Below are positions 1 to 32,000 of a stretch of 32,000 bases of DNA, in pieces. The position numbers and the translations under genes were made by a program. Positions within the stretch are counted from its first letter, which is position 1; each line of letters begins with the position of its first letter. The DNA is from Pseudomonadota bacterium. Its GTDB lineage: Bacteria; Myxococcota_A; Polyangia; Polyangiales; Polyangiaceae. The notes under the pieces are model-generated. The model was not told the origin of the DNA, did not search any database, and saw only the letters and a list, made by a program, of their open reading frames with translations. Location: assembly GCA_023423895.1 (NCBI GenBank), contig JAFAER010000267.1, positions 1 through 32,000 of the forward strand. Direction: 5' to 3'.

Positions 1-1250
1 AGGCGCGCATCTCGGCGCAGCTCTCGCACTCGAACTGCGTTCAGGTCTTCGACATCGGCGTCGGCGACAGCGCGTACTTCATCGTCATGGAGTACGTCGA
101 CGGCGCGAACCTGAAGTCGATCGCCGAATCCCTGAAAAAGCAGGGCAAGGACTTCCCGGTCGCCGCCGCCGCCTTCATCGCCCAGGAGATCTGCAAGGGC
201 CTCAGCTACGCGCACGAGCTGACGGACCCGAACGGGATCCCGCTCAACATCGTCCACCGCGACATGTCTCCGCCGAACGTCCTCGTGACGAAGTACGGCG
301 AGGTGAAGATCGTGGACTTCGGCCTCGCGAAGGCGAGCTCGCAGCTCGAGAAGAGCGAGCCCGGGATCATCAAGGGCAAGTTCTCCTATCTGTCGCCCGA
401 GGCCGCCATGGGCCAGGAAGTCGACAGCAAGACGGACATCTTCGCGGTTGGCATCATCCTCTGGGAGCTGCTCGCTGGTCAGCGCCTGTTCCTCGGGGAG
501 ACCGACTTCCAGACGGTGAAGAAGGTCCAGCAGGCGCAGGTGCCGCCGATCTCCCAGGTGAACCGCAAGGTCCCGCCGGAGCTCGAGCGCATCGTCAACA
601 AGGCGCTCGCGAAGGACATGCTCCACCGGTACTCGACCGCCAGGGAGCTCGGTCAGGACCTCATCCGCTTCCTCTATGCCTACGGGCAGCCGATCGGCAC
701 CTTCGACATCGCGACCATCGTGCAGAGCACGATGCGCGAGAAGCAGCGTGTCCGGCCGCCGCAAGGCTCGATCATCGACAAGTTGATCGAAGAGGCGCTG
801 TTCGAGTTCACGTCCCTCAAGGAGGACGGTGCGCCGTCGGAAGGGGCGATGAAGGTCGGGGCTGCCGCTCCGCTGAACCCCGGTCAGTTCGTCGATCCCA
901 CGAACTGGGCGGAGGAGATCGCCATCCAGGAGAAGCGGCCGGTCCAGACGTTCGAGCAGATGCGCCATTCGCTGCCCGGCGAGGTCTTCGAGCAAGGGAA
1001 CCTCTCTGCCCTCGAAGACGAGCCGATGCCCGGCTCGGCCCCGCAGCCGCAGATTCCGGCGCTTGCGTCATCGGCTCAGCTTGGCGCGCCTCGTTCGAAC
1101 CCGCCGCCGGCAGGCGCCATGCGTTCGGGGGCGCACGCGGTGAAGAGCAGCGGCGGCAGCAGCCACGCTGCCATCGGCCTCGTGCTCTTTCTCGTCGTGG
1201 CCGCAGCGGCCGGCGCGGCCTGGTTCTCGGGGCTGATTCCCCATCAGTAG
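1..1250 (+). CDS. Ser/Thr protein kinase (Hanks type), 5' end outside window, C-terminal membrane anchor
   Basis: Frame 3 is open from the window edge (..YFIVMEYVDG). Catalytic loop HRDMSPPNVLV, DFGLAK and a SPE-type activation segment are present. A Pro/Ala-rich linker precedes a hydrophobic C-terminal helix (AAIGLVLFLVVAAAAGAAWF). Confidence 0.9.
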   Translation, partial: ARISAQLSHSNCVQVFDIGVGDSAYFIVMEYVDGANLKSIAESLKKQGKDFPVAAAAFIAQEICKGLSYAHELTDPNGIPLNIVHRDMSPPNVLVTKYGEVKIVDFGLAKASSQLEKSEPGIIKGKFSYLSPEAAMGQEVDSKTDIFAVGIILWELLAGQRLFLGETDFQTVKKVQQAQVPPISQVNRKVPPELERIVNKALAKDMLHRYSTARELGQDLIRFLYAYGQPIGTFDIATIVQSTMREKQRVRPPQGSIIDKLIEEALFEFTSLKEDGAPSEGAMKVGAAAPLNPGQFVDPTNWAEEIAIQEKRPVQTFEQMRHSLPGEVFEQGNLSALEDEPMPGSAPQPQIPALASSAQLGAPRSNPPPAGAMRSGAHAVKSSGGSSHAAIGLVLFLVVAAAAGAAWFSGLIPHQ

Positions 1251-1260
1251 TTGATCACGG

Positions 1261-2055
1261 GTGCGTGCCGAGCTAGCTCTCGCCCGGATGGGCATCTTCG
1301 CGCGTCGAACGGCGATCGTGGCGCTGGCTGCGAGCGGAGCTTCGTGCGCCTTGTTCGCGTCGCCGAGCGAAGGTCGTAGCGGCCCGTGTCCTTCGGGGAT
1401 GGCGTTCATCACGACCGACGGCACGCCCCCACGTGCGTACTGCATCGACAAGTGGGAGGGCTCGGTCGTCGAGATCCGAGGCAAGAAGGAAGTCGCCCAC
1501 GCGCCGTACGAGCCAGTCACGAACCTCCAGGTGAAGGCGGTCTCGAAGGCGGGCGTCGTCCCGCAGGGCTACATCTCGAAGAACGAAGCCGAGGCCGCCT
1601 GCAAGGCCGCGAAGAAGCGCCTCTGCACCGGGGAAGAATGGCAGTTCGCTTGCCGGGGCAAGAAGCCGACGACCTTCCCGTACGGTGACGAGCGCAAAGC
1701 CGGCTACTGCAACGACTCCGGCCGGGCGCCGCTCGCGACGCTCAACCCCGGCGCCGGCGAGGCGGTGTATTCATCGCACGAAGCGCTCAACGACCCGCGG
1801 ATCAACAGGTCGCCGAACACCGTCGCCAAGACGGGTGAGTTCGCGAAGTGCAAGAACGCCTTCGGCGTCTACGACATGGTCGGCAACCTCCACGAGTGGA
1901 CGGCGGACGTGAACGGCACCCGCGGCGTGTTCCGCGGCGGCTACTACCAGGACACGCACCTCAACGGTGACGGCTGCAAGTACAAGACGGTCGCTCACGA
2001 CGTGAGCTACCACGACTACTCGACCGGGTTCCGCTGCTGCGCCGACGCCCGCTGA
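1261..2055 (+). CDS. formylglycine-generating enzyme (SUMF1/FGE-sulfatase) domain protein, secreted
   Basis: N-terminal signal-like segment. C-terminal motifs GVYDMVGNLHEWTAD, FRGGYY and GFRCC are typical of the FGE-sulfatase fold. Start could be GTG 1261 or ATG 1288. Confidence 0.75.
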   Translation: MRAELALARMGIFARRTAIVALAASGASCALFASPSEGRSGPCPSGMAFITTDGTPPRAYCIDKWEGSVVEIRGKKEVAHAPYEPVTNLQVKAVSKAGVVPQGYISKNEAEAACKAAKKRLCTGEEWQFACRGKKPTTFPYGDERKAGYCNDSGRAPLATLNPGAGEAVYSSHEALNDPRINRSPNTVAKTGEFAKCKNAFGVYDMVGNLHEWTADVNGTRGVFRGGYYQDTHLNGDGCKYKTVAHDVSYHDYSTGFRCCADAR

Positions 2056-2080
2056 ACGGCCACGTCGACGAGGCGTCGGT

Positions 2081-2803
2081 TCACCTGCAGTCGATCGGCC
2101 GGCCGGGCCGGTTCGTCACAGTGCACGCCGTCTTGCAGGTGATCGATTTGGTGAAGACGCCGCCCTGACAGACGAGCTCCGTCTTGCCGTCGACGGAGCA
2201 GACGACCTGTCCCGGGATCCCGCACGGATCGCCGGCGAGGGAGAGCGTCTCGTCGCACGAAGGCGTCTCACCCTTGTTGAAGCACCCGTATTGCCCCCGG
2301 CAGTAGCGATACAGGGCGAACCTGCCGTCGCGGCAGACGAGCATGTGCTTCTGGTCGCCGCCGCACGCGACCGCGCCCTGCGTCTTGCACGGGTCGTCTT
2401 TCTCGGCGACGGAGGTGTCGCACGAGACCGCGCGCCCGAGCATGGAGCACCCAGCCTTGCCGCGGCATTCGAGGTAGGGCTCGAACTTCCCGCCCTTGCA
2501 TACGAGCGCCCGCTTGTTGTCGGTCGAGCATGCGTATTCGTCTTCTTCACCCATGCACGGGTCGCCGACGTTCGCGACGGACGTATCGCAGTTGGCGTGG
2601 TCCTGGTACTTGCCGCAGCCGGTCGGGCCCGCACACGCGATCTCGACGTACGTGTCGCCCCGGCACACGAGCGCGTGCTGCTTGTCGAGACACGTGGACT
2701 CGGCGCCTTTGCAGCTTCCGCCGGCCTTCTTCCCACACGCAGCGGTGAGCGTCGCCGTCCCTAGCGCGAACGCGAAGACGACGACGACCTGCCTGTTCCT
2801 CAT
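2081..2803 (-). CDS. cysteine-rich modular lipoprotein (about four ~50-aa Cys modules)
   Basis: Signal peptide with lipobox (LTAAC). A repeated pattern recurs four times: C..(K/D)....LVC(R/K/Q)(G/D)G.(F/Y)......C.G..GC........CD.S.A..GDPC. Confidence 0.7.
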   Translation of the reverse strand: MRNRQVVVVFAFALGTATLTAACGKKAGGSCKGAESTCLDKQHALVCRGDTYVEIACAGPTGCGKYQDHANCDTSVANVGDPCMGEEDEYACSTDNKRALVCKGGKFEPYLECRGKAGCSMLGRAVSCDTSVAEKDDPCKTQGAVACGGDQKHMLVCRDGRFALYRYCRGQYGCFNKGETPSCDETLSLAGDPCGIPGQVVCSVDGKTELVCQGGVFTKSITCKTACTVTNRPGRPIDCR

Positions 2804-2870
2804 ATCGGTCCTTTGCGCTCTCGCCGTGATGCACGTTCGCCGAGGAGGGCCCGCTGACGTCTCGCGTCGG

Positions 2871-4181
2871 TCAGGCGCTGCCCGGATCCGGACAAGCGTA
2901 GAACGCCCCCAGTACTTTCGTCATCATTGCGGGATCTTTCGTCCCGCCGAGCTCCCGGATCGAGTGCATGCTGAGCATCGGGTTGCCCACGTCCACGGTG
3001 CGGATGCCGAGGAGCGTCGACGCGATCGGGCCGATGGTGCTGCCGCAGGGGAGATCCGTGCGGTGCGCGTAGTGCTGGACGGGCACCTCGGCCTTGGCGC
3101 AGAGGTCGCGGAACAGGACCGCCGTGGGCCCCGAGGTGGCGTACCGCTGCTGGGCGTTGATCTTGATGACCGGCCCGCCGTTCAGCACCGGCTTGTGGCG
3201 TGCCTCGTGGCGCCCTTCGTAGTTGGGGTGGACCGCGTGGGCCATGTCGGCCGAGACGCAGAGCGAGCCCGCGAGCGCGCGATGGTAGTCCTCGCGTGAG
3301 CCTCCGCGACCCGTCACGATGCGCTCCAGGGCGCGCGGCAGCGCACCGGAATGGGCGCCGTAGGCGCTCTCGCTGCCGACCTCTTCGTGGTCGAACAGGG
3401 CGACGAACGGGACGACGTCGCCTGCGCCGGCTTTCGGAGCTGCATCGATGAGCGCGCGAAGCCCGGCGTGGCACATCGCGAGGTTGTCGAGCCGTCCCGA
3501 GAAGATCATCTCCTCGTCGCGACCGCCGAGCGTGGGAGGGACCACGTCGAAGAGCATCAGGTCGCTGCCGAGGATCGCGTCGCGGCCGACCTTCAGCTCG
3601 TCGGCGAGGAGCGCCATCAGATCTTTCGCGCCGTCCGAGGCGAGCCCGAGGATGGGAGCGAGGTGCTCCTGGCGATTCAGCTTGAGCCCGTCGTTGACGT
3701 CCCGATCAAGGTGAATGGCGAGCTGCGCGACGCGGAGCATCGGCCTCGAGAAGCGGACGAGCCGCGTTTCGACTCGCCCGTTCTCGCGCACGAACACGCG
3801 GCCGGCGAGCGAGAGATCGCGGTCGAGCCACGAGTTCAGCAGGACGCCGCCGTAAACCTCGACGCCGAGCTGGGCATAACCCTCTTTCTTGTACTCGGCG
3901 TTGGGCTTGAGCCGGAGGTTCGGGCTGTCGGTGTGCGCCCCGACGATCCGGAAGCCGGAGATGCGCTTGGTGTCCGGGATGACGAACGCGAAGATGCTCG
4001 TCCCGCCGTGGGGGAACATGTACCGGCCGGGCTCGAGGTCCGCCCAGGTATCGGTCTCGGCGATCGACTTGAAACCGGCGGCGGAAAGGCGCTCGGCGGC
4101 GCTCGAGACGGCGTGGAAGGGGGTCGGAGAAGCCCCGAGAAAAGCGAGCAGGTCCTGCAGGATCGGGTCGGTGGTCGTCAC
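2871..4181 (-). CDS. apeB: M18 family aminopeptidase (aspartyl aminopeptidase-like)
   Basis: 436 aa, full length. VGAHTDSPNLRLKP motif, later HEEVGS and SADMAHAVHPNY metal-ligand-type motifs characteristic of peptidase M18. Confidence 0.85.
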   Translation of the reverse strand: MTTTDPILQDLLAFLGASPTPFHAVSSAAERLSAAGFKSIAETDTWADLEPGRYMFPHGGTSIFAFVIPDTKRISGFRIVGAHTDSPNLRLKPNAEYKKEGYAQLGVEVYGGVLLNSWLDRDLSLAGRVFVRENGRVETRLVRFSRPMLRVAQLAIHLDRDVNDGLKLNRQEHLAPILGLASDGAKDLMALLADELKVGRDAILGSDLMLFDVVPPTLGGRDEEMIFSGRLDNLAMCHAGLRALIDAAPKAGAGDVVPFVALFDHEEVGSESAYGAHSGALPRALERIVTGRGGSREDYHRALAGSLCVSADMAHAVHPNYEGRHEARHKPVLNGGPVIKINAQQRYATSGPTAVLFRDLCAKAEVPVQHYAHRTDLPCGSTIGPIASTLLGIRTVDVGNPMLSMHSIRELGGTKDPAMMTKVLGAFYACPDPGSA

Positions 4182-4244
4182 GGTGCCCGGATCCTAGTCG
4201 AGCGAGGGTTGCGTGAGCAGCCGACGAACGCTAGTAACTCATGC

Positions 4245-4430
4245 ATGAGTGACGAGAACGCTCTGGCCAAGGAAATCCCGGCGGACGCGGCGAACCACGC
4301 GTTCGACCTGACGGCGATCGATCGCAACGGACGCGACCCTCTTGTCCCCGCGCCCGCGCCCGCGCGCGCAGCCGCCCACGCGGCGTTCAGCGTGCTCTGG
4401 TGGATCGAAGGCGACGAGACCTCGCGCTGA
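4245..4430 (+). CDS. small hypothetical protein (61 aa)
   Basis: ATG-initiated ORF filling the gap between two minus-strand genes. The third codon position is strongly G/C-biased, as in the real genes here. No recognisable domain. Confidence 0.3.
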   Translation: MSDENALAKEIPADAANHAFDLTAIDRNGRDPLVPAPAPARAAAHAAFSVLWWIEGDETSR

Positions 4431-4466
4431 CGGGCAAGCCGCCGCGCGCGAGCGCGAGGTCTGCGC

Positions 4467-5285
4467 TCACTTCTTCTTCTTCGTCTTGGCCTTGGCCTTC
4501 ACGGTCTTCTTGGGGACCGGCTTCTTCGAGACGGGCTTCTTCGCCGGCGCCTTGGCCGCGGGCTTCTTGGCGGCCGTTTTGGCTGCTGGCTTGGCGGCCG
4601 CTTTCGCCTTCGGCTTCACCTTCGCCGGCACTGGCTTGGCCTTCGCGGGCTCGGCCTTCGCCGGCTTCGCCTTTGCGGGCTCGGCCTTCGCCGGCTCGGC
4701 CTTTGCCGGCTTCGCCTTCGGGGGCTCGGCCTTCGGTGCGGGGGTCGGCTTCGTCAGCGCCTTCTTGCTAGGAGGCGCTGCTTTGACGGCCTTGGCCTTC
4801 TTCGGCGCCTCCTCCTCTTCCTCTTCTTCCTCCTCGACTTCAGGGGGCGGAGGCGGGCGCGGGGGAGGCGGCTTGCGCGGATCGGGCAGGTATTTGCTGA
4901 AGAAGGTCCGCATCGGCCCGAAGTACTTGTCGTTCCAGAGCTCGCGGTACTTCTCGCATTGGCCTTCGGGGATCTCGGTGTGGAGGACGGTCAGGCGGGT
5001 GCTTCCGCCGAGGGCCTCGAAGTGCACCTCCGCCCGCGAGTCCGACTCTTCCCGCGGAAAATCCGTGGTTCGCCAGCTCATGACGATGCGCCTTCCGAGG
5101 TCCAGCGTCACGAGCTTGCCCGTGACGTACCCGTTCAGCGCGGTGAAATTCCCGCCAACCTCGGAGTCGATCTTCGCCGCCCCGCCCGTCATCTCGCTGT
5201 GTTGCTCGGGGTTGAGCCACGCGAGATATAGCGTCGTGGGAGCCGCCGGGATCGTCGTCGAGACGCGGAGGGCCTCCTTCTTCAT
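4467..5285 (-). CDS. SRPBCC/AHSA1 (Aha1-like) domain protein fused to poly-Glu and histone-H1-like Lys/Ala/Pro-rich tail
   Basis: The N-terminal ~135 aa resemble Activator-of-Hsp90-ATPase-homolog/SRPBCC proteins (TTLYLAWLNPEQHSEMTGG.., ..RLTVLHTEIPEG). They are followed by PPPPRPPPPP, E10, then KAEPAKAKPAKA-type repeats ending KAKTKKKK. Confidence 0.8.
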   Translation of the reverse strand: MKKEALRVSTTIPAAPTTLYLAWLNPEQHSEMTGGAAKIDSEVGGNFTALNGYVTGKLVTLDLGRRIVMSWRTTDFPREESDSRAEVHFEALGGSTRLTVLHTEIPEGQCEKYRELWNDKYFGPMRTFFSKYLPDPRKPPPPRPPPPPEVEEEEEEEEEAPKKAKAVKAAPPSKKALTKPTPAPKAEPPKAKPAKAEPAKAEPAKAKPAKAEPAKAKPVPAKVKPKAKAAAKPAAKTAAKKPAAKAPAKKPVSKKPVPKKTVKAKAKTKKKK

Positions 5286-5516
5286 GACGAGCAGCGTAAC
5301 TCGCCCGACGAGAGGGAAGCTAAAATCTCGCGCACACTGCAGCTAATTCTGTGTCCGCTCGTCGGGACTCTCGCGGAGACGAGCCGAAGGCCCTCGAGCG
5401 AGGTATTTCGGGACACCCGAGGGATGGATATCGGGGCCCGCCTTCACCCGAGCGGCGGCCCTACCTCGGAGGGGACATCTTGGCGCCAGCGGCCGAAACA
5501 GGCCTATTTTCAGGCG

Positions 5517-5598
5517 GAAGTCAGGCGACTCGAACACCATACCTTGCGGTACGCACCGGGTAGCGGCCGGGCCCGCGACCATTCGCGGTTTGACTTCC
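5517..5598 (-). tRNA. tRNA-Ser(GCU)-like, class II, non-canonical
   Basis: Minus strand: acceptor GGAAGUC/GACUUCC, anticodon loop CCGCUAC on a 4-bp CCGG stem, variable hairpin UGCG-UAC-CGCA, T-loop UUCGAGU. C33 and short stems lower confidence. Confidence 0.5.
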
Positions 5599-5660
5599 AT
5601 AAGCAGATGTCCGGACGGCTCGTCCGGAGCAGGTCGCTGCGGGGGCCGGAGGGCATCGGT

Positions 5661-5733
5661 ACGGGGCGAGAGGATCGAACTCTCCTGTGCCTGCTCGTGA
5701 GGCAGGTGTCATCACCAGATGAGCGAGCCCCGC
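5661..5733 (-). tRNA. tRNA-Val(CAC)
   Basis: Acceptor GCGGGGC/GCCCCGU, anticodon arm CCUGC-CUCACGA-GCAGG, T arm GAGAG-UUCGAUC-CUCUC. The D arm is atypical (UCAUC-UGGU-GAUGA). Confidence 0.65.
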
Positions 5734-5828
5734 ATGGCTTCGAGACGTGACGGTCGGCGGTCTCTGGGAGTCGTCGCCCGGCTCGTGCCCGGCCTCGTGA
5801 TAGGCGGGGCGTCGGGTCGTCTCGAGGC

Positions 5829-5899
5829 TCCGGAGGAGGGAATTGCACCCCCACCCCAGCGGTTCAAAGCCGCGGATCCTGCTGTTGGAACACTCCGGA
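5829..5899 (-). tRNA. tRNA-Gln(UUG), G55 T-loop variant
   Basis: Acceptor UCCGGAG/CUCCGGA (7 bp), anticodon loop CUUUGAA, T arm GGGGG-UGCAAUU-CCCUC. Confidence 0.6.
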
Positions 5900-5925
5900 A
5901 TGGGTGGCTCAGCGAGTGAGCCGGT

Positions 5926-5993
5926 CGCTGCGGGCAGAGTCGAACTGCCTGGACCGCGCTCATGAGGCGCGCCCTCCTCCGAGGACCGCAGCG
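5926..5993 (-). tRNA. tRNA-Met(CAU) type, short D arm (68 nt)
   Basis: Acceptor CGCUGCG/CGCAGCG, anticodon arm CGCGC-CUCAUGA-GCGCG, T arm GGCAG-UUCGACU-CUGCC. The D arm is reduced to UCC-UCGGA-GGA. Confidence 0.6.
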
Positions 5994-6038
5994 GAGGTCC
6001 GCGCTCGACGTGTGCACGTGCGTGCGTGCTGGGCGAGA

Positions 6039-6108
6039 GCGGTGACCGAGAATCGCACTCGGATCTCGAGCGTGGCGTGCTCGGGTTCTGCTCTTGAACT
6101 ATCACCGC
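6039..6108 (-). tRNA. tRNA-Gly(GCC), G55 T-loop variant
   Basis: Acceptor GCGGUGA/UCACCGC, D arm GUUC-AAGAGCA-GAAC, anticodon arm CGAGC-ACGCCAC-GCUCG (C33), T arm CCGAG-UGCGAUU-CUCGG. Confidence 0.6.
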
Positions 6109-6137
6109 AGGATCGGGCCACGTGGAACCCGCGTCGA

Positions 6138-6210
6138 GCCGCCCGAGGGAATTGCACCCTCCTCGTTCCTCGCTACCAGTGAGGTGCCCCGCTGTCTGGG
6201 CGTGGGCGGC
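6138..6210 (-). tRNA. tRNA-Thr(GGU), G55 T-loop variant
   Basis: Acceptor GCCGCCC/GGGCGGC, D arm GCCC-AGACAGCG-GGGC, anticodon loop CUGGUAG, T arm GAGGG-UGCAAUU-CCCUC. Confidence 0.6.
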
Positions 6211-6223
6211 ACGTGAAATAGTC

Positions 6224-6270
6224 GCTCGTCCTCGAGTCATTGCCTCACGAGGCCCCTCGTGAGGACGAGC
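6224..6270 (-). terminator. composite hairpin in the rsr 3' region (terminator or processing structure)
   Basis: Plus-strand gctcgtcctc (6224-6233) pairs with gaggacgagc (6261-6270), enclosing the inner stem acgagg/cctcgt. On the minus strand it lies ~70 nt after the rsr stop and is followed by GACUAUUUCACGU. Confidence 0.3.
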
Positions 6271-6341
6271 AGGTCGACGGCAACGAGGGACGTGCGGTCG
6301 ACATGACCGCCACGGGCATTTGCCGTAGGTTCGAGAGCCGA

Positions 6342-7955
6342 TCACACGGCGATTGACTCGATCGCCTGGAGAAACGCCGCTCCGTCCGCGTCGTCGCTCG
6401 CGAAGGAGGCGACGAGGTCGAAGACGGCATCGGAGAAACCTCCGACGTTCAACACGTCGGAGCGGGTCTGCACTTGCGTCGTCGCGTACGGTTGGAGGTC
6501 CACGAGAACGAGCTTCGCGCGCGGGTTGCTCGCGCGGAGTCGGTCCCACTCCTCCGCCATCACGGTTCCGCGCGTCGCGCTGCTGCCGGAGTCGGCGGAG
6601 CGCGGCGCCAGCCTGAAGTCAGCCCAGGACTGGTTGTCGGAGACAAAGACGACCACGTCGGGCGCGGTTCCACGAGCGTTGAGCCACCGTAGCGGCGCAG
6701 CGCACGAGGTCCCGCCGCTCGGGAGCGACGACAGCAACTCGGCATTGGTGACGACCGAGTCGAGTGCGTTCAGCGGACGCGGAAGCTGCACGACGTCGTC
6801 CGAGAAGGGCAGCACCGTCGCGTGCTCGTTCTTGCGAAGGAGCGCGGCGGTCGCCAGCGCGGCGACGTCGATGCAGCGGACCTTCGAGGTGGCCGTCCCT
6901 CGATGGCCTGTGACGGGCGAGTGCATCGACCCGGAGACGTCGGGACAGAGCGCAACGGAGCCCGGGATCGCGGGCACGTTGCCGACGGCGTGCTCGACGG
7001 CGCGAGCCAGCGCGCTGACGATTACCGGCGGCATGCTCTGCTCGACGGCGCGATACGTTGCGAGCAGCTGATACGGGAGCGTGCGCGAGCGCCTCACGGC
7101 GTCGGCGTCCGAGAGCTGCTCGGCGACGAGCTCGACGATCGCGGGGTCGGTGAAGACGCCGTGACGGTAGAGCGTGTTCAGATTTTGGCGGAGCTGGTTG
7201 AACGTCATCTTCTTCGCCAGCTCGGTCCAGTGCGCCGCGCGCAGAGGGAGAGCGGTAAGCATCTCGAACGGCACGTCGGGCAGCGGCTTCCGATCGTTCT
7301 TCTTCCAGGCCTCGAAGGCCTGGGTGAGCGGCGGCAGCTTCGAGCAGTCCACGTTCTTTCCGATGAGGTAGCCGTAGAGGGCCTCACGGACGGCATCGGC
7401 TTCGCCCTTCCCCCCGACGGCGTTCCGCGGGGGAGGACGAACCATCTTGATGACGTCCGACATGGACGGGCTCTGACCGATGGACTGGCGGAAGATGGTC
7501 TCGGGGCTCCTTGCTGCGAACCATTCGCGGAGAGCCCGTTTGGGCGCCGACCCGAACGACTTGCGGCCGGTGACTCCAGAACGGACGATCGCGACGAACG
7601 CACGCAACATCCGCGCATCGTCGATGACGCGCGGGAACACGCGGAGCATGAGCGAGACGTCGTGGGCGGCGAGCCAGGCGACGAGGAACGCGGGGACGTC
7701 CTTCATCCTGCCGTGCTCACGACAGTAGACAGCCGTCTTCGCGACGAGCTCGGGGCGGACGGCGCTCGCGAGCTCCGCGACCTTGTCGAGCTGCTGCTGA
7801 CCGGTCGCGTAGAACGTGCGATGGAACGTCCCGGTCACCGCATACTGCGCGAGCGCATGCTCGGGCGAGAGCGCGTATGCCGGACCTCCGGCCTCGTTGC
7901 GAGCATCGGCCACGGGCGCTTTGCGTGCGTGACCAAAAAGATGTGTGTTCGGCAT
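6342..7955 (-). CDS. rsr: Ro60 ortholog: TROVE domain plus vWA domain with MIDAS motif
   Basis: 537 aa. The N-terminal region is typical of TROVE/Ro60 (NEAGGPAYALSPEHALAQYAVTGTFHRTFYA). The C-terminal vWA has a DVSGSM MIDAS-like motif. AAGGAG Shine-Dalgarno sits 6 nt upstream of the ATG. Confidence 0.85.
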   Translation of the reverse strand: MPNTHLFGHARKAPVADARNEAGGPAYALSPEHALAQYAVTGTFHRTFYATGQQQLDKVAELASAVRPELVAKTAVYCREHGRMKDVPAFLVAWLAAHDVSLMLRVFPRVIDDARMLRAFVAIVRSGVTGRKSFGSAPKRALREWFAARSPETIFRQSIGQSPSMSDVIKMVRPPPRNAVGGKGEADAVREALYGYLIGKNVDCSKLPPLTQAFEAWKKNDRKPLPDVPFEMLTALPLRAAHWTELAKKMTFNQLRQNLNTLYRHGVFTDPAIVELVAEQLSDADAVRRSRTLPYQLLATYRAVEQSMPPVIVSALARAVEHAVGNVPAIPGSVALCPDVSGSMHSPVTGHRGTATSKVRCIDVAALATAALLRKNEHATVLPFSDDVVQLPRPLNALDSVVTNAELLSSLPSGGTSCAAPLRWLNARGTAPDVVVFVSDNQSWADFRLAPRSADSGSSATRGTVMAEEWDRLRASNPRAKLVLVDLQPYATTQVQTRSDVLNVGGFSDAVFDLVASFASDDADGAAFLQAIESIAV

Positions 7956-8050
7956 GACGACTCCTTTCCGAGCGAGGGCGTGTTCGGCCGTGCGCGTGCT
8001 CGAGCGCGCGACCGTGTGATTCCGGTCGATGAATGAACGAGAGACGAGGC

Positions 8051-8123
8051 GTTCCCGACGGGATTCGAACCCGTGTTCCTGGATTGAGAGCCCAGAGTCC
8101 TTGGCCGCCTAGACGACGGGAAC
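8051..8123 (-). tRNA. tRNA-Glu(CUC)
   Basis: Acceptor GUUCCCG/CGGGAAC, D arm GUC-UAGGCGGCCAAG-GAC, anticodon arm CUGGG-CUCUCAA-UCCAG, T arm ACGGG-UUCGAAU-CCCGU. Confidence 0.85.
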
Positions 8124-8135
8124 AGTGGAGATGAA

Positions 8136-8262
8136 GGTCGTCCGAGTGACTCGAGCATCGGTGTTGACTTGGGAATCGAACCCAAACCGTCAGCCTGGAA
8201 AGCTGATGTCCTGACCATTTGGACGAGTCGAGTGCGTGTGAGCTCGGGTCGAGCGGACGACC
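8136..8262 (-). ncRNA. stem-clamped tRNA-like RNA (unit 0), Y-RNA-like candidate
   Basis: A perfect 9-bp closing helix GGUCGUCCG (8262-8254) / CGGACGACC (8144-8136). Next comes a 3x3 internal loop (CUC vs ACU), then helix 2 GACCCGAGC/GCUCGAGUC (8 of 9 bp) and an ACACGCA linker. The stem encloses D, anticodon (UCC) and T arms but no proper acceptor stem. Confidence 0.55.
8162..8233 (-). tRNA. tRNA-Gly(UCC)-like core of unit 0 (acceptor stem degenerate)
   Basis: D arm GUCC-AAAUGGUCA-GGAC, anticodon arm UCAGC-UUUCCAG-GCUGA, T arm UUGGG-UUCGAUU-CCCAA. Only 3-4 of 7 acceptor positions can pair. Confidence 0.4.
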
Positions 8263-8266
8263 TGGA

Positions 8267-8337
8267 TGCAGCGGCTGGAGTCGCACCAGCGTCTCGAGCG
8301 TATGAAGCTCGCGGGGTGGCTCCTCCCCCACGCTGCG
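8267..8337 (-). tRNA. tRNA-Met(CAU) type with C1xA72 mismatch, G55 T-loop variant
   Basis: 5' strand CGCAGCG vs 3' strand CGCUGCA (C1/A72 unpaired, an initiator-like feature). D arm GGGG-AGGAGCCA-CCCC, anticodon arm CGAGC-UUCAUAC-GCUCG, T arm GCUGG-UGCGACU-CCAGC. CCA is encoded. Confidence 0.65.
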
Positions 8338-8382
8338 ATGACGCTCCGAAGCCGAGAGCAGTGCTCTCGGTCTCCAGAGGGC

Positions 8383-8453
8383 ACCTCCGCCGGGAGTCGA
8401 ACCCGGGAGAACGAGCTTCGGATGCTCGACCCTGATTCCGTCAGGACGAAGGT
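8383..8453 (-). tRNA. tRNA-Arg(CCG)
   Basis: Acceptor ACCUUCG/CGGAGGU (one G-U), anticodon arm CGAGC-AUCCGAA-GCUCG, T arm CCGGG-UUCGACU-CCCGG. Confidence 0.75.
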
Positions 8454-8484
8454 AGATGATGGAGACAGATGCTGAATGTTTGGC

Positions 8485-8555
8485 CTCCCCGCTAGGAATC
8501 GAACCTAGACAACCGGCTTCGTAGACCGATGCATGGAATCCACCACGACGAGGAG
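8485..8555 (-). tRNA. tRNA-Arg(ACG)
   Basis: Acceptor CUCCUCG/CGGGGAG, anticodon arm UCGGU-CUACGAA-GCCGG, T arm CUAGG-UUCGAUU-CCUAG. CCA is encoded. Confidence 0.75.
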
Positions 8556-8576
8556 AAACGAAAATCGAGCGACAGA

Positions 8577-8664
8577 GGAAGAAAGAGGTCTCGAACCCCA
8601 CACCCTCGGTGAAGGGTGCGCTTTGCTTTCGAAGCAAGCCTGGCTCCCAGCCAGTTTTTCTCCC
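8577..8664 (-). tRNA. tRNA-Ser(CGA), class II
   Basis: Acceptor GGGAGAA/UUCUUCC, D arm CUGG-CUGGGAG-CCAG, anticodon arm CUUGC-UUCGAAA-GCAAA, long variable hairpin CACCCU-UCACCG-AGGGUG, T-loop UUCGAGA. Confidence 0.7.
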
Positions 8665-8671
8665 GAGAAGT

Positions 8672-8743
8672 GGTCGGTGAGGGAATCGAACCCCCTACGC
8701 AGAGCTTTTCAAACTCCCGCTCTACCATTCGAGCTTACCGACC
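8672..8743 (-). tRNA. tRNA-Phe(GAA)
   Basis: Acceptor GGUCGGU/ACCGACC, D arm GCUC-GAAUGGUA-GAGC, anticodon arm GGAGU-UUGAAAA-GCUCU, T arm GGGGG-UUCGAUU-CCCUC. Confidence 0.9.
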
Positions 8744-8752
8744 CTGTGACAC

Positions 8753-8790
8753 CGTTGGCGCGTTGCGCCCCGTTGCGCCTCGTTGCGCGT
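8753..8790. repeat. four tandem copies of CGTTG(C/G)CG at 8-10-bp spacing in a tRNA spacer
   Basis: cgttggcg cgttgcgc cc cgttgcgc ct cgttgcgc, read directly between tRNA-Phe and tRNA-Ser(GGA). Confidence 0.7.
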
Positions 8791-8815
8791 CGCGGACACG
8801 TCAGGGCCGCGGAGA

Positions 8816-8902
8816 GGAAGGCAGAGGACTCGAACCCCACGCGGACGATGGCCGCGCGAATCGCGTTCCAGACGATCTCCGCCCCTGGCGGATTTGCCTT
8901 CC
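8816..8902 (-). tRNA. tRNA-Ser(GGA), class II
   Basis: Acceptor GGAAGGC/GCCUUCC, anticodon arm AUCGU-CUGGAAC-GCGAU, variable hairpin CGCGG..CCGCG, T-loop UUCGAGU. Confidence 0.75.
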
Positions 8903-8955
8903 GTGTTCGTGTATCGATTCGTTCGAGCTCGCACGGCGTGCGGAACGAGCGCGGT

Positions 8956-9029
8956 CAGGACGGCAGGATTCGAACCTGCGGTCTCCAGTCCCCCAGACTG
9001 GCGCTTTTGCCTGGCTAAGCTACGCCCTG
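8956..9029 (-). tRNA. tRNA-Pro(GGG)
   Basis: Acceptor CAGGGCG/CGUCCUG (C1-G72), D arm GCUU-AGCCAGGCAA-AAGC, anticodon arm CCAGU-CUGGGGG-ACUGG, T arm GCAGG-UUCGAAU-CCUGC. Confidence 0.85.
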
Positions 9030-9077
9030 AGATGCCGGCGCGTGACGGCTTCGTGAATGGGTGGATGTCGCGCGAGG

Positions 9078-9114
9078 CGAGAAGAATAGGAGGTCCAGTT
9101 TCACGTCTTGGACC
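9078..9114 (-). terminator. candidate intrinsic terminator after the HNH gene
   Basis: Minus-strand hairpin GGUCCA-(11 nt)-UGGACC followed by UCCUAUUCUUCU. A second 8-bp hairpin (GUCGUGGC/GCCACGAC) lies just upstream. Confidence 0.35.
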
Positions 9115-9170
9115 AGGACGCGGGAGCGTGTGTCGTGGCGCGGGCCACGACGCATCGATGCGTCGACGTC

Positions 9171-9773
9171 TCAGGCAGAGAGCGAAGCCGGCGCAGTGTA
9201 GCCGTCGCAGTACGGCTGCCAGACATCCGGCAGCTCACTCTCGTCGAGACGGATCGGCGGCACGACGGGCAGCGAGGTCGGCTTCTTCGGCTGCCGCAGC
9301 AGCTTCATGCCGGCCTGCTCAGGCGTGCGGCTCCCCTTGCGATCATTGCAGGCGTAGCAGGAGGTCACGATGTTCTCCCAGACGGTCTTGCCTCCCCGAA
9401 CACGCGGGATGACGTGGTCGTAGTTCAGTTGCTTCATCGGCTTCTTCTCGCCGCAGTACTGGCAACGGAACTTGTCCCGCGTGAACACGTTCAACCGGGA
9501 GAAGCGGACCGACTGCTTCGTCGACACCGACCCCTTCTTCAGGCGGACGACGGCGGGGGCGAGCATCGCGAAGCTCGGGGCGCGGAGCTCCGCGTCCCAG
9601 GTCTCGATGACTTCGACCTTGTCGAGGTAAGCCAGCACGACGGCGCGCTGCCAGGGAATGATCTTGTGAGGCGCCATCCAGGGGGTCAGCATCAGCGTTT
9701 GCATGGGGATCACCGTTTCTTTCTCGTTCTCACGGCTCGTTCTCCTTTCGGAGGTGTTGAAGGAGTCGTGCAC
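9171..9773 (-). CDS. HNH endonuclease (COG1403-like, ~180 aa class)
   Basis: CQYCG..(N)LNYDHVIPRVRGGKTVWENIVTSCYACNDRKG is a classic HNH/zinc-ribbon core. The N-terminal MQTLMLTPWMAPHKIIPWQRAV matches the usual start of this family, so ATG 9704 is the likelier start. Confidence 0.85.
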   Translation of the reverse strand: MHDSFNTSERRTSRENEKETVIPMQTLMLTPWMAPHKIIPWQRAVVLAYLDKVEVIETWDAELRAPSFAMLAPAVVRLKKGSVSTKQSVRFSRLNVFTRDKFRCQYCGEKKPMKQLNYDHVIPRVRGGKTVWENIVTSCYACNDRKGSRTPEQAGMKLLRQPKKPTSLPVVPPIRLDESELPDVWQPYCDGYTAPASLSA

Positions 9774-9847
9774 GATGCACGACGACAGAAGCGCAAAGGG
9801 ATGGACGTGTGACCGGACGCTGAGGCGGCGCGTGGATGGCGCGCAGT

Positions 9848-9931
9848 GTCACCGGAGGGAGTCGAACCCTCAAACTCCATGCGGAGCCCAGCATCTCGGG
9901 CTGGTGTGTATTCCAATTCCACCACAGTGAC
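9848..9931 (-). tRNA. tRNA-Leu(GAG), class II
   Basis: Acceptor GUCACUG/CGGUGAC, anticodon arm CCAGC-CCGAGAU-GCUGG (C33), variable hairpin CUCC-GCAU-GGAG, T arm GAGGG-UUCGACU-CCCUC. Confidence 0.75.
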
Positions 9932-9998
9932 GTATTCGCGTGACGTATCGCGTCCGGTCGCTCCCGGCGGATGGCCGAGGTGCGATGGGGACGTTGGT

Positions 9999-10073
9999 AC
10001 CGACGGAGGGATTCGAACCCTCACAACACACAGTTTCTGAGACTGCGGCCTCTACCAGTTGGGCCACGTCGGC
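9999..10073 (-). tRNA. class-I-sized tRNA-like gene with CAG (Leu-type) anticodon
   Basis: Acceptor GCCGACG/CGUCGGU, anticodon arm GCAGU-CUCAGAA-ACUGU, 7-nt variable region GUGUUGU (no long arm), T arm GAGGG-UUCGAAU-CCCUC. The D stem is imperfect. CCA is encoded. Confidence 0.5.
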
Positions 10074-10117
10074 TCGAGGCGTGCTCCGCGTCCGCTCGAG
10101 GCGTGCGCGTGCGTGGT

Positions 10118-10191
10118 CTGTGCAGGAGGATTCGAACCTCCAATCCCTCCGACCCGAACGGAGTGCTCTAGCCAGGTTGAGCCATGCACAG
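10118..10191 (-). tRNA. tRNA-Pro(CGG)
   Basis: Acceptor CUGUGCA/UGCACAG, D arm GCUC-AACCUGGCUA-GAGC, anticodon arm CUCCG-UUCGGGU-CGGAG, T arm GGAGG-UUCGAAU-CCUCC. CCA is encoded. Confidence 0.9.
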
Positions 10192-10233
10192 AGGACCAGC
10201 GAAGCCCGACGGGAGCTCGAGCGTGGCTGGGGT

Positions 10234-10303
10234 GGACAAGTCGGGAGTCGCACCCGATCCATCTGCTTGCAAGGCAGACGTCTCCCCTCGGAGACAAGCC
10301 CGT
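10234..10303 (-). tRNA. tRNA-Ala(UGC)-like element with no pairable acceptor stem
   Basis: Anticodon arm UCUGC-CUUGCAA-GCAGA and T arm UCGGG-UGCGACU-CCCGA are clear. The D region is a 6-bp hairpin GUCUCC-GAGG-GGAGAC. The two ends carry the same-sense GACAAG instead of complementary strands. The right boundary is approximate. Confidence 0.35.
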
Positions 10304-10354
10304 GATGATGATGACGGCGGTCCGTCGCTGGAATCGCAGCGGTCCGTGCCCGGT

Positions 10355-10426
10355 GCGGCGCGCAGGGATCGCACCTGCCTCCTCCTGCTCGTCATGCAGG
10401 CGCAGTCGCTAGACTGCCAGCGCCGC
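10355..10426 (-). tRNA. tRNA-Val(GAC), G55 T-loop variant
   Basis: Acceptor GCGGCGC/GCGCCGC, D arm GCAG-UCUAGCGA-CUGC, anticodon arm CCUGC-AUGACGA-GCAGG, T arm GCAGG-UGCGAUC-CCUGC. Confidence 0.8.
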
Positions 10427-10489
10427 TCTCGCTGTTCGACCCCAGGGTGCAAACGTGCACACGTTTGTACGTCTGTCCCTCGCGTCGGT

Positions 10490-10561
10490 GGATCACCTGC
10501 GAATCGAACGCAGTGCGGGCTCCTTATCAGAGAGTCCAGGGTGACCAACCCGTCGTGATCC
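10490..10561 (-). tRNA. tRNA-Ile(GAU)
   Basis: Acceptor GGAUCAC/GUGAUCC, anticodon loop CUGAUAA on stem CUCU/GGAG, T arm CUGCG-UUCGAUU-CGCAG. Confidence 0.7.
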
Positions 10562-10603
10562 CGTGCTCCGTAGAGCTCGCGTTGCTGCCCGAGCGACGCG
10601 GGA

Positions 10604-10671
10604 GAGCCGAGAGGGAGTTGAACCCTCGCGCACCGTGTTGCAGACGGCGATCCTCGCCGGAGAATCGGCTC
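10604..10671 (-). tRNA. tRNA-Cys(GCA)
   Basis: Acceptor GAGCCGA/UCGGCUC, short D arm, anticodon arm GCCGU-CUGCAAC-ACGGU, T arm GAGGG-UUCAACU-CCCUC. Confidence 0.7.
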
Positions 10672-10738
10672 GAAGAAGTGGGCGCAGTTCCTCGTGGGCC
10701 GACGTCACGTGAGCGTCGGCGGTGGGGGGCTGCGCGGA

Positions 10739-10808
10739 GCGGGCAGAGGGAGTCGCACCCTCATTGTCAGTTTGGAAGACTGCGGTCCTGCTGTTGGACG
10801 ATGCCCGC
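10739..10808 (-). tRNA. tRNA-Gly(UCC), G55 T-loop variant
   Basis: Acceptor GCGGGCA/UGCCCGC, D arm GUCC-AACAGCA-GGAC, anticodon loop CUUCCAA, T arm GAGGG-UGCGACU-CCCUC. Confidence 0.75.
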
Positions 10809-11241
10809 GAGTGGTGGTGGTGTGTGAATGGTGTGGCCGGAGATGGGGGAGCAAAAGTGGGGATGCGGTTCCGAAATCGCAAGTCTCGACGAAGGTGATG
10901 AAGACATGGTGCTCGGCGGCGGATCGCTGCCTCTGCACCGTCGGCACATTGGAGCCGCCCGTGAGGGCTGCTCCCGTTCGCCCCGCAATAGGGAAGTTCA
11001 CCGAAGTGGTCTCCCGAGAGCGCCCGGCTGGAGTCTGCGGGGCGCTCTCTGACTTCCCCTATGCCATCGCTAGATCGGTCGCCCGACCGTCGCTACCTTA
11101 GGACCGTTATAGTTACGGATGTAGTCCTCATCGGCATTCGAGACCGACGACGCTTGCTCGTGTCGTGTGAGATCCTTCTTGGTGTGCGGACGACGTCGCG
11201 TACGACGACGTCGTCGAAGTGAATGGATGAAGGTGGTTGGT
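10809..11241 (-). ncRNA. structured non-tRNA insert in the array (candidate ncRNA containing a 23S rRNA H69-H71-like segment)
   Basis: No tRNA fits. There is a three-way structure at 10988-11062: AUAGGGGAAGU/ACUUCCCUAU closing GAGAGCGCCC/GGGCGCUCUC and a CAC-UUCG-GUG hairpin. A T-arm-like hairpin UCGGU-CUCGAAU-GCCGA lies at 11131-11147, plus the rRNA-identical 29-mer. Orientation is assumed from the surrounding array. Confidence 0.4.
11090..11118 (-). other. 29-nt perfect copy of the conserved 23S rRNA helix 69/70 segment (contains the I-CeuI homing site)
   Basis: Minus strand reads CCGUAACUAUAACGGUCCUAAGGUAGCGA. From memory this is identical to E. coli 23S about 1908-1936 (H69 loop with U1911/1915/1917) and includes TAACTATAACGGTCCTAAGGTAGCGA. 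The downstream GUCGGG..GACC..GAUGGC loosely echoes H71. Confidence 0.75.
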
Positions 11242-11313
11242 GGAGCCGGCCGGACTCGCACCGGCAGCCTCCTCGATGCCATCGAGGCGCTCTCCTCGCT
11301 GAGCTACGGCCCC
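11242..11313 (-). tRNA. tRNA-Ala(GGC), G55 T-loop variant
   Basis: Acceptor GGGGCCG/CGGCUCC with G3-U70, D arm GCUC-AGCGAGGA-GAGC, anticodon arm CCUCG-AUGGCAU-CGAGG, T arm GCCGG-UGCGAGU-CCGGC. CCA is encoded. Confidence 0.8.
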
Positions 11314-11353
11314 GTTCGTTTCGTGGCGTGGTCTTACTGTTCTATGCGCGGGT

Positions 11354-11423
11354 GGAGCGACGGGGAATCGCACCCCGATCCCTGCAGTGCGAATGCAGCG
11401 TTCTCCTGTTGAACTATCGCCCC
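11354..11423 (-). tRNA. tRNA-Ala(CGC), G55 T-loop variant
   Basis: Acceptor GGGGCGA/UCGCUCC with G3-U70, D arm GUUC-AACAGGA-GAAC, anticodon arm CUGCA-UUCGCAC-UGCAG, T arm CGGGG-UGCGAUU-CCCCG. Confidence 0.8.
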
Positions 11424-11480
11424 GTGCCATGATCCGTTCGTCGACGGCGACACGACGTTCATGACGAGAATGGGAGGGGC

Positions 11481-11550
11481 AGGCCGCGAAGGAATCGAAC
11501 CCTCTCTCCGGGGGTTGGAATCCCGGCTGGTCGCCATGACTCTACGGCCT
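11481..11550 (-). tRNA. tRNA-Trp(CCA) (alternative reading Gly-UCC)
   Basis: Acceptor AGGCCGU/GCGGCCU with A1-U72 and G73. The best anticodon-arm fold is CGGGA-UUCCAAC-CCCCG (A31xC39). T arm GAGGG-UUCGAUU-CCUUC. Confidence 0.6.
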
Positions 11551-11595
11551 ATCTTGTGTGCGGGAACATGGGGATGGCGATCCCTCGACGTTGGC

Positions 11596-11666
11596 GACCC
11601 ATACCGAAATCGAATCGGTCTCACGCCGTAGACAGCGGCGCTGCGACACCAGTCGCATCATGGGCC
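11596..11666 (-). tRNA. tRNA-Asp(GUC)
   Basis: Acceptor GGCCCAU/AUGGGUC, anticodon arm CGCCG-CUGUCUA-CGGCG, T arm ACCGA-UUCGAUU-UCGGU. The D region is a GCGAC-UGGU-GUCGC hairpin. CCA is encoded. Confidence 0.75.
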
Positions 11667-11702
11667 AGAAGCTCTGGAACCTTGGTACTTCTTCTTGCGG
11701 GC

Positions 11703-11773
11703 GTCCCCGGCAGGAGTCGAACCTGCGTCGGCTGGTTTAGAAGACCAGCGCCTATCCGCTCGGCCACGAGGAC
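11703..11773 (-). tRNA. tRNA-Arg(UCU)
   Basis: Acceptor GUCCUCG/CGGGGAC, anticodon arm CUGGU-CUUCUAA-ACCAG, T arm GCAGG-UUCGACU-CCUGC. Close paralog of the next gene. Confidence 0.85.
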
Positions 11774-11810
11774 GTGCGGTCAGCGACGGCGGCCGAAGCG
11801 TGGTGTGGGC

Positions 11811-11881
11811 GTCCCCGGCAGGAATCGAACCTGCGTCGACCGGCTCAGGAGACCGGAGCCTGTCCGCTCGGCCACGAGGAC
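11811..11881 (-). tRNA. tRNA-Arg(CCU)
   Basis: Same acceptor and D arm as the previous gene. Anticodon arm CCGGU-CUCCUGA-GCCGG, T arm GCAGG-UUCGAUU-CCUGC. Confidence 0.85.
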
Positions 11882-11928
11882 CAGACCATGCGTTGACCGA
11901 GAGCCGAGCGAGGTGACGCGCGGCCGGG

Positions 11929-12000
11929 GTAGCGTACGGGAATCGCACCCGCCTCCACTGAGTCACAATCAGTCCTCGTCACTAGACGAGTAACGCTACC
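11929..12000 (-). tRNA. tRNA-His(GUG) with encoded G-1, G55 T-loop variant
   Basis: Acceptor GUAGCGU/ACGCUAC preceded by G(-1) opposite C73. D arm CUCG-UCUAGUGA-CGAG, anticodon arm ACUGA-UUGUGAC-UCAGU, T arm GCGGG-UGCGAUU-CCCGU. Confidence 0.85.
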
Positions 12001-12086
12001 GTGTATTCTTGTGCTCATCGAGGTTGTTCGTGTCAACCCGCCTTTGGAGCGAATCGTTCGCTTTCGATGATTGTCGATTGGTTGGT

Positions 12087-12157
12087 GCTCCCGATCGGAA
12101 TCGAACCGATACCTTCCGCTTGAAAGGCGGAGATCCTGACCACTAGATGACGGGAGC
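12087..12157 (-). tRNA. tRNA-Glu(UUC)
   Basis: Acceptor GCUCCCG/CGGGAGC, anticodon arm UCCGC-CUUUCAA-GCGGA, T arm AUCGG-UUCGAUU-CCGAU. CCA is encoded. Confidence 0.85.
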
Positions 12158-12407
12158 GAGGAATGAAGCGAGCCCCGGACGAGCCGAGGGATGTCGTCGC
12201 AGGCGCTCGCGCTTTCGGCTCGTTGGCCGAAGGGCGAGCTTCGGGCGGCACCGGTCACGCGCGAGCGAACGAGAGCGCGCGCCGGTACGGAAGAGGAGCG
12301 CCTCGTCGGACGCGGGCCCGCGAGGCGTGGAGCTCAGATGTGAGCTCGGCAAGCTCGCCGGCGTCGGGGAGAGGTGTGTGGGACCGACGCGCGAGCTGCT
12401 GGAGAGG

Positions 12408-12623
12408 TTTCTCACCCGAGTGAAAAAGCCTTTGGATTGAACCATCTTCAAGGATGAGGCCTTTACCAATTAGGCTATCGCTGCATTTGGTCCGGTCGTG
12501 ACCGGGCGCTCTCGTATGAGAGCCGACGATGGACGTCGCGGTGACGAGCACCGTGTGCAGCGAGTCGGATTCGAACCGACAATTTCTCGATTGCGTGTAG
12601 GGCATCTTCGGGCGGGTGAGAAA
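12408..12623 (-). ncRNA. circularly permuted tRNA-like RNA, unit 1 (YrlA/Y-RNA-like candidate)
   Basis: Minus strand read 5'->3'. Closing strand UUUCUCACCCG (12623-12613), CCC, helix-2 strand GAAGAUGCC, then CUACACGCAAU linker. T arm GUCGG-UUCGAAU-CCGAC (12580-12564), acceptor 3' strand UCGCUGC (12563-12557), and a 72-nt hairpin-rich cap. Acceptor 5' strand GCAGCGA (12484-12478), D arm GCC-UAAUUGGUAAA-GGC, hairpin UCAUC-CUUGAA-GAUGG. It ends GGCUUUUUC, ACU, closing strand CGGGUGAGAAA (12418-12408). Confidence 0.6.
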
Positions 12624-12726
12624 GATCGTGGGCGCTCGAGCCAAGCTCAGCGGAGCGGCGAGCGGCGAAGGCGAAGGCGAGCTCGGGACGATGACGGAGG
12701 AGCCCGCGTCCGAGCGCGGCGTGGGT

Positions 12727-12803
12727 CCCTCGTGATGGAATCGAACCACCTGCCGAAAGGCACCGGGTTACAGCCGGCTGCTCCGCCATGGAGCGAACGA
12801 GGG
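12727..12803 (-). tRNA. tRNA-Tyr(GUA), class II
   Basis: Acceptor CCCUCGU/ACGAGGG, D arm GCUC-CAUGGCG-GAGC, anticodon arm GCCGG-CUGUAAC-CCGGU, variable hairpin GCC-UUUC-GGC, T arm GGUGG-UUCGAUU-CCAUC. Confidence 0.85.
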
Positions 12804-12822
12804 AGGACGAGGGATGAGAGGG

Positions 12823-12989
12823 ATCACCCGAGTGGGAAAGCCGTCATTCGTCTGAAAGGACGAGCGCCTTGACCATTAGGCTACGCTGGAAGGAGTAGTA
12901 GCGCGTGGGCTCGAGCGAGCTCGAGGTTCCAGCGGTCGGAATCGAACCGACGTCTCTCATTGCGTGTAGGGCCTTCGCGGCCGGGTGAT
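12823..12989 (-). ncRNA. circularly permuted tRNA-like RNA, unit 2 (YrlA/Y-RNA-like candidate)
   Basis: Minus strand read 5'->3'. Closing AUCACCCG (12989-12982), GCCGC, GAAGGCC, CUACACGCAAU linker. T arm GUCGG-UUCGAUU-CCGAC (12951-12935), acceptor 3' strand CGCUGGA (12934-12928) followed by ACC, then a 37-nt cap with the CUCGAG-CUCG-CUCGAG hairpin. Acceptor 5' strand UCCAGCG (12890-12884), D arm GCC-UAAUGGUCAA-GGC, hairpin UCGUC-CUUUCA-GACGA. It ends GGCUUUC, CCACU, CGGGUGAU (12830-12823). Confidence 0.6.
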
Positions 12990-12992
12990 GGA

Positions 12993-13063
12993 GCCCACGT
13001 CCGGAATCGAACCGGATCCTCCCGTGTACGAGGCGGGCGCTCGGCCAGTCGAGCTGCGCGGGC
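12993..13063 (-). tRNA. tRNA-Thr(CGU)
   Basis: Acceptor GCCCGCG/CGUGGGC, D arm GCUC-GACUGGCC-GAGC, anticodon arm CCCGC-CUCGUAC-ACGGG (C31xA39), T arm UCCGG-UUCGAUU-CCGGA. CCA is encoded. Confidence 0.75.
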
Positions 13064-13205
13064 AAAAGGCCGTACGTCATCCCGGTACGGCGGACGGGCG
13101 AAGTGAAACCGCGAGGGTCCCACGGAAAAAGGTGCTCGCGGTGCGCGCGGCGCTCTCGAGAGGAGAGCGCGCACGCCGGCGCGCGCGGGGGAAAGTCGAG
13201 AGGAG

Positions 13206-13362
13206 GCTCGTCCGAGTGAAGAGAGCCTTGCGATGTGCTCGTGTGCGAAACGAGTGCCTTTTCCGTTTGGCTGGCGGCCCTTTGCCTTTCGGCGAGGTGG
13301 ACCACGTTGGATTCGAACCAACATGTCGTGCGTGTGTGGCCTGTTCGAACGGACGAACGAGC
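13206..13362 (-). ncRNA. circularly permuted tRNA-Ala-like RNA, unit 3 (YrlA/Y-RNA-like candidate)
   Basis: Minus strand read 5'->3'. Closing UCGUCCG (13356-13350), UUC, GAACAGGCC, ACACACGCA linker. T arm GUUGG-UUCGAAU-CCAAC (13322-13306), acceptor 3' strand GUGGUCC (13305-13299) followed by ACC, then an 18-nt cap GCC-GAAA-GGC. Acceptor 5' strand GGGCCGC (13280-13274, giving G3-U70), D arm GCC-AAACGGAAAA-GGC, anticodon arm CUCGU-UUCGCAC-ACGAG (CGC). It ends GGCUCUCUUC, ACU, CGGACGA (13214-13208). Confidence 0.6.
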
Positions 13363-13433
13363 TCCAGCGGAAGGAATCGAACCTTCGAATGACCGGTTAA
13401 CAGCCGGCTGCCTGACCATTCGGCTTCGCTGGA
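13363..13433 (-). tRNA. tRNA-Asn(GUU)
   Basis: Acceptor UCCAGCG/CGCUGGA (identical to the unit 2 acceptor), anticodon arm GCCGG-CUGUUAA-CCGGU, T arm GAAGG-UUCGAUU-CCUUC. Confidence 0.85.
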
Positions 13434-13587
13434 ATGTGTGCTCGTCGCGTCCGTGCGTGCTGCTGCCGTCTCGGCGAATCCGATCTCTTCCGAGGCGGGA
13501 CGACGAAGCGGTCAGCGCGCACGGACGCGACGAGCTTTTTGGCGCCAAGTTGTCAGAGAGCGAGGGACGTCGTGAGACGTCCGCGGT

Positions 13588-13657
13588 TCCGGGCACAGGA
13601 TTCGAACCTGTCTTCCTGGATTCAGAGACCAGTGTCCTGCCGCTAGACGAGCCCGGA
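13588..13657 (-). tRNA. tRNA-Gln(CUG)
   Basis: Acceptor UCCGGGC/GCCCGGA (U1-A72), D arm GUC-UAGCGGCAG-GAC, anticodon loop CUCUGAA, T arm ACAGG-UUCGAAU-CCUGU. Confidence 0.75.
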
Positions 13658-13716
13658 GCAGGAGCGGCGTGCCGAAGGCGCACGTCGCCTGTGGCCGCGT
13701 CCTTCGACGCGGCGGT

Positions 13717-13788
13717 AGGTCCGGAGGGGGTCGAACCCTCACCACCCCGATTAAGAGTCGGGTGCGCTTCCACTTGCGCTACGGACCC
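13717..13788 (-). tRNA. tRNA-Lys(CUU)
   Basis: Acceptor GGGUCCG/CGGACCU, D arm GCGC-AAGUGGAA-GCGC, anticodon arm CCCGA-CUCUUAA-UCGGG, T arm GAGGG-UUCGACC-CCCUC. Confidence 0.85.
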
Positions 13789-14092
13789 GTGACGAGAAGC
13801 GCGCGTTGCTGTTCGTGTCGGAAAGAGCGAGCGCGCCTTCGGTATTGCTTGGGCGCGCCCGACGGTCATGTCGCGTGCAAGCCGGATCCGCATGAGGATC
13901 CCGCGATGCAGCGACGTCGCCGAGTCGAAGACGAGGACGTCGAGGACCATGGGGGTCGAGCCACGCGTCGTGACCGATGCTCGGTGACGAGCGAGAGAGG
14001 GGTAGGGGAGAGAGTCGAGTCGCGAAAAGACGAGCGTGGTGTGCGCCGCCGCGACGCCAGCGACGTGTCTGCCGGCGCGCGGCGCAGGGGGG

Positions 14093-14164
14093 GGGGCGCG
14101 AGGGGGTCGAACCCTCATCCCTCGGCTTAAAAGGCCGGTGCTCGGCCGATTGAGCTAGCGCCCC
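14093..14164 (-). tRNA. tRNA-Lys(UUU), first gene of the array
   Basis: Acceptor GGGGCGC/GCGCCCC, D arm GCUC-AAUCGGCC-GAGC, anticodon loop CUUUUAA, T arm GAGGG-UUCGACC-CCCUC. Confidence 0.8.
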
Positions 14165-14903
14165 ATGAATCGCGTTTGAGAACGCGACGTGGACTTAGAT
14201 TCCTAGCTTGAGAAACATGATCGAACCTGTCGACAAAGTCGTATTGTTAGGCATGGCCGAATCGGGCCGCGCCAGTAGGGAGGATCGAACGGCGCCGAAG
14301 CGAGGAAGGCCGCTCCGGTCAGCCTTCTGTTCCGCGAGACCATGGCCCGGCGGCCTCCTCGGACGGGGCGGCGATGCCGCAGTCCGACGAGAAGGGAGCT
14401 CGAGCGCCGTCGAGGTGGCGGCGCGCCATCGGCTGATGATGCGCAGAAAATCCCGGCCCAGAAACGCCGAAGGCCACCTCGGGGACTACCCCGGGCGGCC
14501 TCTGCGAACGGCTCCGAACGATGGAGACGATACGAGGGACCGCTAGGGGTCGCCTTCCTCCTGGTTTGCGCTCGGACCGAGCGGACGAGGGGCGGCGAAC
14601 ATGCGGCTCTGGGCCTGATCGAGGCCGTCGAAGCCGCCAAGGATGGCAGGGGAGGCAGAGATGGACGGAGAGGCGGAGCGCGGGACGGAGGTCCGGCAGC
14701 TCTGGCCAGCGACGAACCCACCCGAGGTGGGTCGGCGCCACGCGCGATGCGACCGTCCCTCGGACGCGAGATACGTCACGCCGTTGCGCTCTTGCGCTCC
14801 AGCGGCCGTCCTCTTGTCTTTCAGGGAGATGATCACGCGAGTCGAACACGCCCGGGACCTCCGGAACGTGCCTCCATGTGGAGAAGGGGTTGCTGTTTCT
14901 AGA

Positions 14904-14939
14904 CGTCCCCGGCAGGAACGCCATTCAAGCTATAGCCCC
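14904..14939 (-). pseudogene. orphan tRNA fragments (tRNA-Arg 3' end fused to a tRNA 5' end)
   Basis: Plus-strand cgtccccggcaggaa (14904-14918) is identical to the 3' acceptor/T-stem of tRNA-Arg(CCU) at 11810-11824. The adjacent minus-strand GGGGCUAUAGCUUGAAUGG looks like a tRNA 5' acceptor plus D arm. No complete cloverleaf can be formed. Confidence 0.35.
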
Positions 14940-15590
14940 GATTTTTGACGGCGCAAGGATCTGAATCGAAAAAGTTTCGCTTCTCTACCCAAGCGGACGC
15001 GCGCTTCAAATGAAGTTCCTTCCAGGACTGTCCACAAAGCTCGGGGTCTTCACGCGATGAGGCGCGTTGGACGCGCCGCGAGACGTCGCGCACCAACGCG
15101 GCCGAAGCCAGCGGCGTGAACCCTACGCGGTGTGCGGGCGTGCCGTCTCGTGTCGAGCGCTGACTCGCAGAGGCCGCGAACCTTCTCGAAGTGGTGTGTT
15201 GTTCGTCGCTACAACTGAGGGCAGCCCTCCGGGTGTTCCTTCCCGCTAGCGAGGGCATCCGCCCGCGAACCTCCCGATGCTGGGTGGGAGGAGCATCGGC
15301 ATCGGCGCGATGGTGGGCTGGGCATCGGCAGACGAGCCCCCGCTCGAGCCGGCCCGCAGCGGCTCGAGACCAGCGGATGCGATGACCGGTGGCGTTTTCG
15401 GGACATTTGTCGCCCCCGCCGACATTGCTCGATCGAGGGATCTCCGTGCTCGCAGCTTCCAAGCGTCCGCAGCGGGCGTACGCCCGTCGCGCCATGGCCG
15501 CGCGCGGGACGCGGCTCCAGTCGCGCAGGATCCGATCCTCGGCGTTCCCGTCGAATCGAGCTCCGTCAACGTGATCAAAGGAGACTTCCC

Positions 15591-16811
15591 TTGAGATGTC
15601 GCATTCTCGCGGCTCTACTGGCCCTCGCATCCATCGGTGTCGCGGCGTCGTGCTCGTCCCCGGAGTCGCTGGGAAGGGGATTCGACATCGACGCAGGCGC
15701 GCCGGGAGCGTCGTTCGCGGACATGGACGCTTCGGACTCGGACTCGGACGCGGAGGTCGGCCTCACGTCCTACTGTCCGTCGAACCGATGCCCTGAGGGC
15801 AGGACGACGTGCCCGACCTCCAGCTTCCCGTGCGATGTGGACCTTCTCTCGGACAGAGAGAACTGCGGTAGGTGCGGCAACGCCTGTCAGGCCTTGGGCG
15901 GCGGAAGCACGGAGTGCGTCGAGGGACACTGCATCCTCGCTTGTCCCGCGCCACCGCGCAATATCGATTGTGACGGCCTTCCCGATAACGGCTGCGAGAC
16001 CAAGAGCGTCACCAACGAGAACTGCGGCGGATGCGGCGTCAAATGTACCGATCCGGCCAAGCCGTGCATCGATACCGGCAACGGAGTTCGATGCGGGTGC
16101 AAGGCAGGCCTGATCATGTGTCCGCATCCCGTCAGTGGCGAGCCGTCCTGTCTCGATCCTTCAGCAGACGACATGAATTGCGGCGCCTGCGGGAGGGTAT
16201 GCGATCCGGCGGGAGACGGGGCTCCGACGCCGCCGACGAATACACGTTATGGCTGCATCGGTGGTGAGTGTGGAAAAGTAAAATGTGAATCTGGGTTTAT
16301 GGACTGTGATGGCAATCCGTCCAATGGTTGCGAGACGAGCACGCTCTCGTCCGACAATTGTGGCGGTTGCGGAAACGCCTGTGCTCCCGGCCTGGAGTGC
16401 AGAGGCAACAAGGTCATGAAGCCCACGTGCTCGTGCCCTGGGGGAGAGACGTACTGTCCGTACTTCTCGATCGAGCTCGGAGAGACCACGGTCTACCTCG
16501 CTGGGACGTGCACCAATCTCGGCTCCGATCGCGACAATTGCGGCGCCTGCTTTCATGCCTGCGTTGGCGGTGGAAACACCAGCATTGCCGCCTGCACATA
16601 TGGCATGTGCACCAAGCAGTGTGTGCATGGGCGTGCGGACTGCAACGGGGATCCCTTCGACGAGTGCGAGATCGACATCGACAGCGATCCTCGAAACTGC
16701 GGCGGCTGCGGAAGGGTCTGTGACGCCATCGCCGGACAAGCATGCGTCGGCGGTCGGTGCGTGGTCGAGCCCTGTGACGACGTTCAGGACGGCGGAGAAC
16801 TCGCGCGATGA
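15591..16811 (+). CDS. cysteine-rich repeat lipoprotein (repeated D..NCG.CG..C modules)
   Basis: TTG start 7 nt after AAGGAG. Signal peptide with lipobox (GVAASC). At least seven copies of the (D/E)NCG(R/G/A)CG..C motif. Confidence 0.8.
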   Translation: MRCRILAALLALASIGVAASCSSPESLGRGFDIDAGAPGASFADMDASDSDSDAEVGLTSYCPSNRCPEGRTTCPTSSFPCDVDLLSDRENCGRCGNACQALGGGSTECVEGHCILACPAPPRNIDCDGLPDNGCETKSVTNENCGGCGVKCTDPAKPCIDTGNGVRCGCKAGLIMCPHPVSGEPSCLDPSADDMNCGACGRVCDPAGDGAPTPPTNTRYGCIGGECGKVKCESGFMDCDGNPSNGCETSTLSSDNCGGCGNACAPGLECRGNKVMKPTCSCPGGETYCPYFSIELGETTVYLAGTCTNLGSDRDNCGACFHACVGGGNTSIAACTYGMCTKQCVHGRADCNGDPFDECEIDIDSDPRNCGGCGRVCDAIAGQACVGGRCVVEPCDDVQDGGELAR

Positions 16812-18013
16812 ACAGGCGATGGCTGCTCTTCTCGATGGGGGCCGCGGCGTGCGCGTCGACGGACGCGATCCTCGACCATCACGGGGAACCGTCTGAGGGG
16901 GGGATTGTTGTGACCGACGCCGGCGCGGCGGATGCGCCCGACGCGGAAGTGGACGCAGGCCCCTGCGAGGACTGCGAGTACTTTCCCGAAGTCTGCTCCT
17001 CTGACGCGCTCTGCTCGAACGGACCGTTCGACCCCACCACGATCGGTGGCAGTCTGGACATGCGGGCGCAGGTCAACGCGATTCGAGGCCGTTCTCCGAA
17101 CGACGTCTGGATCGCTGGACCACTCGGGGCACTCGCCCACTTCGATGGGACCTCGTGGGCGCGGTCGGATCTCGGTCGCCAAGAAACGCTTCGAGGGCTA
17201 TGGCTTCGCGACTCGGTCGAGATCGCTCTCGGTCTCCCGGTCTCCTACGAGGATAGGCTCCGCGTCTACGCGCGTGGGTCGGCCGCTCCGGACGGAGGAG
17301 TGTCGCCTTCGGCCGATGGCTGGAAAGCCTTCTCCGCCCCGATCCCCCCGATCAGCCTCTTTACCATCGAGTCGACCTGCGCGTGGGGAGCTCCGGGAGC
17401 AGAGTCGCTCTGGATCGCGATCCAGATGTCCGAAGCTCTGACTGAAAGCCACGGCGGCTTACTGCGCATGCGCGTATCGGCGTCCTCGGCGTTCGAGCTC
17501 GAGGCTGTTCCGCAAGTCGTGTGCGGGCCGGAATGCAACCGGATGAAGGGCGTTCACGGCGCCTCGGCGAACGACGTGTGGGCCGTGGGCGTGAGCGGGA
17601 TGACGATGCGCGTTGCGGATGCGGAGAGCGAGACCCCGCGCGCCACGATCTACGACAGCCGGACCTGGAACACCCTCAACGCGGTCTGGGCAGCGTCCGA
17701 TACGGAAGCCTGGTCGGTCGGCGCAGCGGGGACCATCCGCCACTATGCCGGGCGTCCGCTCGAATGGGACGTCGTCCCGGACGTCCCGACGACCGTCGCG
17801 CTCAACGCCGTTTGGGGCTCGTCGTCCTCGGACGTGTGGGCCGTCGGCGACGAAGGCGTCGTCCTTCACTACGACGGGAAGAGCTGGTCACGCGTGAAGA
17901 TCGCGGGTCTCGGCGCACGGCGTCCCAAGCTCACCGCCGTCTGGGTTCCGGCCCCGGGACACGTCTGGATTGGCGGGCAAGGTGTGTTTCTTTCCCTCGG
18001 AGGGAAGTCATGA
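16808..18013 (+). CDS. secreted beta-propeller-like repeat protein
   Basis: ATGA start/stop overlap with the upstream gene, signal/lipobox (GAAAC). Recurrent blade-like motifs: NDVWIAGPLGALAHFDGTSW, NDVWAVGVSG, TEAWSVGAAGTIRHY, SDVWAVGDEGVVLHYDGKSW. Confidence 0.75.
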   Translation: MNRRWLLFSMGAAACASTDAILDHHGEPSEGGIVVTDAGAADAPDAEVDAGPCEDCEYFPEVCSSDALCSNGPFDPTTIGGSLDMRAQVNAIRGRSPNDVWIAGPLGALAHFDGTSWARSDLGRQETLRGLWLRDSVEIALGLPVSYEDRLRVYARGSAAPDGGVSPSADGWKAFSAPIPPISLFTIESTCAWGAPGAESLWIAIQMSEALTESHGGLLRMRVSASSAFELEAVPQVVCGPECNRMKGVHGASANDVWAVGVSGMTMRVADAESETPRATIYDSRTWNTLNAVWAASDTEAWSVGAAGTIRHYAGRPLEWDVVPDVPTTVALNAVWGSSSSDVWAVGDEGVVLHYDGKSWSRVKIAGLGARRPKLTAVWVPAPGHVWIGGQGVFLSLGGKS

Positions 18014-19296
18014 GAGCTTCGTCCGTGCTCGCCGCGTTCGGCGCTTCCGCGCTGGCCGCCACCGCCGTTGTCGCGTGTGCGGCTTCAGAAAGCGATGAGC
18101 AGCCGTCTCGCGATGGCGGGCGAGCGGAGACGGTACCCGACGCTGCCGTGGACGACGTCGAGGCGTCGGTCGACGCCTCCGCCGGCGGACGGGTCTGCAG
18201 CGCGGCGGGCTGGTGCGAAACCTCGTTGCCCGACGAGCACCTGACGCTGGTCGATGTCTGGCCTCTCGTGGGGCACGCCTTCGCCATTGCCGAGAGTCCG
18301 AGCCTCGGAGTCAAAGTTCTCGAGTGGAGCGAGGTGGAAGCCAAGTGGGCATACATCGACGACTCCACTCAGAACGAACCGGGCTCGGGTGCCTATGGGG
18401 GAAAGATATGGGCGCCCAGCGAGAACGAAGTCTACTTCGGAGTCGCGCCTGGATACATCTATCGTGGGACGCGGTCCAGCTCACCCAAGACAGCGTGGAC
18501 CTGGACGCGCGAGCGGCTACAGGACAACGGGCAGGTCGGTGACATCGCCGATTGGGTGCACGGCCACACCGTGAGCGGGCGCTCCCTCGTGCTGGGTGTG
18601 TGGGGAACGAGCGAAAGCGACGTCTACGCTTGGTTCAAGAATACGATCTATCGCCGAAGGACCAGCGGTGGCGCGCCGGAATGGCTGCCCGAGCACGTCG
18701 CAGACGACTTTGACGACGGTGCCGAGCACCTGTTTTTCCTGAGCGCCGCCGGGACGAAGCCAGGTGACATCTGGTTCTCCGGGGCACGATCGCGAGTCTC
18801 CTCGGGATGTGCGCTCCTCGTGCGCAAGACCGATGCAGGTTACGAGCGTATCGCGGATGGAACGGCGTCGGACTCCGCATGCACGCCGAGAGCGGGAGCG
18901 TTGATGATCGGAGGCACCGAAGGGCGGCTTACCGATCTGCAAGCGGTCGCCGCGGACCACTTCGTCGCGCTCAAGGGCGCTCGCGATGCGGTGAGGATCA
19001 AGGCCGTCGGCGACAGCTACGTGATCGACGTCACCTCTGGTCCGGGGCCTTCGGTCGGCGTGGCGGATGGGGAGCCGTTCACCTCCCTGTGGAGCACGGC
19101 GGGGACCGTCTGGTTCACCGCCTCCGGGCTCGTCGTTCGAGGCACCGACCCTTGGGGCGGAGGCAAGTATGAAGTCTCGACGATCGCGCTGATGGGCGCC
19201 CCGATCGGCAAGCGCGTCTACCAGGTTCGAGGAACGTCGCAATCCAACCTATGGGCAATCGGTGAACACTTTGCGCTCCACAAGACAGCTCCTTGA
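18010..19296 (+). CDS. secreted propeller-like lipoprotein (paralogous architecture to the previous gene)
   Basis: ATG 18010 overlaps the upstream stop (ATGA). Signal peptide MRASSVLAAFGASALAATAVVAC. Motifs NEVYFGV, SDVYAWF, GDIWFSGA, TVWFTASG, SNLWAIGEHF. The upstream part of the long ORF (17521-) is an artefact. Confidence 0.7.
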   Translation: MRASSVLAAFGASALAATAVVACAASESDEQPSRDGGRAETVPDAAVDDVEASVDASAGGRVCSAAGWCETSLPDEHLTLVDVWPLVGHAFAIAESPSLGVKVLEWSEVEAKWAYIDDSTQNEPGSGAYGGKIWAPSENEVYFGVAPGYIYRGTRSSSPKTAWTWTRERLQDNGQVGDIADWVHGHTVSGRSLVLGVWGTSESDVYAWFKNTIYRRRTSGGAPEWLPEHVADDFDDGAEHLFFLSAAGTKPGDIWFSGARSRVSSGCALLVRKTDAGYERIADGTASDSACTPRAGALMIGGTEGRLTDLQAVAADHFVALKGARDAVRIKAVGDSYVIDVTSGPGPSVGVADGEPFTSLWSTAGTVWFTASGLVVRGTDPWGGGKYEVSTIALMGAPIGKRVYQVRGTSQSNLWAIGEHFALHKTAP

Positions 19297-20689
19297 TCGG
19301 TATTGCGCGCGGTTCGGCGCGCGGCGATCTCTCCGGGATCGACCGGAGCTCGGCTTGGCGCGTCGGGAGCTCGTACGATTCGGCTCACTCGTCGCGGTGC
19401 TGCTCGCTGCCTGCGCGGCGACGACGGGCGTTCTCACCAGCTGTTCGAGTGACGACCCGGCGGCCGACGCCGGGGCAGGCGATTCCGGGCTCGAGGGCTC
19501 GGTGACGGCCGACGGTGCGGTGTCCGACGGCGGGCCGGTGGATCCGCCGCCGCGTGATGCGGCACCGTTCGACGGAGGGCCCTTGCCGGTCGTCTGCGGA
19601 TCCTCGCCATGCGCGACGTCGCTCGTGACGACGACCTCGCTCGCGGACGATCAAGAGGAGGGCTTCTGCGCCTTGCTGAGCGACGGCACGGTTGCGTGCT
19701 GGGGCGCCAATGGGCTCGGCCAGCTCGGTCGTGGTGACGATGCGGGGGTGGCGGGTAGCGTGAAGCCAGCCCGGGTCGTAGGTCTCAGCGACGTCGTCCG
19801 GCTGGAACACACCTGTGCTCTCGACAAGAGTGGGGCGACGTGGTGCTGGGGGCAGGGGGCGTACCTTCGGACGGACGCTGGCGGCCTCACGACGGAGCCT
19901 ACGCCCGTGCAGCTTCCGCTTCCACCTGCGACGGCGATCAGCGTCGGCGGAGGCGTCGGCTGTGTGCTGAGCGACGGCGGTGTTCTCTGCTGGGGAAGCA
20001 ACGCACGAGGTCAGCTTGCGCCGTCCGACACCGCTCCTCCCGAGGCCGAGCTACCGCCGACGGAGATCGTCATCCCTCCGGGCGCTCCGCTCCGGAGCGT
20101 CGCCGTCGGCGAGGCGACGTTCGTCCTCCGCGAGGACGGCACCGCGTTGAGCTGGGGAGCACGCCACGCGATCGGGCGCATGTCCTCGCTCAGTCCCGAT
20201 TCGTATCCGAAGCCCGTCGGACTGACGGGAGTATCGTCGATCGACCTGACGATCTCTCTCGGGAAGACGGGGCGGGCGTGCGCGACCGCCGCCGGGATCG
20301 GCTACTGCTGGACGGGACGAGCGGGATACCAGGAGGGGGCCCTCGCTCACGCCCTCCCCAGACCGGTCGTGGCGTCCGAGCCGCTCGTCCAGATCGCCAC
20401 GGCGGAGCAGGGGCGCTGGTGTGCGGTCGGGGCATCCGGCAGCGTGTACTGCTGGGGGCTCAATTCGAGCGGTCAGGCGGGGGACGGCACGAAGGAGTAC
20501 GCGTACGAGGCGGTCAAGGTCGAGGGACTTCCGGCGCCTGCGGCCGAAGTAAGGACGACCCCGAGCTCCACGTGTGCACTGTTGACGAACGGCAAAGTCT
20601 ATTGCTTCGGAGCGAACTCTTTCGGACAGCTCGGAAGCGGTATGTACAAGGTTCCGAGTCTCGTTCCAAAGGAAGTGGTGCTGCCATGA
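19262..20689 (+). CDS. RCC1-repeat (alpha-tubulin suppressor-like) lipoprotein
   Basis: Repeats CWGANGLGQLGRGD, CWGSNARGQLAP, CWGLNSSGQAGDG, CFGANSFGQLGSG. Lipobox LTSC after a hydrophobic segment. The true start may be TTG 19355, because 19262 overlaps the upstream gene. Confidence 0.8.
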   Translation: MNTLRSTRQLLDRYCARFGARRSLRDRPELGLARRELVRFGSLVAVLLAACAATTGVLTSCSSDDPAADAGAGDSGLEGSVTADGAVSDGGPVDPPPRDAAPFDGGPLPVVCGSSPCATSLVTTTSLADDQEEGFCALLSDGTVACWGANGLGQLGRGDDAGVAGSVKPARVVGLSDVVRLEHTCALDKSGATWCWGQGAYLRTDAGGLTTEPTPVQLPLPPATAISVGGGVGCVLSDGGVLCWGSNARGQLAPSDTAPPEAELPPTEIVIPPGAPLRSVAVGEATFVLREDGTALSWGARHAIGRMSSLSPDSYPKPVGLTGVSSIDLTISLGKTGRACATAAGIGYCWTGRAGYQEGALAHALPRPVVASEPLVQIATAEQGRWCAVGASGSVYCWGLNSSGQAGDGTKEYAYEAVKVEGLPAPAAEVRTTPSSTCALLTNGKVYCFGANSFGQLGSGMYKVPSLVPKEVVLP

Positions 20690-22464
20690 AGGGCTGGTTT
20701 GGAACGCGCGTGCGCATGTCGACGGGTGCAGCGGCCGTCGTCGGGATCGCCATCGCCGTCGGCGGTGTCGGCGCCTGCAGCGATGACGGGCGCGGTGGAT
20801 TCGAACAGCCTGAGACGACATTCGCGGCCGACGCCTCGACGGAGGCTGCTCCAGGCTGCCGACTCCAGTGCTCGCTCGATGGTCGCTCGGTCATCGAGGA
20901 CTGCTCGGGCAAGATCGTCCAGAACTGCAGCGCCGAGCTCGCCTGCGGCGCCGGTGCTTGCATCGAGCCATGCGCGGCCGCAAACGCCGATCGGAGCTCG
21001 AGCGGCTGCGAGTTCTACTTTCAGCCGCCGCGATTCGACAGAAAGTTCCCAGACAACTGCTACGCCGCGTTCGTGGTCAACTCATCGATCCAGCCAGCAA
21101 AGCTCTCACTCGAGCTCGAAGGAAAAGCGCTCGACCTCTCGAGATCCGTATTTCGCACCAATCCCGGGAGTGCGGAGCTACATCCTCACAACGGCGATAT
21201 CGCCCCGGGTGAGAGCGTGGTCGTCTTCGTCACCGATCGCGATCCAGCTGTTGCGCCGGGCCTCGGCGACGTCTACCGGGTGCCTTGTCCGACCGGAGTG
21301 GTCCCGACGACGTTCGTCGACAAGGTCCCGGACGGCACCGGCGTCGGCTCGTCCTTCCACTTGTCGAGCAGTGTGCCGGTGACGACGACGACGATCTACC
21401 CGTTCGGTGGAGCCAACTCCGTCCTTTCGACGGCCTCGCTCATCCTGCCCGTGGGGACGTGGGGAAAGGAGCACGTGCTCGTCAATCCCTGGGAGGCGCA
21501 GGGCGATGGCGTGCCTGGTACTCAGATCGTCGCGTCGGAGGACGACACCGAGGTGACGCTCGTTCCGAAGCGCGATCTCGAAGATGGGGACGGACTCAAG
21601 GGCGGTCTCGCGGGCTTCCCGCTCACGTATCGGATTTCCAAGGGCCAACACCTCCAGTTCATACAGGAGGCGGAGCTCAGTGGGAGCATCGTCACCTCGA
21701 ACAAGCCCACGGCGGTCGTTGGGGGCCACGTCTGTGCGTCGATTGGTACTGCTGCTTGCGACATCCTGGGGCAGCAGATTCCTGCGTACGAACAGTGGGG
21801 GGCCGAGTACGTGGGGGTCGGCTACCGTCCGCGGCTGGGCAACGAGCACGAGCCGATGGTCTATCGGCTCGTCGCGGCACGCGACGGAACGCGCCTCGAC
21901 TACGATCCCGCTCTACCGCCCGGCGCCCCCGTCACGATGTCTGCCGGCGAGGTGGCGACGTTTCGGGCCGGGACAGGGGATGCATTCGTCGTTCGCACGC
22001 AGGACGTCGATCATCCCATCTATCTCGCCGCATACATGACAGGCGGATTGAACTACCTCGAACAAGGCGATGCGGAGTTCGTCAATGTCGTTCCCGCCAA
22101 ACAATATCTGAGCTCGTACAGCTTCTATGCGGATCCGAGCTACGACGAGACCTCGCTCGTCATCGTACGAGCGAAGTCCGACGGTGCGTTCAAGGACGTC
22201 TGGCTCGAGTGTGCCGGCAACCTGACAGCATGGACGCCGATCGGAACGAGAGGCGAGTACGAGTTCGCCCGGGTCGATCTTCAGCGCCGCGGTGGGCCCG
22301 GCGAGGCATTCGGCACGAGCGTATGTCAGGCTGGCCTCCAGCGAATGCGGAGCGAAGGCGCGTTCACCGCCACGTTGTGGGGCTGGGCCAAGTATGCCAG
22401 CTACGCCTATCCCGGCGGCATGGCAATGCGAAAGCTGGTCGACCTGCCGCTGTCGATCCGCTGA
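20686..22464 (+). CDS. lipoprotein with IgGFc-binding-protein-N-terminal-like domain
   Basis: ATGA overlap with the upstream stop, lipobox GVGAC. The central region VTSNKPTAVVGGHVCASIGTAACDILGQQIPAYEQWG resembles the bacterial IgGFc_binding domain signature (recalled, not searched). Confidence 0.65.
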   Translation: MKGWFGTRVRMSTGAAAVVGIAIAVGGVGACSDDGRGGFEQPETTFAADASTEAAPGCRLQCSLDGRSVIEDCSGKIVQNCSAELACGAGACIEPCAAANADRSSSGCEFYFQPPRFDRKFPDNCYAAFVVNSSIQPAKLSLELEGKALDLSRSVFRTNPGSAELHPHNGDIAPGESVVVFVTDRDPAVAPGLGDVYRVPCPTGVVPTTFVDKVPDGTGVGSSFHLSSSVPVTTTTIYPFGGANSVLSTASLILPVGTWGKEHVLVNPWEAQGDGVPGTQIVASEDDTEVTLVPKRDLEDGDGLKGGLAGFPLTYRISKGQHLQFIQEAELSGSIVTSNKPTAVVGGHVCASIGTAACDILGQQIPAYEQWGAEYVGVGYRPRLGNEHEPMVYRLVAARDGTRLDYDPALPPGAPVTMSAGEVATFRAGTGDAFVVRTQDVDHPIYLAAYMTGGLNYLEQGDAEFVNVVPAKQYLSSYSFYADPSYDETSLVIVRAKSDGAFKDVWLECAGNLTAWTPIGTRGEYEFARVDLQRRGGPGEAFGTSVCQAGLQRMRSEGAFTATLWGWAKYASYAYPGGMAMRKLVDLPLSIR

Positions 22465-22765
22465 TCTCGAGCGACCGTCCGCGCACGACGCGGGTCCCCG
22501 AATGGACCGCTCCGGCCGCGCCGAGGATCGCCGGACCGTATCGGGCTCCTCGACTCCGCTCATGAGGAGAGCTCGGCGAGCGTGAGAGCGCGCAACTTCG
22601 CGCCCCGATGGCTCGCCGTCGCGCGTCGTACTTGGTCGGAGCCGCAGGCCATCGTGCGTTCCACCGGCGGGCGGCCCTCGGGCCGGCCCGATCTGGCCCG
22701 GGCCAGGGCGCCGATGCGCGATGTAGCGAGAATTACTCGCGCCGGCTTCCGGCACGCTCGTCGCA

Positions 22766-24340
22766 ATGGTGGCTGGCATGCTCGCCATCGCACAGAGCGC
22801 TGTCCTCGCCGGGATCGCGTCGTCGCCGGTTCGTGTCGAAGTGCAGGCCGAACGAGGGATTCCCACGTTCGAGCTGGTCGGGCTCGCGGAGGCAGCCGTT
22901 CGTGAGAGCCGCGTCCGCGTGAAGAGCGCGCTCGCCGGTGTCGGAGTCGACATCAGCGAGTACCGCGTGACGGTGAACCTTGCACCGGCGGACGTGAAGA
23001 AGAGCGGTAGCTCGTTCGATCTCGCGATCGCGCTCGGAACCTTGGTCGCTCTCGGGGCGCTTCCCGAAGACGCGCTCGCCGGCGTCCTCGTGCTCGGCGA
23101 GCTGTCGCTGAACGGCGGCGTCCAGAGCCTGCGTGGTGTCGTCGCCCATCTGCTCGGCGCGAAGAAGCGCGGGGTCGCGCGGGCGATCGTCCCACGGGCG
23201 AACGAGCGGGAAGCCGCGCTCGTCGACGACGTGGAGGTGGAGCTCGCGGTGTCACTCGCCGAGGTCGTCGAGGCGCTTGCCGGACGCGCTTCATTGCCGA
23301 CGCCGAAAGCTGCGCCCGGCGAGCTGACGCGCGACCCCATGGACGATCTCGCCGATGTTCGCGGCCAGCACAGCGCCCGGCGCGCGCTCGAGGTCGCGGC
23401 CTCGGGTGGGCACAACCTGCTCATGATGGGACCTCCGGGCGCGGGCAAGACGATGCTCGCGCGGCGCCTGCCCGGGATCCTGCCGCTGCTCACGCGCGAA
23501 GAGGCGCTCGAGGTCATCGCGATCCACGGCGTCGCGGGGCTGCTCGGTTCGACGTCGAACGTGATCGTCGAGCGGCCGTTCCGCGCGCCGCATCACACGG
23601 CGAGCGACGTCGCGCTCGTCGGCGGAGGTGAACAGTCGCGCCCGGGCGAGGTGAGCCTCGCGCATCACGGTGTGCTCTTCCTCGACGAGCTCTCGGAGCT
23701 ACGGCGCACCGCGCTCGAGGCGCTGCGCCAACCGCTCGAGGACGGGTTCGTGACGGTCTGCCGGATGCGAGGCACCGCGACGTTCCCCGCGCGGCCGATG
23801 CTCATCGGCGCGACCAATCCCTGTCCGTGCGGAAACCACGGCGACGGCACGAACCGATGCCACTGCGGACACGAGGCGATCCGCCTCTATCGTCGGCGCC
23901 TCAGCGGGCCGCTGCTCGATCGGCTCGACCTCCATGTCGTGCTTCCGCGCGTCGATCTGCTCGAGCTCCAGTCGGCAAAGGGTGGGGGAGAGCCGAGCGC
24001 CATCGTCCGCGCACGTGTCGAGCGAGCTCGCGCGATCCAGCGGGAGCGATTCCTCGCCGGAGAGGCCTCCGTGCAGACCAATGCGCACCTCGCGCAGCGT
24101 GATGTCGACCGCATCTGCAGGCTCGACGCGAAGGGGAAGTCCGTTCTCGCCCAGGCCGTCGAGCGGCGCGGACTCTCGGCGCGCGCTTACGGCAAGGTCG
24201 TGCGCGTCGCGCGGACGATTGCGGACATGGAAGGCGCGACCGCCATCGCCGCGCATCACGTCGTCGAAGCCGTCGCGGGACGCGTGCTCGATCGTGATCC
24301 GACGAACGGACGGCCGGCTTCCGAAACTGACGCGGCCTGA
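22766..24340 (+). CDS. comM: YifB/ComM family Mg-chelatase-like AAA+ ATPase
   Basis: N-terminal Lon-protease-like domain (VRVEVQ..GIPTFELVGLAEAAVRESRVRV), Walker A GPPGAGKT, GVLFLDELSE, and a Cys cluster CPCGNHGDGTNRCHC. Confidence 0.9.
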   Translation: MVAGMLAIAQSAVLAGIASSPVRVEVQAERGIPTFELVGLAEAAVRESRVRVKSALAGVGVDISEYRVTVNLAPADVKKSGSSFDLAIALGTLVALGALPEDALAGVLVLGELSLNGGVQSLRGVVAHLLGAKKRGVARAIVPRANEREAALVDDVEVELAVSLAEVVEALAGRASLPTPKAAPGELTRDPMDDLADVRGQHSARRALEVAASGGHNLLMMGPPGAGKTMLARRLPGILPLLTREEALEVIAIHGVAGLLGSTSNVIVERPFRAPHHTASDVALVGGGEQSRPGEVSLAHHGVLFLDELSELRRTALEALRQPLEDGFVTVCRMRGTATFPARPMLIGATNPCPCGNHGDGTNRCHCGHEAIRLYRRRLSGPLLDRLDLHVVLPRVDLLELQSAKGGGEPSAIVRARVERARAIQRERFLAGEASVQTNAHLAQRDVDRICRLDAKGKSVLAQAVERRGLSARAYGKVVRVARTIADMEGATAIAAHHVVEAVAGRVLDRDPTNGRPASETDAA

Positions 24341-24447
24341 CCCTTCGGATTCCGAAGGCCGCGCCCGACACATGAACGGCATGCGCCGCGCTCGCCGGCG
24401 ACGTGTGCCCTCTGACCGACCCGGCGAGATCGAAGGAGACGAAGACA

Positions 24448-25476
24448 ATGCTCGAGCAGCTCGCAGAGAAGATGAAGGTCCTCAAGGGCGTGGTGGTGTC
24501 CGTCGAGAAGCAGTTCGGAAAGGGCGCCATCATGTCGCTCGGCGATGAGGGGGCGCTCGAGCCGGTGCCGACGATCCCGACCGGATCGCTCGCCCTCGAT
24601 CTCGCGACGGGCGTCGGCGGCTATCCGCGCGGCCGTGTCGTCGAGGTCTACGGTCCGGAGTCGAGTGGCAAGACGACGCTCTCGCTCCATGCCATCGCGC
24701 AGGCGCAGCGCGCGGGCGGCGTCTGCGCGTTCATCGATGCGGAGCACGCCTTCGACGCGGCGTACGCGCGATCGATCGGCGTCGAGACGGACAAGCTGCT
24801 CGTCTCGCAGCCGGACACGGGAGAGCAGGCGCTCGACATCGTCGACATCCTGGTTCGTTCGGGCGCGATCGACCTCGTCGTCGTCGACTCGGTCGCGGCG
24901 CTCGTCCCGCGCGCCGAGATCGAGGGCGAAATGGGCGACAGCCACATGGGCCTGCAGGCGCGTCTCATGAGCCAGGCTCTCCGCAAGCTCACGGCGATCG
25001 CGCACCGGACGAACACGACGATCATGTTCATCAACCAGCTCCGGCAGAAGATCGGCGTGACGTTCGGCAGTCCCGAGACGACGACGGGCGGCAACGCGCT
25101 GAAGTTCTACGCGTCGATGCGCCTCGACGTCCGTCGCATCGGCCAGGTGAAGGTCGGCGACGAGCTCGTCGGCGGCCGGACGCGGGTCAAATTGGCCAAA
25201 AACAAAATGGCCCCGCCGTTCTGTGAAGCGGAGTTCGAGATCCGGTATGGCAAGGGCGTCGACGGGCTCAGTGAGCTGCTCGACCTGGGGCTCGCGCGAG
25301 GGCTGATCGAGAAGAGCGGCAACCATCTGTCGTTCGCGGGCACCACGCTCGGCAACGGACGCGAGCGCTCGCGCGACGCGATCGCTCAGAGCGCGGAGCT
25401 CCAGACGACGCTACGTCAGGCCATCCTCGCATCGGGGCCGGTGCGGCCGGGTCGCCGCGCCGAGGCCGACGCGTAG
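24448..25476 (+). CDS. recA: recombinase RecA
   Basis: [90 protein letters not shown] 24448 follows AAGGAG by 10 nt. Confidence 0.97.
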
Positions 25477-25736
25477 CGCGTCACCACCCACCACGAACAC
25501 CACGACGGCGGTGGGGCCGGGGCCAGAAGCCCACGGCGGAAGCAGCACTGGCGAGGCGGCTCTCCTCTCTTCGCACCCTACGGAGGAGGGCTGCCTCGCC
25601 CTGGGGCGGCTGCGTCGAGGAGAGGTATGCTTGACGCCTCGTCGCCGCTGACGATTGATGCATCCTGCGCGAGAGCGCCGCCTCCCTCCAAACCCTCCGG
25701 CCCGTCCGGACTACGCGCAAAAGGCTGCCCATCTTC

Positions 25737-26906
25737 ATGCGGGAAGCTCTCGATCCCACGCCGCGCTACGGCGGCGACCTCGACCGGGCCTTGTCGAGCC
25801 GTCACATGCCCGTCCTCGACGGCCTGCGTGCGCTCGCGGCGATGGCGGTCGTCTTCTACCACTTCGACGAAGAGCGATTCCCGATTGGCGGGACCGGCGT
25901 TCTCACGTTCTTCGTGCTCTCGGGCTTCCTGATCACGTGGCTCATGTGTGACGAAGCGGAGCGCACCGGGACGATCTCGCTCCGGCGCTTCTACGCTCGG
26001 CGGTCACTTCGAATCTTCCCGGCGTTCTACGTCTACTGGCTGGCGGCTCTCGGCCTCGCCGTGCTGCTGCACGTGCAGAAGGGACGGCCGATTCCGTGGG
26101 GACAGGCGACGGCGTCGTTTTTCTACGTCTGCAACTATTACCAGGGCCTGAACCACTATCCGTCGTCGGGCTTCAGCCACACCTGGTCGCTCGGCGTGGA
26201 AGAGCAGTTCTATCTGCTCTGGCCTGCAGCTTTCCTCGTTATCGCGCGCCTCGCCCCGATCCGTCGCGTGGTCGTCACGGCCGGCATCGTGGCGCTCTTC
26301 TTCGCCATTCGATTGACCCTGCACCTGATCGTCGGCGTCCCCGAAGAGTACGTGTACACGTCCTTCGAGACGCGCGCGGATCAGCTCGCCGTTGGCTGCC
26401 TGCTCGCCGTCGTTCTCCGCAGCGGCGCGGCCGCCCCCGTCGTGCGCGCGCTCGCCACTCCGGCGGCGACGCTCGTGACGTTCGGTGTCTTCGTGTTCTC
26501 CCAGTACCTCTCGTTCACGCACGGTACGGACTATCGCAACGCCGTGGGCTTCTCGATCGAGCCGGCGCTCGTGGCGACGCTCATCCTGCAGCTATTCGCG
26601 TCGCACCGGAGGCCTTGGGTGCGCTGGCTCGACAGCGGGCCGCTGCGCTTCCTCGGACGGCTCTCCTATTCGATCTATCTCTATCAACAGCTCGTGCTGC
26701 ACATCCTCCCGCGGTTCGTCCCCAAGACGCTTCCGTGGCTGGTTCGTCTCCCGATCTCTGCGGGCGCGGTGGTGCTCGTCGCCTACGCGTCGTACCGCTT
26801 CGTCGAGCAGCCCTTCAATCGGCTGAAGACGCGGTTCGCAGCGCCCACGACGAAGGCGTCGACCGCTACCGAAAGCGGCCCGGACGAGAGGCGCGCGGTC
26901 GCGTAA
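25737..26906 (+). CDS. acyltransferase family 3 (membrane O-acyltransferase)
   Basis: LDGLRALAAMAVVFYHF, FFVLSGFLIT and multiple TM segments. The start could be the internal ATG at 25806. Confidence 0.8.
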   Translation: MREALDPTPRYGGDLDRALSSRHMPVLDGLRALAAMAVVFYHFDEERFPIGGTGVLTFFVLSGFLITWLMCDEAERTGTISLRRFYARRSLRIFPAFYVYWLAALGLAVLLHVQKGRPIPWGQATASFFYVCNYYQGLNHYPSSGFSHTWSLGVEEQFYLLWPAAFLVIARLAPIRRVVVTAGIVALFFAIRLTLHLIVGVPEEYVYTSFETRADQLAVGCLLAVVLRSGAAAPVVRALATPAATLVTFGVFVFSQYLSFTHGTDYRNAVGFSIEPALVATLILQLFASHRRPWVRWLDSGPLRFLGRLSYSIYLYQQLVLHILPRFVPKTLPWLVRLPISAGAVVLVAYASYRFVEQPFNRLKTRFAAPTTKASTATESGPDERRAVA

Positions 26907-27052
26907 CGAGGCGCCGCGACGAGCTCGTGAGCCGCTTCCGGGAGGACGCCGTCGCCGAGCTAGCGGATCGACGACGCGGGGTCGGCAGGTGTTCGTCGCG
27001 GCGGAGGGCCGCCTCATCGTTTGCGGCACCAATCTTGGTTCGCCGATGCCGC

Positions 27053-27940
27053 ATGAGGAACGAGCCGCAAGTAGATCCGAAAGCTCGAGCGAAGAAGCCC
27101 CCGTTCGACGAGGGCGAACAGTCCGCGCCGGGGCGCGAATCCCGGATGAGGGAGAAGCCGGACCACGGCGAAGAGAGTTACCGCGGCCATGACAGGCTCG
27201 TGGGTCGTGTGGCGCTCGTGACGGGCGCCGACAGCGGGATCGGGCGAGCCGTTGCGCTTGCGTACGCTCGCGAAGGCGCCGACGTCGCCATCGCGTACCT
27301 GAACGAACACGACGACGCGAAGGAGACCGAGCGCCTGGTCACCGCCGCTGGCCGCCGGGCCGTGCTCATCCCCGGAGACCTCTCGGACGTGGCCACGTGC
27401 GACCGCGTCATCAAGACGGCCGTGGACGCCTTCGGCCGCATCGACATCCTCGTCAACAACGCTGCGTACCAAGGAAAGGCGGTCGACAAGCTCGAAGAGA
27501 TCGACGACGAGCGCGTCGAGAAGACCTTCCAGGTGAACATCATGGCGATGTTCCGCCTCGTGCGCCGCGCTCTGCCTCACATGAAGCCCGGGTCGGCGAT
27601 CATCAACGTGGCTTCGATCCAGGCGTATCAGCCGTCGAGCCAGATCCTCGACTACGCCGCGACCAAGGGCGCGATCGTGACGTTCACGAAGGGGCTCGCG
27701 CAGGAGGTCATCAAGCGAGGGATCCGCGCGAACGTCATCGCGCCCGGCCCCGTGTGGACGCCGATCATCGTCCAGTCGTTCCCGAAGGAGAAGATCGACG
27801 GCTTCGGCGAAGGTGCGCCGATGGAGCGACCTGCTCAGCCGGCGGAGATGGCGCCGGCGTTCGTCTTCCTCGCGTGCAACGATTCGAGCTACGTGAACGG
27901 AGAGGTGCTCGGGCTCACGGGCGGCAAACCTCTCGCTTGA
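27053..27940 (+). CDS. SDR family oxidoreductase (YghA/general-stress-protein-39-like)
   Basis: Basic N-terminal extension, then VALVTGADSGIGRAVA (Rossmann TGxxxGIG), NNAA, and YAATKGA (YxxxK). The longer upstream ORF (26096-) overlaps the acyltransferase and is rejected. Confidence 0.85.
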   Translation: MRNEPQVDPKARAKKPPFDEGEQSAPGRESRMREKPDHGEESYRGHDRLVGRVALVTGADSGIGRAVALAYAREGADVAIAYLNEHDDAKETERLVTAAGRRAVLIPGDLSDVATCDRVIKTAVDAFGRIDILVNNAAYQGKAVDKLEEIDDERVEKTFQVNIMAMFRLVRRALPHMKPGSAIINVASIQAYQPSSQILDYAATKGAIVTFTKGLAQEVIKRGIRANVIAPGPVWTPIIVQSFPKEKIDGFGEGAPMERPAQPAEMAPAFVFLACNDSSYVNGEVLGLTGGKPLA

Positions 27941-28030
27941 GCGGTGCGGGGGGCCGGAAGAAGGCACCGGCACCTGCATCGAGCTCACGCTCGCCCGCCC
28001 CAACGACGAGCGTGAGCTCACTCGCGAGCA

Positions 28031-29158
28031 TCAGGGCGCAGCGCGCGGCTGCGGGGGATCGGGAAAGGTTTTGCTCTTGCCGGTCGAGGCCTCCTCTGCC
28101 GCGGCCTCGTCCTGCTGATCCCAGCGAGCCTTGAGCCACGGATAGACCGTCTCGCCCATCGCGTGGAGCTGCTTCACGTGATCGGACGCGCGTGTGCCCT
28201 CGTAGCCGCGGATGTGGAAGCTCCCTTTGTCCACCGTGTAGAACTGGTGCATCTCGTGGGGGCCCGTCGCGACCGCGGGCACCTTCGAAAGGTCCGTCAT
28301 CTCGAGGAGCTTCGCGACGCACTCCTGCACGCTGGGGTAGGGGCCCGTCGGGATGGTCGTATGCGTGATCGCGAAGAGTTTCTCGTCGCGCCCGGCGGCC
28401 TGCACGAGCTTGGCGAACTTCTCGATGCCCTGCGCGTTCACCGTGCGCTTCTTCTGGTTCGTGAAGTTGGTGAAGAACCCGTCGGCGAGAAGAACCGCGT
28501 CGACGCGCGGCGTGTTGCTCTCGGTAAGGACGCGGGCAACGGAGCTGAAGCCGGCGCTCCACGCCGAGAGCGCGAGGCGGCGTAGCGTGGCGCCCTCGGC
28601 GCGGCCGCTCTTCTCGATCTCGGCCTGCGTCGCGGCGAGGAGGCGCTCGAACGCGTCCGGGTTCTTGAACGCCCTCGAGTAGGGCTCGGTGCCGGCGCCG
28701 AGGTTGACGCTCACGACGGCGACATCGAGCTTCGCGTGCTCGACGTTCGCTTCCTGCCAGCGACCCTCGCCGTGGAAGTGGACGATCAGATCGTAGCCGC
28801 CCCACTTGGCAGAGAACCACGGCGGCAGATAGAGCTCCGCGCCTCTGCCCACGCTCGCGCGGTACGCCGTGGCGGTCTCCATCTGTTTCGGGGTCTCGAC
28901 CTCGGCGGTACGGGGCGTGCGCTCCGCGGTGCTCGCCGGCCGAGCGGGCGCTGGAGCAGGAGGTCGCTCGTGCGAGCACGCAGCGACCATCGCCAGGACA
29001 GTCGCGACGATCGCGATGCGCGCGGTCCGCCGTGCGCGGGGCAGCGACGACGCGACTCGGTCCGGGGCCTTCGCCGACGTCGCCTCGGACGCGACTCGTG
29101 GAGCCGTGCAGAATGCAATTTTCCGTCGACGGGAGAGCGCGCCGGACGTGCGGTTCAT
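28031..29158 (-). CDS. hypothetical lipoprotein, possible alpha/beta-hydrolase fold
   Basis: Hydrophobic segment IAIVATVLAMVAAC (lipobox), HFHGEG, and a nucleophile-elbow-like SAWSAG. The start is uncertain (ATG 29158 chosen; the ORF runs to 29299). Confidence 0.5.
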   Translation of the reverse strand: MNRTSGALSRRRKIAFCTAPRVASEATSAKAPDRVASSLPRARRTARIAIVATVLAMVAACSHERPPAPAPARPASTAERTPRTAEVETPKQMETATAYRASVGRGAELYLPPWFSAKWGGYDLIVHFHGEGRWQEANVEHAKLDVAVVSVNLGAGTEPYSRAFKNPDAFERLLAATQAEIEKSGRAEGATLRRLALSAWSAGFSSVARVLTESNTPRVDAVLLADGFFTNFTNQKKRTVNAQGIEKFAKLVQAAGRDEKLFAITHTTIPTGPYPSVQECVAKLLEMTDLSKVPAVATGPHEMHQFYTVDKGSFHIRGYEGTRASDHVKQLHAMGETVYPWLKARWDQQDEAAAEEASTGKSKTFPDPPQPRAAP

Positions 29159-29476
29159 CGCAATTTTCCCGTGTGCTTTCAGCAAGGCAGCGGCCTCTGA
29201 GTGACGCGGACCGCAGGGGTGATGGACGCCCGCCTCAGGGTTTTTCCTTGATTCCCTGCACGCCGCTCCAAATTGTGCCGGAAGTTCGCGGTCGATCAAG
29301 TTCGCTGCATGCGGGCATCACCTTTGCCTACGCACATTTGGTCATGCCGAAGGTCGGAGTTGCCCGAGACGGCAAGTTCGTCCCGCTCGGATCGGCATGC
29401 GCTCTCCCAACCGCTCCCAAACACCGTCGACAGGATCGTGGCCGTGCTCGGGCCACGACCTTTCGTGAGAGATCGT

Positions 29477-31177
29477 ATGTCCAATCCGAAAGCTCCTGCC
29501 CGTCCGCAAACTCCCTCCGCTCCCGTTGCTCCGATGGCGCCCCAGATCCCGCACGCGGGACGGAGCGCGTCGGGGATCGCTCCTCGAAGCCCTCAAGCGC
29601 CGCTGCCTCCATCTGTGCCGCCGCCGCCGCCGCTGCCGAACAATCTCGGAAGCAGCCCGCCGCCGCCGAGCGCGACCCGTTCTGCGAACGTCCCGCCTCC
29701 GCCGCCGCTGCCAGACGCCCATGCGTCGGCGCCTGCTTCGCCGAACCCGACGCTGCCCGACATCCAGCCGGACAGGCCGACGGGCAAGAGCATTCACACC
29801 GTGCGCCAGCTCATCGAGACGGTCGCGGTGCCGCGCATCTCGCTCGCCGTGGAGCGCGAGGGTGGAATGCCGGTCCAGCGCACGATCGTGCACGACGGCG
29901 ATCTCTGCAAGATCGGCTCGCACGCGTCGAACGACATCGTGCTGCGCGACCCGATGGTCTCGCGCTTCCATTGTCGCCTCGTCCGCGAGGACGGCCTCTG
30001 GCGCCTTCGTGACTCCGGGTCGATGAACGGAACGAAGCTCGATGGTGTTCGCGTGCGCGACGCCGACATCGTCGAGGGAGGCGTGCTCACGATCGGCGAC
30101 TCGATCGTCCGTCTCCGCGCGGGGGCACCGCAGAAGGAGGACATCGTCCCGATGTTGCCCTCCTTCGGTGCGCTCGTCGGGACGAGCCTGCCGATGCGAC
30201 GGCTCTTCGGCCTGCTCGACAAGATCGCGCAGAGCGACATCAACGTCCTCATCGAAGGCGAGAGCGGCACGGGCAAAGAGCTCGTCGCGACCGAGATCAT
30301 GCAGCGCAGCTCGCGCGCCGACAAACCGTTCGTCGTCGTCGACTGCGGCGCGATCAGTCCGAGCCTCGTCGAGAGCGAGCTGTTCGGCCACGTGCGGGGT
30401 GCGTTCACCGGAGCCGATCGCGATCGCATGGGCGCGTTCGAGGCGGCCGACGGCGGCACGGTGTTCCTCGACGAGATCGGCGAGCTCCCCCTGGAGCTCC
30501 AGCCGAAGCTCCTGCGCGCGCTCGAGGCTCGCGAGATCCGGCGCGTCGGCGAGACCCGCGCGCGTCGCGTGAATGTGCGCGTCATCTCCGCGACGAACCG
30601 CGACCTCGAGCGCGAGGTCAACAAGGGCCGGTTCCGCGAAGACCTCTACTTCCGTCTCGCGGTCATCAGCGCGCGCGTGCCGCCGCTGCGTGAACGCCTC
30701 GACGATCTGTTGATCCTCGTCCGCACGTTCCTGCAGCAGCTCGGTGTCCCGGAGGAAGAGCGTCTCTTCGGCGGGCAGGTGCTCCAGGACATGGGGAAGC
30801 ACGACTGGCCGGGCAACGTCCGCGAGCTCCGGAACTACGTCGAACGGAGCGTCGTGCTCCAGTCCGCGAGCCCGACGCTACGACGCGGACAGGGTGCGGG
30901 CCCGTCGGTCGCGGGGCCGGTCAACGGGATCGACCTCTCCGTGCCGTTCCGCATCGCCAAGGATGCGGTCATCGACTCGTTCGAGCGCTCGTACCTCTCC
31001 CAGCTCCTCGAGGCCGCGAGCGGCAACATGAGCAAGGCGGCCCGCATGGCGGGCATGGACCGCATGTACCTCCACCGCCTCGTGCAGAAGCACGGCCTCC
31101 GGGGCGGTCGCGGTGCTCACGGCGGCGGGTCCGGCGAACACCAGGCGGTCCGCATCGGAGCGCAGCTCAAGGACTGA
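29477..31177 (+). CDS. sigma-54-dependent transcriptional activator with N-terminal Pro-rich region and FHA domain
   Basis: FHA (KIGSHASNDIVLRDPMVSRFHCRL..GSMNGTKLDG). AAA+ with GESGTGKE, GAFTGA, ELQPKLLRALE. C-terminal Fis-type HTH (NMSKAARMAGMDRMYLHRLVQKHGL). The start is chosen at ATG 29477; the ORF opens at 29273. Confidence 0.85.
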   Translation: MSNPKAPARPQTPSAPVAPMAPQIPHAGRSASGIAPRSPQAPLPPSVPPPPPLPNNLGSSPPPPSATRSANVPPPPPLPDAHASAPASPNPTLPDIQPDRPTGKSIHTVRQLIETVAVPRISLAVEREGGMPVQRTIVHDGDLCKIGSHASNDIVLRDPMVSRFHCRLVREDGLWRLRDSGSMNGTKLDGVRVRDADIVEGGVLTIGDSIVRLRAGAPQKEDIVPMLPSFGALVGTSLPMRRLFGLLDKIAQSDINVLIEGESGTGKELVATEIMQRSSRADKPFVVVDCGAISPSLVESELFGHVRGAFTGADRDRMGAFEAADGGTVFLDEIGELPLELQPKLLRALEAREIRRVGETRARRVNVRVISATNRDLEREVNKGRFREDLYFRLAVISARVPPLRERLDDLLILVRTFLQQLGVPEEERLFGGQVLQDMGKHDWPGNVRELRNYVERSVVLQSASPTLRRGQGAGPSVAGPVNGIDLSVPFRIAKDAVIDSFERSYLSQLLEAASGNMSKAARMAGMDRMYLHRLVQKHGLRGGRGAHGGGSGEHQAVRIGAQLKD

Positions 31178-31198
31178 CGCCGCGCGCACGCGACGCGT

Positions 31199-32000
31199 TC
31201 AGGCCCGCTTCTTCGGGCGGACGATCGAAAGCACCATCGCGAGGTCGCTCTTGCCGACCTCGCCGGTCACGACGAGCGCGACGACGTACGCGAGCGCGAT
31301 GGCCGGCGCGACGACGAGCGTGAGCGCTTTTCCGAACCGCGGGAGATAGAGGCCGAGCACGGCGGACGCAGCAATGCAGGCGCCGACGCGCACGGCCGTC
31401 TTCAGCGGGATGAACGCGCCGGCCACGCGACGAGCGCTCACGACGCCGAAGAACAGCGAGATGCCGAGGGCGCCGGCGGCGGCCGTCGCCGCGGCCATCA
31501 CCTGGGGCCGGCCGAAGGGCGCGTTTGGGATGAGCACGACGCACGCGACCACGAGCAGCGTGAGCGCGATCGCGGTCAACGTCATCGCCGCGCGCTCGCG
31601 GCCGAGGCTGACGAGGATCGTGGTCGCGAGACCGAGCATCGCGAACGCGGCCTGGCCGAGGACGAGGATGCGGAGCGCCGGGCCGCCCGCCGCCGAGATC
31701 TCTGCATCGTAGGCGAGGCGGATCAAGGACTCGGGGATCGCGACGATGATCGTGACCATGAGCCCGCAGACGATCGCGCCGATGCGCGACCCACGCGAGA
31801 CGAGCTCGGCGACGCGGACGTCACCTTGTTCCGTCTTCGCGCGGGCGAGCATCGGAAAGAGCACCTGCGTCACGCTGAAGAGCATCTGGTAGGGGAGGAA
31901 CGCGAAGAGCTGGCAGGCGCGGTAGACGGCGACCCATTCGTTGGCGGCCTGCGCGGGCTCGGCCTCGATTCCGCCGGGCGTGAGCGGGAGCGGCACCTGG
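31199..32000 (-). CDS. MOP-superfamily flippase (polysaccharide biosynthesis/Wzx-MurJ-like), N-terminus outside window
   Basis: Continuous multi-TM ORF running off the window. The VLFPMLARAK..GSRIGAIVCGLM pattern is typical of polysaccharide-biosynthesis C-terminal domains. Confidence 0.6.
   Translation of the reverse strand, partial: QVPLPLTPGGIEAEPAQAANEWVAVYRACQLFAFLPYQMLFSVTQVLFPMLARAKTEQGDVRVAELVSRGSRIGAIVCGLMVTIIVAIPESLIRLAYDAEISAAGGPALRILVLGQAAFAMLGLATTILVSLGRERAAMTLTAIALTLLVVACVVLIPNAPFGRPQVMAAATAAAGALGISLFFGVVSARRVAGAFIPLKTAVRVGACIAASAVLGLYLPRFGKALTLVVAPAIALAYVVALVVTGEVGKSDLAMVLSIVRPKKRA

What the first reader, a model, noticed from the sequence alone, without database searches (positions are those of the whole stretch)
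5517..14164. 8.6-kb co-oriented array of about 37 tRNA-like genes covering all 20 amino-acid specificities
Hand folding of every GGTTCGA/GGTGCGA-type T arm gives 37 cloverleaf candidates, all on the minus strand, with short hairpin-rich spacers. Anticodons seen: Ala GGC/CGC/UGC, Arg ACG/CCG/UCU/CCU, Asn, Asp, Cys, Gln UUG/CUG, Glu CUC/UUC, Gly GCC/UCC x2, His, Ile GAU, Leu GAG (+CAG), Lys CUU/UUU, Met-type CAU x2, Phe, Pro GGG/CGG, Ser GCU/CGA/GGA, Thr GGU/CGU, Trp, Tyr, Val CAC/GAC. Large tRNA arrays are known mainly from Firmicutes, some cyanobacteria and phages. In a high-GC Myxococcota-like genome, interleaved with rsr and an HNH gene, this looks like an accessory translation/RNA-mimicry island. 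Many members deviate from consensus (C33, 3-4-bp stems, short D arms), so some may be decoys rather than decoders.
Basis: partly seen in the sequence, partly recalled or inferred. Interest (0 to 1): 0.8.

Follow-up and report, generated by a model that had tools for sequence, protein, structure and literature searches.

The report
tRNA array carrying Ro60, Y RNAs
A myxobacterium-like genome carries a conserved block of 36 transfer-RNA genes interleaved with the RNA quality-control protein Ro60, four uncatalogued tRNA-mimicking Y-like RNAs and a homing nuclease; large phages carry the same module, and it most likely serves as a back-up tRNA supply plus clean-up unit when the normal tRNA pool is damaged.

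Summary
Window 5513-14164 (minus strand) holds 36 real tRNA genes covering all 20 amino acids. The 37th candidate, 'Gly-UCC' at 8160-8232, is part of a Y RNA-like mimic instead. The long 'spacers' are not junk: three of them, plus that candidate, encode a structured RNA family with the T arm / acceptor hairpin / D arm order of bacterial YrlA Y RNAs and a conserved 5'/3' stem. Rfam's YrlA model misses this family, but covariation supports it strongly. Ro60 (rsr) and an HNH endonuclease are embedded in the array. The whole block sits at the same chromosomal site (recA-comM ... M18 peptidase) in every Labilithrix-like relative examined, with anticodons conserved. It is therefore not a recent insertion. 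It cannot be the only tRNA set, because six codons used in every window gene are unreadable by it. Related modules (tRNA array + Y-like RNA +/- Ro60 +/- the same HNH family) occur in large phages, including Myxococcus phage Mx1, and in Acidobacteriota. About a quarter of the tRNAs carry a covarying A18:G55 elbow. Best reading: a domesticated, phage-type spare-tRNA operon fused to a Ro60/Y RNA surveillance unit. It is a new variant of known kinds (tRNA array units; rsr-Y RNA loci).

The parts
14175..14203 (-). Promoter-like site GGAATCT-N17-TCAAAC just upstream of the first tRNA. It lies inside a block (about 14194-14246) that is 76-92% identical in relatives.
   Evidence: Alignment of 9 loci. 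It is the only such site on the array strand, against 0.06 expected by chance. No sigma-70 consensus site was found in 5200-15700. Its function is inferred.
13361..14164 (-). tRNA block 1: Lys-UUU 14090-14164, Lys-CUU 13714-13788, Gln-CUG 13585-13657, Asn-GUU 13361-13433.
   Evidence: ARAGORN. Rfam tRNA scores 53.8-62.3 bits. Anticodons are conserved in 8 relatives.
13204..13358 (-). Y RNA-like tRNA mimic Y3. It starts directly after the 3' end of tRNA-Asn.
   Evidence: Model R1 scores 120.4 bits. Structure.
12989..13063 (-). tRNA-Thr-CGU.
12820..12990 (-). Y RNA-like tRNA mimic Y2. It starts directly after the CCA of tRNA-Thr-CGU.
   Evidence: R1 scores 129.8 bits. Rfam YrlA gives only 18.7 bits over the T/acceptor/D core, against a gathering score of 69.
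12722..12804 (-). tRNA-Tyr-GUA (class II, 11-nt variable region).
   Evidence: An ortholog at this position is found only in L008.
12408..12621 (-). Y RNA-like tRNA mimic Y1. Its acceptor-like hairpin carries a loop of about 90 nt.
   Evidence: R1 scores 128.5 bits.
9846..12157 (-). tRNA block 2: Glu-UUC 12083-12157, His-GUG 11926-11999, Arg-CCU 11808-11881, Arg-UCU 11699-11774, Asp-GUC 11592-11666, Trp-CCA 11477-11551, Ala-CGC 11351-11423, Ala-GGC 11238-11313, Gly-UCC 10736-10808, Cys-GCA 10601-10671, Ile-GAU 10487-10561, Val-GAC 10352-10426, Ala-UGC 10231-10301, Pro-CGG 10114-10191, Leu-CAG 9995-10073 (no long variable arm), Leu-GAG 9846-9931.
   Evidence: Asp. Anticodon conservation.
9171..9773 (-). 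HNH endonuclease (200 aa) of the family found embedded in tRNA arrays.
   Evidence: Pfam HNH_5/HNH. phrog_16726 matches over the full length. Homologs lie inside tRNA arrays of a Mycobacterium plasmid, virus Rctr197k, phage Mx1 and viral contig L094. In the rsr loci it is present only where tRNAs are present.
8263..9029 (-). tRNA block 3: Pro-GGG 8953-9029, Ser-GGA 8814-8902, Phe-GAA 8670-8743, Ser-CGA 8575-8664, Arg-ACG 8481-8555, Arg-CCG 8379-8458, Met-CAU 8263-8337 (C1xA72, initiator-like, but without the three G-C pairs in the anticodon stem).
8134..8262 (-). Y RNA-like mimic Y4. The same conserved 5'/3' stem and ACACGCA motif enclose a normal-order tRNA-like domain, which ARAGORN calls 'tRNA-Gly-UCC' at 8160-8232. 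It starts right after the CCA of tRNA-Met.
   Evidence: R1 scores 41.9 bits over the full model length. It is conserved in 6 loci with a non-conserved 'anticodon'.
8048..8123 (-). tRNA-Glu-CUC, immediately upstream of rsr.
6342..7955 (-). rsr, the Ro60 ortholog (537 aa, TROVE + Ro60 vWA domains).
   Evidence: Pfam. phrog_850. More than 6000 homologs named '60 kDa SS-A/Ro ribonucleoprotein'. 46% identical to the TROVE protein of phage Mx1.
6224..6270 (-). Conserved GC-rich hairpin followed by a T-rich run after rsr (terminator or processing site).
   Evidence: Alignment with L002 and L008. Its function is inferred.
5513..6210 (-). tRNA block 4: Thr-GGU 6136-6210, Gly-GCC 6037-6108 (C33), Met-CAU 5923-5993, Gln-UUG 5826-5899, Val-CAC 5658-5733, Ser-GCU 5513-5598.
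14543..14836 (-). Conserved small ORF (97 aa, no known domain) directly upstream of the array in all Labilithrix-like loci. Whether it belongs to the system is uncertain.

Best explanation
The block is a chromosomally fixed tRNA array unit of the phage type, fused to a Ro60 (Rsr)/Y RNA ribonucleoprotein locus. The composition is shown directly: 36 co-oriented tRNA genes, four Y RNA-like tRNA mimics, rsr and an array-type HNH endonuclease, headed by one conserved promoter-like site. The mechanism is inferred. The unit would be transcribed as one or a few long precursors. RNase P and RNase Z would release the tRNAs and, in the same cuts, define the 5' ends of the three Y-like RNAs that begin right after a tRNA. 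The tRNAs are a supernumerary set tuned to the host's G/C-ending codons (G34 + C34 anticodons, reading 98.8% of codons in the window's genes). They would refill the pool when housekeeping tRNAs are depleted or cleaved by ribotoxins, phage-defence nucleases or translational stress. Rsr would bind the conserved 5'/3' stem of the Y-like RNAs and use their tRNA-like module to target or tether an exoribonuclease for clearing damaged or misfolded tRNA/rRNA. This is the role described for Rsr-Y RNA-PNPase in Deinococcus and the rsr-yrlA-rtcBA operon in Salmonella. The HNH enzyme is the homing-type nuclease that travels with such arrays and probably accounts for their spread and maintenance.
For: Composition and structure:
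- 36 tRNAs.
- The Y-like family structure has 93.8% of cells paired against 30-48% in slid controls, and 20 of 32 pairs with compensatory changes, in 24 clade copies.
- In 70 independent metagenome/viral copies the figures are 94%, 30 of 32 pairs, and a covariation score of 0.64 against at most 0.12.
- The element order is the same as Rfam YrlA. My model finds known YrlA next to rsr in other phyla.

Selection for function:
- Anticodons are conserved for 36 of 36 tRNAs in 8 relatives.
- Ala G3:U70, His G-1:C73 and Met C1xA72 are kept.
- The A18:G55 elbow is conserved in orthologs.

Accessory nature:
- 57 codons of 6 kinds, present in all 13 genes, are unreadable by the array.
- Relatives with rsr 58-62% identical have only 2-11 tRNAs at rsr.

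Link to tRNA damage and translation stress:
- In relative L006 the order is rtcR-rtcB-rtcA-tRNA-rsr-HNH-tRNA.
- Damaged tRNAs induce the Salmonella rsr/rtc operon (PMC7790460, from its abstract).
- The Anabaena L-array is induced by translational stress together with its HNH gene and rtcB, and aids survival (PMC8421152).

Phage kinship:
- Mx1 carries TROVE-tRNA-pth...tRNA-HNH-tRNA.
- Viral L093 has rsr inside a 31-tRNA array.
- L094, L100 and L103 have the Y-like RNA inside arrays.

Long residence in the host:
- Same synteny in 10 loci.
- rsr and HNH have GC3 of 0.86-0.88, like their neighbours.
Against: - No expression, processing, charging or Rsr-binding data exist.
- No rtcB, rtcA or rtcR is found in the window, so the regulatory link rests on one relative and on other organisms.
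- The promoter assignment is a motif match only.
- The whole genome could not be read, so 'supernumerary' is inferred.
- Some members look sub-optimal: C33 in two tRNAs, a mismatched stem in Arg-CCG, and Rfam scores of 27-32 bits for Val-CAC, Val-GAC, Arg-ACG and Ala-UGC.
- Most metagenome loci carrying the Y-like RNA are too short to show whether rsr is nearby (3 of 120 have a TROVE match). Rsr as the partner of this RNA family is therefore inferred from architecture and from this clade.
Confidence: 0.55

Rival explanations
1. Housekeeping operon. In this clade the dispersed tRNA genes have been consolidated, and the array is the main or only tRNA set. rsr and HNH are passengers.
For: It covers all 20 amino acids and 98.8% of codons. 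Position, order and anticodons are conserved in all Labilithrix-like relatives. Relatives add Thr-UGU, Pro-UGG, Val-UAC, Leu-CAA and Ser-UGA, so the union approaches a full set.
Against: The window array lacks decoders for TTG, CTA, CCA, TCA, ACA and GTA, which are used in every gene. No tRNA has the canonical initiator anticodon stem. About a quarter have a non-canonical A18:G55 elbow that is also seen in viral arrays. Leu-CAG lacks the long variable arm, like phage-array Leu tRNAs. L. luteola and other Polyangia have only 2-11 tRNAs at rsr.
Confidence: 0.07
2. Selfish or decaying remnant. A phage- or plasmid-derived tRNA array is kept by its HNH homing endonuclease, is largely silent, and has no benefit to the host.
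For: The HNH family is shared with mobile arrays. There are phage homologs of the whole module. Some tRNAs deviate from consensus. Earlier studies reported L-arrays as poorly transcribed (PMC8421152).
Against: There is purifying selection. Anticodons and identity elements are kept while rsr diverges to 68% identity. Compensatory changes occur in Y-like RNAs and elbows. The anticodon set fits host codon usage. The genomic position is stable and codon bias has been ameliorated to match the host.
Confidence: 0.15
3. Non-ribosomal use. The variant-elbow tRNAs and mimics feed aminoacyl-tRNA-dependent enzymes (cell-wall or natural-product synthesis) or act as regulators, rather than feeding translation.
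For: The A18:G55 elbow removes the universal G18-psi55 contact. From my own memory, not verified in the papers read, non-proteinogenic staphylococcal tRNAGly also have altered D/T loops. Myxobacteria are rich in secondary metabolism.
Against: The variant occurs in 8 different specificities including the initiator-like Met and His. No aminoacyl-tRNA-dependent transferase is encoded nearby. The same variant occurs in viral arrays.
Confidence: 0.05

Closest known systems
tRNA array units / L-arrays (Tran et al. 2016, PMC4758250; Anabaena trn operon, Santamaria-Gomez et al. 2021, PMC8421152; mycobacterial arrays, PMC5966550 and PMC12803027)
   Same: At least 20 co-oriented tRNA genes at more than 2 per kb, covering 19-20 amino acids, non-periodic, with an HNH endonuclease of the same family embedded or adjacent. 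Neighbourhoods are enriched in RNA-repair genes (rtcB). The arrays are redundant with the host set.
   Different: None of the surveys I searched by term (PMC8421152, PMC4758250) mentions Myxococcota/Deltaproteobacteria, and the first mentions no rsr. Here rsr and four Y-like RNAs are inside the array. It is vertically conserved at one chromosomal site across a clade, not patchy. The anticodon set is tuned to GC-rich codons. 10 of 36 tRNAs have an A18:G55 elbow, which I did not see in the mycobacterial plasmid array.
rsr-yrlBA-rtcBA RNA repair operon of Salmonella and Rsr/Y RNA/PNPase of Deinococcus (PMC4201824, PMC7790460)
   Same: A Ro60 ortholog is encoded next to tRNA-mimicking Y RNAs on the same strand. 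In relative L006 rsr directly follows rtcR-rtcB-rtcA.
   Different: There is no rtcB, rtcA or rtcR in the window. There are four Y-like genes rather than one or two. 36 tRNA genes and an HNH gene are in the same unit.
YrlA Y RNA (Rfam RF02553; M. smegmatis YrlA is cut by RNase P and receives CCA, PMC4201824)
   Same: A stem is formed by the 5' and 3' ends, followed by T arm, acceptor-like hairpin, UA and D arm in that order. The T and D loops are canonical. The acceptor 3' strand is followed by N-CC in 15 of 24 clade copies. A CGAA element in the 5' strand resembles the proposed Rsr motif GNCGAAN0-1G.
   Different: It fails the Rfam model (18.7 bits against 69). It has an extra anticodon-like arm (5 bp, 6-7-nt loop), so the long stem leaves from the variable-arm position rather than replacing the anticodon stem. 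It has a conserved CUACACGCA motif. The acceptor-hairpin loop varies from 1 to about 100 nt. A second form (Y4) has the tRNA-like domain in normal order. Copies are tandem and fused behind tRNAs.
Phage tRNA clusters with Ro60: Myxococcus phage Mx1 (OR576727) and viral contig L093. Ro60-encoding mycobacteriophages with YrlA are described in PMC4201824.
   Same: TROVE protein (44-46% identical), array-type HNH (42-47%), tRNAs and Y-like RNAs lie in one region.
   Different: The window has no phage structural or replication genes. Its flanks are recA, comM and M18 peptidase, and the site is conserved in relatives.

Membership tests
tRNA array unit (Tran et al. 2016) | [quoted passage not shown] | tested here: met
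   36 tRNA genes in 8.65 kb, or 4.2 per kb. The definition is quoted in the abstract listed.
L-array (Santamaria-Gomez et al. 2021) | Long, same-direction, closely spaced, non-periodic tRNA array. | tested here: met
   All genes are on the minus strand. Most spacers are 6-150 nt, and the long ones hold Y-like genes, rsr or HNH. The only repeat is a tRNA+Y unit of about 370 nt, present three times.
L-array (Santamaria-Gomez et al. 2021) | Contributes supernumerary genes beside a housekeeping set. | tested here: inconclusive
   The array cannot read 6 codons that are in use, and it lacks a canonical initiator. Other tRNA genes must therefore exist. The rest of the genome could not be read.
L-array (Santamaria-Gomez et al. 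2021) | Patchy distribution and spread by horizontal transfer. | tested here: inconclusive
   Homologous modules occur in phages and in unrelated phyla. Within the Labilithrix-like clade, however, inheritance looks vertical, with the same site and order.
L-array (Santamaria-Gomez et al. 2021) | Linked HNH homing endonuclease. | tested here: met
   The HNH gene at 9171-9773 has homologs on Acaryochloris and Nostoc plasmids and inside mycobacterial and phage arrays.
L-array (Santamaria-Gomez et al. 2021) | Silent in standard conditions and induced by translational stress. | not testable with these tools
   This needs RNA data.
Bacterial Ro60/Y RNA locus | Ro60 ortholog with TROVE and vWA domains. 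| tested here: met
   Pfam TROVE and vWA_Ro60.
Bacterial Ro60/Y RNA locus | Y RNA encoded within about 4 kb of rsr on the same strand. | tested here: met
   Y4 lies 180 nt upstream of rsr. Y1-Y3 lie 4.5-5.4 kb upstream, on the same strand.
Bacterial Ro60/Y RNA locus | The RNA is bound by Rsr. | not testable with these tools
   This needs immunoprecipitation.
YrlA (Rfam RF02553) | Reaches the family's gathering score (69 bits). | tested here: not met
   No hit at E<=1 over 5000-15500. The best is 18.7 bits on the core of Y2. The same model finds YrlA in alphaproteobacterial rsr loci at 71-75 bits.
YrlA (Rfam RF02553) | 5'/3' terminal stem enclosing T arm, acceptor-like hairpin and D arm, in that order. 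| tested here: met
   RNAalifold and pair counts, compared with the Rfam consensus structure.
YrlA (Rfam RF02553) | The terminal stem takes the place of the anticodon arm (no anticodon arm). | tested here: not met
   An anticodon-like hairpin follows the D arm in clade and metagenome copies.
Rtc RNA repair operon | rtcB and rtcA with the RtcR regulator. | tested here: not met
   No RtcB, RTC or RtcR domain is found in window ORFs. They are present only in relative L006.
Prophage / phage tRNA cluster | Embedded among phage structural or replication genes, or bounded by attachment sites. | tested here: not met
   The flanks are chromosomal genes conserved in relatives. No phage hallmark domain was found.

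The most novel reading that the evidence does not exclude
The locus is a self-contained tRNA-pool surveillance-and-replacement system. The four-armed Y-like RNAs carry genuine anticodon-type loops, and many have an acceptor 3' strand ending in N-CC. RNase P, RNase Z and the CCA-adding enzyme would process them into two-piece tRNA look-alikes held together by the Rsr-bound stem. These would act as sentinels or decoys for tRNA-cleaving nucleases. The array would supply replacement tRNAs whose A18:G55 elbow makes a subset invisible to elbow-reading attackers or to host modification and decay enzymes. Under this reading, the A18:G55 tRNAs and this Y-like family are general conflict adaptations of phage-type arrays.
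Probability: 0.18. Interest if true: 0.9.

Novelty: new variant of a known kind. Interest (0 to 1): 0.72.

Why it matters
Three things usually studied apart (supernumerary tRNA arrays, Ro60/Y RNA ribonucleoproteins and array-associated HNH nucleases) appear here as one conserved genetic unit. That unit is shared by a bacterial clade and by large phages. This gives a concrete, testable context for two open questions: what bacterial Ro60/Y RNAs act on, and what tRNA arrays are for.

It also yields a well-supported structured RNA family that is absent from Rfam. More than 100 copies were found, often in tandem and usually inside tRNA arrays. This fills the gap that Chen et al. (2014) noted for delta-proteobacterial Y RNAs.

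Finally, it gives a recurrent covarying change of the nearly universal G18-psi55 tRNA elbow contact (A18:G55, about 11-18% of array tRNAs). I could not find this change described in the papers I searched.

Tried and rejected
- **Rfam on the spacers.** Gathering and permissive searches over the array found no Y RNA. This was overturned only after repeat analysis and alignment of paralogs.
- **Promoter scan.** The sigma-70 consensus scan found no site.
- **Block 14455-14975.** I first took it for a non-coding RNA because tblastx matched in all frames. Alignment showed indels in multiples of three and a conserved 91-97-aa ORF. It has no Pfam, PHROG or PADLOC match.
- **PADLOC on rsr, HNH and neighbours.** Only generic HNH-domain similarity was found.
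- **Spacer after rsr.** I looked for a YrlA there and found only a terminator-like hairpin.
- **Gap 10809-11237.** Not pursued, because the corresponding tRNAs are adjacent in L010.
- **Staphylococcal non-proteinogenic tRNAGly.** I tried to verify a remembered parallel to their D/T loops. The paper I searched did not contain the terms and a second query was malformed. The parallel stays a memory-based lead.
- **Literature on A18 + G55.** The search found nothing.
- **Rest of the genome.** I could not read any genome that carries the array.
- **Prophage reading.** Rejected for lack of any phage gene and because of the conserved chromosomal flanks.

Full report

ARAGORN finds 34 tRNA genes, all on the minus strand, between 5658 and 14164. 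At a slightly relaxed threshold it adds Ala-UGC at 10231-10301.

ARAGORN mis-called the candidate between Trp and Arg-UCU. It is a clean 75-nt cloverleaf with anticodon loop CUGUCUA (Asp-GUC, 11592-11666). Its minimum-energy centroid fold is a cloverleaf, and it aligns with tRNAs that ARAGORN calls Asp in relatives. Ser-GCU at 5513-5598 is orthologous to called Ser-GCU genes.

The Rfam tRNA model passes its gathering score for 25 members. It comes close for the class II or unusual ones.

Pfam confirms rsr (TROVE + Ro60 vWA, 6342-7955) and HNH (9171-9773).

**2. Where does it come from, and is it an insertion?**

The window is part of an 86-kb metagenome scaffold. Close Rsr homologs come from Polyangia, from MAGs labelled Labilithrix sp. 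or Polyangiaceae.

In two relatives fetched by protein identity, and eight GTDB species fetched by similarity (rsr 68-87% identical), the same layout recurs:
- recA-comM-[tRNAs]-HNH-[tRNAs]-rsr-[tRNAs]-M18 peptidase-FGE-sulfatase-kinase
- 21-35 tRNAs in the same order

For each of the 36 window tRNAs, the best match in eight relatives carries the same anticodon. The only shifts are occasional changes within one amino acid, such as Val-CAC to Val-UAC.

rsr and HNH have GC3 of 0.86-0.88, like the flanking genes. The block is therefore an old, vertically inherited feature of this clade, not a strain-specific island.

More distant Polyangia have smaller versions:
- 11 tRNAs around rsr+HNH (L005)
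- 7 tRNAs (L017)
- 4 tRNAs in Labilithrix luteola DSM 27648 (L016)
- rtcR-rtcB-rtcA-tRNA-Arg-rsr-HNH-tRNA-Pro in a Polyangiaceae MAG (L006)

**3. Can it be the only tRNA set?**

Under standard wobble rules the array reads 98.8% of the 4914 codons in 13 confident window genes. It cannot read TTG, CTA, CCA, TCA, ACA or GTA. Together these occur 57 times, and at least once in every gene.

The repertoire is essentially one G34 and one C34 anticodon per box, which matches the host's G/C-ending codon preference.

The initiator-like Met (8263-8337) has the C1xA72 mismatch. It lacks the three consecutive G-C pairs of canonical initiators. Other tRNA genes must therefore exist elsewhere. I could not read the rest of any carrier genome, so this is an inference.

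**4. The tRNAs themselves**

Identity elements are intact: G3:U70 in all three Ala tRNAs, and G-1 with C73 in His.

Ten of the 36 have a T loop UGCRA (G at position 55 instead of the universal U) together with AG instead of GG in the D loop. These are Gln-UUG, Gly-GCC, Thr-GGU, Met 8263, Val-GAC, Ala-UGC, Gly-UCC, Ala-GGC, Ala-CGC and His.

The combination is conserved in orthologs. Across two data sets:

| Data set | U55 tRNAs with GG in the D loop | G55 tRNAs | Fisher p |
|---|---|---|---|
| 488 tRNAs from rsr loci | 392 of 397 | 90 in total; 62 have AG and no GG, and the other 28 contain a GG (the listed ones as part of an AGG) | 5e-50 |
| 505 tRNAs from metagenome arrays (independent) | 428 of 439 | 55 in total; 42 lack GG | 5e-39 |

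The sequences are related to one another, so these p values overstate independence.

The variant also occurs in viral arrays (9 of 33 in L094) and in rsr-linked tRNAs of Verrucomicrobia and Planctomycetes. I did not see it in a mycobacterial plasmid array or in phage Mx1. I found no description of it.

Leu-CAG (9995-10073) lacks the long variable arm. It shares its D loop with 'short Leu' tRNAs of phage and plasmid arrays. Two tRNAs have C33.

**5. The spacers hold Y RNA-like genes**

Repeat analysis showed a unit of about 370 nt, present three times, with T-arm-like sequences outside the called tRNAs. Aligning the three copies revealed the following order:
- a 5' strand
- a conserved CUACACGCA motif
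- a T arm
- a 7-8-bp hairpin with a loop of about 18-90 nt in these three copies
- UA
- a D arm
- an anticodon-like hairpin
- a 3' strand complementary to the 5' strand

A profile search found 2-5 copies in every Labilithrix-like array. In an alignment of 24 copies, RNAalifold predicts five helices, and 20 of 32 pairs show compensatory changes.

Pair counting gives 93.8% paired cells against 30-48% when partners are slid. The covariation score is 0.51 against about 0.1.

The order T arm, acceptor hairpin, D arm inside a terminal stem is that of Rfam YrlA, as shown on a genuine YrlA next to rsr in Inquilinus. The Rfam model nevertheless scores only 18.7 bits on the window copies, against a gathering score of 69.

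My covariance model (R1) scores Y1 (12408-12621), Y2 (12820-12990) and Y3 (13204-13358) at 120-130 bits. It also picks up, weakly but in the right place, known YrlA RNAs downstream of rsr in many other phyla.

A fourth window hit, Y4 (8134-8262), has the same terminal stem and ACACGCA motif. Its orthologs carry six different 'anticodons', so it is not a decoder.

Y2, Y3 and Y4 begin at the nucleotide after a tRNA 3' end. In 15 of 24 clade copies the acceptor 3' strand is followed by N-CC, as in the tRNA genes of the array. Chen et al. showed that M. smegmatis YrlA is cut by RNase P and receives CCA. They also noted that few YrlA RNAs had been found in delta-proteobacteria (PMC4201824).

**6. 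Distribution of the module**

Of the 80 GTDB rsr loci:
- 11 have 21-32 co-oriented tRNAs. These include independent arrays in Acidobacteriota (Bryobacterales and Blastocatellia).
- 14 more have 2-7 tRNAs. The expectation for 21 kb of an ordinary genome is about 0.2.

HNH homologs are present in all tRNA-bearing Polyangia loci and in the Blastocatellia arrays. They are absent from rsr loci that lack tRNAs.

The same HNH family is embedded in the tRNA arrays of a Mycobacterium intracellulare plasmid and of virus Rctr197k. It is flanked by tRNA-Leu genes in Myxococcus phage Mx1. That phage also encodes a TROVE protein 46% identical to the window's Rsr, and a peptidyl-tRNA hydrolase.

In IMG/VR:
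- a 183-kb contig has rsr (44% identical) inside a 31-tRNA plus tmRNA array
- contigs of 137, 141 and 448 kb have the Y-like RNA (68-96 bits) inside arrays, once directly after tRNA-His

These hold 511 tRNAs in 619 kb. In the 100 loci scanned with R1 there were about 100 mostly full-length Y-like copies, often 3-5 in tandem.

Seventy distinct copies, none used to build the model, give 94% pairing. 30 of 32 pairs show compensatory changes, and the covariation score is 0.64 against at most 0.12.

**7. Head of the array**

A block about 30-80 nt upstream of the first tRNA is 76-92% identical in relatives. It contains GGAATCT-N17-TCAAAC, the only such site on the array strand, against 0.06 expected. 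This resembles an extracytoplasmic-function sigma promoter, but that comparison rests on my memory of the E. coli sigma-E consensus. No sigma-70 consensus site was found. A conserved hairpin with a T-rich run follows rsr.

**8. How it most likely works**

*Shown:* the parts list, their conservation and their kinship with phage modules.

*Inferred, from established knowledge and from the papers read:*
- Rsr with Y RNA tethers an exoribonuclease for structured-RNA decay (PMC4201824).
- Damaged tRNAs induce the Salmonella rsr/rtc operon (PMC7790460, abstract).
- The Anabaena L-array, its HNH gene and rtcB are co-induced by translational stress and aid survival (PMC8421152).
- Phage tRNAs can bypass tRNA-targeting defences (PMC10264068 and PMC11555353, abstracts listed).

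I therefore read the block as a spare-tRNA operon joined to a Ro60/Y RNA clean-up unit. It would have been derived from, or exchanged with, large phages and then domesticated in this clade. The HNH would be the array's mobility and maintenance nuclease.

*Rivals:* a housekeeping set, a selfish remnant, and non-ribosomal use are each weighed in the rival explanations.

**9. Novelty**

tRNA array units, array-linked HNH genes and rsr-YrlA loci are each known. What I could not find described is:
- their fusion into one conserved unit in Myxococcota and in phages
- the four-armed Y-like family and its tRNA-fused tandem arrangement
- the A18:G55 elbow class

I rate the whole as a new variant of known kinds, with above-average interest.

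Noticed in passing
window 14980-22700: About 7.7 kb of ORFs with weak codon bias lies between the array head and comM. The ORFs are a Stig1-like Cys-rich protein, two unknowns, an RCC1-repeat protein and an IgGFc_binding protein. The segment is absent from relatives L002 and L004, so it looks like a later insertion.
   Followed up: partly
window 14543-14836 (-), with flanks 14440-14990: A conserved 91-97-aa ORF (VILSLxDKRT...QEEGDP) lies directly upstream of the array in all Labilithrix-like loci. Its indels are in multiples of three. It has its own promoter-like TTGCGC-N17-TATAGC site and a terminator at 14452-14471, and no Pfam, PHROG or PADLOC match. A hairpin with compensatory changes precedes it. 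It could be a regulator of the array.
   Followed up: partly
window tRNAs 5826-5899, 6037-6108, 6136-6210, 8263-8337, 10231-10301, 10352-10426, 10736-10808, 11238-11313, 11351-11423, 11926-11999: Covarying A18:G55 tRNA elbow (T loop UGCRA with D loop AG). It is conserved in orthologs and also found in viral and metagenome arrays and in Verrucomicrobia and Planctomycetes rsr loci. I found no description of it in the literature searched.
   Followed up: partly
window 9995-10073; L088 7905-7978 and 8806-8880; L091 7420-7997; L090 9902-9977: Leu tRNAs of 74-79 nt without the long variable arm, with a shared 11-nt D loop (caaNuGGNaga), recur in chromosomal, plasmid and phage arrays. This suggests a common mobile pool of array tRNAs.
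   Followed up: no
L001 11611-12435 and 4063-5112 (= window about 5521-6345 and 12844-13893): Public gene calls place 274-aa and 349-aa 'proteins' over the tRNA and Y-like genes. These are spurious ORFs typical of high-GC DNA.
   Followed up: no
L048, L052, L062, L068, L084 (Rhodobacteraceae rsr loci): A Lys + Asn tRNA pair lies a few hundred bases downstream of rsr (about 0.2-0.8 kb in L052, L062 and L084). In L052, L062 and L084 my model also hits a YrlA-like core within about 300 nt after rsr. This shows that small rsr-tRNA linkages extend to Alphaproteobacteria.
   Followed up: no
L093 3411-3774: A tmRNA gene sits inside the rsr-containing 31-tRNA array of a 183-kb viral contig.
   Followed up: no
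L092 5582-7837: In Rhizobium phage RHph_TM21B a 752-aa vWA-domain protein lies directly upstream of the array-type HNH homolog. ARAGORN calls no tRNA in the 16 kb fetched. I did not test whether the protein is a TROVE relative.
   Followed up: no
L172 3673-4413, L177 1345-2263, L202 3543-4638, L158 29-1122: Metagenome contigs carry 4-6 tandem copies of the Y-like RNA, with anticodon-type loops such as CUCUUAA and CUCGUAA elsewhere in the family. This suggests diversification of the mimic's 'anticodon' arm.
   Followed up: partly

Follow-up and report, generated by a model that had tools for sequence, protein, structure and literature searches.

A Ro60 gene and Y-RNA-like modules within a long tRNA array on a Polyangiaceae chromosome

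Between 5513 and 14164 of the window (the whole 32-kb stretch of DNA analysed, part of an 86-kb contig), 36 tRNA or tRNA-like genes representing all 20 amino acids lie on the minus strand at about 4.2 per kb. Interspersed with them are a Ro60 (rsr) gene, four Y-RNA-like modules, an HNH endonuclease gene and several conserved non-coding elements (Table 1). This is a long tRNA array as defined in PMC4758250 (at least 20 tRNA genes, at least 2 per kb). ARAGORN called 34 tRNAs, every one on the minus strand, with 5 in 5658–6210 and 29 in 8048–14164. One of these calls (8160–8232) is the core of a Y-RNA-like module, module D, and so was not counted as a tRNA; three further cloverleaves were added, one Ser-GCU-like (5513–5598), one Asp-GUC-like (11590–11664) and one Ala-UGC (10231–10301). 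ARAGORN and the added cloverleaves together place six tRNA genes downstream of rsr and 30 upstream, all co-oriented with it, much as a sequence-only reading of this DNA had described. The first gene of the array is Lys-UUU. With the Rfam tRNA model many genes of the array reach only low scores (29–66 bits), and some show unusual features, C33 in the Ser-like gene for example, so that decoding by them is only putative. Their anticodons and order are mostly retained between loci whose Ro60 proteins are 68–87% identical.

Table 1. Features of the tRNA array and its surroundings, in window coordinates
Feature	Position	Strand	Basis or detail
Six downstream tRNA or tRNA-like genes: Thr-GGU, Gly-GCC, Met-CAU, Gln-UUG, Val-CAC, class-II Ser-GCU-like	5513–6210	-	Ser-GCU-like gene (5513–5598) missed by ARAGORN
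Spacer from rsr stop to tRNA-Thr, 131 nt	6211–6341	-	10-bp helix (6261–6270 with 6224–6233), nested 6-bp helix, conserved CGGCAA/UUGCCG (6320–6326 with 6277–6283)
rsr, Ro60 ortholog, 537 aa, TROVE ring and vWA with MIDAS DVSGSM..GGT..SDN	6342–7955	-	domains, alignment, fold
Ribosome-binding site AGGAG, 7 nt 5' of rsr ATG	7961–7965	-	direct sequence reading
tRNA-Glu(CUC), 92 nt 5' of rsr start	8048–8123	-	
Y-RNA-like module D	8138–8260	-	terminal stem and motifs of the other three (UCGUCCG..ACACGCA..UCACUCGGACGA), unpermuted tRNA-like core
tRNA block: Met, Arg-CCG, Arg-ACG, Ser-CGA, Phe, Ser-GGA, Pro-GGG	8263–9029	-	ARAGORN
HNH endonuclease, homing-type, inside the array	9171–9773	-	Pfam (HNH_5, E 1.3e-17)
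tRNA block: Leu-GAG, Leu-CAG, Pro-CGG, Ala-UGC, Val-GAC, Ile-GAU, Cys, Gly-UCC	9846–10808	-	
Conserved non-tRNA element copying 23S rRNA helix 69–71	10935–11145	-	exact 29-mer (11090–11118) and further short collinear blocks
tRNA block: Ala-GGC, Ala-CGC, Trp, Asp-GUC-like (11590–11664), Arg-UCU, Arg-CCU, His, Glu-UUC	11238–12157	-	
Y-RNA-like module B, YrlA topology	12412–12619	-	124.6 bits (model R1)
tRNAs alternating with Y modules: Tyr, Thr-CGU, Asn, Gln-CUG, Lys-CUU, Lys-UUU	12722–14164	-	ARAGORN
Y-RNA-like module A, YrlA topology	12824–12988	-	123.8 bits (R1); weak Rfam YrlA match at 12866–12954
Y-RNA-like module C, YrlA topology	13208–13356	-	128.4 bits (R1)
Very stable long hairpin between tRNA-Gln and tRNA-Asn, conserved in sister loci	13436–13582	-	-78 kcal/mol, z -6.1
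Conserved A+T-richer block (CAAUACGACUUUGUC..UCAAUCAUGUUUCUCAAGCUUGGNAUCU), 30–80 nt 5' of the first tRNA	14194–14246	-	

The rsr gene is an uninterrupted ORF with a GC3 of 0.86. The sequence-only reading had taken its product for a Ro60 ortholog with TROVE and vWA/MIDAS domains and had proposed a profile search as a check. Pfam recovers both domains, the second as vWA_Ro60 (E = 8.7e-15) and the first as a partial match (E = 8.5e-8). The profile phrog_850 ('RNA-binding protein') matches residues 16–519 (4.7e-39), and phmmer matches the protein to the Rsr of Deinococcus radiodurans (2NVO, E = 6e-16). In the alignment with 2NVO, the MIDAS motifs DVSGSM, GGT and SDN stand opposite DVSGSM, GGT and TDN, and the MIDAS residues are unchanged across 34 homologues. 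An AlphaFold2 model (pLDDT 82, pTM 0.79) was compared with the PDB by Foldseek – the 13 top matches are all Ro60, Rsr or TROVE structures, with TM-scores of 0.73–0.74 over the full length against 1YVP (Xenopus Ro60, 0.73) and 9NFA. All of these lines agree with the initial assignment, and by its domains, MIDAS residues and predicted fold the product is a true Ro60/Rsr. It belongs to a divergent subfamily, shared by many Pseudomonadota, Acidobacteriota and others at 47–52% identity, and it scores 72.4 bits with the NCBIfam equivalog NF041674, below the cut-off of 900. Binding of Y RNA or misfolded RNA by the protein is putative.

The four Y-RNA-like modules have one Ro-type terminal stem in common. 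Modules A, B and C have the topology of YrlA: the terminal stem, a T arm, a closed acceptor-like stem with a long insert, a D arm, and an extra 5-bp arm. The order of T arm, closed stem and D arm is that of YrlA (PMC4201824), and the spacings are exactly those of tRNA: the T stem and the acceptor-like stem directly adjoin (0 nt), and the D arm is preceded by 2 nt and followed by 1 nt. The core of module D is read by ARAGORN as tRNA-Gly(UCC); its 'anticodon' is not conserved, since the same slot in sister loci reads as Leu, Asp or Arg. An Rfam search of 5200–15800, at gathering thresholds and at E of 5 or less, found no Y RNA family, and a 1.2-kb piece searched alone gave a single match to YrlA (RF02553; 18.7 bits, E = 0.68, model positions 28–81) below the gathering score of 69. 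A covariance model of our own, R1, was therefore built for the modules, and only full-length matches that included the terminal stem were counted. It finds three to four full modules per locus at 96–133 bits, exclusively in array-bearing sister loci and always on the rsr strand. Partial matches to model positions 38–135, such as that at the Arg-Arg junction (11731–11834), consist of the T arm of one tRNA and the D arm of the next, and were rejected as Y RNAs.

The structure of the modules covaries strongly in sister genomes. RNAalifold found six helices unaided in the module alignment, and standard pairs fill 93.8% of the paired cells, compared to 77% in shuffled alignments and at most 48% with slid partners. 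Compensatory changes occur at 23 of the 35 pairs and involve all six helices; none of 500 shuffles matched this. The published Y RNA motif GNCGAAN0-1G near the 5' end is found in none of 19 modules, a variant one base longer (G-NN-CGA) is found in 12 of them, and ACACGCA and the 3' CACUCGG are invariant.

The sequence-only reading had placed four Y-like modules 0.2–7 kb upstream of rsr; their number and side hold, while the distances are 0.18–5.4 kb. Against the criterion of PMC4201824, the rsr strand within 4 kb, all four modules are on the strand, with module D at 0.18 kb and modules A–C at 4.5–5.4 kb. Modules A–C lie between tandem tRNAs, not clustered beside rsr, and tandem-tRNA contexts were filtered out of the published search (PMC4201824). 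From their structure and sequence, the four modules are likely the Y RNA partners of Ro60 and would be bound by it.

Several other elements of the array are conserved. Homologues of the HNH gene are found at the ends of arrays in Blastocatellia. The 29-mer within the 23S-like element is identical to part of a bona fide LSU rRNA gene in another locus of the set (L056); the Rfam LSU model gave no alignment to the element. The long hairpin is, by its predicted fold, a candidate double-strand-specific processing site, and the A+T-richer block is, from its position and sequence, a candidate promoter or operator of the array. A 201-aa ORF at 14319–14924, called by the gene finder of the source, was rejected: it has no family match, its product is Arg/Pro-rich and of low complexity, and all six frames are equally conserved by tblastx. 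The region is conserved non-coding DNA. A scan of the array with the sigma-70 consensus turned up neither a promoter nor a convincing terminator. For a myxobacterium this outcome carries no information, so rsr may still have a promoter of its own in the spacer that separates it from tRNA-Glu. No sites resembling intrinsic terminators lie between rsr and the neighbouring tRNAs. Soil metatranscriptome contigs from close relatives cover several tRNAs with their spacers (8160–8538) and tRNA-Thr with the 3' region of rsr (6145–6293), all at low depth and possibly from DNA carry-over (0.05–0.11 of sampled words shared, 0.05–0.09 in RNA runs). The search for RNA evidence gave these low-share contigs and no stranded reads.

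In this lineage the array holds the place beside Ro60 that is taken in most other bacteria by RNA repair genes and their regulator. As the sequence-only reading had observed, RtcB, RtcA and RtcR are missing from the window: tblastn with queries from a related locus gave no match in the 32 kb, and Pfam found none of them among the main ORFs, though the genome may encode them outside these 32 kb. RtcR joins a CARF domain to a sigma-54 activator; a single sigma-54 activator is encoded in the window (29273–31177), and it carries an FHA domain, not an RtcR domain. In the related loci L003–L010, RtcR had no tblastn match and neither RtcB nor RtcA was found within 10 kb on either side; Labilithrix luteola (L011) has both RtcB and RtcA. 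RtcB is present in 51 of 80 genome loci and RtcA in 26. Of 74 rsr loci, 61 have rtcR upstream, 11 have co-oriented tRNA genes directly upstream (representing about 4–5 lineages, not 11 independent events), and none have both. In this subfamily of Ro60, loci with tRNA genes directly upstream of rsr lack rtcR, and loci with rtcR lack such tRNA genes.

The window comes from a Labilithrix-like soil myxobacterium. In seven Labilithrix-like MAGs the locus occupies a chromosomal, syntenic position, and the flank downstream of it (AHSA1, M18 peptidase) keeps its synteny across all eight sister loci. Array contents differ among L003–L010, and L008 has no downstream tRNAs. Arrays of 24–32 tRNAs are also found beside rsr in four loci of the Acidobacteriota, in Bryobacterales and Blastocatellia. 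Three of these four have a complete rtcB-rtcA; L017 has a partial rtcB only.

Among the closest known arrangements is the RtcR-controlled rsr-yrlB-yrlA-rtcB-rtcA operon of Salmonella Typhimurium (PMC4201824, PMC7790460). Damaged tRNA activates RtcR (PMC7790460, PMC10159003). The layout rtcR-rsr-Y-rtcB(-rtcA) of this type is found in 61 of the 74 related loci. The locus described here shares with it a Ro60 ortholog, genes for tRNA-like Y RNAs that are co-oriented with rsr, and a theme of tRNA damage. It differs in having four Y RNAs and no RtcR, RtcB or RtcA in the 32 kb; three of its Y RNAs are 4.5–5.4 kb away and alternate with tRNAs, and its rsr is flanked by tRNA genes and so is presumably not under sigma-54/RtcR control. 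The Rsr/Yrn1/PNPase complex (RYPER) of D. radiodurans has a similar ring-plus-vWA protein, although the Rsr of the window is only about 20–25% identical to it and falls below the NCBIfam Rsr equivalog cut-off. In Yrn1 an anticodon-like arm separates the D-like features from the T arm (PMC4201824). Module D has the same order of D arm, anticodon-like arm and T arm, and its terminal stem stands where a tRNA has its acceptor stem.

Long tRNA arrays are known in cyanobacteria, mycobacteria, Firmicutes and Acidithiobacillus (PMC8421152, PMC5966550, PMC12803027, PMC4758250), and are reported to be linked to RNA-processing genes, in cyanobacteria rtcB. HNH genes lie inside some of them (PMC12803027, PMC5966550), and long arrays with a linked HNH gene are co-regulated with rtcB and induced by translation inhibitors (PMC8421152). 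The array described here is like these in having at least 20 co-oriented tRNAs, packed at more than 2 per kb, which cover nearly all amino acids and are divergent in sequence. It also shares with them an HNH gene, a frequent but not a defining companion of such arrays. It is unlike them in holding a 23S rRNA helix-69 mimic, Ro60 and Y RNA genes. A full-text term search of the four papers above gave no mention of Ro60 or Y RNA genes inside an array, or of Myxococcota. The Anabaena L-array is transcribed as an operon and is inducible by translational stress (PMC8421152); for the array in the window, co-orientation, the lack of terminator-like sites and the low-depth metatranscriptome contigs hint at an operon.

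The protein identity, the order and strand of the genes, the conserved and covarying RNA structures, the conservation across genomes and the exclusivity with rtcR are best explained by a single long tRNA/Y RNA/rsr/HNH transcription unit, a chromosomal array that carries as cargo a complete Ro60 particle kit and a nuclease (probability roughly 0.6). Transcription would start at the conserved block 5' of tRNA-Lys and run on one strand from roughly 14.2 kb to roughly 5.5 kb, giving one long precursor or a few. RNase P, RNase Z and cleavage specific to double-stranded RNA would free the tRNAs and Y RNAs, and the same cuts would free the rsr mRNA between tRNA-Glu (92 nt upstream) and tRNA-Thr (131 nt downstream), with GC-rich hairpins after the stop codon shielding its new 3' end. 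Ro60 would thus be produced along with a spare set of tRNAs, and not under RtcR, the damaged-tRNA sensor that controls rsr in most relatives. By analogy with Rsr/Y RNA/PNPase, the Ro-Y particles may act on tRNA or rRNA damaged or misfolded under the same stress, for instance translational stress or a tRNA-cleaving attack.

The array, rsr, Y RNAs and HNH gene could also be a domesticated piece of a large myxophage, or a source of such pieces, acting as a counter-defence cassette. Its main role would then be to replace and clean up host tRNAs cut by anticodon nucleases in conflicts among phages, plasmids and cells, not to manage general stress. This account overlaps the one preferred here and differs from it chiefly in origin and trigger. 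The best phage relative of the rsr product is the TROVE protein of myxophage Mx1 (47% identity), which is encoded in a co-oriented tRNA region with HNH genes; the HNH of the window is 42% identical to an Mx1 HNH, and both adjoin a tRNA-Leu. A 183-kb viral contig (IMG/VR UViG_3300034782_000062) has a Ro60 (44% identity) amid 31 tRNAs and a tmRNA, and part of its gene order is that of the window (Lys-Lys-Asn/Gln; Tyr-His-Arg-Trp). The G+C of the array is slightly below that of its flanks (0.61–0.65 vs 0.66–0.69). Arrays have been viewed as putatively anti-defence (PMC12803027), and the tRNAs, RNA ligases and TROVE proteins of jumbo phages as RNA-repair adaptations (PMC7824862).

Against this, the 32 kb contain no integrase, capsid or other phage genes, and all eight sister loci share the insertion site and the flank downstream, which implies long vertical inheritance. 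The Ro60 of Mx1 is no closer to the protein of the window than those of unrelated phyla (47–52% identity), and PADLOC gave no match for Ro60 and only generic ones for the HNH gene. In the phage regions the tRNAs are less tightly packed, many small ORFs lying between them, while the context in the window is chromosomal and conserved. Model R1 scores only about 20–33 bits in the phage regions; the Mx1 match (L001 3221–3324, about 21 bits) was rejected as showing no recognisable sharing of the module family. In mycobacteriophage Alice the Ro60 gene lies outside the tRNA cluster with only two tRNAs, 3 kb away, and so not all phages with Ro60 have it embedded among tRNAs. A phage-derived counter-defence cassette is possible but rather unlikely.

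It is improbable that rsr and the Y RNAs merely landed in an expanding array, or were engulfed by one, with rsr retaining a separate control and its ordinary housekeeping task. Arrays are prone to recombination and associated with HNH genes. They often gain and lose genes (PMC8421152), as the differences among L003–L010 and the missing downstream tRNAs of L008 illustrate, and rsr has its own ribosome-binding site and an upstream spacer that contains a hairpin. However, the arrangement is retained where sister Ro60 proteins have diverged to 68–87% identity, is found again in phages and in no fewer than four further lineages, and is strictly exclusive of rtcR, and the Y modules alternate with tRNAs out to 5.4 kb instead of being grouped beside rsr.

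The spacer after the rsr stop had been read from the sequence as possible room for another Ro ligand or a terminator. The helices described there are present – the strands of the 10-bp helix are GCUCGUCCUC (6270–6261) and GAGGACGAGC (6233–6224), CACGAGG/CCUCGUG is nested within 6261–6246, and copies of GUCGAC lie at 6302–6297 and 6278–6273. The fold is moderately more stable than those of shuffled sequences (-53 vs -45.5 ± 4 kcal/mol, z -1.9, equalled by 8 of 200 shuffles), and the 10-bp helix is retained with three compensatory pairs in L003, L004 and L009. Despite these stable helices, a terminator or a fifth Ro60 ligand is very improbable: the spacer has no U-tract and no site called by the terminator scan, the co-oriented tRNA-Thr follows 14 nt after the hairpin, the motifs common to the four Y-like modules are missing (9.4 bits with R1), and only half of the close relatives retain the hairpin, the others having a different, unrelated GC-rich hairpin in the same place. 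It more likely forms a hairpin that protects or processes the 3' end of the rsr mRNA.

A bolder extension of the preferred reading, held only tentatively, is that the array is a self-contained RNA-maintenance operon which makes spare tRNAs together with Ro60, the four Y RNAs and a small-scale copy of 23S helices 69–71, and whose Ro-Y particles would police or protect its own products and the ribosome while translation is under attack. The array would replace RtcR, RtcB and RtcA, so that damaged tRNA would be replaced and degraded instead of sensed and religated. In the same proposal, YrlA-type Y RNAs would arise from the junction of two neighbouring array tRNAs, as hinted by the pieces of the modules: the first tRNA would supply its T arm and 3' acceptor strand, the second its 5' acceptor strand, D arm and anticodon arm, and the spacer would lie between them. 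This origin is suggested by the tRNA-exact spacings, the retained anticodon-like arm and the highly variable insert of the closed stem, which would be the former spacer.

Ro60 is a major human autoantigen. To our knowledge, a function for bacterial Ro60 has been established in no more than two or three model species, in which it is linked to the Rtc repair operon or to PNPase. The locus brings together the Rsr-Y RNA particle and the long tRNA array, both of them known already, in a new combination, and reveals a second, recurrent genomic partnership of Ro60, with either RtcR or tRNAs upstream of rsr and never both. This provides a testable link between the purpose of spare tRNA arrays and the targets of bacterial Ro-Y particles. 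The likely Y RNAs also enlarge the repertoire in delta-proteobacteria, where published searches found few, and suggest that dropping tandem-tRNA contexts from such searches hides real Y RNAs. The modules may offer intermediates for the evolution of tRNA-like Y RNAs.

The rsr gene of the window, with an AGGAG 7 nt ahead of its ATG, encodes a protein of 537 aa (GC3 0.86). The sequence-only reading had called it a Ro60 ortholog with TROVE and vWA/MIDAS domains, and database searches bear this out – the product matches Pfam vWA_Ro60 (E 8.7e-15) and TROVE (E 8.5e-8), Deinococcus radiodurans Rsr (2NVO, E 6e-16) and, along its whole length, phrog_850 'RNA-binding protein' (4.7e-39), as well as human, Xenopus and Thermus phage Ro60. 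In the alignment with Rsr the MIDAS residues (DVSGSM, GGT, SDN) fall opposite their counterparts, and they do not vary in 34 homologues. The 13 best PDB matches of an AlphaFold2 model (pLDDT 82, pTM 0.79) are Ro60, Rsr or TROVE structures, with TM 0.73–0.74 to Xenopus and human Ro60. The NCBIfam Rsr score is 72 bits, below the 900-bit cut-off; the protein is a genuine ortholog of Ro60, from a divergent subfamily.

As first noticed, rsr is flanked on both sides by co-oriented tRNA-like genes. ARAGORN found 34 tRNAs, every one on the minus strand, 29 of them upstream and 5 downstream of rsr, and three more cloverleaves were missed or marginal. One call (8160–8232) was dropped from the count as the core of a Y-like module, for a net array of 36 tRNA or tRNA-like genes in 8.65 kb, with all 20 amino acids represented. 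By the published definition this array qualifies as a tRNA array unit (L-array). Many of its tRNAs score low under the Rfam tRNA model (29–66 bits), as is usual among array tRNAs. Embedded HNH genes are the commonest companions of tRNA arrays (PMC4758250, PMC5966550, PMC8421152, PMC12803027).

Coordinates of features in the window and in comparison loci
Locus	Feature	Position	Strand	Remarks
Window	Ser/Thr kinase, FGE-sulfatase-like protein, M18 aminopeptidase, AHSA1-like protein	87-5285		flank
Window	AHSA1/SRPBCC-domain protein	4467-5285	-	
Window	class-II Ser-GCU-like cloverleaf	5513-5598		missed or marginal in ARAGORN
Window	rsr	6342-7955	-	
Window	Y-like module D	8138-8260	-	
Window	spacer after HNH gene	9078-9146	-	
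Window	HNH endonuclease gene	9171-9773	-	embedded, same strand as array
Window	Ala-UGC cloverleaf	10231-10301		missed or marginal in ARAGORN
Window	23S-like element	10935-11145	-	29-nt copy at 11090-11118
Window	Asp-GUC-like cloverleaf	11590-11664		missed or marginal in ARAGORN
Window	Y-like module B	12412-12619	-	
Window	Y-like module A	12824-12988	-	
Window	Y-like module C	13208-13356	-	
Window	long hairpin	13436-13582	-	between tRNA-Gln(CUG) and tRNA-Asn
Window	A+T-richer block	14194-14246	-	30-80 nt before first tRNA
Window	conserved DNA	14440-14980	-	just upstream of array
Window	ORF run	15591-22464	+	Cys-rich Stig1-like, two without any family, RCC1-repeat, IgGFc-binding-like
Window	RCC1-repeat and IgGFc-binding-like proteins, ComM/Mg-chelatase, RecA, acyltransferase, FHA-sigma54 activator, MatE protein	19-32 kb		flank
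L004 (sister)	ARAGORN permuted 'tmRNA*'	5467-6065		probably artefact
L030	array(30)-rtcR-rsr-Y-rtcB-rtcA	5264-14569		
L040	rsr-rtcB-rtcA-array(32)-HNH	2434-13303		
L041	rsr-rtcB-rtcA-array(30)-HNH	10001-19609		
L017	array(24)-rsr-rtcB(partial)	7345-12584		
L001 (phage Mx1)	T arm/short closed stem/D arm element	3221-3324		unannotated
L084 (viral contig)	Ro60 among tRNAs and tmRNA	1429-18049		
L084	tmRNA	3411-3774		
L084	YrlA-like candidate	13468-13546		

The same arrangement is found in seven Labilithrix-like MAGs (L003–L007, L009, L010; Ro60 identity 68–87%), with 21–32 tRNAs in nearly unchanged order, the HNH gene and 2–4 Y modules. All seven, and the short contig L008 too, have the same AHSA1-M18 peptidase flank. 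The shared arrangement and flank indicate that the array locus is an old, fixed chromosomal feature of the Labilithrix-like clade rather than a recent insertion. Because array anticodons and order are mostly retained at only this level of Ro60 identity, the comparison argues for selection on the decoding identity of the tRNAs. The spacer after the HNH gene, with small GC hairpins, is 82–92% conserved in six sister loci. The long hairpin (ca. 95 nt, with 18 perfect bp at its base) has a folding energy of -78 kcal/mol (z -6.1), equalled by none of 200 shuffles, and is 81–91% conserved in L003, L005, L009 and L010; it may be an RNase III-type processing site or a small RNA in its own right.

The window itself comes from a metagenome scaffold of 86 kb (ENA ERZ28599135, scaffold_66) and has a G+C of 61–71%; its nearest genomes are MAGs named Labilithrix sp., Myxococcales or Polyangiaceae. 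The array is flanked by ordinary myxobacterial chromosome genes. The AHSA1/SRPBCC-domain protein carries a long C-terminal acidic tail followed by histone-H1-like Lys/Ala/Pro repeats of the KPAKAEPAKA type. In the plus-strand ORF run the codon-position G+C signal is weaker than elsewhere in the window and several long ORFs overlap, so gene calls there are uncertain.

Four gaps in the array contain T-arm motifs, and on reading they have a repeated design. The two ends form a 7-bp outer stem (UCGUCCG or UCACCCG with CGGACGA or CGGGUGA). Next come a 3x3 internal loop, another stem and ACACGCA, which never varies, and then a T arm. After this stands an acceptor-like stem of 7 bp, capped by a variable insert (few to ca. 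100 nt). UA, a D arm, 1 nt and a 5-bp arm with a 6–7-nt loop follow, and the 3' strand carries the likewise invariant CACUCGG. The sister loci have homologous modules. From an alignment of 18 modules, RNAalifold unaided predicts all six helices; 93.8% of the cells hold standard pairs, whereas column shuffles give 77% and slid partners no more than 48%, and 23 of 35 pairs have compensatory double changes, matched by none of 500 shuffles. The covariance model of the modules, R1, recovers all four that had been placed upstream of rsr – modules A, B and C at full length (124–128 bits) and module D at 46.7 bits (E 6e-11). Module D has the stems and motifs of the other three, around an unpermuted tRNA-like core (D, anticodon-like and T arm). 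ARAGORN names this core Gly-UCC in the window, Leu-CAG in L003, Asp-GUC in L004 and Arg-CCU in L009, and these differing anticodons indicate that it is not a decoding tRNA.

The order T arm, closed stem, D arm is common to the modules and YrlA (PMC4201824). The Rfam YrlA model aligns exactly to this part, at only 18.7 bits, and the modules fail the curated family thresholds. The published YrlA motif GNCGAAN0-1G is absent from the 19 modules examined; a variant one base longer is present in 12 of the 19. Many non-array loci have partial R1 matches to the tRNA-like core 0.1–0.9 kb downstream of rsr, the canonical YrlA position. The four modules are therefore called Y-RNA-like, and their binding by Rsr is putative. 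A previous survey found few YrlA in delta-proteobacteria; because it threw out hits overlapping tandem tRNAs and reported only those within 4 kb of rsr, array modules would have been missed (PMC4201824).

Across 80 genome loci encoding Ro60 relatives, 74 had sufficient upstream sequence to count rtcR and co-oriented tRNAs within 400 nt upstream of rsr. rtcR was present and such tRNAs absent in 61, tRNAs lay directly upstream and rtcR was absent in 11, two had neither, and none of the 74 had both. The 11 loci sort into about five groups, made up of the Labilithrix-like clade, a further Polyangiales MAG, two Bryobacterales and one Phycisphaerales, so that the exclusivity has the support of only 4–5 independent lineages. 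Labilithrix luteola (58% identity) differs from the clade: rsr is preceded by rtcR-rtcB-rtcA and followed by just four tRNAs and an HNH gene.

In Acidobacteriota, entire tRNA arrays adjoin the classical repair operon – in Bryobacterales and Blastocatellia MAGs, arrays of 24–32 genes lie directly against rtcR-rsr-(Y RNA)-rtcB-rtcA operons, complete or partial, and in L040 and L041 the array ends in an HNH gene of the same family as that of the window. The partnership of Ro60 with long tRNA arrays is thus recurrent. The window is its extreme form, with rsr within the array and the Rtc genes absent from the neighbourhood. Jumbo-phage tRNA sets have RNA-repair genes alongside, sometimes with TROVE proteins (PMC7824862). 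Phage Mx1 has a TROVE gene (47% identity) in a co-oriented tRNA region and a homologous HNH gene adjoining tRNA-Leu. An unannotated element between two of its tRNAs (R1 21 bits), 11.6 kb upstream of Ro60 in this phage, is possibly a YrlA-like RNA. The 183-kb viral contig L084 (IMGVR_UViG_3300034782_000062) has Ro60 (44% identity) among 31 tRNAs and a tmRNA, with a tRNA order partly matching that of the window, whereas Ro60 of mycobacteriophage Alice is not embedded among tRNAs.

The array also contains a conserved non-tRNA element with an exact 29-nt copy of 23S rRNA, CCGUAACUAUAACGGUCCUAAGGUAGCGA; this segment is helix 69, and it is also the classical site of I-CeuI homing. It matches the LSU gene of comparison locus L056 without a difference (Rfam LSU positions ca. 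1934–1962) and is followed by shortened, collinear look-alikes of the next 23S segments (GUCGGG..CCGA, CGCAGACUC, UGCGGGG). The element is 85–93% conserved in L003, L004, L006 and L007, the surrounding spacers less so; it could be an rRNA mimic (a decoy, an enzyme or protein binding site, or a Ro substrate) or a homing relic. The 'tmRNA*' call in L004, spanning tRNA-Ala and this element, is probably an artefact of the array's tRNA-like pieces. Upstream of the array, ca. 540 nt are conserved in five sister loci (68–78% identity), beginning with a promoter-like TTGCGC-N17-TATAGC and ending in a strongly conserved GC hairpin (GAGGCCGCCCGGGG..CCCCGAGGUGGCCUU). This region has no Rfam match and no reading-frame preference in tblastx, and the 201-aa gene called there in the source is probably spurious; it is possibly an unknown large non-coding RNA. 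The A+T-richer block, nearly invariant (UCAAUCAUGUUUCUCAAGCUUGGNAUCU, CAAUACGACUUUGUC) in seven of seven sister loci, is a candidate array promoter or operator.

The helices described in the 131 nt after the rsr stop are present at the positions first given for them, and the region is structured, yet by its predicted folding energy not exceptionally for 66% G+C (MFE -53 kcal/mol, compared to -45.5 ± 4 in shuffles; z -1.9). L003, L004 and L009 retain the 10-bp helix, with pairing at 100% and compensatory changes in three pairs. A CGGCAA/UUGCCG pairing is likewise conserved; L005, L006, L007 and L010 have different GC-rich hairpins in the same position. The suggestion of a terminator or another Ro ligand is not supported: the 131 nt contain no U-tract, no terminator-like call and no Y-module motifs under R1, and only 14 nt separate the helix from the start of tRNA-Thr. 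Read most simply, the region is a hairpin that would protect the 3' end of rsr mRNA once RNase P had cut at tRNA-Thr.

The components are already known singly – Ro60/Rsr, tRNA-like Y RNAs, and long tRNA arrays with HNH genes. A literature search found no report of rsr or Y RNAs within tRNA arrays, or of exclusivity between rtcR and tRNAs. Rsr with Y RNA tethers PNPase and aids degradation or maturation of structured RNA (PMC4201824), and RtcR turns on rsr-rtcBA in response to tRNA halves or to nicked tRNAs that end in cyclic phosphate (PMC7790460, PMC10159003). The long tRNA array of Anabaena forms an operon that is induced by stress and shares its regulation with an HNH gene and rtcB (PMC8421152). 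The single strand, the lack of terminators, the promoter-like block, the long hairpin and the bracketing of rsr by tRNAs point to a single long unit of transcription that is processed at its tRNAs. Soil metatranscriptome contigs that cover multi-tRNA stretches and the place where tRNA-Thr meets the 3' region of rsr are compatible with such a unit but weak evidence for it. We infer co-transcription and processing, as well as Ro binding and the trigger: the transcript would be cut at its tRNAs, and the long hairpin could be a double-strand-specific cleavage site. Ro60 and Y RNAs would be made along with spare tRNAs, and RtcR-based sensing and religation by RtcB/RtcA would be locally dispensed with.

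Follow-up and report, generated by a model that had tools for sequence, protein, structure and literature searches.

Y RNAs have a long stem formed by their 5' and 3' ends; Ro60/Rsr proteins bind to a site on this stem, where recognition depends mainly on the 5' strand (PMC4201824; bioRxiv 10.1101/312249). Bacterial Y RNA genes are found no more than a few kb from rsr on the same strand, and a tRNA-like effector domain occurs in the Y RNAs of more than 250 species (PMC4201824; bioRxiv 10.1101/312249). Nearly all YrlA candidates reported by Chen et al. 2014 are located less than 4 kb from rsr on the same strand (PMC4201824). YrlA, the family that includes the YrlA RNAs of S. Typhimurium and M. 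smegmatis, is a circularly permuted tRNA mimic that runs in the order V, T arm, closed acceptor stem-loop and D arm, and it 'lacks the anticodon loop' (bioRxiv 10.1101/312249). Yrn1 of D. radiodurans has its D- and T-like arms in the order opposite to that of YrlA, separated by an anticodon-like arm with a stem of 5 bp and a loop of 6 nt (PMC4201824), so that the end-pairing stem takes the place of the acceptor. Yrn2, tRNA-Asp and Yrn1 are co-transcribed in D. radiodurans (PMC4201824). Since both the Ro-binding module and the orientation of the tRNA differ between YrlA and Yrn1, Chen et al. argued that the two are of independent origin (PMC4201824).

The DNA described here (the window) is a stretch of 32,000 nt with 66% G+C. 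ARAGORN identifies 34 tRNA genes in it, which lie between 5658 and 14164 and are all encoded on the minus strand. A first-pass annotation had noticed at 8136-8262 a tRNA-like body enclosed by a stem (unit 4), and had proposed that the same protein-docking-like stem is also carried by three permuted units (units 1-3). The stem module was correctly recognized. What had been overlooked is a Ro60/Rsr gene 181 nt downstream of the 3' end of unit 4, on the same strand and with only tRNA-Glu(ctc) between, and the RNA class was left unnamed. With a Ro60/Rsr gene at this distance, the 'protein-docking stem' most likely corresponds to the stem by which a bacterial Y RNA binds Rsr. By analogy with the described systems, the minus strand of 8136-8262 thus probably encodes a bacterial Y RNA, the noncoding partner of the downstream-encoded Rsr (probability about 0.85). 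One putative Rsr-binding module, as recognized from its sequence, is reused on two tRNA topologies within the 34-tRNA array.

Architecture of unit 4 and of the shared stem module

The features of the locus are given in Table 1. Unit 4 is composed, from 5' to 3', of GGUCGUCCG-CUC-GACCCGAGC-UC-ACACGCA-CUC-GAC-UC-D arm-A-anticodon arm-CGGU-T arm-GUC-AACACCGAU-GCUCGAGUC-ACU-CGGACGACC. The perfect 9-bp repeat, the 3x3 CUC/ACU loop, the second helix and ACACGCA were all found where the first-pass annotation had placed them, as were the D, anticodon (UUUCCAG) and T arms in normal order. The outer helix (H1) is perfect over 9 bp, or 10 bp counting A8263/U8135, and the inner helix (H2) has 8 of 9 pairs and one C•A mismatch. 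The paired RNA ends form a bipartite stem of about 21 bp (H1, 3x3 loop, H2), as is characteristic of Y RNAs. All three arms and the elbow nucleotides (G18 G19, UUCGAUU) are present. The acceptor, said to be unable to pair (3-4 of 7 positions), has 4 of 7 pairs in the canonical register, and only GAC/GUC beside the T stem forms. H1 and H2 both reappear in the minimum free energy fold of unit 4, whose z-score relative to dinucleotide-shuffled sequences is -2.9. About 1% of random window positions have a perfect inverted repeat of 9 bp or more (35-nt flanks, 73-nt gap), so the repeat by itself is weak evidence.

Table 1. Positions of unit 4, its parts, its neighbours and units 1-3 in the window
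Feature	Position	Strand	Remarks
rsr, Ro60 orthologue, 537 aa	6342..7955	-	Pfam TROVE and vWA_Ro60
tRNA-Glu(ctc)	8048..8123	-	Between unit 4 and rsr; ARAGORN
Unit 4, H1 3' strand CGGACGACC	8136..8144	-	Pairs with GGUCGUCCG
Unit 4, internal loop 3' side ACU	8145..8147	-	NCU then CGG conserved
Unit 4, H2 3' strand GCUCGAGUC	8148..8156	-	Pairs with GACCCGAGC
Unit 4, GUC (acceptor stub 3' side) and joining strand AACACCGAU	8157..8168	-	AACACCGAU varies in sequence and length among orthologues
Unit 4, T arm UUGGG / UUCGAUU / CCCAA	8169..8185	-	
Unit 4, anticodon arm UCAGC / UUUCCAG / GCUGA	8190..8206	-	Stem conserved
Unit 4, D arm GUCC / AAAUGGUCA / GGAC	8208..8224	-	Loop with G18 G19
Unit 4, acceptor-stem remnant 5' side GAC	8227..8229	-	3 bp with GUC 8166-8168
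Unit 4, ACACGCA, single-stranded	8233..8239	-	Most conserved element; preceded by UC
Unit 4, H2 5' strand GACCCGAGC	8242..8250	-	Inner CGAGC invariant in 8/8 orthologues
Unit 4, internal loop 5' side CUC	8251..8253	-	3x3 loop, opposite ACU
Unit 4, H1 5' strand GGUCGUCCG	8254..8262	-	5/9 pairs with compensatory changes among orthologues
tRNA-Met(cat)	8263..8337	-	Directly 5' of unit 4, same transcript direction; same place in all orthologous loci
Unit 1	12408-12623	-	Stem module and permuted body: T arm, closed 8-bp acceptor with an insert of ~75 nt, D arm, 6-nt-loop hairpin
Unit 2	12823-12989	-	Stem module and permuted tRNA-like body
Unit 3	13206-13358	-	Stem module and permuted tRNA-like body; un-permuted, called tRNA-Ala(cgc) by ARAGORN

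The rsr product has D. radiodurans Rsr (2NVO, 6e-16) as its top PDB match, followed by human and Xenopus Ro60, and unit 4 lies within about 4 kb of this TROVE gene on the same strand, as expected of a Y RNA gene. H1 begins one base past the CCA end of tRNA-Met (8263), and 12 nt separate its 3' strand from the 5' end of tRNA-Glu(ctc). Similarly, unit 2 begins one base past the CCA of tRNA-Thr. Pfam scans of the window ORFs identified ordinary chromosomal genes in the flanks of the window.

The stem module consists of H1, a 3-nt/3-nt loop, H2, YY and ACACGCA. The minus strand of the window has four copies of ACACGCA, one in each unit; every copy is preceded by an H1-type helix that starts 29 nt upstream and, in all four units, is closed by YUC-ACU-CGG. 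The earlier claim that one stem is carried by two tRNA topologies is therefore borne out, the module and its 29-nt spacing being identical. Units 1-3, which are located 4.5-5.4 kb from rsr, run in the order T arm, closed 7-8-bp acceptor helix, D arm and anticodon-like hairpin. They are permuted, as had been proposed: once their halves are rejoined in tRNA order, ARAGORN calls a tRNA in 3/3 cases. The anticodon loops of units 1 and 2 are of 6 nt, and the 7-bp acceptors of units 2 and 3 are each followed by ACC; in the orthologues of unit 3, UCCACC is invariant. A conserved alanine identity pair, G3:U70, was considered for unit 3 and rejected, as L003, L008 and L094 have A3:U70. Among the Labilithrix-clade loci, the 29-nt 5' module (ACACGCA included) and the YUC-ACU-CGG 3' module were found on about 35 units with permuted, normal-order and non-tRNA bodies. 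A fifth stem in the window at 14588-14564 (repeat family D19) was discarded as a local palindrome with neither ACACGCA nor a tRNA body. In several loci, tRNA-Leu(gag) is enclosed by a different flanking stem; tRNA-enclosing stems at these loci are thus not unique to the ACACGCA units.

Conservation and alternative readings

A scan with the Rsr protein, one genome per species, yielded 80 loci. The closest of these (58-87% identity) belong to Labilithrix and related Polyangiales (Myxococcota), and the same tRNA array with an embedded rsr is found in L001-L005, L007 and L008. In this clade the island contains about 34 tRNAs, rsr, an HNH gene and 3-7 putative Y RNAs. In L001, L002, L004 and L007, an orthologue of unit 4 occupies the slot between tRNA-Met(cat) and tRNA-Glu(ctc). 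No unit 4 was found in the slot of L003 and L008, which is a 48-nt spacer, or in that of L005, which holds unrelated sequence; its absence from the sister loci L003 and L008 indicates that the unit is dispensable.

A covariance model (R1) was built from five sequences and scored 132-150 bits with its own members and at most 48.5 bits with ordinary tRNAs (1.49 Mb of loci). No further normal-order member was identified by R1 among 82 genome and phage loci. A metagenome scan with a sequence pattern independent of rsr yielded 24 loci. Three of them fit R1 (109-137 bits). These were the only array-linked ones, and two of them have a detectable rsr. The order in L094 is tRNA-Met, unit, tRNA-Glu, rsr, and L099 has the same order with a truncated rsr. 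The third, L089, has tRNA-Met directly upstream of the unit, and its contig ends right after the unit, before the positions of tRNA-Glu and rsr. The remaining 21 of the 24 loci had no R1 match and no rsr, and were dismissed as chance matches to ordinary tRNAs. Unit 4 is thus present in the Labilithrix clade in the window and in seven other genomes or metagenome contigs. The slot tRNA-Met(cat), unit, tRNA-Glu(ctc), rsr is kept in 8/8 as far as the contigs reach, and the adjacency of the unit to rsr is repeated in L001, L002, L004, L007, L094 and L099. The flanking repeat, on whose presence at orthologous loci the first-pass annotation had staked its proposal, was found there.

Unit 4 is a conserved structured RNA. 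In an alignment of the eight sequences (A2), whose fitting to R1 favours the structure, 97.1% of cells in H1, H2, the 3-bp stub and the D, anticodon and T stems are paired, and 13 of 34 pairs show compensatory changes on both sides. These values were reached by 0 of 500 column shuffles, and pairing fell to 26-41% when the 3' partners were slid by 1-3 columns. An independent MAFFT alignment (A1) likewise gave 97.1% pairing and 13 compensatory pairs. Every helix of unit 4 has compensatory changes among the orthologues; H1 and H2 hold eight such pairs, and even the 3-bp acceptor stub covaries (GAC/GUC to GAU/AUC in L007). The invariant or nearly invariant blocks are CGAGC-YY-ACACGC, GA-UCG-CCAA, GGGUUCGA, GCUCG and CUCGG. 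The 5' junction strand is conserved as ACACGC(A/C) and the 3' junction strand is variable, in keeping with the rule that recognition by Ro60 is mainly of the 5' strand. The covariation of H1 and H2 and the near-invariance of CGAGC-YY-ACACGC and CUCGG agree with the earlier proposal that the stem is the selected element. However, conservation extends to the elbow nucleotides and to the stems of all three arms; the tRNA-like body is under selection as well, and the stem is not the sole functional element.

Among the alternatives to a Y RNA, unit 4 could be a working tRNA-Gly(UCC), with the flanking stem as an RNase III-type processing signal that is removed in maturation. ARAGORN indeed calls tRNA-Gly(tcc) at 8160-8232, the Rfam tRNA model scores 42 bits (gathering threshold 29), the elbow and the anticodon-loop framework are intact, and ACC follows the 3' acceptor-like strand as in many tRNAs of the array. 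The Rfam match, however, covers only 8165-8229 and so leaves the acceptor ends unmatched, and ACC is not conserved in the orthologues. Neither a 7-bp acceptor with a free 3' end nor a conserved anticodon, as required of a canonical tRNA-Gly(UCC), was found. Only 3 bp of the acceptor are conserved, the Gly identity positions are missing from it, and the 3' strand continues into H2 and H1. The triplet at positions 34-36 is UCC in the window, CAG in L001, GUC in L002, GCA in L004, CGU in L094 and CCU in L007, while L089 and L099 have a 6-nt loop, UGCAAC; the anticodons of the neighbouring tRNA-Met(cat) and tRNA-Glu(ctc) are unchanged in every locus. U33 and A37 are kept in all six 7-nt loops. Across the set, the ARAGORN labels are Gly, Leu(cag), Asp(gtc), Arg(cct) and Thr, and some orthologues are missed. 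Given the drifting triplet, the regular tRNA-Gly(tcc) that ARAGORN places elsewhere in the array (10736-10808), and the lack of an acceptor stem and of a free 3' end, an ordinary tRNA-Gly is excluded, and a tRNA-Gly matured by removal of its stem is very improbable. As the earlier reading had it, unit 4 is no ordinary tRNA; it is most likely a tRNA mimic rather than a decoder, with no CCA end that could be presented and no usable acceptor stem. Its closest tRNA is tRNA-Glu(ttc), at 51 of 73 positions, and the next is Gly(tcc), which is not decisive for its parentage.

A functionless, decaying tRNA pseudogene between chance inverted repeats would account for the degenerate acceptor and for the missing unit in L003 and L008, and inverted repeats of this size do arise at random positions, as noted above. 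This explanation is scarcely credible for a unit that retains six helices, the 13 compensatory pairs and invariant single-stranded blocks in eight lineages (69-87% Rsr identity) and whose stem module recurs on about 35 units; the differences among the orthologues also exclude recent copies of one sequence. A third alternative is a stem that serves some purpose other than Rsr binding, either in processing or stability of the tRNA-rsr operon or in the regulation of rsr translation in cis; RNase P/Z would then enter at the tRNA body. Unit 4 does lie in the rsr leader region, some 180 nt upstream with one tRNA between, and tRNA-Leu(gag) has its own flanking stem in several loci. A leader element does not fit, however, with the identical module on units 1-3, 4.5-5.4 kb away from rsr, and the layout parallels that of canonical YrlA beside rsr in other phyla, which makes a purpose other than Rsr binding improbable.

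Comparison with YrlA, Yrn1 and other tRNA-like RNAs

No match to the Rfam Y RNA families was found at the gathering threshold in the whole window or at E <= 5 in 5400-14800, where only tRNA-clan and chance matches were obtained. Unit 4 was set side by side with Yrn1 on the basis of the published description of the latter. Both are located upstream of rsr, on the same strand and among tRNA genes (PMC4201824). In both, the ends pair into a Ro-binding stem (putative in unit 4) that closes a body whose D and T arms follow the normal tRNA order and flank an anticodon-like stem of 5 bp; this is the arrangement that defines the Yrn1 type. The 6-nt 'anticodon' loop of Yrn1 is also seen in two orthologues of unit 4. 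Yrn1 differs in its metazoan-like Ro helix (GGUCCGA type, both strands conserved), incomplete D arm and lack of a variable region, whereas unit 4 has the ACACGCA and ACU-CGG module, a complete D arm, a variable loop of 4-5 nt and usually a 7-nt anticodon loop. The segment GGUCGUCCG-CUC-GA resembles the metazoan GGUCCGA helix only loosely, and Rfam Y_RNA gave no match to it at E <= 5.

Canonical YrlA genes were located by a simple pattern search in 60-odd rsr loci of other phyla, where they are found 3' of rsr in 2-5 copies per locus and start with GRCGAAUGcc..ggaaCUACA. Six of them were folded, giving H1, an internal loop, an 8-bp H2, CUACA and a tRNA-like body. The Labilithrix units share with YrlA the layout H1-internal loop-H2-(C)UACA, the adjacency to rsr, the presence of several copies per locus and a tRNA-like effector domain with an intact elbow. 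Circular permutation of the tRNA mimic and a closed acceptor stem are further features that units 1-3 have in common with YrlA, but these units carry an extra anticodon-like hairpin, and their stem exits the body at the variable-arm rather than the anticodon-stem position. Unit 4 differs from YrlA, as it is not permuted, has a full anticodon arm and lacks a closed acceptor hairpin. The Labilithrix units are also located 5' of rsr inside a tRNA array, unlike YrlA, which is 3' of rsr in the 60-odd loci.

The YrlA motif GNCGAAUG is replaced by CCG-NYC-GA(A) in the Labilithrix units. At the GNCGAAN0-1G site, unit 4 has CCG-CUCGAC and units 1-3 have (G)NYCGAA(N)(A)G, compared with a strict GRCGAAUG in the canonical loci, and CGA is absent from this site in the unit-4 orthologues of L004, L007 and L094. 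The YUAY element is present as CUAC within C-CUACACGC in 6/8 orthologues and in units 1 and 2, and unit 4 of the window has UCAC. C-CUACACGCA of the Labilithrix units overlaps the YUAY/CUACA element of YrlA. Since GNCGAAN0-1G is only approximated, unit 4 is best classed as a probable Y RNA on the strength of its context and architecture, rather than as a strict member of either YrlA or Yrn1. Judged by its sequence, it joins the stem module found on units 1-3, which are permuted and YrlA-like, to the arm order of Yrn1.

The two topologies are less unprecedented than the first-pass annotation implied, as both had already been described, in YrlA and in Yrn1 (PMC4201824; bioRxiv 10.1101/312249). 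The RNA class is known; what is new is the occurrence of one stem module on normal-order, permuted and non-tRNA bodies in one lineage, a putative Y RNA with a complete anticodon arm and a freely drifting triplet, and the location of the whole set in a conserved array of about 34 tRNAs that also contains rsr. Full-text searches of the accessible literature yielded no publication that connects Ro60 or Y RNAs with tRNA arrays or with Myxococcota. The presence, in a single lineage, of the same Ro-type stem module on tRNA bodies of either orientation and on other bodies indicates that the two modules are recombinable. As a compact natural system, the locus lends itself to asking which features of the stem Rsr reads and which partners the tRNA mimic recruits. 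It is also a warning for annotation, because tRNA finders label such units as tRNA genes with arbitrary anticodons.

Units 1-3 resemble the permuted tRNA genes of algae and archaea in that the 3' half precedes the 5' half. In Cyanidioschyzon merolae, other algae and archaea, such genes give rise to decoding tRNAs via a circular intermediate and bulge-helix-bulge splicing. Units 1-3 differ in that the break is closed by a putative protein-binding stem and 2 of the 3 anticodon loops are of 6 nt, and unit 4 differs in having no permutation. Maturation by a ribozyme or by splicing (bulge-helix-bulge, twister/RtcB-type circularisation) was considered and dropped after the Ro60 gene had been found; no RtcB, RtcA or endonuclease domains were detected by Pfam in the scanned window ORFs. 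Unit 4 also resembles tmRNA and viral tRNA-like structures in being a tRNA-shaped domain within a larger RNA, which in those RNAs is recognised by tRNA enzymes. Both tmRNA and viral tRNA-like structures have a chargeable CCA end, which unit 4 lacks.

Proposed processing, function and origin

The tRNA array, the Y RNAs and rsr would be transcribed together as a polycistronic precursor, as suggested by their location on one strand and by a simple terminator scan, in which no site was listed from unit 4 through tRNA-Glu to the start of rsr. Units 4 and 2 start one base after the CCA of tRNA-Met and tRNA-Thr, respectively, which points to ends set by tRNA processing. Unit 4 would then be released by the enzymes that trim the 3' end of tRNA-Met and by the RNase P cut at the 5' end of tRNA-Glu. 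YrlA of M. smegmatis is cut by RNase P and receives CCA. By analogy, units 2 and 3 may also be cut by RNase P and given CCA, as their 7-bp acceptors followed by ACC and the invariant UCCACC of the unit-3 orthologues would permit, but unit 4 is predicted not to be.

If unit 4 is a Y RNA, its stem, and mainly the conserved 5' strand, would dock on the outer surface of the Rsr ring. Docking would stabilise the RNA and gate access to Rsr. In D. radiodurans, the stable accumulation of Yrn1 and Yrn2 depends on Rsr. The tRNA-shaped domain would act as an effector or tether that is recognised by proteins which bind tRNAs, for example TruB or Dus, and could possibly bind PNPase or another partner.

It is also possible, although doubtful, that the island is a site where Y RNAs repeatedly arise by fusion of a portable, putative Rsr-docking module to tRNA bodies, and that the anticodon arm is in use. 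The module may enter at the acceptor position, as in unit 4, at the variable-arm position, as in units 1-3, or on non-tRNA bodies, as elsewhere. Under this reading, the retention of U33 and A37 while the triplet changes from lineage to lineage would mean that the complete anticodon arm is used. The arm of unit 4 may be a decoy or tether for anticodon-directed enzymes, toxins or the ribosome, bringing Rsr-linked RNA decay there. If so, the anticodon arm would be the target-specifying part of these Y RNAs.

The unit-4 pattern gave 0 matches in viral contigs. A looser pattern for permuted units gave more than 120, none of them with Rsr, and these were rejected as chance matches for this reason. 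Despite the ordinary chromosomal genes in the flanks of the window, a phage link for the island is hinted at by Myxococcus phage Mx1, which encodes a 47%-identical Ro60 amid scattered tRNAs and an HNH gene.

Possible processing and concerted change of ACACGCA-type units

When un-permuted, unit 3, in which the ACACGCA stem module is joined to a permuted tRNA-like body, resembles tRNA-Ala(cgc). Position 3:70 is G3:U70 in the window and in L001, whereas it is A3:U70 in L003, L008 and L094 (all Polyangiales loci or metagenome contigs). In all five, the UCCACC behind the acceptor 3' strand is invariant, which suggests that unit 3 is cleaved by RNase P and completed with CCA, as is YrlA of M. smegmatis.

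A parallel change in the outer helix H1 was found in L007, a related Polyangiales locus, where H1 reads GUCAUCC in the orthologue of unit 4 (the predicted Y RNA with a normal-order tRNA-like body) and UUCAUCC in a permuted unit. Because both carry the identical G-to-A change together with its compensating partner, a concerted change of the Rsr-proximal helix is suggested, either via gene conversion or through co-evolution with the protein.

Additional ACACGCA-type units were found near rsr in L004 and L002. In one of these, the 7-bp acceptor is followed by an ACCA encoded in the gene. Two are entirely devoid of a tRNA-like module; therefore, the stem module is also found on non-tRNA bodies.

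Coordinates of the features discussed
Feature	Locus	Positions	Strand
34-tRNA array	window	5658-14164	minus
HNH endonuclease ORF, inside array	window	9773-9171	
tRNA-Leu(gag)	window	9846-9931	minus
Stem-enclosed region around tRNA-Leu(gag)	window	9814-9959	minus
Weak Rfam tRNA match	window	10233-10301	minus
tRNA-Met(cat), upstream of unit 4	window	8263-8337	minus
Second tRNA-Met(cat)	window	5923-5993	
Unit 3	window	13206-13358	minus
Unit 3 orthologues	L001	5049-5196	
	L003	4877-5024	
	L008	4660-4806	
	L094	222-404	
Unit-4 orthologue	L007	9743-9870	
Permuted unit	L007	6061-6226	
Extra ACACGCA-type units, near rsr	L004	8832-9016, 9139-9273, 9478-9618	
	L002	9708-9816	
Truncated rsr	L099	758-1535	minus

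RNA genes next to rsr at other loci

In the rsr loci L012-L080, canonical YrlA genes stand in tandem 3' of rsr (approximately 11,500-13,900), two to five at each locus, with the pattern GRCGAAUG...CUACA...GGUUCGANUCC. Their hosts are Acidobacteriota, Verrucomicrobiota, Planctomycetota and Alphaproteobacteria. Some of these genes terminate in ...GGUCCACCA, which resembles a tRNA 3' end.

On the metagenome contig L099, a truncated rsr adjoins an intact unit-4 orthologue. Residues 1-216 are 88% identical, followed by a frameshifted piece reaching approximately residue 261, and the downstream tRNAs come directly thereafter. Either a pseudogene or an error of assembly may account for this truncated rsr.

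The tRNA array and its setting

The array, which also contains rsr and an HNH endonuclease ORF, has ordinary genes of the chromosome on its flanks (Ser/Thr kinase, M18 aminopeptidase and sigma-54 activator), and its gene order is kept in at least seven Labilithrix-clade genomes. tRNA-Asp, located between Arg(tct) and Trp in relatives, is missing from the window array. Many array tRNAs have low Rfam scores, and in many the terminal NCC precedes a base that is not A. A weak Rfam tRNA match (29.6 bits) has no corresponding ARAGORN call.

A perfect 10-bp stem, GACCGGACGC/GCGUCCGGUC, surrounds the tRNA-Leu(gag) of the window, whose own acceptor stem is normal; ACACGCA is absent from this element. 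Stems of 7-10 bp, differing in sequence and similar in distance, flank the orthologous genes in L001, L002, L003 and L094, among which GGACGCGAUAC is also kept immediately 5' of the tRNA. The enclosing stem could be a processing stem or belong to another tRNA-embedding RNA.

Immediately upstream of unit 4, the tRNA-Met(cat) shows the C1xA72 mismatch typical of bacterial initiator tRNA, and positions 1 and 72 are paired in the second Met(cat).

Follow-up and report, generated by a model that had tools for sequence, protein, structure and literature searches.

A long tRNA array carries a 23S-identical 29-mer near a Ro60 gene

The window that we analyzed is a 32,000-nt stretch of contig JAFAER010000267.1 from a member of the Polyangiaceae (GCA_023423895.1). 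It contains 34 tRNA genes on one strand within 8.5 kb, together with an HNH endonuclease gene inside the array (9171-9773, minus strand; Pfam HNH_5, 1.3e-17), and thus qualifies as a long tRNA array (L-array), a class with at least 20 densely packed, co-oriented tRNA genes and often an HNH gene. The HNH gene is kept in syntenic loci, and long tRNA arrays that move horizontally typically carry one (PMC8421152). The position of the array is syntenically stable in this clade, with comM on one side and an M18 peptidase gene on the other. The array also encodes a candidate tRNA-like Y RNA of the YrlA type (12822-12988, minus strand), with a CGAA closing stem, a YACAC motif, a T arm, an acceptor-like stem and a D arm. 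On the same strand, a gene at 6342-7955 encodes Ro60 (Rsr; Pfam vWA_Ro60, 8.7e-15, and TROVE, 8.5e-8), and homologues of its product are named 60 kDa SS-A/Ro or TROVE.

Between tRNA-Ala(GGC) (11238-11313, minus strand) upstream and tRNA-Gly(UCC) (10736-10808, minus strand) downstream, about 2.9 kb upstream of the Ro60 gene, lies the sequence CCGTAACTATAACGGTCCTAAGGTAGCGA (11090-11118, minus strand). It is 100% identical to E. coli 23S rRNA at about positions 1908-1936. All 29 nucleotides match the 23S rRNA gene in each of 5426 complete E. coli genomes; in the annotated 2898-nt 23S feature of NZ_AP018488.1 the match occupies positions 1902-1930, which corresponds to about 1908-1936 in the standard 2904-nt numbering. 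The Rfam LSU alignment of the matching E. coli stretch places helix 69 (H69; <<<<<<_______>>>>>>) there, followed by CUAAG and GUAGCGA. We take the 26-bp I-CeuI recognition sequence to lie wholly inside the 29-mer. When the window was shuffled 100 times with dinucleotide composition preserved, no match to the 29-mer arose, even at three mismatches.

The preliminary description had reported a perfect copy of this 23S segment with no other rRNA-like sequence around it, and both observations hold. On either side of the 29-mer the identity to E. coli 23S rRNA stops, the flanks do not align to 23S rRNA, and an Rfam search at E ≤ 10 returned no LSU or intron model match around it, which bears out the earlier view that this is not a truncated rrn fragment. 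The RNA orientation of the 29-mer also follows the direction of transcription of the tRNA array. Rfam searches at the gathering threshold and at E ≤ 10 returned only tRNAs and noise, with no match to an LSU, intron or Y-RNA family. No tRNA or tRNA-like match falls within 10809-11237, so the RNA described below lacks the T arm, acceptor-like stem and D arm of YrlA. A scan around the same unit found no flanking promoter-like or terminator-like site.

The 29-mer is the core of a conserved structured RNA

The 29-mer is the core of a conserved structured RNA of about 265 nt (10881-11145, minus strand) and not a 23S pseudogene or chimera. End-to-end alignment with relatives, fold energy and covariation delimit this unit, which consists of a Y-RNA-type scaffold and a 23S-like insert. 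Its minimum free energy is -125 kcal/mol (z = -4.5). In 12 full-length Myxococcota copies we scored 41 pairs, and 93.3% of cells were paired, compared with 81.3% in shuffles and 32-43% in slid controls. Compensatory changes occurred in 19 of the 41 pairs, a number equalled by 0 of 500 shuffles. Across 50 core regions 90.4% of cells were paired, and the covariation score was reached by 0 of 500 shuffles. These data indicate that the RNA is a conserved structured RNA with a fold backed by covariation. The unit occupies the same slot in relatives. The position between tRNA-Ala(GGC) and tRNA-Gly(UCC) is syntenically kept in loci L002 and L004, and in L005, L006, L011 and L034 the RNA begins directly after the upstream tRNA-Ala(GGC).

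The ends of the RNA pair in a two-part closing stem in which 9 of 16 pairs show compensatory changes. The 5' strand of stem 1 (8 bp), GGUCUCGA (11138-11145), pairs with UCGAGACU (10882-10889), with compensatory changes in 5 of 8 pairs, and overlaps a CGAA motif (CGAAUG, 11140-11135). The 5' strand of stem 2 (8-9 bp), GAUGAGGAC (11124-11132), pairs with GUCUUCAUC (10897-10905), with compensatory changes in 4 of 8 pairs. The two stems are split by a 5-nt internal loop, AUGCC (11137-11133), on the 5' side and by ACCUUCG on the 3' side, between the two 3' strands (10882-10905). The inner end of the scaffold is UACAU (11119-11123), a YUAY-like motif whose UAC is present in 47-48 of 50 family members.

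Next comes an H69-like hairpin, CCGU-AACUAUA-ACGG (11104-11118; 23S 1908-1922), identical to E. coli 23S rRNA. The preliminary description had proposed this hairpin with an additional outer stem, AGGAC with GUCCU. The inner hairpin is present; the outer stem is rejected because AGGAC pairs instead with GUCUU near the 3' end of the RNA (10905-10901), a pairing maintained by a compensatory change from C:G to U:A in L006 and L034. The loop reads AACUAUA or AACUAUG in 23 of 56 distinct family cores, and the stems differ (CCGU/ACGG, AUCGU/ACGGU and CAU/AUG). The Pirellulaceae mimics have G at the equivalent of 23S position 1918.

The most conserved 16 nt of the family are GGUCCUAAGGUAGCGA (11090-11105; 23S 1921-1936). 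They are exact in all five element-bearing relatives that we reached via Ro60 and in about half of the elements retrieved with an unrelated 3' motif. Within this core, C11101 pairs with G11097, the counterpart of 23S C1925-G1929. Among 50 family members the equivalent pair is CG in 46, AU in two, GU in one and UA in one, and it is unpaired in none. The core is followed by the shortened H71-like hairpin that had already been recognized, GGUCGG-GCGA-CCGAUC (GGUCGGGCGACC, 11088-11073), which has a GNRA loop and in which 6 of 6 pairs covary across relatives. The phage copies have UCGGUAAUUCGA here, nearer to the 23S sequence UCGGGUAAGUUCCGA. A second UAGCGA(UGGC) (11063-11072) encloses this hairpin by pairing its GC with the GC of the first UAGCGA (GC 37 and GU 13 at one pair and CG 48 at the other, among 50 members). 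The 23S counterpart of this closure is G1935-C1962.

The remainder of the RNA comprises a long variable hairpin from GCAUAGGGGAAGU to ACUUCCCUAUUGC (10985-11064), which ranges from about 30 to 85 nt among relatives and has covarying closing pairs, and a 3' domain, GGGGCGAACGG-[hairpin]-CAAUGUGCCGA (10941-10984). The 3' domain is nearly invariant in Myxococcota and served as our core-independent search motif.

Several other pairings and likenesses were considered and set aside. An H67-like pairing of the loop AUGCC with GGCAU fails in L011 and L077, and we dropped it because the GC of GGC sits in the covarying long helix. Pairing of UAAGG in trans with the 3' end of 16S rRNA is disfavored because the 1925:1929 equivalent covaries as an internal pair. 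Further likenesses to 23S rRNA, GCGGGGCGAACGG to the 2050s region and CAAUGUGCCG to the 2500s region, amount to a few letters and are not conserved beyond Myxococcota.

The scaffold resembles that of bacterial Y RNAs

Bacterial Y RNAs carry a CGAA motif, GNCGAAN0-1G (PMC4201824, PMC12135203), and a YUAY motif has been described for YrlA (PMC4201824). The corresponding sequence here is CUCGAAUG, in which CGAA(U)G is present but C replaces the first G of GNCGAAN0-1G. CGAAUG/A occurs in 12 of 12 Myxococcota copies and CGACUG in Planctomycetota, and the motif is weaker in Cyanobacteria. CUAC-AU at 11124-11119 places a YUAY after the 5' stem strand, as in the YrlA subfamily.

Planctomycetota encode tandem cassettes with a common 5' sequence, NCGACUGCC..GGAnUACAU, and a common 3' sequence, ..ACUUCGUCG. 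These cassettes enclose either a YrlA-type insert (T-arm, acceptor-like and D-arm) or a 23S-like insert. The UACAU motif also precedes the tRNA-like inserts; a search of the tRNA-like cassettes for GUAGCG found none. In addition, locus L017 contains a plain unit of about 90 nt bearing the Myxococcota scaffold.

YrlA-type Y RNAs (Chen et al. 2014, PMC4201824; Wang et al. 2018, bioRxiv 10.1101/312249) likewise lie near Ro60 on the same strand. They have a long interrupted end-to-end stem with a CGAA-type motif near the 5' end and then YUAY, and they carry a modular insert that mimics a translation RNA; in the planctomycete loci one scaffold sequence is common to both kinds. The inserts themselves differ. 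YrlA-type RNAs have a T and a D arm in about 100-130 nt, whereas the 23S-like RNA has a copy of H69 to H71 and no such arms in 176-300 nt and, unlike YrlA, is undetected by the tRNA model or any other Rfam model. We think it probable that the 29-mer is the centre of a non-coding RNA of the Y-RNA class, the RNA partners of ring-shaped Ro60, although at 265 nt here and 176-300 nt in relatives these RNAs fall outside the Y RNA range of about 80-130 nt, being two to three times longer. From the form of the closing stem and its genomic linkage to Ro60 genes, we infer that this stem binds Ro60.

The RNA family is linked to Ro60 genes

Homologues occur in Myxococcota, Planctomycetota and Cyanobacteria and on seven phage contigs. 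Cultured carriers include Stieleria mannarensis JC639, Okeania hirsuta, Rubripirellula and Labilithrix. The preliminary description was confined to the 29 nt, and did not recognize the unit of about 265 nt or its membership in a large family. We found no description of a 23S-like, Ro60-linked RNA family in the literature.

We examined how often the element lies near a Ro60/TROVE gene. A DNA pattern alone yielded 28 independent non-rRNA loci, an ascertainment-biased set in that the pattern fixed the 16-mer. Of these, 16 have a Ro60/TROVE gene within 8 kb of the element, compared with 0 of 39 true-23S or other loci (Fisher 2.7e-8). The element and the Ro60/TROVE gene are on the same strand in all 16 loci that could be oriented. 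In the other 12 of the 28 copies, no Ro60 gene is present within the short stretch fetched. Five further loci were fetched through Ro60 and form an ascertainment-biased part of the sample. The Ro60 loci of the related Polyangia L007 and L009 contain no copy of the RNA. On phage contig L166, TROVE and vWA_Ro60 lie directly downstream of the element. For the cyanobacterial neighbors, the evidence of a relationship to Ro60 consists of weak PDB matches (E 4e-4 to 5e-3) together with one weak tblastn match; Pfam searches of these neighbors gave no TROVE match and a weak VWA match only. Among the neighbor genes of the planctomycete loci no effector gene is shared besides Ro60, and Band_7 recurs. These data indicate genomic linkage between the RNA family and Ro60/TROVE genes, with both on one strand, in three phyla (Myxococcota, Planctomycetota and Cyanobacteria) and on one phage contig.

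A metagenome scan with the 3' motif gave 84 matches, of which about 60 were unrelated coding sequence (gut contigs included) and about 25 (about 20 distinct) were the element. A blastn search of the whole spacer against a phage database gave no match. The 5' half of H69 is missing from the cyanobacterial copies and from several of the phage copies, and some metagenomic copies have one to five changes within the 16-nt core, so exact identity to 23S rRNA is not absolutely required.

The insert reproduces helices 69 to 71 of 23S domain IV

In the insert, 23S domain IV is reproduced in four elements: the hairpin of H69, a C1925-G1929 pair that closes a UAA triloop, GUAGCGA as the linker, and a hairpin resembling H71. 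Comparison of the Rfam LSU structure line with the pair counts of 50 members and the hairpin survey gave the same local secondary structure as 23S H69-H71. In the ribosome these helices form bridges B2a and B3, and the insert shares with them 29 of 29 nucleotides (1908-1936), the H69 hairpin, C1925-G1929 and a G-C-enclosed hairpin at the H71 position. In contrast to domain IV, the insert lacks 1937-1944 (AAUUCCUU, the RNase E cleavage region), H67 and H68, has a GNRA tetraloop in place of the H71 loop, and is enclosed by a Y-type stem.

We suggest that the RNA would be transcribed together with the tRNA array and freed by tRNA-processing enzymes, and that its closing stem would then be bound by Ro60. 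The 23S-like module would act as a molecular mimic, in parallel with YrlA and Yrn1, which present a tRNA-like module. This working model, with a stem for Ro60 and a second module for another partner, is also that of Yrn1 from Deinococcus radiodurans, which is part of the Rsr-Y RNA-PNPase machine (RYPER), and of phage phiLo Yrl1 and Yrl2 with phiRo60 (PMC12135203). The new RNA differs from these in that its module is rRNA-like rather than a T arm. The mimic might tether Ro60, along with the exonucleases that work with it, to whichever factor or ribosomal surface normally reads the 50S subunit at its H69-H71 face; alternatively, it might compete with the matching 23S rRNA stretch for such a factor. 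The real helix is recognized by, among others, 30S h44, RluD, RlmH, RRF and HflX. The likeliest function is that the RNA is bound by Ro60 and that its module imitates 23S domain IV in the way that YrlA imitates tRNA. Three readings had been offered at the outset, and a Ro60-linked mimic is the one that fits the comparative evidence of a Y-RNA-type scaffold and Ro60/TROVE linkage in three phyla and a phage contig.

Rsr takes part both in maturing 23S rRNA and in degrading rRNA during starvation (PMC12135203). RNase E cuts 23S rRNA after position 1942, and 3'-to-5' trimming to about 1900 follows (PMC4931109). The mimicked stretch would correspond to the 3' end left on the upstream 23S fragment by that cut, and because of this the most economical reading seems to be that the RNA functions, with the help of Ro60, in the quality control of rRNA or in its decay under starvation.

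Alternative explanations

One alternative is that the RNA acts independently of Ro60, as a decoy that sequesters a toxin, modifying enzyme or antibiotic directed at H69/H70, comparable to the way in which spare tRNAs stand in for cleaved ones; the array would then be a horizontally spread or counter-defence cassette. The RNA does reside in long, HNH-bearing tRNA arrays, both bacterial and on the seven phage contigs, and around some copies the fetched stretch contains no Ro60 gene. Published L-arrays likewise comprise co-oriented tRNA genes (34 here) with an embedded HNH gene, and are found in phages and scattered phyla (PMC8421152, PMC4758250). The main text of one of these reports (PMC8421152) does not contain the terms "Ro60", "Y RNA" or "23S". 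Horizontal spread and a response to translational stress have been described for such arrays (PMC8421152), which are also discussed as anti-defence (PMC12803027). Exact preservation of the H69 loop nucleotides would also suit a decoy. However, the mimic lacks 1937-1944, precisely the segment cut by known H70-directed nucleases; presumably the MazF-mt6 cleavage site lies within it. A single gene copy could also hardly supply a stoichiometric sponge against ribosomes that number in the thousands, and a decoy leaves unexplained both the scaffold shared with tRNA-like Y cassettes and the strand-matched linkage to Ro60. We consider this explanation unlikely.

A second alternative, which we regard as a long shot, is that RNA recognition by Ro60 is rooted in large-subunit rRNA. 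Its natural target would be the H69-H70 stretch exposed as the 3' end of the 23S fragment after the RNase E cut at 1942, and the RNA family, as a copy of this substrate, would serve as a gate or competitor. The 5' strand of metazoan Y RNA that is contacted by Ro60 (hY1, GGUCCGAAGGUAGUGA) is identical to 23S GGUCCUAAGGUAGCGA at 14 of 16 positions. If Ro60 recognition were rooted in this way, the hY1 likeness could be a distant echo of the same mimicry. As a variant, the H69/H71 face may dock the Ro60 particle onto h44 of free 30S subunits.

The element might also be maintained as DNA, as a decoy or relic target of an I-CeuI-like or other rDNA-specific homing endonuclease or integrase. The complete 26-bp recognition sequence is contained in it as DNA, an HNH nuclease gene lies 1.3 kb away, and many bacterial 23S genes have an intron inserted in exactly this H69 sequence. 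Unlike I-CeuI-type homing sites and group I introns in 23S H69, the locus has no intron, LAGLIDADG gene or rDNA context, and the only nearby nuclease is the array-type HNH protein. Across about 60 copies, none is interrupted by an intron or lies beside a LAGLIDADG gene. Conservation instead tracks RNA pairing, with compensatory changes in the closing stems, the H71-like hairpin and the 1925:1929 equivalent; the orientation is that of the Ro60 strand in 16 of 16 loci, and the variant cores would ruin a long endonuclease site yet preserve the RNA fold. The homing-site relic of the preliminary description is not supported by these observations, and a DNA-level element is very improbable.

Finally, it is scarcely credible that the sequence is a functionless decayed 23S fragment or assembly chimera, despite the 29 of 29 identity and a weak likeness that continues into the H71-like hairpin and CGAUGGC (compared with CGAAUGGC), given that the flanks do not align to 23S rRNA or match an LSU model, that the unit recurs in the same slot in independent assemblies as well as in three phyla and phages, that covariation is strong, and that a neutral relic would not hold 16-29 nt intact while the remainder diverges to about 70%.

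Implications

Bacterial Y RNAs are known as tRNA mimics. A second, widespread mimic module that copies the ribosome's most conserved intersubunit helix would make the Y scaffold a platform of general use for displaying mimics of translation RNAs. The family would also connect Ro60 directly with the 50S interface and with the decay of 23S rRNA, and would provide a defined bait for a partner search. [quoted passage not shown] Phage and horizontally transferred tRNA arrays would thereby carry cargo beyond tRNAs. As a practical caution, rrl genes are not the only place where I-CeuI sites and targets of H69 probes occur in organisms that carry the element.

A copy of 23S helix 69 in a tRNA array that encodes Ro60

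The window comes from the chromosome of a Labilithrix-like member of the Polyangia (Myxococcota). Its G+C content is 66%, it encodes RecA, ComM, an FHA/sigma-54 activator and Ser/Thr kinases, and the nearest homologues of its Ro60 are named Labilithrix or Polyangiaceae. Embedded in an array of 34 co-oriented tRNA genes (5658-14164), on the same strand, are genes for Ro60 (6342-7955) and an HNH endonuclease (9171-9773). The order RecA, ComM, tRNA array with HNH and Ro60, M18 peptidase is also found in relatives, where Ro60 is 62-87% identical.

A 429-nt spacer separates tRNA-Ala(GGC) from tRNA-Gly(UCC) and contains the 29-mer CCGUAACUAUAACGGUCCUAAGGUAGCGA (11090-11118, minus strand). The preliminary description had correctly called it a copy of 23S rRNA: all 29 nt match the 23S rRNA gene in 5426/5426 complete E. 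coli genomes, and shuffled versions of the window gave no match with 3 mismatches allowed. In one annotated E. coli copy (a 2898-nt feature) the match lies at 1902-1930, about 1908-1936 in standard numbering, and by the Rfam LSU alignment it comprises helix 69 (H69) and the CUAAG and GUAGCGA after it. The view that no truncated rrn operon lies here is likewise borne out, because identity stops at each border and the 650 nt around the 29-mer match no LSU rRNA or intron model at E ≤ 10.

The 29-mer is part of a conserved structured RNA

The exact 29-mer also occurs in the corresponding spacer of the syntenic loci L002 and L004. Aligning the three spacers revealed a 52-nt invariant block flanked on both sides by conserved structured sequence, and a profile search detected the unit additionally in loci L005, L006 and L008. 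The window copy is ~265 nt long (10881-11145, minus strand) and has a folding z of -4.5. The consensus of 12 full-length Myxococcota copies has 41 pairs, 19 of them with compensatory changes. In this consensus 93.3% of cells are paired, compared with 81.3% after column shuffling; 0/500 column shuffles attained any of five measures, and slid controls gave 32-43%.

The RNA is closed by two stems, GGUCUCGA/UCGAGACU and GAUGAGGAC/GUCUUCAUC, with an internal loop (AUGCC/ACCUUCG) between them. On the 5' side, stem 2 is followed by UACAU, an H69-like hairpin, UCC-UAA-GG-UAGCGA, an H71-like hairpin with a GNRA loop, a second UAGCGA, a long variable hairpin and a conserved GGGGCGAACGG...CAAUGUGCCGA domain; a variable hairpin and the 3' strands of both closing stems complete the unit. 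An outer H69 stem proposed earlier, AGGAC/GUCCU, loses to the competing closing stem 2, because C11124:G10905 becomes U:A in L006 and L034. Between tRNA-Ala and the RNA, a 92-nt leader (11146-11237, minus strand) contains a near-perfect GC-rich hairpin, GACGACGUCGUCGUACGCGACGUCGUC, which is not present where the relatives' RNA abuts the tRNA.

The insert resembles 23S domain IV

We collected 56 distinct cores and aligned 50. Among the aligned cores, the equivalent of the 23S pair C1925-G1929 is never unpaired (CG 46, AU 2, GU 1, UA 1), and the H71-like hairpin covaries in 6/6 pairs. G1935-C1962 closes H71 in 23S rRNA, and the H71-like hairpin likewise sits within a G-C closure; phage copies of it (UCGGUAAUUCGA) are nearer to true H71 (UCGGGUAAGUUCCGA). 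The H69 loop AACUAUA or AACUAUG is found in 23 distinct cores, whose stems differ, and many cyanobacterial and phage copies have H69 reduced to AUAACGG. 23S 1937-1944 (AAUUCCUU) is absent from every copy.

Because the first scan fixed a 16-nt core, the family was re-sampled with an unrelated 3' motif. This yielded ~20 distinct elements, about half with the exact core and the rest with 1-5 core changes, several compensatory. Thus, the constraint on the core is strong but not absolute, and structural in kind.

The 5' strand of human Y1 RNA, GGUCCGAAGGUAGUGA, whose sequence was confirmed in the literature, is identical at 14/16 positions to 23S GGUCCUAAGGUAGCGA (window 11090-11105, minus strand), and the Ro60-contacted motif makes up its first seven bases, GGUCCGA. 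This likeness, seen in sequence, may be a coincidence or a deep link.

The scaffold is of the Y-RNA type

A study of phiLo Ro60 used 'the conserved CGAA motif' as a search handle for Y-like RNAs (PMC12135203). At this place the window RNA has CUCGAAUG, with CUAC-AU after stem 2. Decisive evidence comes from planctomycete loci, where tandem cassettes share one scaffold (5' NCGACUGCC-N-GGAnUACAU, 3' ...ACUUCGUCG) that frames tRNA-like and 23S-like inserts alike: T arm, acceptor-like stem and D arm (the order of YrlA, the tRNA-like bacterial Y RNA), a T arm only, a short hairpin, or the 23S-like module. Therefore, the RNA is a Y-type RNA in which an rRNA-like module replaces the tRNA-like module. 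It is much longer than characterized Y RNAs. A plain unit of ~90 nt at locus L017 has the Myxococcota scaffold.

No Rfam 15 model detects the RNA, openly searchable full texts yielded no description of a Y RNA or Ro60 with an H69-like, rRNA-like or domain IV module, and the paper on long tRNA arrays mentions neither Ro60, Y RNA nor 23S (PMC8421152).

Seven planctomycete loci (L025, L042, L045, L054, L059, L061, L065) carry 3-6 tandem cassettes with differing inserts, including a recurrent insert of another kind (GGAAGUUUGAAGU...CUUCAAACUUCGAACUUC) and very short units of 59-85 nt. The window has only one unit with a 23S-like insert. It also has a candidate YrlA-type Y RNA (12822-12988, minus strand) with closing stem, CGAA, YACAC, T arm, acceptor-like stem and D arm. 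A ~55-nt motif, UUCGUCCnCUCGAAnAGGCCnUACACGCAA..GUUGGUUCGAAUCCAAC (CGAA, YACAC and T arm), has three copies in the array spacers (12822-12988, about 13230-13362 and about 12560-12625, all minus strand), none called by ARAGORN, and is present in L004, L008, L011 and L034.

The unit is linked to Ro60 across phyla

Scanning one genome per species with ACAU-N8-14-GGUCCUAAGGUAGCGA returned 68 loci in two classes: true 23S genes, where a probable intron within the H69 loop produces the pattern, and 28 non-rRNA loci carrying the unit. The latter come from Myxococcota (Labilithrix, Polyangiaceae, Sandaracinus), Planctomycetota (Pirellulaceae, Rubripirellula, Stieleria) and Cyanobacteria (Okeania, Oscillatoria, Rivularia, Calothrix). 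At 12 Myxococcota or Planctomycetota loci, the fetched stretch of up to 8 kb includes a Ro60 gene. Four cyanobacterial loci encode a divergent TROVE/vWA protein (65% identity among copies), weakly assigned by PDB matches to TROVE-domain proteins only (E 4e-4 to 5e-3). In this partly ascertainment-biased sample, a Ro60/TROVE gene is near the unit at 16/28 non-rRNA loci, four of them the weak cyanobacterial assignments, vs 0/39 other loci (Fisher, 2.7e-8), and in 16/16 it shares the unit's strand. In seven IMG/VR phage contigs the unit sits within tRNA arrays, and in one of them (L166) a TROVE and vWA_Ro60 gene comes directly after it. The link is strong and not obligatory, because the Ro60 loci L007 and L009 have no detectable unit.

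Phage contig L163, which carries the unit, also encodes a tmRNA (4715-5137, minus strand; tag peptide ANDNVDIPAGLSMADADALVGSTLAVA) with adjoining tRNAs. An AAA_21/AbiEii-like ATPase gene flanks cyanobacterial copies of the unit (L037:893-2089 and L066:285-1847, minus strand), and L023 and L055 have a flanking GNAT acetyltransferase gene.

In many 23S genes from Omnitrophota, CPR, WOR-3, TA06, Caldisericota and other groups (L010, L012, L014-L016, L018-L022, L026, L029, L030, L032, L033, L035, L038, L040, L043, L046, L047, L052, L057, L060, L062-L064, L067, L069, L070, L072-L076), the H69-loop insertion ends ...UAACAUnnnnGA directly 5' of ACGGUCC and probably represents a group I intron; several of these genes have a second insertion within the H71 loop, after GUCGGGUAA/GUCGGGUGA.

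A possible role in ribosome surveillance

These data establish a conserved structured RNA with a Y-type scaffold, Ro60 linkage and a fold like that of 23S domain IV. Neither promoter-like nor terminator-like sites were found flanking the unit, and in four relatives the RNA begins right after the upstream tRNA, suggesting that it is co-transcribed with the tRNAs. tRNA-processing enzymes would then free it from the array transcript, the closing stem would bind Ro60, and the 23S-like module could be recognized by a reader of H69-H71.

Y RNAs are tethers between Ro60 and effectors such as PNPase, and they also gate the Ro60 cavity; the Ro60 protein Rsr contributes to 23S maturation as well as to the rRNA decay that starvation induces. 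In E. coli, decay of 23S rRNA starts with an RNase E cut after 1942, and in starvation the upstream fragment is trimmed 3'-to-5' to about 1900 (PMC4931109). The trimmed stretch is the one copied by the mimic, which lacks the RNase E cut site. Association of Y RNAs with ribosomes has precedent, since human Y3 is reported to bind 80S ribosomes (2026 study). We rank first the reading, drawn by analogy, that the RNA acts as a Ro60-bound rRNA mimic in ribosome or rRNA surveillance. The partner could be the h44 surface of the 30S subunit, a factor that binds H69, or the substrate surface of Ro60 itself.

A decoy that works independently of Ro60, within an anti-defence tRNA cassette, seems unlikely to us, as it leaves both the shared scaffold and the missing nuclease-sensitive segment unexplained. 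We give very little credence to a homing site acting at the DNA level: conservation tracks RNA pairs, the orientation is fixed and 0 copies are interrupted. A pseudogene or chimera is excluded for practical purposes.

Other features of the window

Between the tRNA array and comM, ~8.5 kb (14200-22700) with a third-position G+C of 0.70-0.80 vs 0.85-0.92 is missing in the syntenic loci L002, L004 and L005 and is probably an insertion. It codes for an RCC1-repeat protein, an IgGFc_binding-domain protein (PF17517, 4e-98) and a Stig1-like Cys-rich protein. Two phyla have a Band_7/SPFH-domain gene a short way downstream of Ro60 (L005, L006 and L007 in Myxococcota; L025:6393-7490 in Planctomycetota). 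Two conserved blocks in 'empty' array spacers are probably tRNA or tRNA-like genes overlooked by ARAGORN: about 11594-11667 (minus strand) is 98.6% identical to L034 and occupies the slot of tRNA-Asp(GUC) in L004, and about 5513-5598 (minus strand) is a homologue of the L004 tRNA-Ser(GCU).

What the first reader, a model, noticed from the sequence alone, without database searches (positions are those of the whole stretch)
12408..13362. Three circularly permuted tRNA mimics closed by a covarying bipartite stem: candidate YrlA-type Y RNAs
In three units the T arm plus 3' acceptor strand lie upstream (in transcript sense) of the matching 5' acceptor strand, D arm and anticodon-like hairpin. The 7-bp acceptor pairings are perfect or G-U only: GCAGCGA/UCGCUGC, UCCAGCG/CGCUGGA, GGGCCGC/GUGGUCC. 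The acceptor is capped by a variable hairpin insert of 72, 37 and 18 nt, the last a GAAA tetraloop.

The transcript ends pair in a long stem that keeps its structure while changing sequence. Closing helix: UUUCUCACCCG/CGGGUGAGAAA, AUCACCCG/CGGGUGAU, UCGUCCG/CGGACGA. Helix 2: GAAGAUGCC/GGCUUUUUC, GAAGGCC/GGCUUUC, GAACAGGCC/GGCUCUCUUC. The two helices are separated by an internal loop whose 3' side always ends ACU. An ACACGCA motif follows helix 2.

The order (stem strand, T arm, capped acceptor, D arm, stem strand) is the published architecture of bacterial YrlA Y RNAs, which bind Ro60, and an rsr gene lies 5 kb away. The novelties here are an extra anticodon-like hairpin, stem attachment at the variable-arm position, and embedding in a tRNA array.
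Basis: partly seen in the sequence, partly recalled or inferred. Interest (0 to 1): 0.9.

Follow-up and report, generated by a model that had tools for sequence, protein, structure and literature searches.

The report
Permuted tRNA-like Y RNAs beside rsr
Three small RNA genes inside a myxobacterial tRNA gene array encode complete but circularly rearranged tRNA look-alikes mounted on a conserved stem; they are most likely a new variant of the bacterial Y RNAs, which partner the Ro60 (Rsr) RNA quality-control protein encoded 4.5 kb away.

Summary
On the minus strand, three units (12408-12623, 12823-12989, 13207-13357) each read: closing helix, 3-nt loop, helix 2, ACACGCA linker, T arm, 3' acceptor strand, cap insert (72/37/18 nt), 5' acceptor strand, D arm, anticodon-like hairpin, helix 2, ACU, closing helix.

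They lie in a 34-tRNA array that also holds rsr (Ro60), all on one strand. I collected 36 homologues from related myxobacterial rsr loci, metagenomes and viral contigs. All six helices are 91% paired, and 35 of 38 pairs show compensatory changes. The tRNA tertiary pair 15:48 covaries.

Undoing the permutation in silico makes ARAGORN of 26 units as tRNAs, but the "anticodon" differs between positional orthologues, so they do not decode.

Twenty-two of 35 acceptor caps begin N-CC(A). This predicts RNase P cleavage and a CCA end, as shown for Mycobacterium smegmatis YrlA.

Rfam's YrlA model scores only 18.7 bits against a cut-off of 69, and canonical YrlAs lack the anticodon arm. So this is a new variant of a known kind, not a new class. 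Rsr binding and the RNA ends remain untested.

In passing, I found two more Y-RNA-like elements in the window. One carries 29 nt identical to 23S rRNA around helix 69.

The parts
12408..12623 (-). Unit A, permuted tRNA-like Y RNA candidate. Closing helix 12613-12623 with 12408-12418. Helix 2 12601-12609 with 12422-12430. CU-ACACGCA linker 12581-12600. T arm 12564-12580. 3' acceptor strand 12557-12563. Cap insert 12485-12556 (72 nt, starts ACAC). 5' acceptor strand 12478-12484. D arm 12459-12475. Anticodon-like hairpin 12442-12457 (6-nt loop CUUGAA).
   Evidence: Sequence. RNAfold z = -5.5. R1 covariance model 134.4 bits. Coordinates.
12823..12989 (-). Unit B. Closing helix 12982-12989 with 12823-12830. 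Helix 2 12970-12978 with 12834-12842. ACACGCA linker 12952-12969. T arm 12935-12951. 3' acceptor strand 12928-12934. Cap insert 12891-12927 (37 nt, starts ACCU). 5' acceptor strand 12884-12890. D arm 12866-12881. Anticodon-like hairpin 12848-12864. The first base, A12989, is also the last A of the CCA of tRNA-Thr.
   Evidence: (128.7 bits). Weak Rfam YrlA hit on the T/acceptor/D core, 18.7 bits.
13207..13357 (-). Unit C. Closing helix 13350-13357 with 13207-13214. Helix 2 13338-13346 with 13218-13226. ACACGCA linker 13323-13337. T arm 13306-13322. 3' acceptor strand 13299-13305. Cap insert 13281-13298 (18 nt, ACCU..GCC-GAAA-GGC). 5' acceptor strand 13274-13280 (G3:U70). D arm 13256-13271. Anticodon-like hairpin 13238-13254 (7-nt loop UUCGCAC). 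It starts 4 nt after the 3' end of tRNA-Asn.
   Evidence: (128.3 bits). The un-permuted sequence is called tRNA-Ala(CGC) by ARAGORN.
6342..7955 (-). rsr, the Ro60 orthologue (537 aa), inside the tRNA array on the same strand. It is the presumed protein partner.
   Evidence: Pfam vWA_Ro60 8.7e-15 and TROVE 8.5e-8. More than 6000 homologues; the closest named ones are Labilithrix and Polyangiaceae.
5658..14164 (-). tRNA array of 34 ARAGORN calls, one of which is really element D. It contains rsr, an HNH endonuclease gene and all the Y-RNA-like elements. It is probably one or a few polycistronic transcripts.
   Evidence: The array is syntenic in L001-L004, L201 and L204-L206.
8137..8261 (-). Element D, a fourth member of the stem family. 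It has the same closing helix / CUC / helix 2 / UC-ACACGCA ... ACU / closing helix. Its tRNA-like domain is in normal order (D arm, anticodon arm, T arm) with a degenerate acceptor. ARAGORN mis-calls it tRNA-Gly(UCC).
   Evidence: R1 44.5 bits through the stems. Fold z = -3.2. The orthologue at L001 9574-9697 is called tRNA-Asp.

Best explanation
The three units are genes for Y RNAs of the YrlA type, noncoding RNAs that bind Rsr (bacterial Ro60). They belong to a previously unmodelled subfamily.

Proposed mechanism:
1. Inferred: they are transcribed with the surrounding tRNAs and rsr from the minus strand, and are released when RNase P and the 3'-end enzymes process the flanking tRNAs.
2. Shown by covariation for the structure, inferred for the binding: the two ends of each RNA pair into an 8-bp closing helix, a small internal loop (NYC opposite an invariant ACU) and a 9-bp helix 2. 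This conserved module is the likely Rsr-binding site.
3. Shown at sequence level: the interior folds as a complete, circularly permuted tRNA. The acceptor stacks on the T arm, and the D arm is followed by a 5-bp anticodon-like hairpin. U8, A14, G18-G19, the UUCGAAU T loop and a covarying 15:48 pair are all present. The Rsr stem emerges at the variable-arm position.
4. Inferred from the conserved N-CC(A) directly after the 3' acceptor strand and the 7-bp acceptor, with the M. smegmatis YrlA precedent: RNase P cuts at the 5' acceptor strand, the cap insert is trimmed, and a CCA end is completed. This gives a two-piece RNA held together by the acceptor and the Rsr stem.
5. Inferred by analogy with D. 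radiodurans and Salmonella: the tRNA-shaped module stabilises the RNA or tethers Rsr to a tRNA-recognising partner such as PNPase, for surveillance of structured RNA. It does not decode.
For: Context:
- rsr lies 4.45 kb downstream on the same strand, inside the same array.
- Homologous units occur upstream of rsr on the same strand in L001-L004, L201, L205 and L206.

Structure:
- On a MAFFT alignment not fitted to the structure, 91.4% of cells are paired and 23 of 38 pairs have compensatory changes. Slid controls give 32-48%.
- RNAalifold finds the same six helices de novo.
- With 36 members, 91.0% of cells are paired and 35 of 38 pairs are compensatory. No shuffle out of 500 reaches this. There are 57 G-U cells, so the structure is specific to this strand.

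tRNA-like fold:
- The 15:48 pair is A:U 12 times and G:C 7 times out of 26.
- ARAGORN of 26 un-permuted units as tRNAs.

Not decoders:
- There are 20 different 'anticodons' among the 32 seven-nucleotide loops, and the loop is 6 nt in unit A and in one register of unit B.
- Positional orthologues of unit C read CGC, CGU, CGU and AUU.

Link to YrlA:
- Rfam YrlA aligns the T/acceptor/D core of unit B.
- The R1 model hits canonical YrlAs beside rsr in Acidobacteria, Verrucomicrobia, Planctomycetes (Schlesneria) and Nannocystis at 30-45 bits over its full length. Rfam separately confirms canonical YrlAs beside rsr in Neisseria (L066) and Comamonas (L067).
- The CUAC(A) motif is shared with canonical YrlAs.

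The stem is the shared module:
- The same stem carries a non-permuted tRNA-like domain in element D, and non-tRNA interiors in L001 at 9327-9470 and 9708-9816.

Processing:
- 22 of 35 caps start N-CC, 10 of them NCCA, against about 3 expected by chance.
- M. smegmatis YrlA has a 7-bp acceptor, is cleaved by RNase P and gains CCA in vivo. Yrn1 and Yrn2 are co-transcribed with tRNA-Asp (PMC4201824).
Against: - There is no expression, end-mapping or Rsr-binding evidence.
- The Rfam YrlA score is far below its cut-off (18.7 against 69).
- The published 5' motif GNCGAAN0-1G is matched only loosely, as G-NN-CGA(A/G). CGA is present in about 19 of 27 members and CGAA in about 10.
- Members in viral and metagenomic fragments show no rsr within the 2-14 kb that could be read. 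The 17 viral rsr loci that were found carry no such units.
- The tRNA-like module has features that published YrlAs lack: an anticodon arm and the stem at the variable position.
- The function of any YrlA tRNA-like domain is itself unknown.
Confidence: 0.78

Rival explanations
1. These are tRNA-shaped RNAs that work without Rsr. They could be phage-derived decoys or baits for tRNA-targeting enzymes such as anticodon nucleases or modification enzymes, or stability and processing elements of the tRNA array. In that case the long stem would be an RNase III-type or protective stem rather than a Ro60 site.
For: - Family members sit in tRNA arrays on IMG/VR viral contigs and metagenome fragments where no rsr was found in the readable part.
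- The anticodon loops keep tRNA-like features (Y32 in 28, U33 in 26 and R37 in 29 of 32 loops) while the triplet varies widely.
- The Rfam YrlA threshold is not met.
Against: - In every long myxobacterial locus the units are on the rsr strand within a few kb of it.
- The stem architecture parallels canonical YrlA: helix, asymmetric loop, 9-bp helix, then CUACA.
- The invariant unpaired ACU and ACACGCA point to sequence-specific protein recognition, not generic double-stranded RNA.
- The readable viral fragments are short, so rsr may lie just outside them.
Confidence: 0.12
2. These are functional circularly permuted tRNA genes, as in the red alga Cyanidioschyzon merolae. The ends would be joined, the cap removed, and a decoding tRNA produced.
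For: - The 3' half precedes the 5' half.
- A complete cloverleaf is recovered after un-permutation.
- N73-CC(A) is encoded.
- Unit C has G3:U70, A73 and a CGC loop, like tRNA-Ala.
Against: - The anticodon is not conserved between positional orthologues. The L002 orthologue has A3:U70 and CGU.
- The loop is 6 nt in unit A and in one register of unit B.
- The 17-bp bipartite stem with conserved loop bases is not a bulge-helix-bulge motif, and it also flanks non-permuted and non-tRNA interiors.
- Bacteria lack the splicing endonuclease (established knowledge).
- 14 of 35 members have caps shorter than 8 nt, and 10 of those lack any CC.
- The array already supplies the matching isoacceptors.
Confidence: 0.03
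3. These are non-functional debris of tRNA array rearrangement. Fused fragments of neighbouring tRNAs would happen to place a T arm upstream of a D arm.
For: - Tandem tRNA junctions do mimic the T/acceptor/D core. This gave many partial hits (model positions 39-137) with the R1 model.
- The acceptor of unit B is identical to that of the nearby tRNA-Asn.
Against: - The two acceptor strands within a unit pair with each other and covary: all 7 pairs show compensatory changes.
- The flanking stem and its motifs are conserved across genomes with Rsr identity down to about 70% (Rsr of L206) and across viral contigs of 37-52% GC.
- Un-permuted units resemble each other (A to B 81%) more than any array tRNA (73% at most).
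Confidence: 0.02

Closest known systems
YrlA (Y RNA-like A; Rfam RF02553; Salmonella Typhimurium and more than 250 species; Chen et al. 2014, PMC4201824; structure in bioRxiv 10.1101/312249)
   Same: - Encoded next to rsr on its strand.
- The 5' and 3' ends pair into a bipartite stem.
- The interior reads T arm, acceptor stem-loop, D arm, that is, a circularly permuted tRNA-like domain.
- The YUAY (CUAC) motif lies after helix 2.
- The tRNA core nucleotides and 15:48 covariation are conserved.
   Different: - Canonical YrlA has no anticodon loop. Its Rsr stem continues from the anticodon-stem position, directly after the D arm.
- Here a separate 5-bp hairpin with a 7-nt loop follows the D arm, and the stem leaves from the variable region through 5-17-nt and 11-30-nt linkers.
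- The stem's internal loop is 3 x 3 (NYC/ACU), against about 5 x 7-8 in canonical YrlA.
- The motif is ACACGCA rather than CUACAU, and CGAAUGC is absent.
- The Rfam score is 18.7 bits against a cut-off of 69.
Mycobacterium smegmatis YrlA (PMC4201824)
   Same: It has a 7-bp acceptor stem capped by a loop. It is cleaved by RNase P in vitro, and in vivo is found as two Rsr-bound halves, the 5' half ending in a completed CCA. It is processed from one precursor with YrlB and rsr.
   Different: - Processing here is only predicted.
- There are three to five paralogues per locus rather than one.
- An anticodon arm is present.
Deinococcus radiodurans Yrn1 and Yrn2
   Same: - They are Y RNAs with tRNA-like features and a 5-bp 'anticodon arm' with a 6-nt loop.
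- Both strands of the Ro-binding helix are retained.
- They are co-transcribed with a tRNA (tRNA-Asp).
   Different: Yrn1 has the D-like and T arms in normal order with the anticodon arm between them. That matches element D of this window (8137-8261), not units A-C.
Two-piece tmRNA from circularly permuted ssrA genes (alpha-proteobacteria, cyanobacteria; from my own knowledge, not checked here)
   Same: The gene order places the 3' acceptor piece before the 5' acceptor piece. A loop capping the acceptor is excised to give a CCA end and a new 5' end. The RNA works as two base-paired pieces.
   Different: tmRNA carries a tag reading frame, is charged with alanine and acts on ribosomes. None of this is evident here.
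Circularly permuted tRNA genes of Cyanidioschyzon merolae (PMC3978253)
   Same: The 3' half lies upstream of the 5' half, the acceptor ends are joined by an intervening sequence, and the termini pair.
   Different: Those use a bulge-helix-bulge motif, the splicing endonuclease and a circular intermediate to make decoding tRNAs. Here the anticodons are not conserved and the stem is a conserved 17-bp module.

Membership tests
YrlA-type bacterial Y RNA | Encoded within a few kb of an rsr (Ro60/TROVE) gene on the same strand | tested here: met
   rsr is at 6342-7955 (-) and the units at 12408-13357 (-). The arrangement is the same in L001-L004, L201, L205 and L206.
YrlA-type bacterial Y RNA | Interior reads T arm, acceptor stem-loop, D arm, enclosed by pairing of the 5' and 3' ends | tested here: met
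   The Rfam YrlA model aligns this core in unit B.
YrlA-type bacterial Y RNA | tRNA core nucleotides and the tertiary 15:48 (Levitt) pair are conserved with covariation | tested here: met
   The T loop is UUCGAAU or UUCGAUU in the three window units and UUCGANU family-wide; GG is present in the D loop; UA is at positions 8-9 in most members. The 15:48 pair is A:U 12 times and G:C 7 times of 26.
YrlA-type bacterial Y RNA | GNCGAAN0-1G motif near the 5' end (presumed Rsr contact) | tested here: inconclusive
   The family has (C/U)CCG-NYC-GA(A/G). CGA is present in about 19 of 27 members and CGAA in about 10 of 27, with one extra base relative to the motif.
YrlA-type bacterial Y RNA | Conserved YUAY after the stem, at the start of the variable region | tested here: met
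   The sequence is CUAC / UUAC / AUAC + ACGCA in most members. Unit C has ACAC.
YrlA-type bacterial Y RNA | No anticodon loop; the Rsr stem occupies the anticodon-stem position | tested here: not met
   A 5-bp hairpin follows the D arm after 1-2 nt. Its loop is 7 nt in 32 of 35 members, and all 5 of its pairs show compensatory changes. Canonical YrlAs aligned to R1 delete it.
YrlA-type bacterial Y RNA | Reaches the Rfam RF02553 gathering score (69 bits) | tested here: not met
   18.7 bits, E = 0.9, unit B only. As a positive control, L066 scores 89.7 and L067 scores 71.5 bits.
YrlA-type bacterial Y RNA | Bound by Rsr in vivo | not testable with these tools
   This needs RIP or EMSA.
Circularly permuted (decoding) tRNA gene | A functional anticodon conserved between orthologues, with a 7-nt loop | tested here: not met
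   There are 20 different triplets. Orthologues differ. The loop is 6 nt in unit A, and in unit B in one register.
Circularly permuted (decoding) tRNA gene | Bulge-helix-bulge motif at the paired termini | tested here: not met
   The termini form an 8-bp helix, a 3 x 3 internal loop and a 9-bp helix.
tRNA (RF00005) | Contiguous cloverleaf detected by tRNA finders | tested here: not met
   ARAGORN and Rfam make no call on the genomic units. They are called only after in-silico un-permutation.
Yrn1-type Y RNA (D. radiodurans) | D-like arm, anticodon arm and T arm in normal order inside the Rsr stem | tested here: not met
   Units A-C are permuted. Element D (8137-8261) does meet this feature.

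The most novel reading that the evidence does not exclude
The array may encode a panel of Rsr-tethered mimics of the translation machinery's RNAs:
- complete tRNA cloverleaves, permuted or not, with diversified anticodon loops and maturable CCA ends;
- next to them, a Y-RNA-like element carrying an exact copy of 23S rRNA around helix 69.

Such a phage-related island could work in either of two ways. It could present baits that recruit Rsr and exonucleases to, or shield the cell from, enzymes that attack tRNA and rRNA (anticodon nucleases, ribotoxins). Or the two-piece RNAs could be aminoacylated (unit C has G3:U70 and A73) and act on ribosomes. Either would give the long-enigmatic tRNA-like domain of bacterial Y RNAs a concrete, testable role.
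Probability: 0.1. Interest if true: 0.85.

Novelty: new variant of a known kind. Interest (0 to 1): 0.62.

Why it matters
Bacterial Y RNAs are known tRNA mimics, but the purpose of the mimicry is unknown. The described YrlAs copy only the upper half of tRNA and usually have a closed acceptor.

This subfamily extends the mimicry to a full cloverleaf:
- It has an anticodon-loop-like hairpin.
- In about two thirds of members it has an encoded discriminator plus CC(A).
- It occurs as three to five paralogues per locus with different "anticodons".
- It sits inside a 30-35-tRNA array that also carries rsr and an HNH endonuclease. A related layout exists in Myxococcus phage Mx1 and on viral contigs.

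This has three consequences:
- It offers natural variation for asking which tRNA-recognising factors Y RNAs engage.
- It shows that current Rfam models and tRNA finders miss these RNAs, or mislabel them: element D is called tRNA-Gly.
- It links Ro60/Y RNA biology to tRNA arrays and phages.

Tried and rejected
- **Rfam.** At gathering and at E <= 10 the only hit was a weak partial YrlA match.
- **Metagenome scan.** The scan with ACACGCA-N-GGTTCGAWTCC mostly returned loci that score poorly with R1. By the uniform 28-nt match length these are probably ordinary tRNAs whose anticodon arm contains ACACGCA (my guess is tRNA-Val(CAC); not verified). Only 5 real members came from 120 loci.
- **Viral scan.** The scan with TACACGCAA... 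likewise returned mostly low-scoring, uniform-length matches (probably ordinary tRNAs; not verified), but gave 9-10 real members.
- **BLAST.** Unit B against GenBank phages gave no match.
- **Stem-geometry filter.** A filter without the ACACGCA motif is non-specific in this GC-rich DNA, with 22 hits per shuffled window, so I did not use it for counting.
- **Viral rsr loci.** Seventeen such loci carry no high-scoring units, and no rsr was found in the viral fragments that carry units. Co-occurrence outside the myxobacterial loci is therefore unresolved.
- **Promoters and terminators.** The sigma-70 scan found nothing, and the terminator-like sites are uninformative.
- **Pairing partner for ACACGCA.** I looked for pairing with the 3' linker, as the CUACAUNN segment has in canonical YrlA. 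None was found by eye.
- **Origin from array tRNAs.** I tested whether the units are recent copies of array tRNAs. They are not: identity is 73% at most, against 81% between A and B.
- **Literature.** The supplement of Chen 2014 and the 2020 Annual Review were not available, so I could not check whether any myxobacterial Y RNA was listed there.
Full report
**Context**

The window is high-GC bacterial chromosome (63-71% GC). Its housekeeping genes include a Ser/Thr kinase, FGE-sulfatase, M18 aminopeptidase, a ComM-like Mg-chelatase and RecA.

On the minus strand, ARAGORN finds 34 tRNA genes between 5658 and 14164. Inside this array, on the same strand, lie two protein genes:
- a 537-aa Ro60 orthologue (rsr, 6342-7955; Pfam vWA_Ro60 and TROVE);
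- an HNH endonuclease gene (9171-9773).

The closest Rsr homologues that carry names come from Labilithrix and Polyangiaceae MAGs, that is, myxobacteria. The array with rsr and HNH lies in the same chromosomal neighbourhood in related contigs (L201, L204-L206).

**The observation**

The exact coordinates come from a model-based alignment.

| Unit | Span | Acceptor pairing | Cap insert |
|---|---|---|---|
| A | 12408-12623 | GCAGCGA/UCGCUGC | 72 nt |
| B | 12823-12989 | UCCAGCG/CGCUGGA | 37 nt |
| C | 13207-13357 | GGGCCGC/GUGGUCC (two G-U) | 18 nt, with a GAAA-capped hairpin |

The 3' side of the internal loop is ACU in all three, and ACACGCA follows helix 2 in all three.

The pattern ACACGCA-N4-25-GGTTCGAWTCC occurs three times in the window against zero in 100 shuffles. 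RNAfold recovers the closing stems, with z-scores of -5.5, -1.7 and -2.0.

Two corrections are small. Helix 2 has a mismatch in A and a mismatch plus a bulge in C. The anticodon-like loop is 6 nt in A and 7 nt in C.

**Homologues and covariation**

I took 80 rsr loci from GTDB genomes. The sequence pattern found ten more units, all upstream of rsr on its strand, in the four closest loci (L001-L004).

A plain MAFFT alignment of 11 units (A4) supports six helices: closing helix 8 bp, helix 2 9 bp, T 5 bp, acceptor 7 bp, D 4 bp and anticodon-like 5 bp.
- 91.4% of cells are paired.
- 23 of 38 pairs have changes on both sides.
- No shuffle out of 500 does as well.
- Sliding the partner by 1-3 columns drops pairing to 32-48%.
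- RNAalifold predicts the same six helices with no input from me.

I built a covariance model from A4 (R1). With it I collected 36 members:
- more myxobacterial rsr loci fetched through Rsr homologues (L201, L205, L206);
- metagenome fragments (L128, L169, L123, L090);
- IMG/VR viral contigs (L287, L237, L282, L217, L298, L295, L299).

On these 36 members the structure is 91.0% paired, and 35 of 38 pairs show compensatory change. There are 57 G-U cells, which would be A-C mismatches on the other strand. This is an RNA structure on the strand of the tRNAs and rsr.

**A complete, permuted tRNA mimic**

The T loop is UUCGAAU or UUCGAUU in the three window units and UUCGANU family-wide. The D loop keeps GG, and positions 8-9 are mostly UA.

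The base before the T stem (position 48) covaries with D-loop position 15. The pair is A:U 12 times and G:C 7 times in 26 units. This is the same Levitt-pair covariation reported for YrlA (PMC4201824).

I removed the stem and the cap in silico and rejoined the halves in normal order. ARAGORN then called 22 of 26 units as tRNAs.

The anticodon-like loop is 7 nt in 32 of 35 members. Among those 32, Y32 is present in 28, U33 in 26 and R37 in 29. The triplet, however, takes 20 different values. It also differs between positional orthologues: the unit after tRNA-Asn reads CGC (window), CGU (L002, L004) and AUU (L001). Unit C has G3:U70 and A73, but its L002 orthologue has A3:U70.

These RNAs therefore do not decode. 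They keep the shape of the anticodon loop, not its identity. Un-permuted, the units resemble each other (A to B 81%) more than any tRNA of the array (73% at most).

**Relation to YrlA**

The published YrlA architecture has these parts: a 5'/3' stem with a GNCGAAN0-1G motif, YUAY, an optional V arm, a T arm, an acceptor stem-loop and a D arm. It is encoded within 4 kb of rsr on the same strand (PMC4201824). The crystal-structure paper describes most YrlAs as circularly permuted tRNAs with closed acceptor stems and no anticodon loop, with the Rsr module extending from the anticodon-stem position (bioRxiv 10.1101/312249).

How the two models behave:
- Rfam's YrlA model finds canonical YrlAs beside rsr in Neisseria (89.7 bits) and Comamonas (71.5 bits), so it serves as a working control.
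- On the window it gives only 18.7 bits on the T/acceptor/D core of unit B, against a cut-off of 69.
- My model R1 hits canonical YrlAs next to rsr in Acidobacteria, Verrucomicrobia, Planctomycetes (Schlesneria) and Nannocystis at 30-45 bits over its full length. In those alignments the anticodon hairpin is deleted and CUACAU replaces CUACACGCA.

The units are therefore relatives of YrlA that fail two defining features: the absence of an anticodon loop, and the curated score. They match the 5' motif only loosely, as G-NN-CGA(A/G). I file them as a new variant, not as members of RF02553.

**The stem is the common module**

The same stem is closing helix, NYC, helix 2, YN-ACACGCA ... ACU, closing helix. 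It encloses different interiors:
- In the window at 8137-8261 it encloses a tRNA-like domain in normal order (element D). ARAGORN calls this tRNA-Gly(UCC), and calls its L001 orthologue tRNA-Asp.
- In L001 it also encloses interiors that are not tRNA-like, at 9327-9470 and 9708-9816.

A conserved stem with invariant unpaired bases and interchangeable interiors is what a shared protein-binding module looks like. With rsr in the same transcription unit, Rsr is the obvious candidate. This step is inferred, not shown.

**Predicted maturation**

Of the 35 members with an acceptor, 22 have caps that begin N-CC: ACC in 14 of the 21 caps of 8 nt or more, and NCCA in 10 overall. The rest of each cap is unrelated in sequence and runs from 4 to 95 nt. 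Chance would give about three. In L090 the whole cap is ACCA. Fourteen members have caps shorter than 8 nt; ten of these lack the CC and resemble the closed loops of canonical YrlA.

M. smegmatis YrlA has a 7-bp acceptor. It is cut by RNase P in vitro, and in vivo it exists as two Rsr-bound halves, the 5' half carrying a completed CCA (PMC4201824). Units A (ACA...), B (ACC...) and C (ACC...) all have 7-bp acceptors, so I predict the same two-piece maturation.

Release from the array transcript is plausible. Unit C starts 4 nt after tRNA-Asn. The first base of unit B is the last A of the CCA of tRNA-Thr. D. radiodurans Yrn1 and Yrn2 are co-transcribed with tRNA-Asp.

**Rivals**

- Functional permuted tRNA genes are excluded by four observations: the non-conserved anticodons, the 6-nt loops, the closed-loop members, and the use of the same stem on non-permuted and non-tRNA interiors.
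- Rearrangement debris is excluded by covariation across genomes and across viral contigs of 37-52% GC.
- One rival remains. These could be tRNA-shaped RNAs that act without Rsr, because I could not show rsr on the viral and metagenomic fragments that carry members.

**Distribution and phage link**

The family occurs inside tRNA arrays on IMG/VR contigs. L287 has 29 tRNAs in 11.5 kb and a unit scoring 116.8 bits. L295 has 28 tRNAs.

Myxococcus phage Mx1 (OR576727) carries several of the same features:
- a TROVE protein 47% identical to the window's Rsr;
- HNH endonucleases, a tmRNA, and a tRNA array that begins about 4 kb upstream of the TROVE gene;
- a canonical-type YrlA-like RNA at the head of that array (Rfam 32 bits, R1 22.9 bits).

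So the association of Y RNA, rsr and a tRNA array is not unique to this window. It may have a phage origin.

**Verdict**

The RNAs form a new variant of a known kind. What sets them apart is a full cloverleaf with an anticodon arm, the stem at the variable-arm position, an encoded CCA behind a removable cap, and several paralogues per tRNA array. Rsr binding, the RNA ends and the function remain to be shown.

Noticed in passing
window 8137-8261 (-): A fourth element with the same ACACGCA/ACU stem. Its tRNA-like domain is in normal order (D arm, anticodon arm UCAGC-UUUCCAG-GCUGA, T arm), like D. radiodurans Yrn1. ARAGORN and Rfam call it tRNA-Gly(UCC), and call its L001 orthologue tRNA-Asp. It is probably a Y RNA mis-annotated as a tRNA.
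   Followed up: partly
window about 10876-11150 (-): A structured element of about 270 nt with a canonical YrlA-type stem (GGUCUCGA-AUGCC-GAUGAGGAC-UACAU ... GUCUUCAUC-ACCUUCG-UCGAGACU).
- It holds the only CGAAUGC...CUACA signature in the window.
- Its interior is not tRNA-like.
- Bases 11090-11118 are 29 nt 100% identical to E. coli 23S rRNA at about nt 1902-1930. This covers the helix 69 hairpin and the bases after it, and a helix-71-like hairpin follows.
- It is conserved in L201, L204, L205 and L005, and diverged in L206.
- It has no Rfam hit.

It may be an rRNA-mimicking Y RNA.
   Followed up: partly
window 9171-9773 (-): An HNH endonuclease gene (Pfam HNH_5 1.3e-17) sits inside the tRNA array between tRNA-Leu(GAG) and tRNA-Pro(GGG). 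An HNH gene is also called upstream of rsr in L201 and L204-L206; L001-L004 have a similar untyped gap in their tRNA arrays. Phage Mx1's tRNA array also carries HNH genes.
   Followed up: partly
window 5658-14164; L001-L013, L201-L206: A tRNA array of about 30-35 genes with rsr embedded is syntenic across Labilithrix and Polyangiaceae relatives. It sits in a fixed chromosomal neighbourhood, between RecA/ComM and the M18 peptidase, FGE-sulfatase and kinase genes. Several array tRNAs score low with Rfam (30-45 bits). I could not determine whether they are the cell's main tRNA set.
   Followed up: partly
L344 (Myxococcus phage Mx1, OR576727) 204-332, 1681-2058, 11950-13599: Phage Mx1 has an unannotated canonical-type YrlA-like RNA at the head of its tRNA array, a tmRNA (Rfam 117.7 bits) overlapping small annotated ORFs, and a TROVE protein 47% identical to the window's Rsr.
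   Followed up: partly
L001 9327-9470 and 9708-9816; L203 556-679 and 715-821; L205 9512-9655 and 9743-9868; L206 8566-8691: Further elements with the same stem module lie just upstream of rsr in relatives. For the two L001 elements, which I read directly, the interiors are plain hairpins rather than tRNA-like domains (YrlB-like); the interiors of the L203, L205 and L206 elements were not examined.
   Followed up: partly
window about 11590-11665 (-): A degenerate tRNA-Asp-like gene (acceptor GGCCCAU/AUGGGUC, loop CUGUCUA, encoded CCA) lies between tRNA-Arg(UCU) and tRNA-Trp. ARAGORN and Rfam both missed it. Relatives have a tRNA-Asp(GUC) near this position in the array.
   Followed up: no
window 12158-12407 (-): The 250-nt spacer between unit A and tRNA-Glu(UUC) shares sequence with the spacer after the orthologous unit in L002 (GAGCUUGCCGAGCUC.CAUCUGAGCUCCACGCC). 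It lacks the two extra units that L002 has there. Its function, if any, is unknown.
   Followed up: no
L075 (Nannocystis radixulma) 11675-12232: Four tandem YrlA-like copies lie directly downstream of rsr. This suggests that multi-copy Y RNA loci are common in myxobacteria.
   Followed up: no
L001 5467-6065: ARAGORN reports a permuted 'tmRNA*' overlapping tRNA-Ala(CGC) in the L001 array. This is probably a false positive caused by tandem tRNA-like elements.
   Followed up: no
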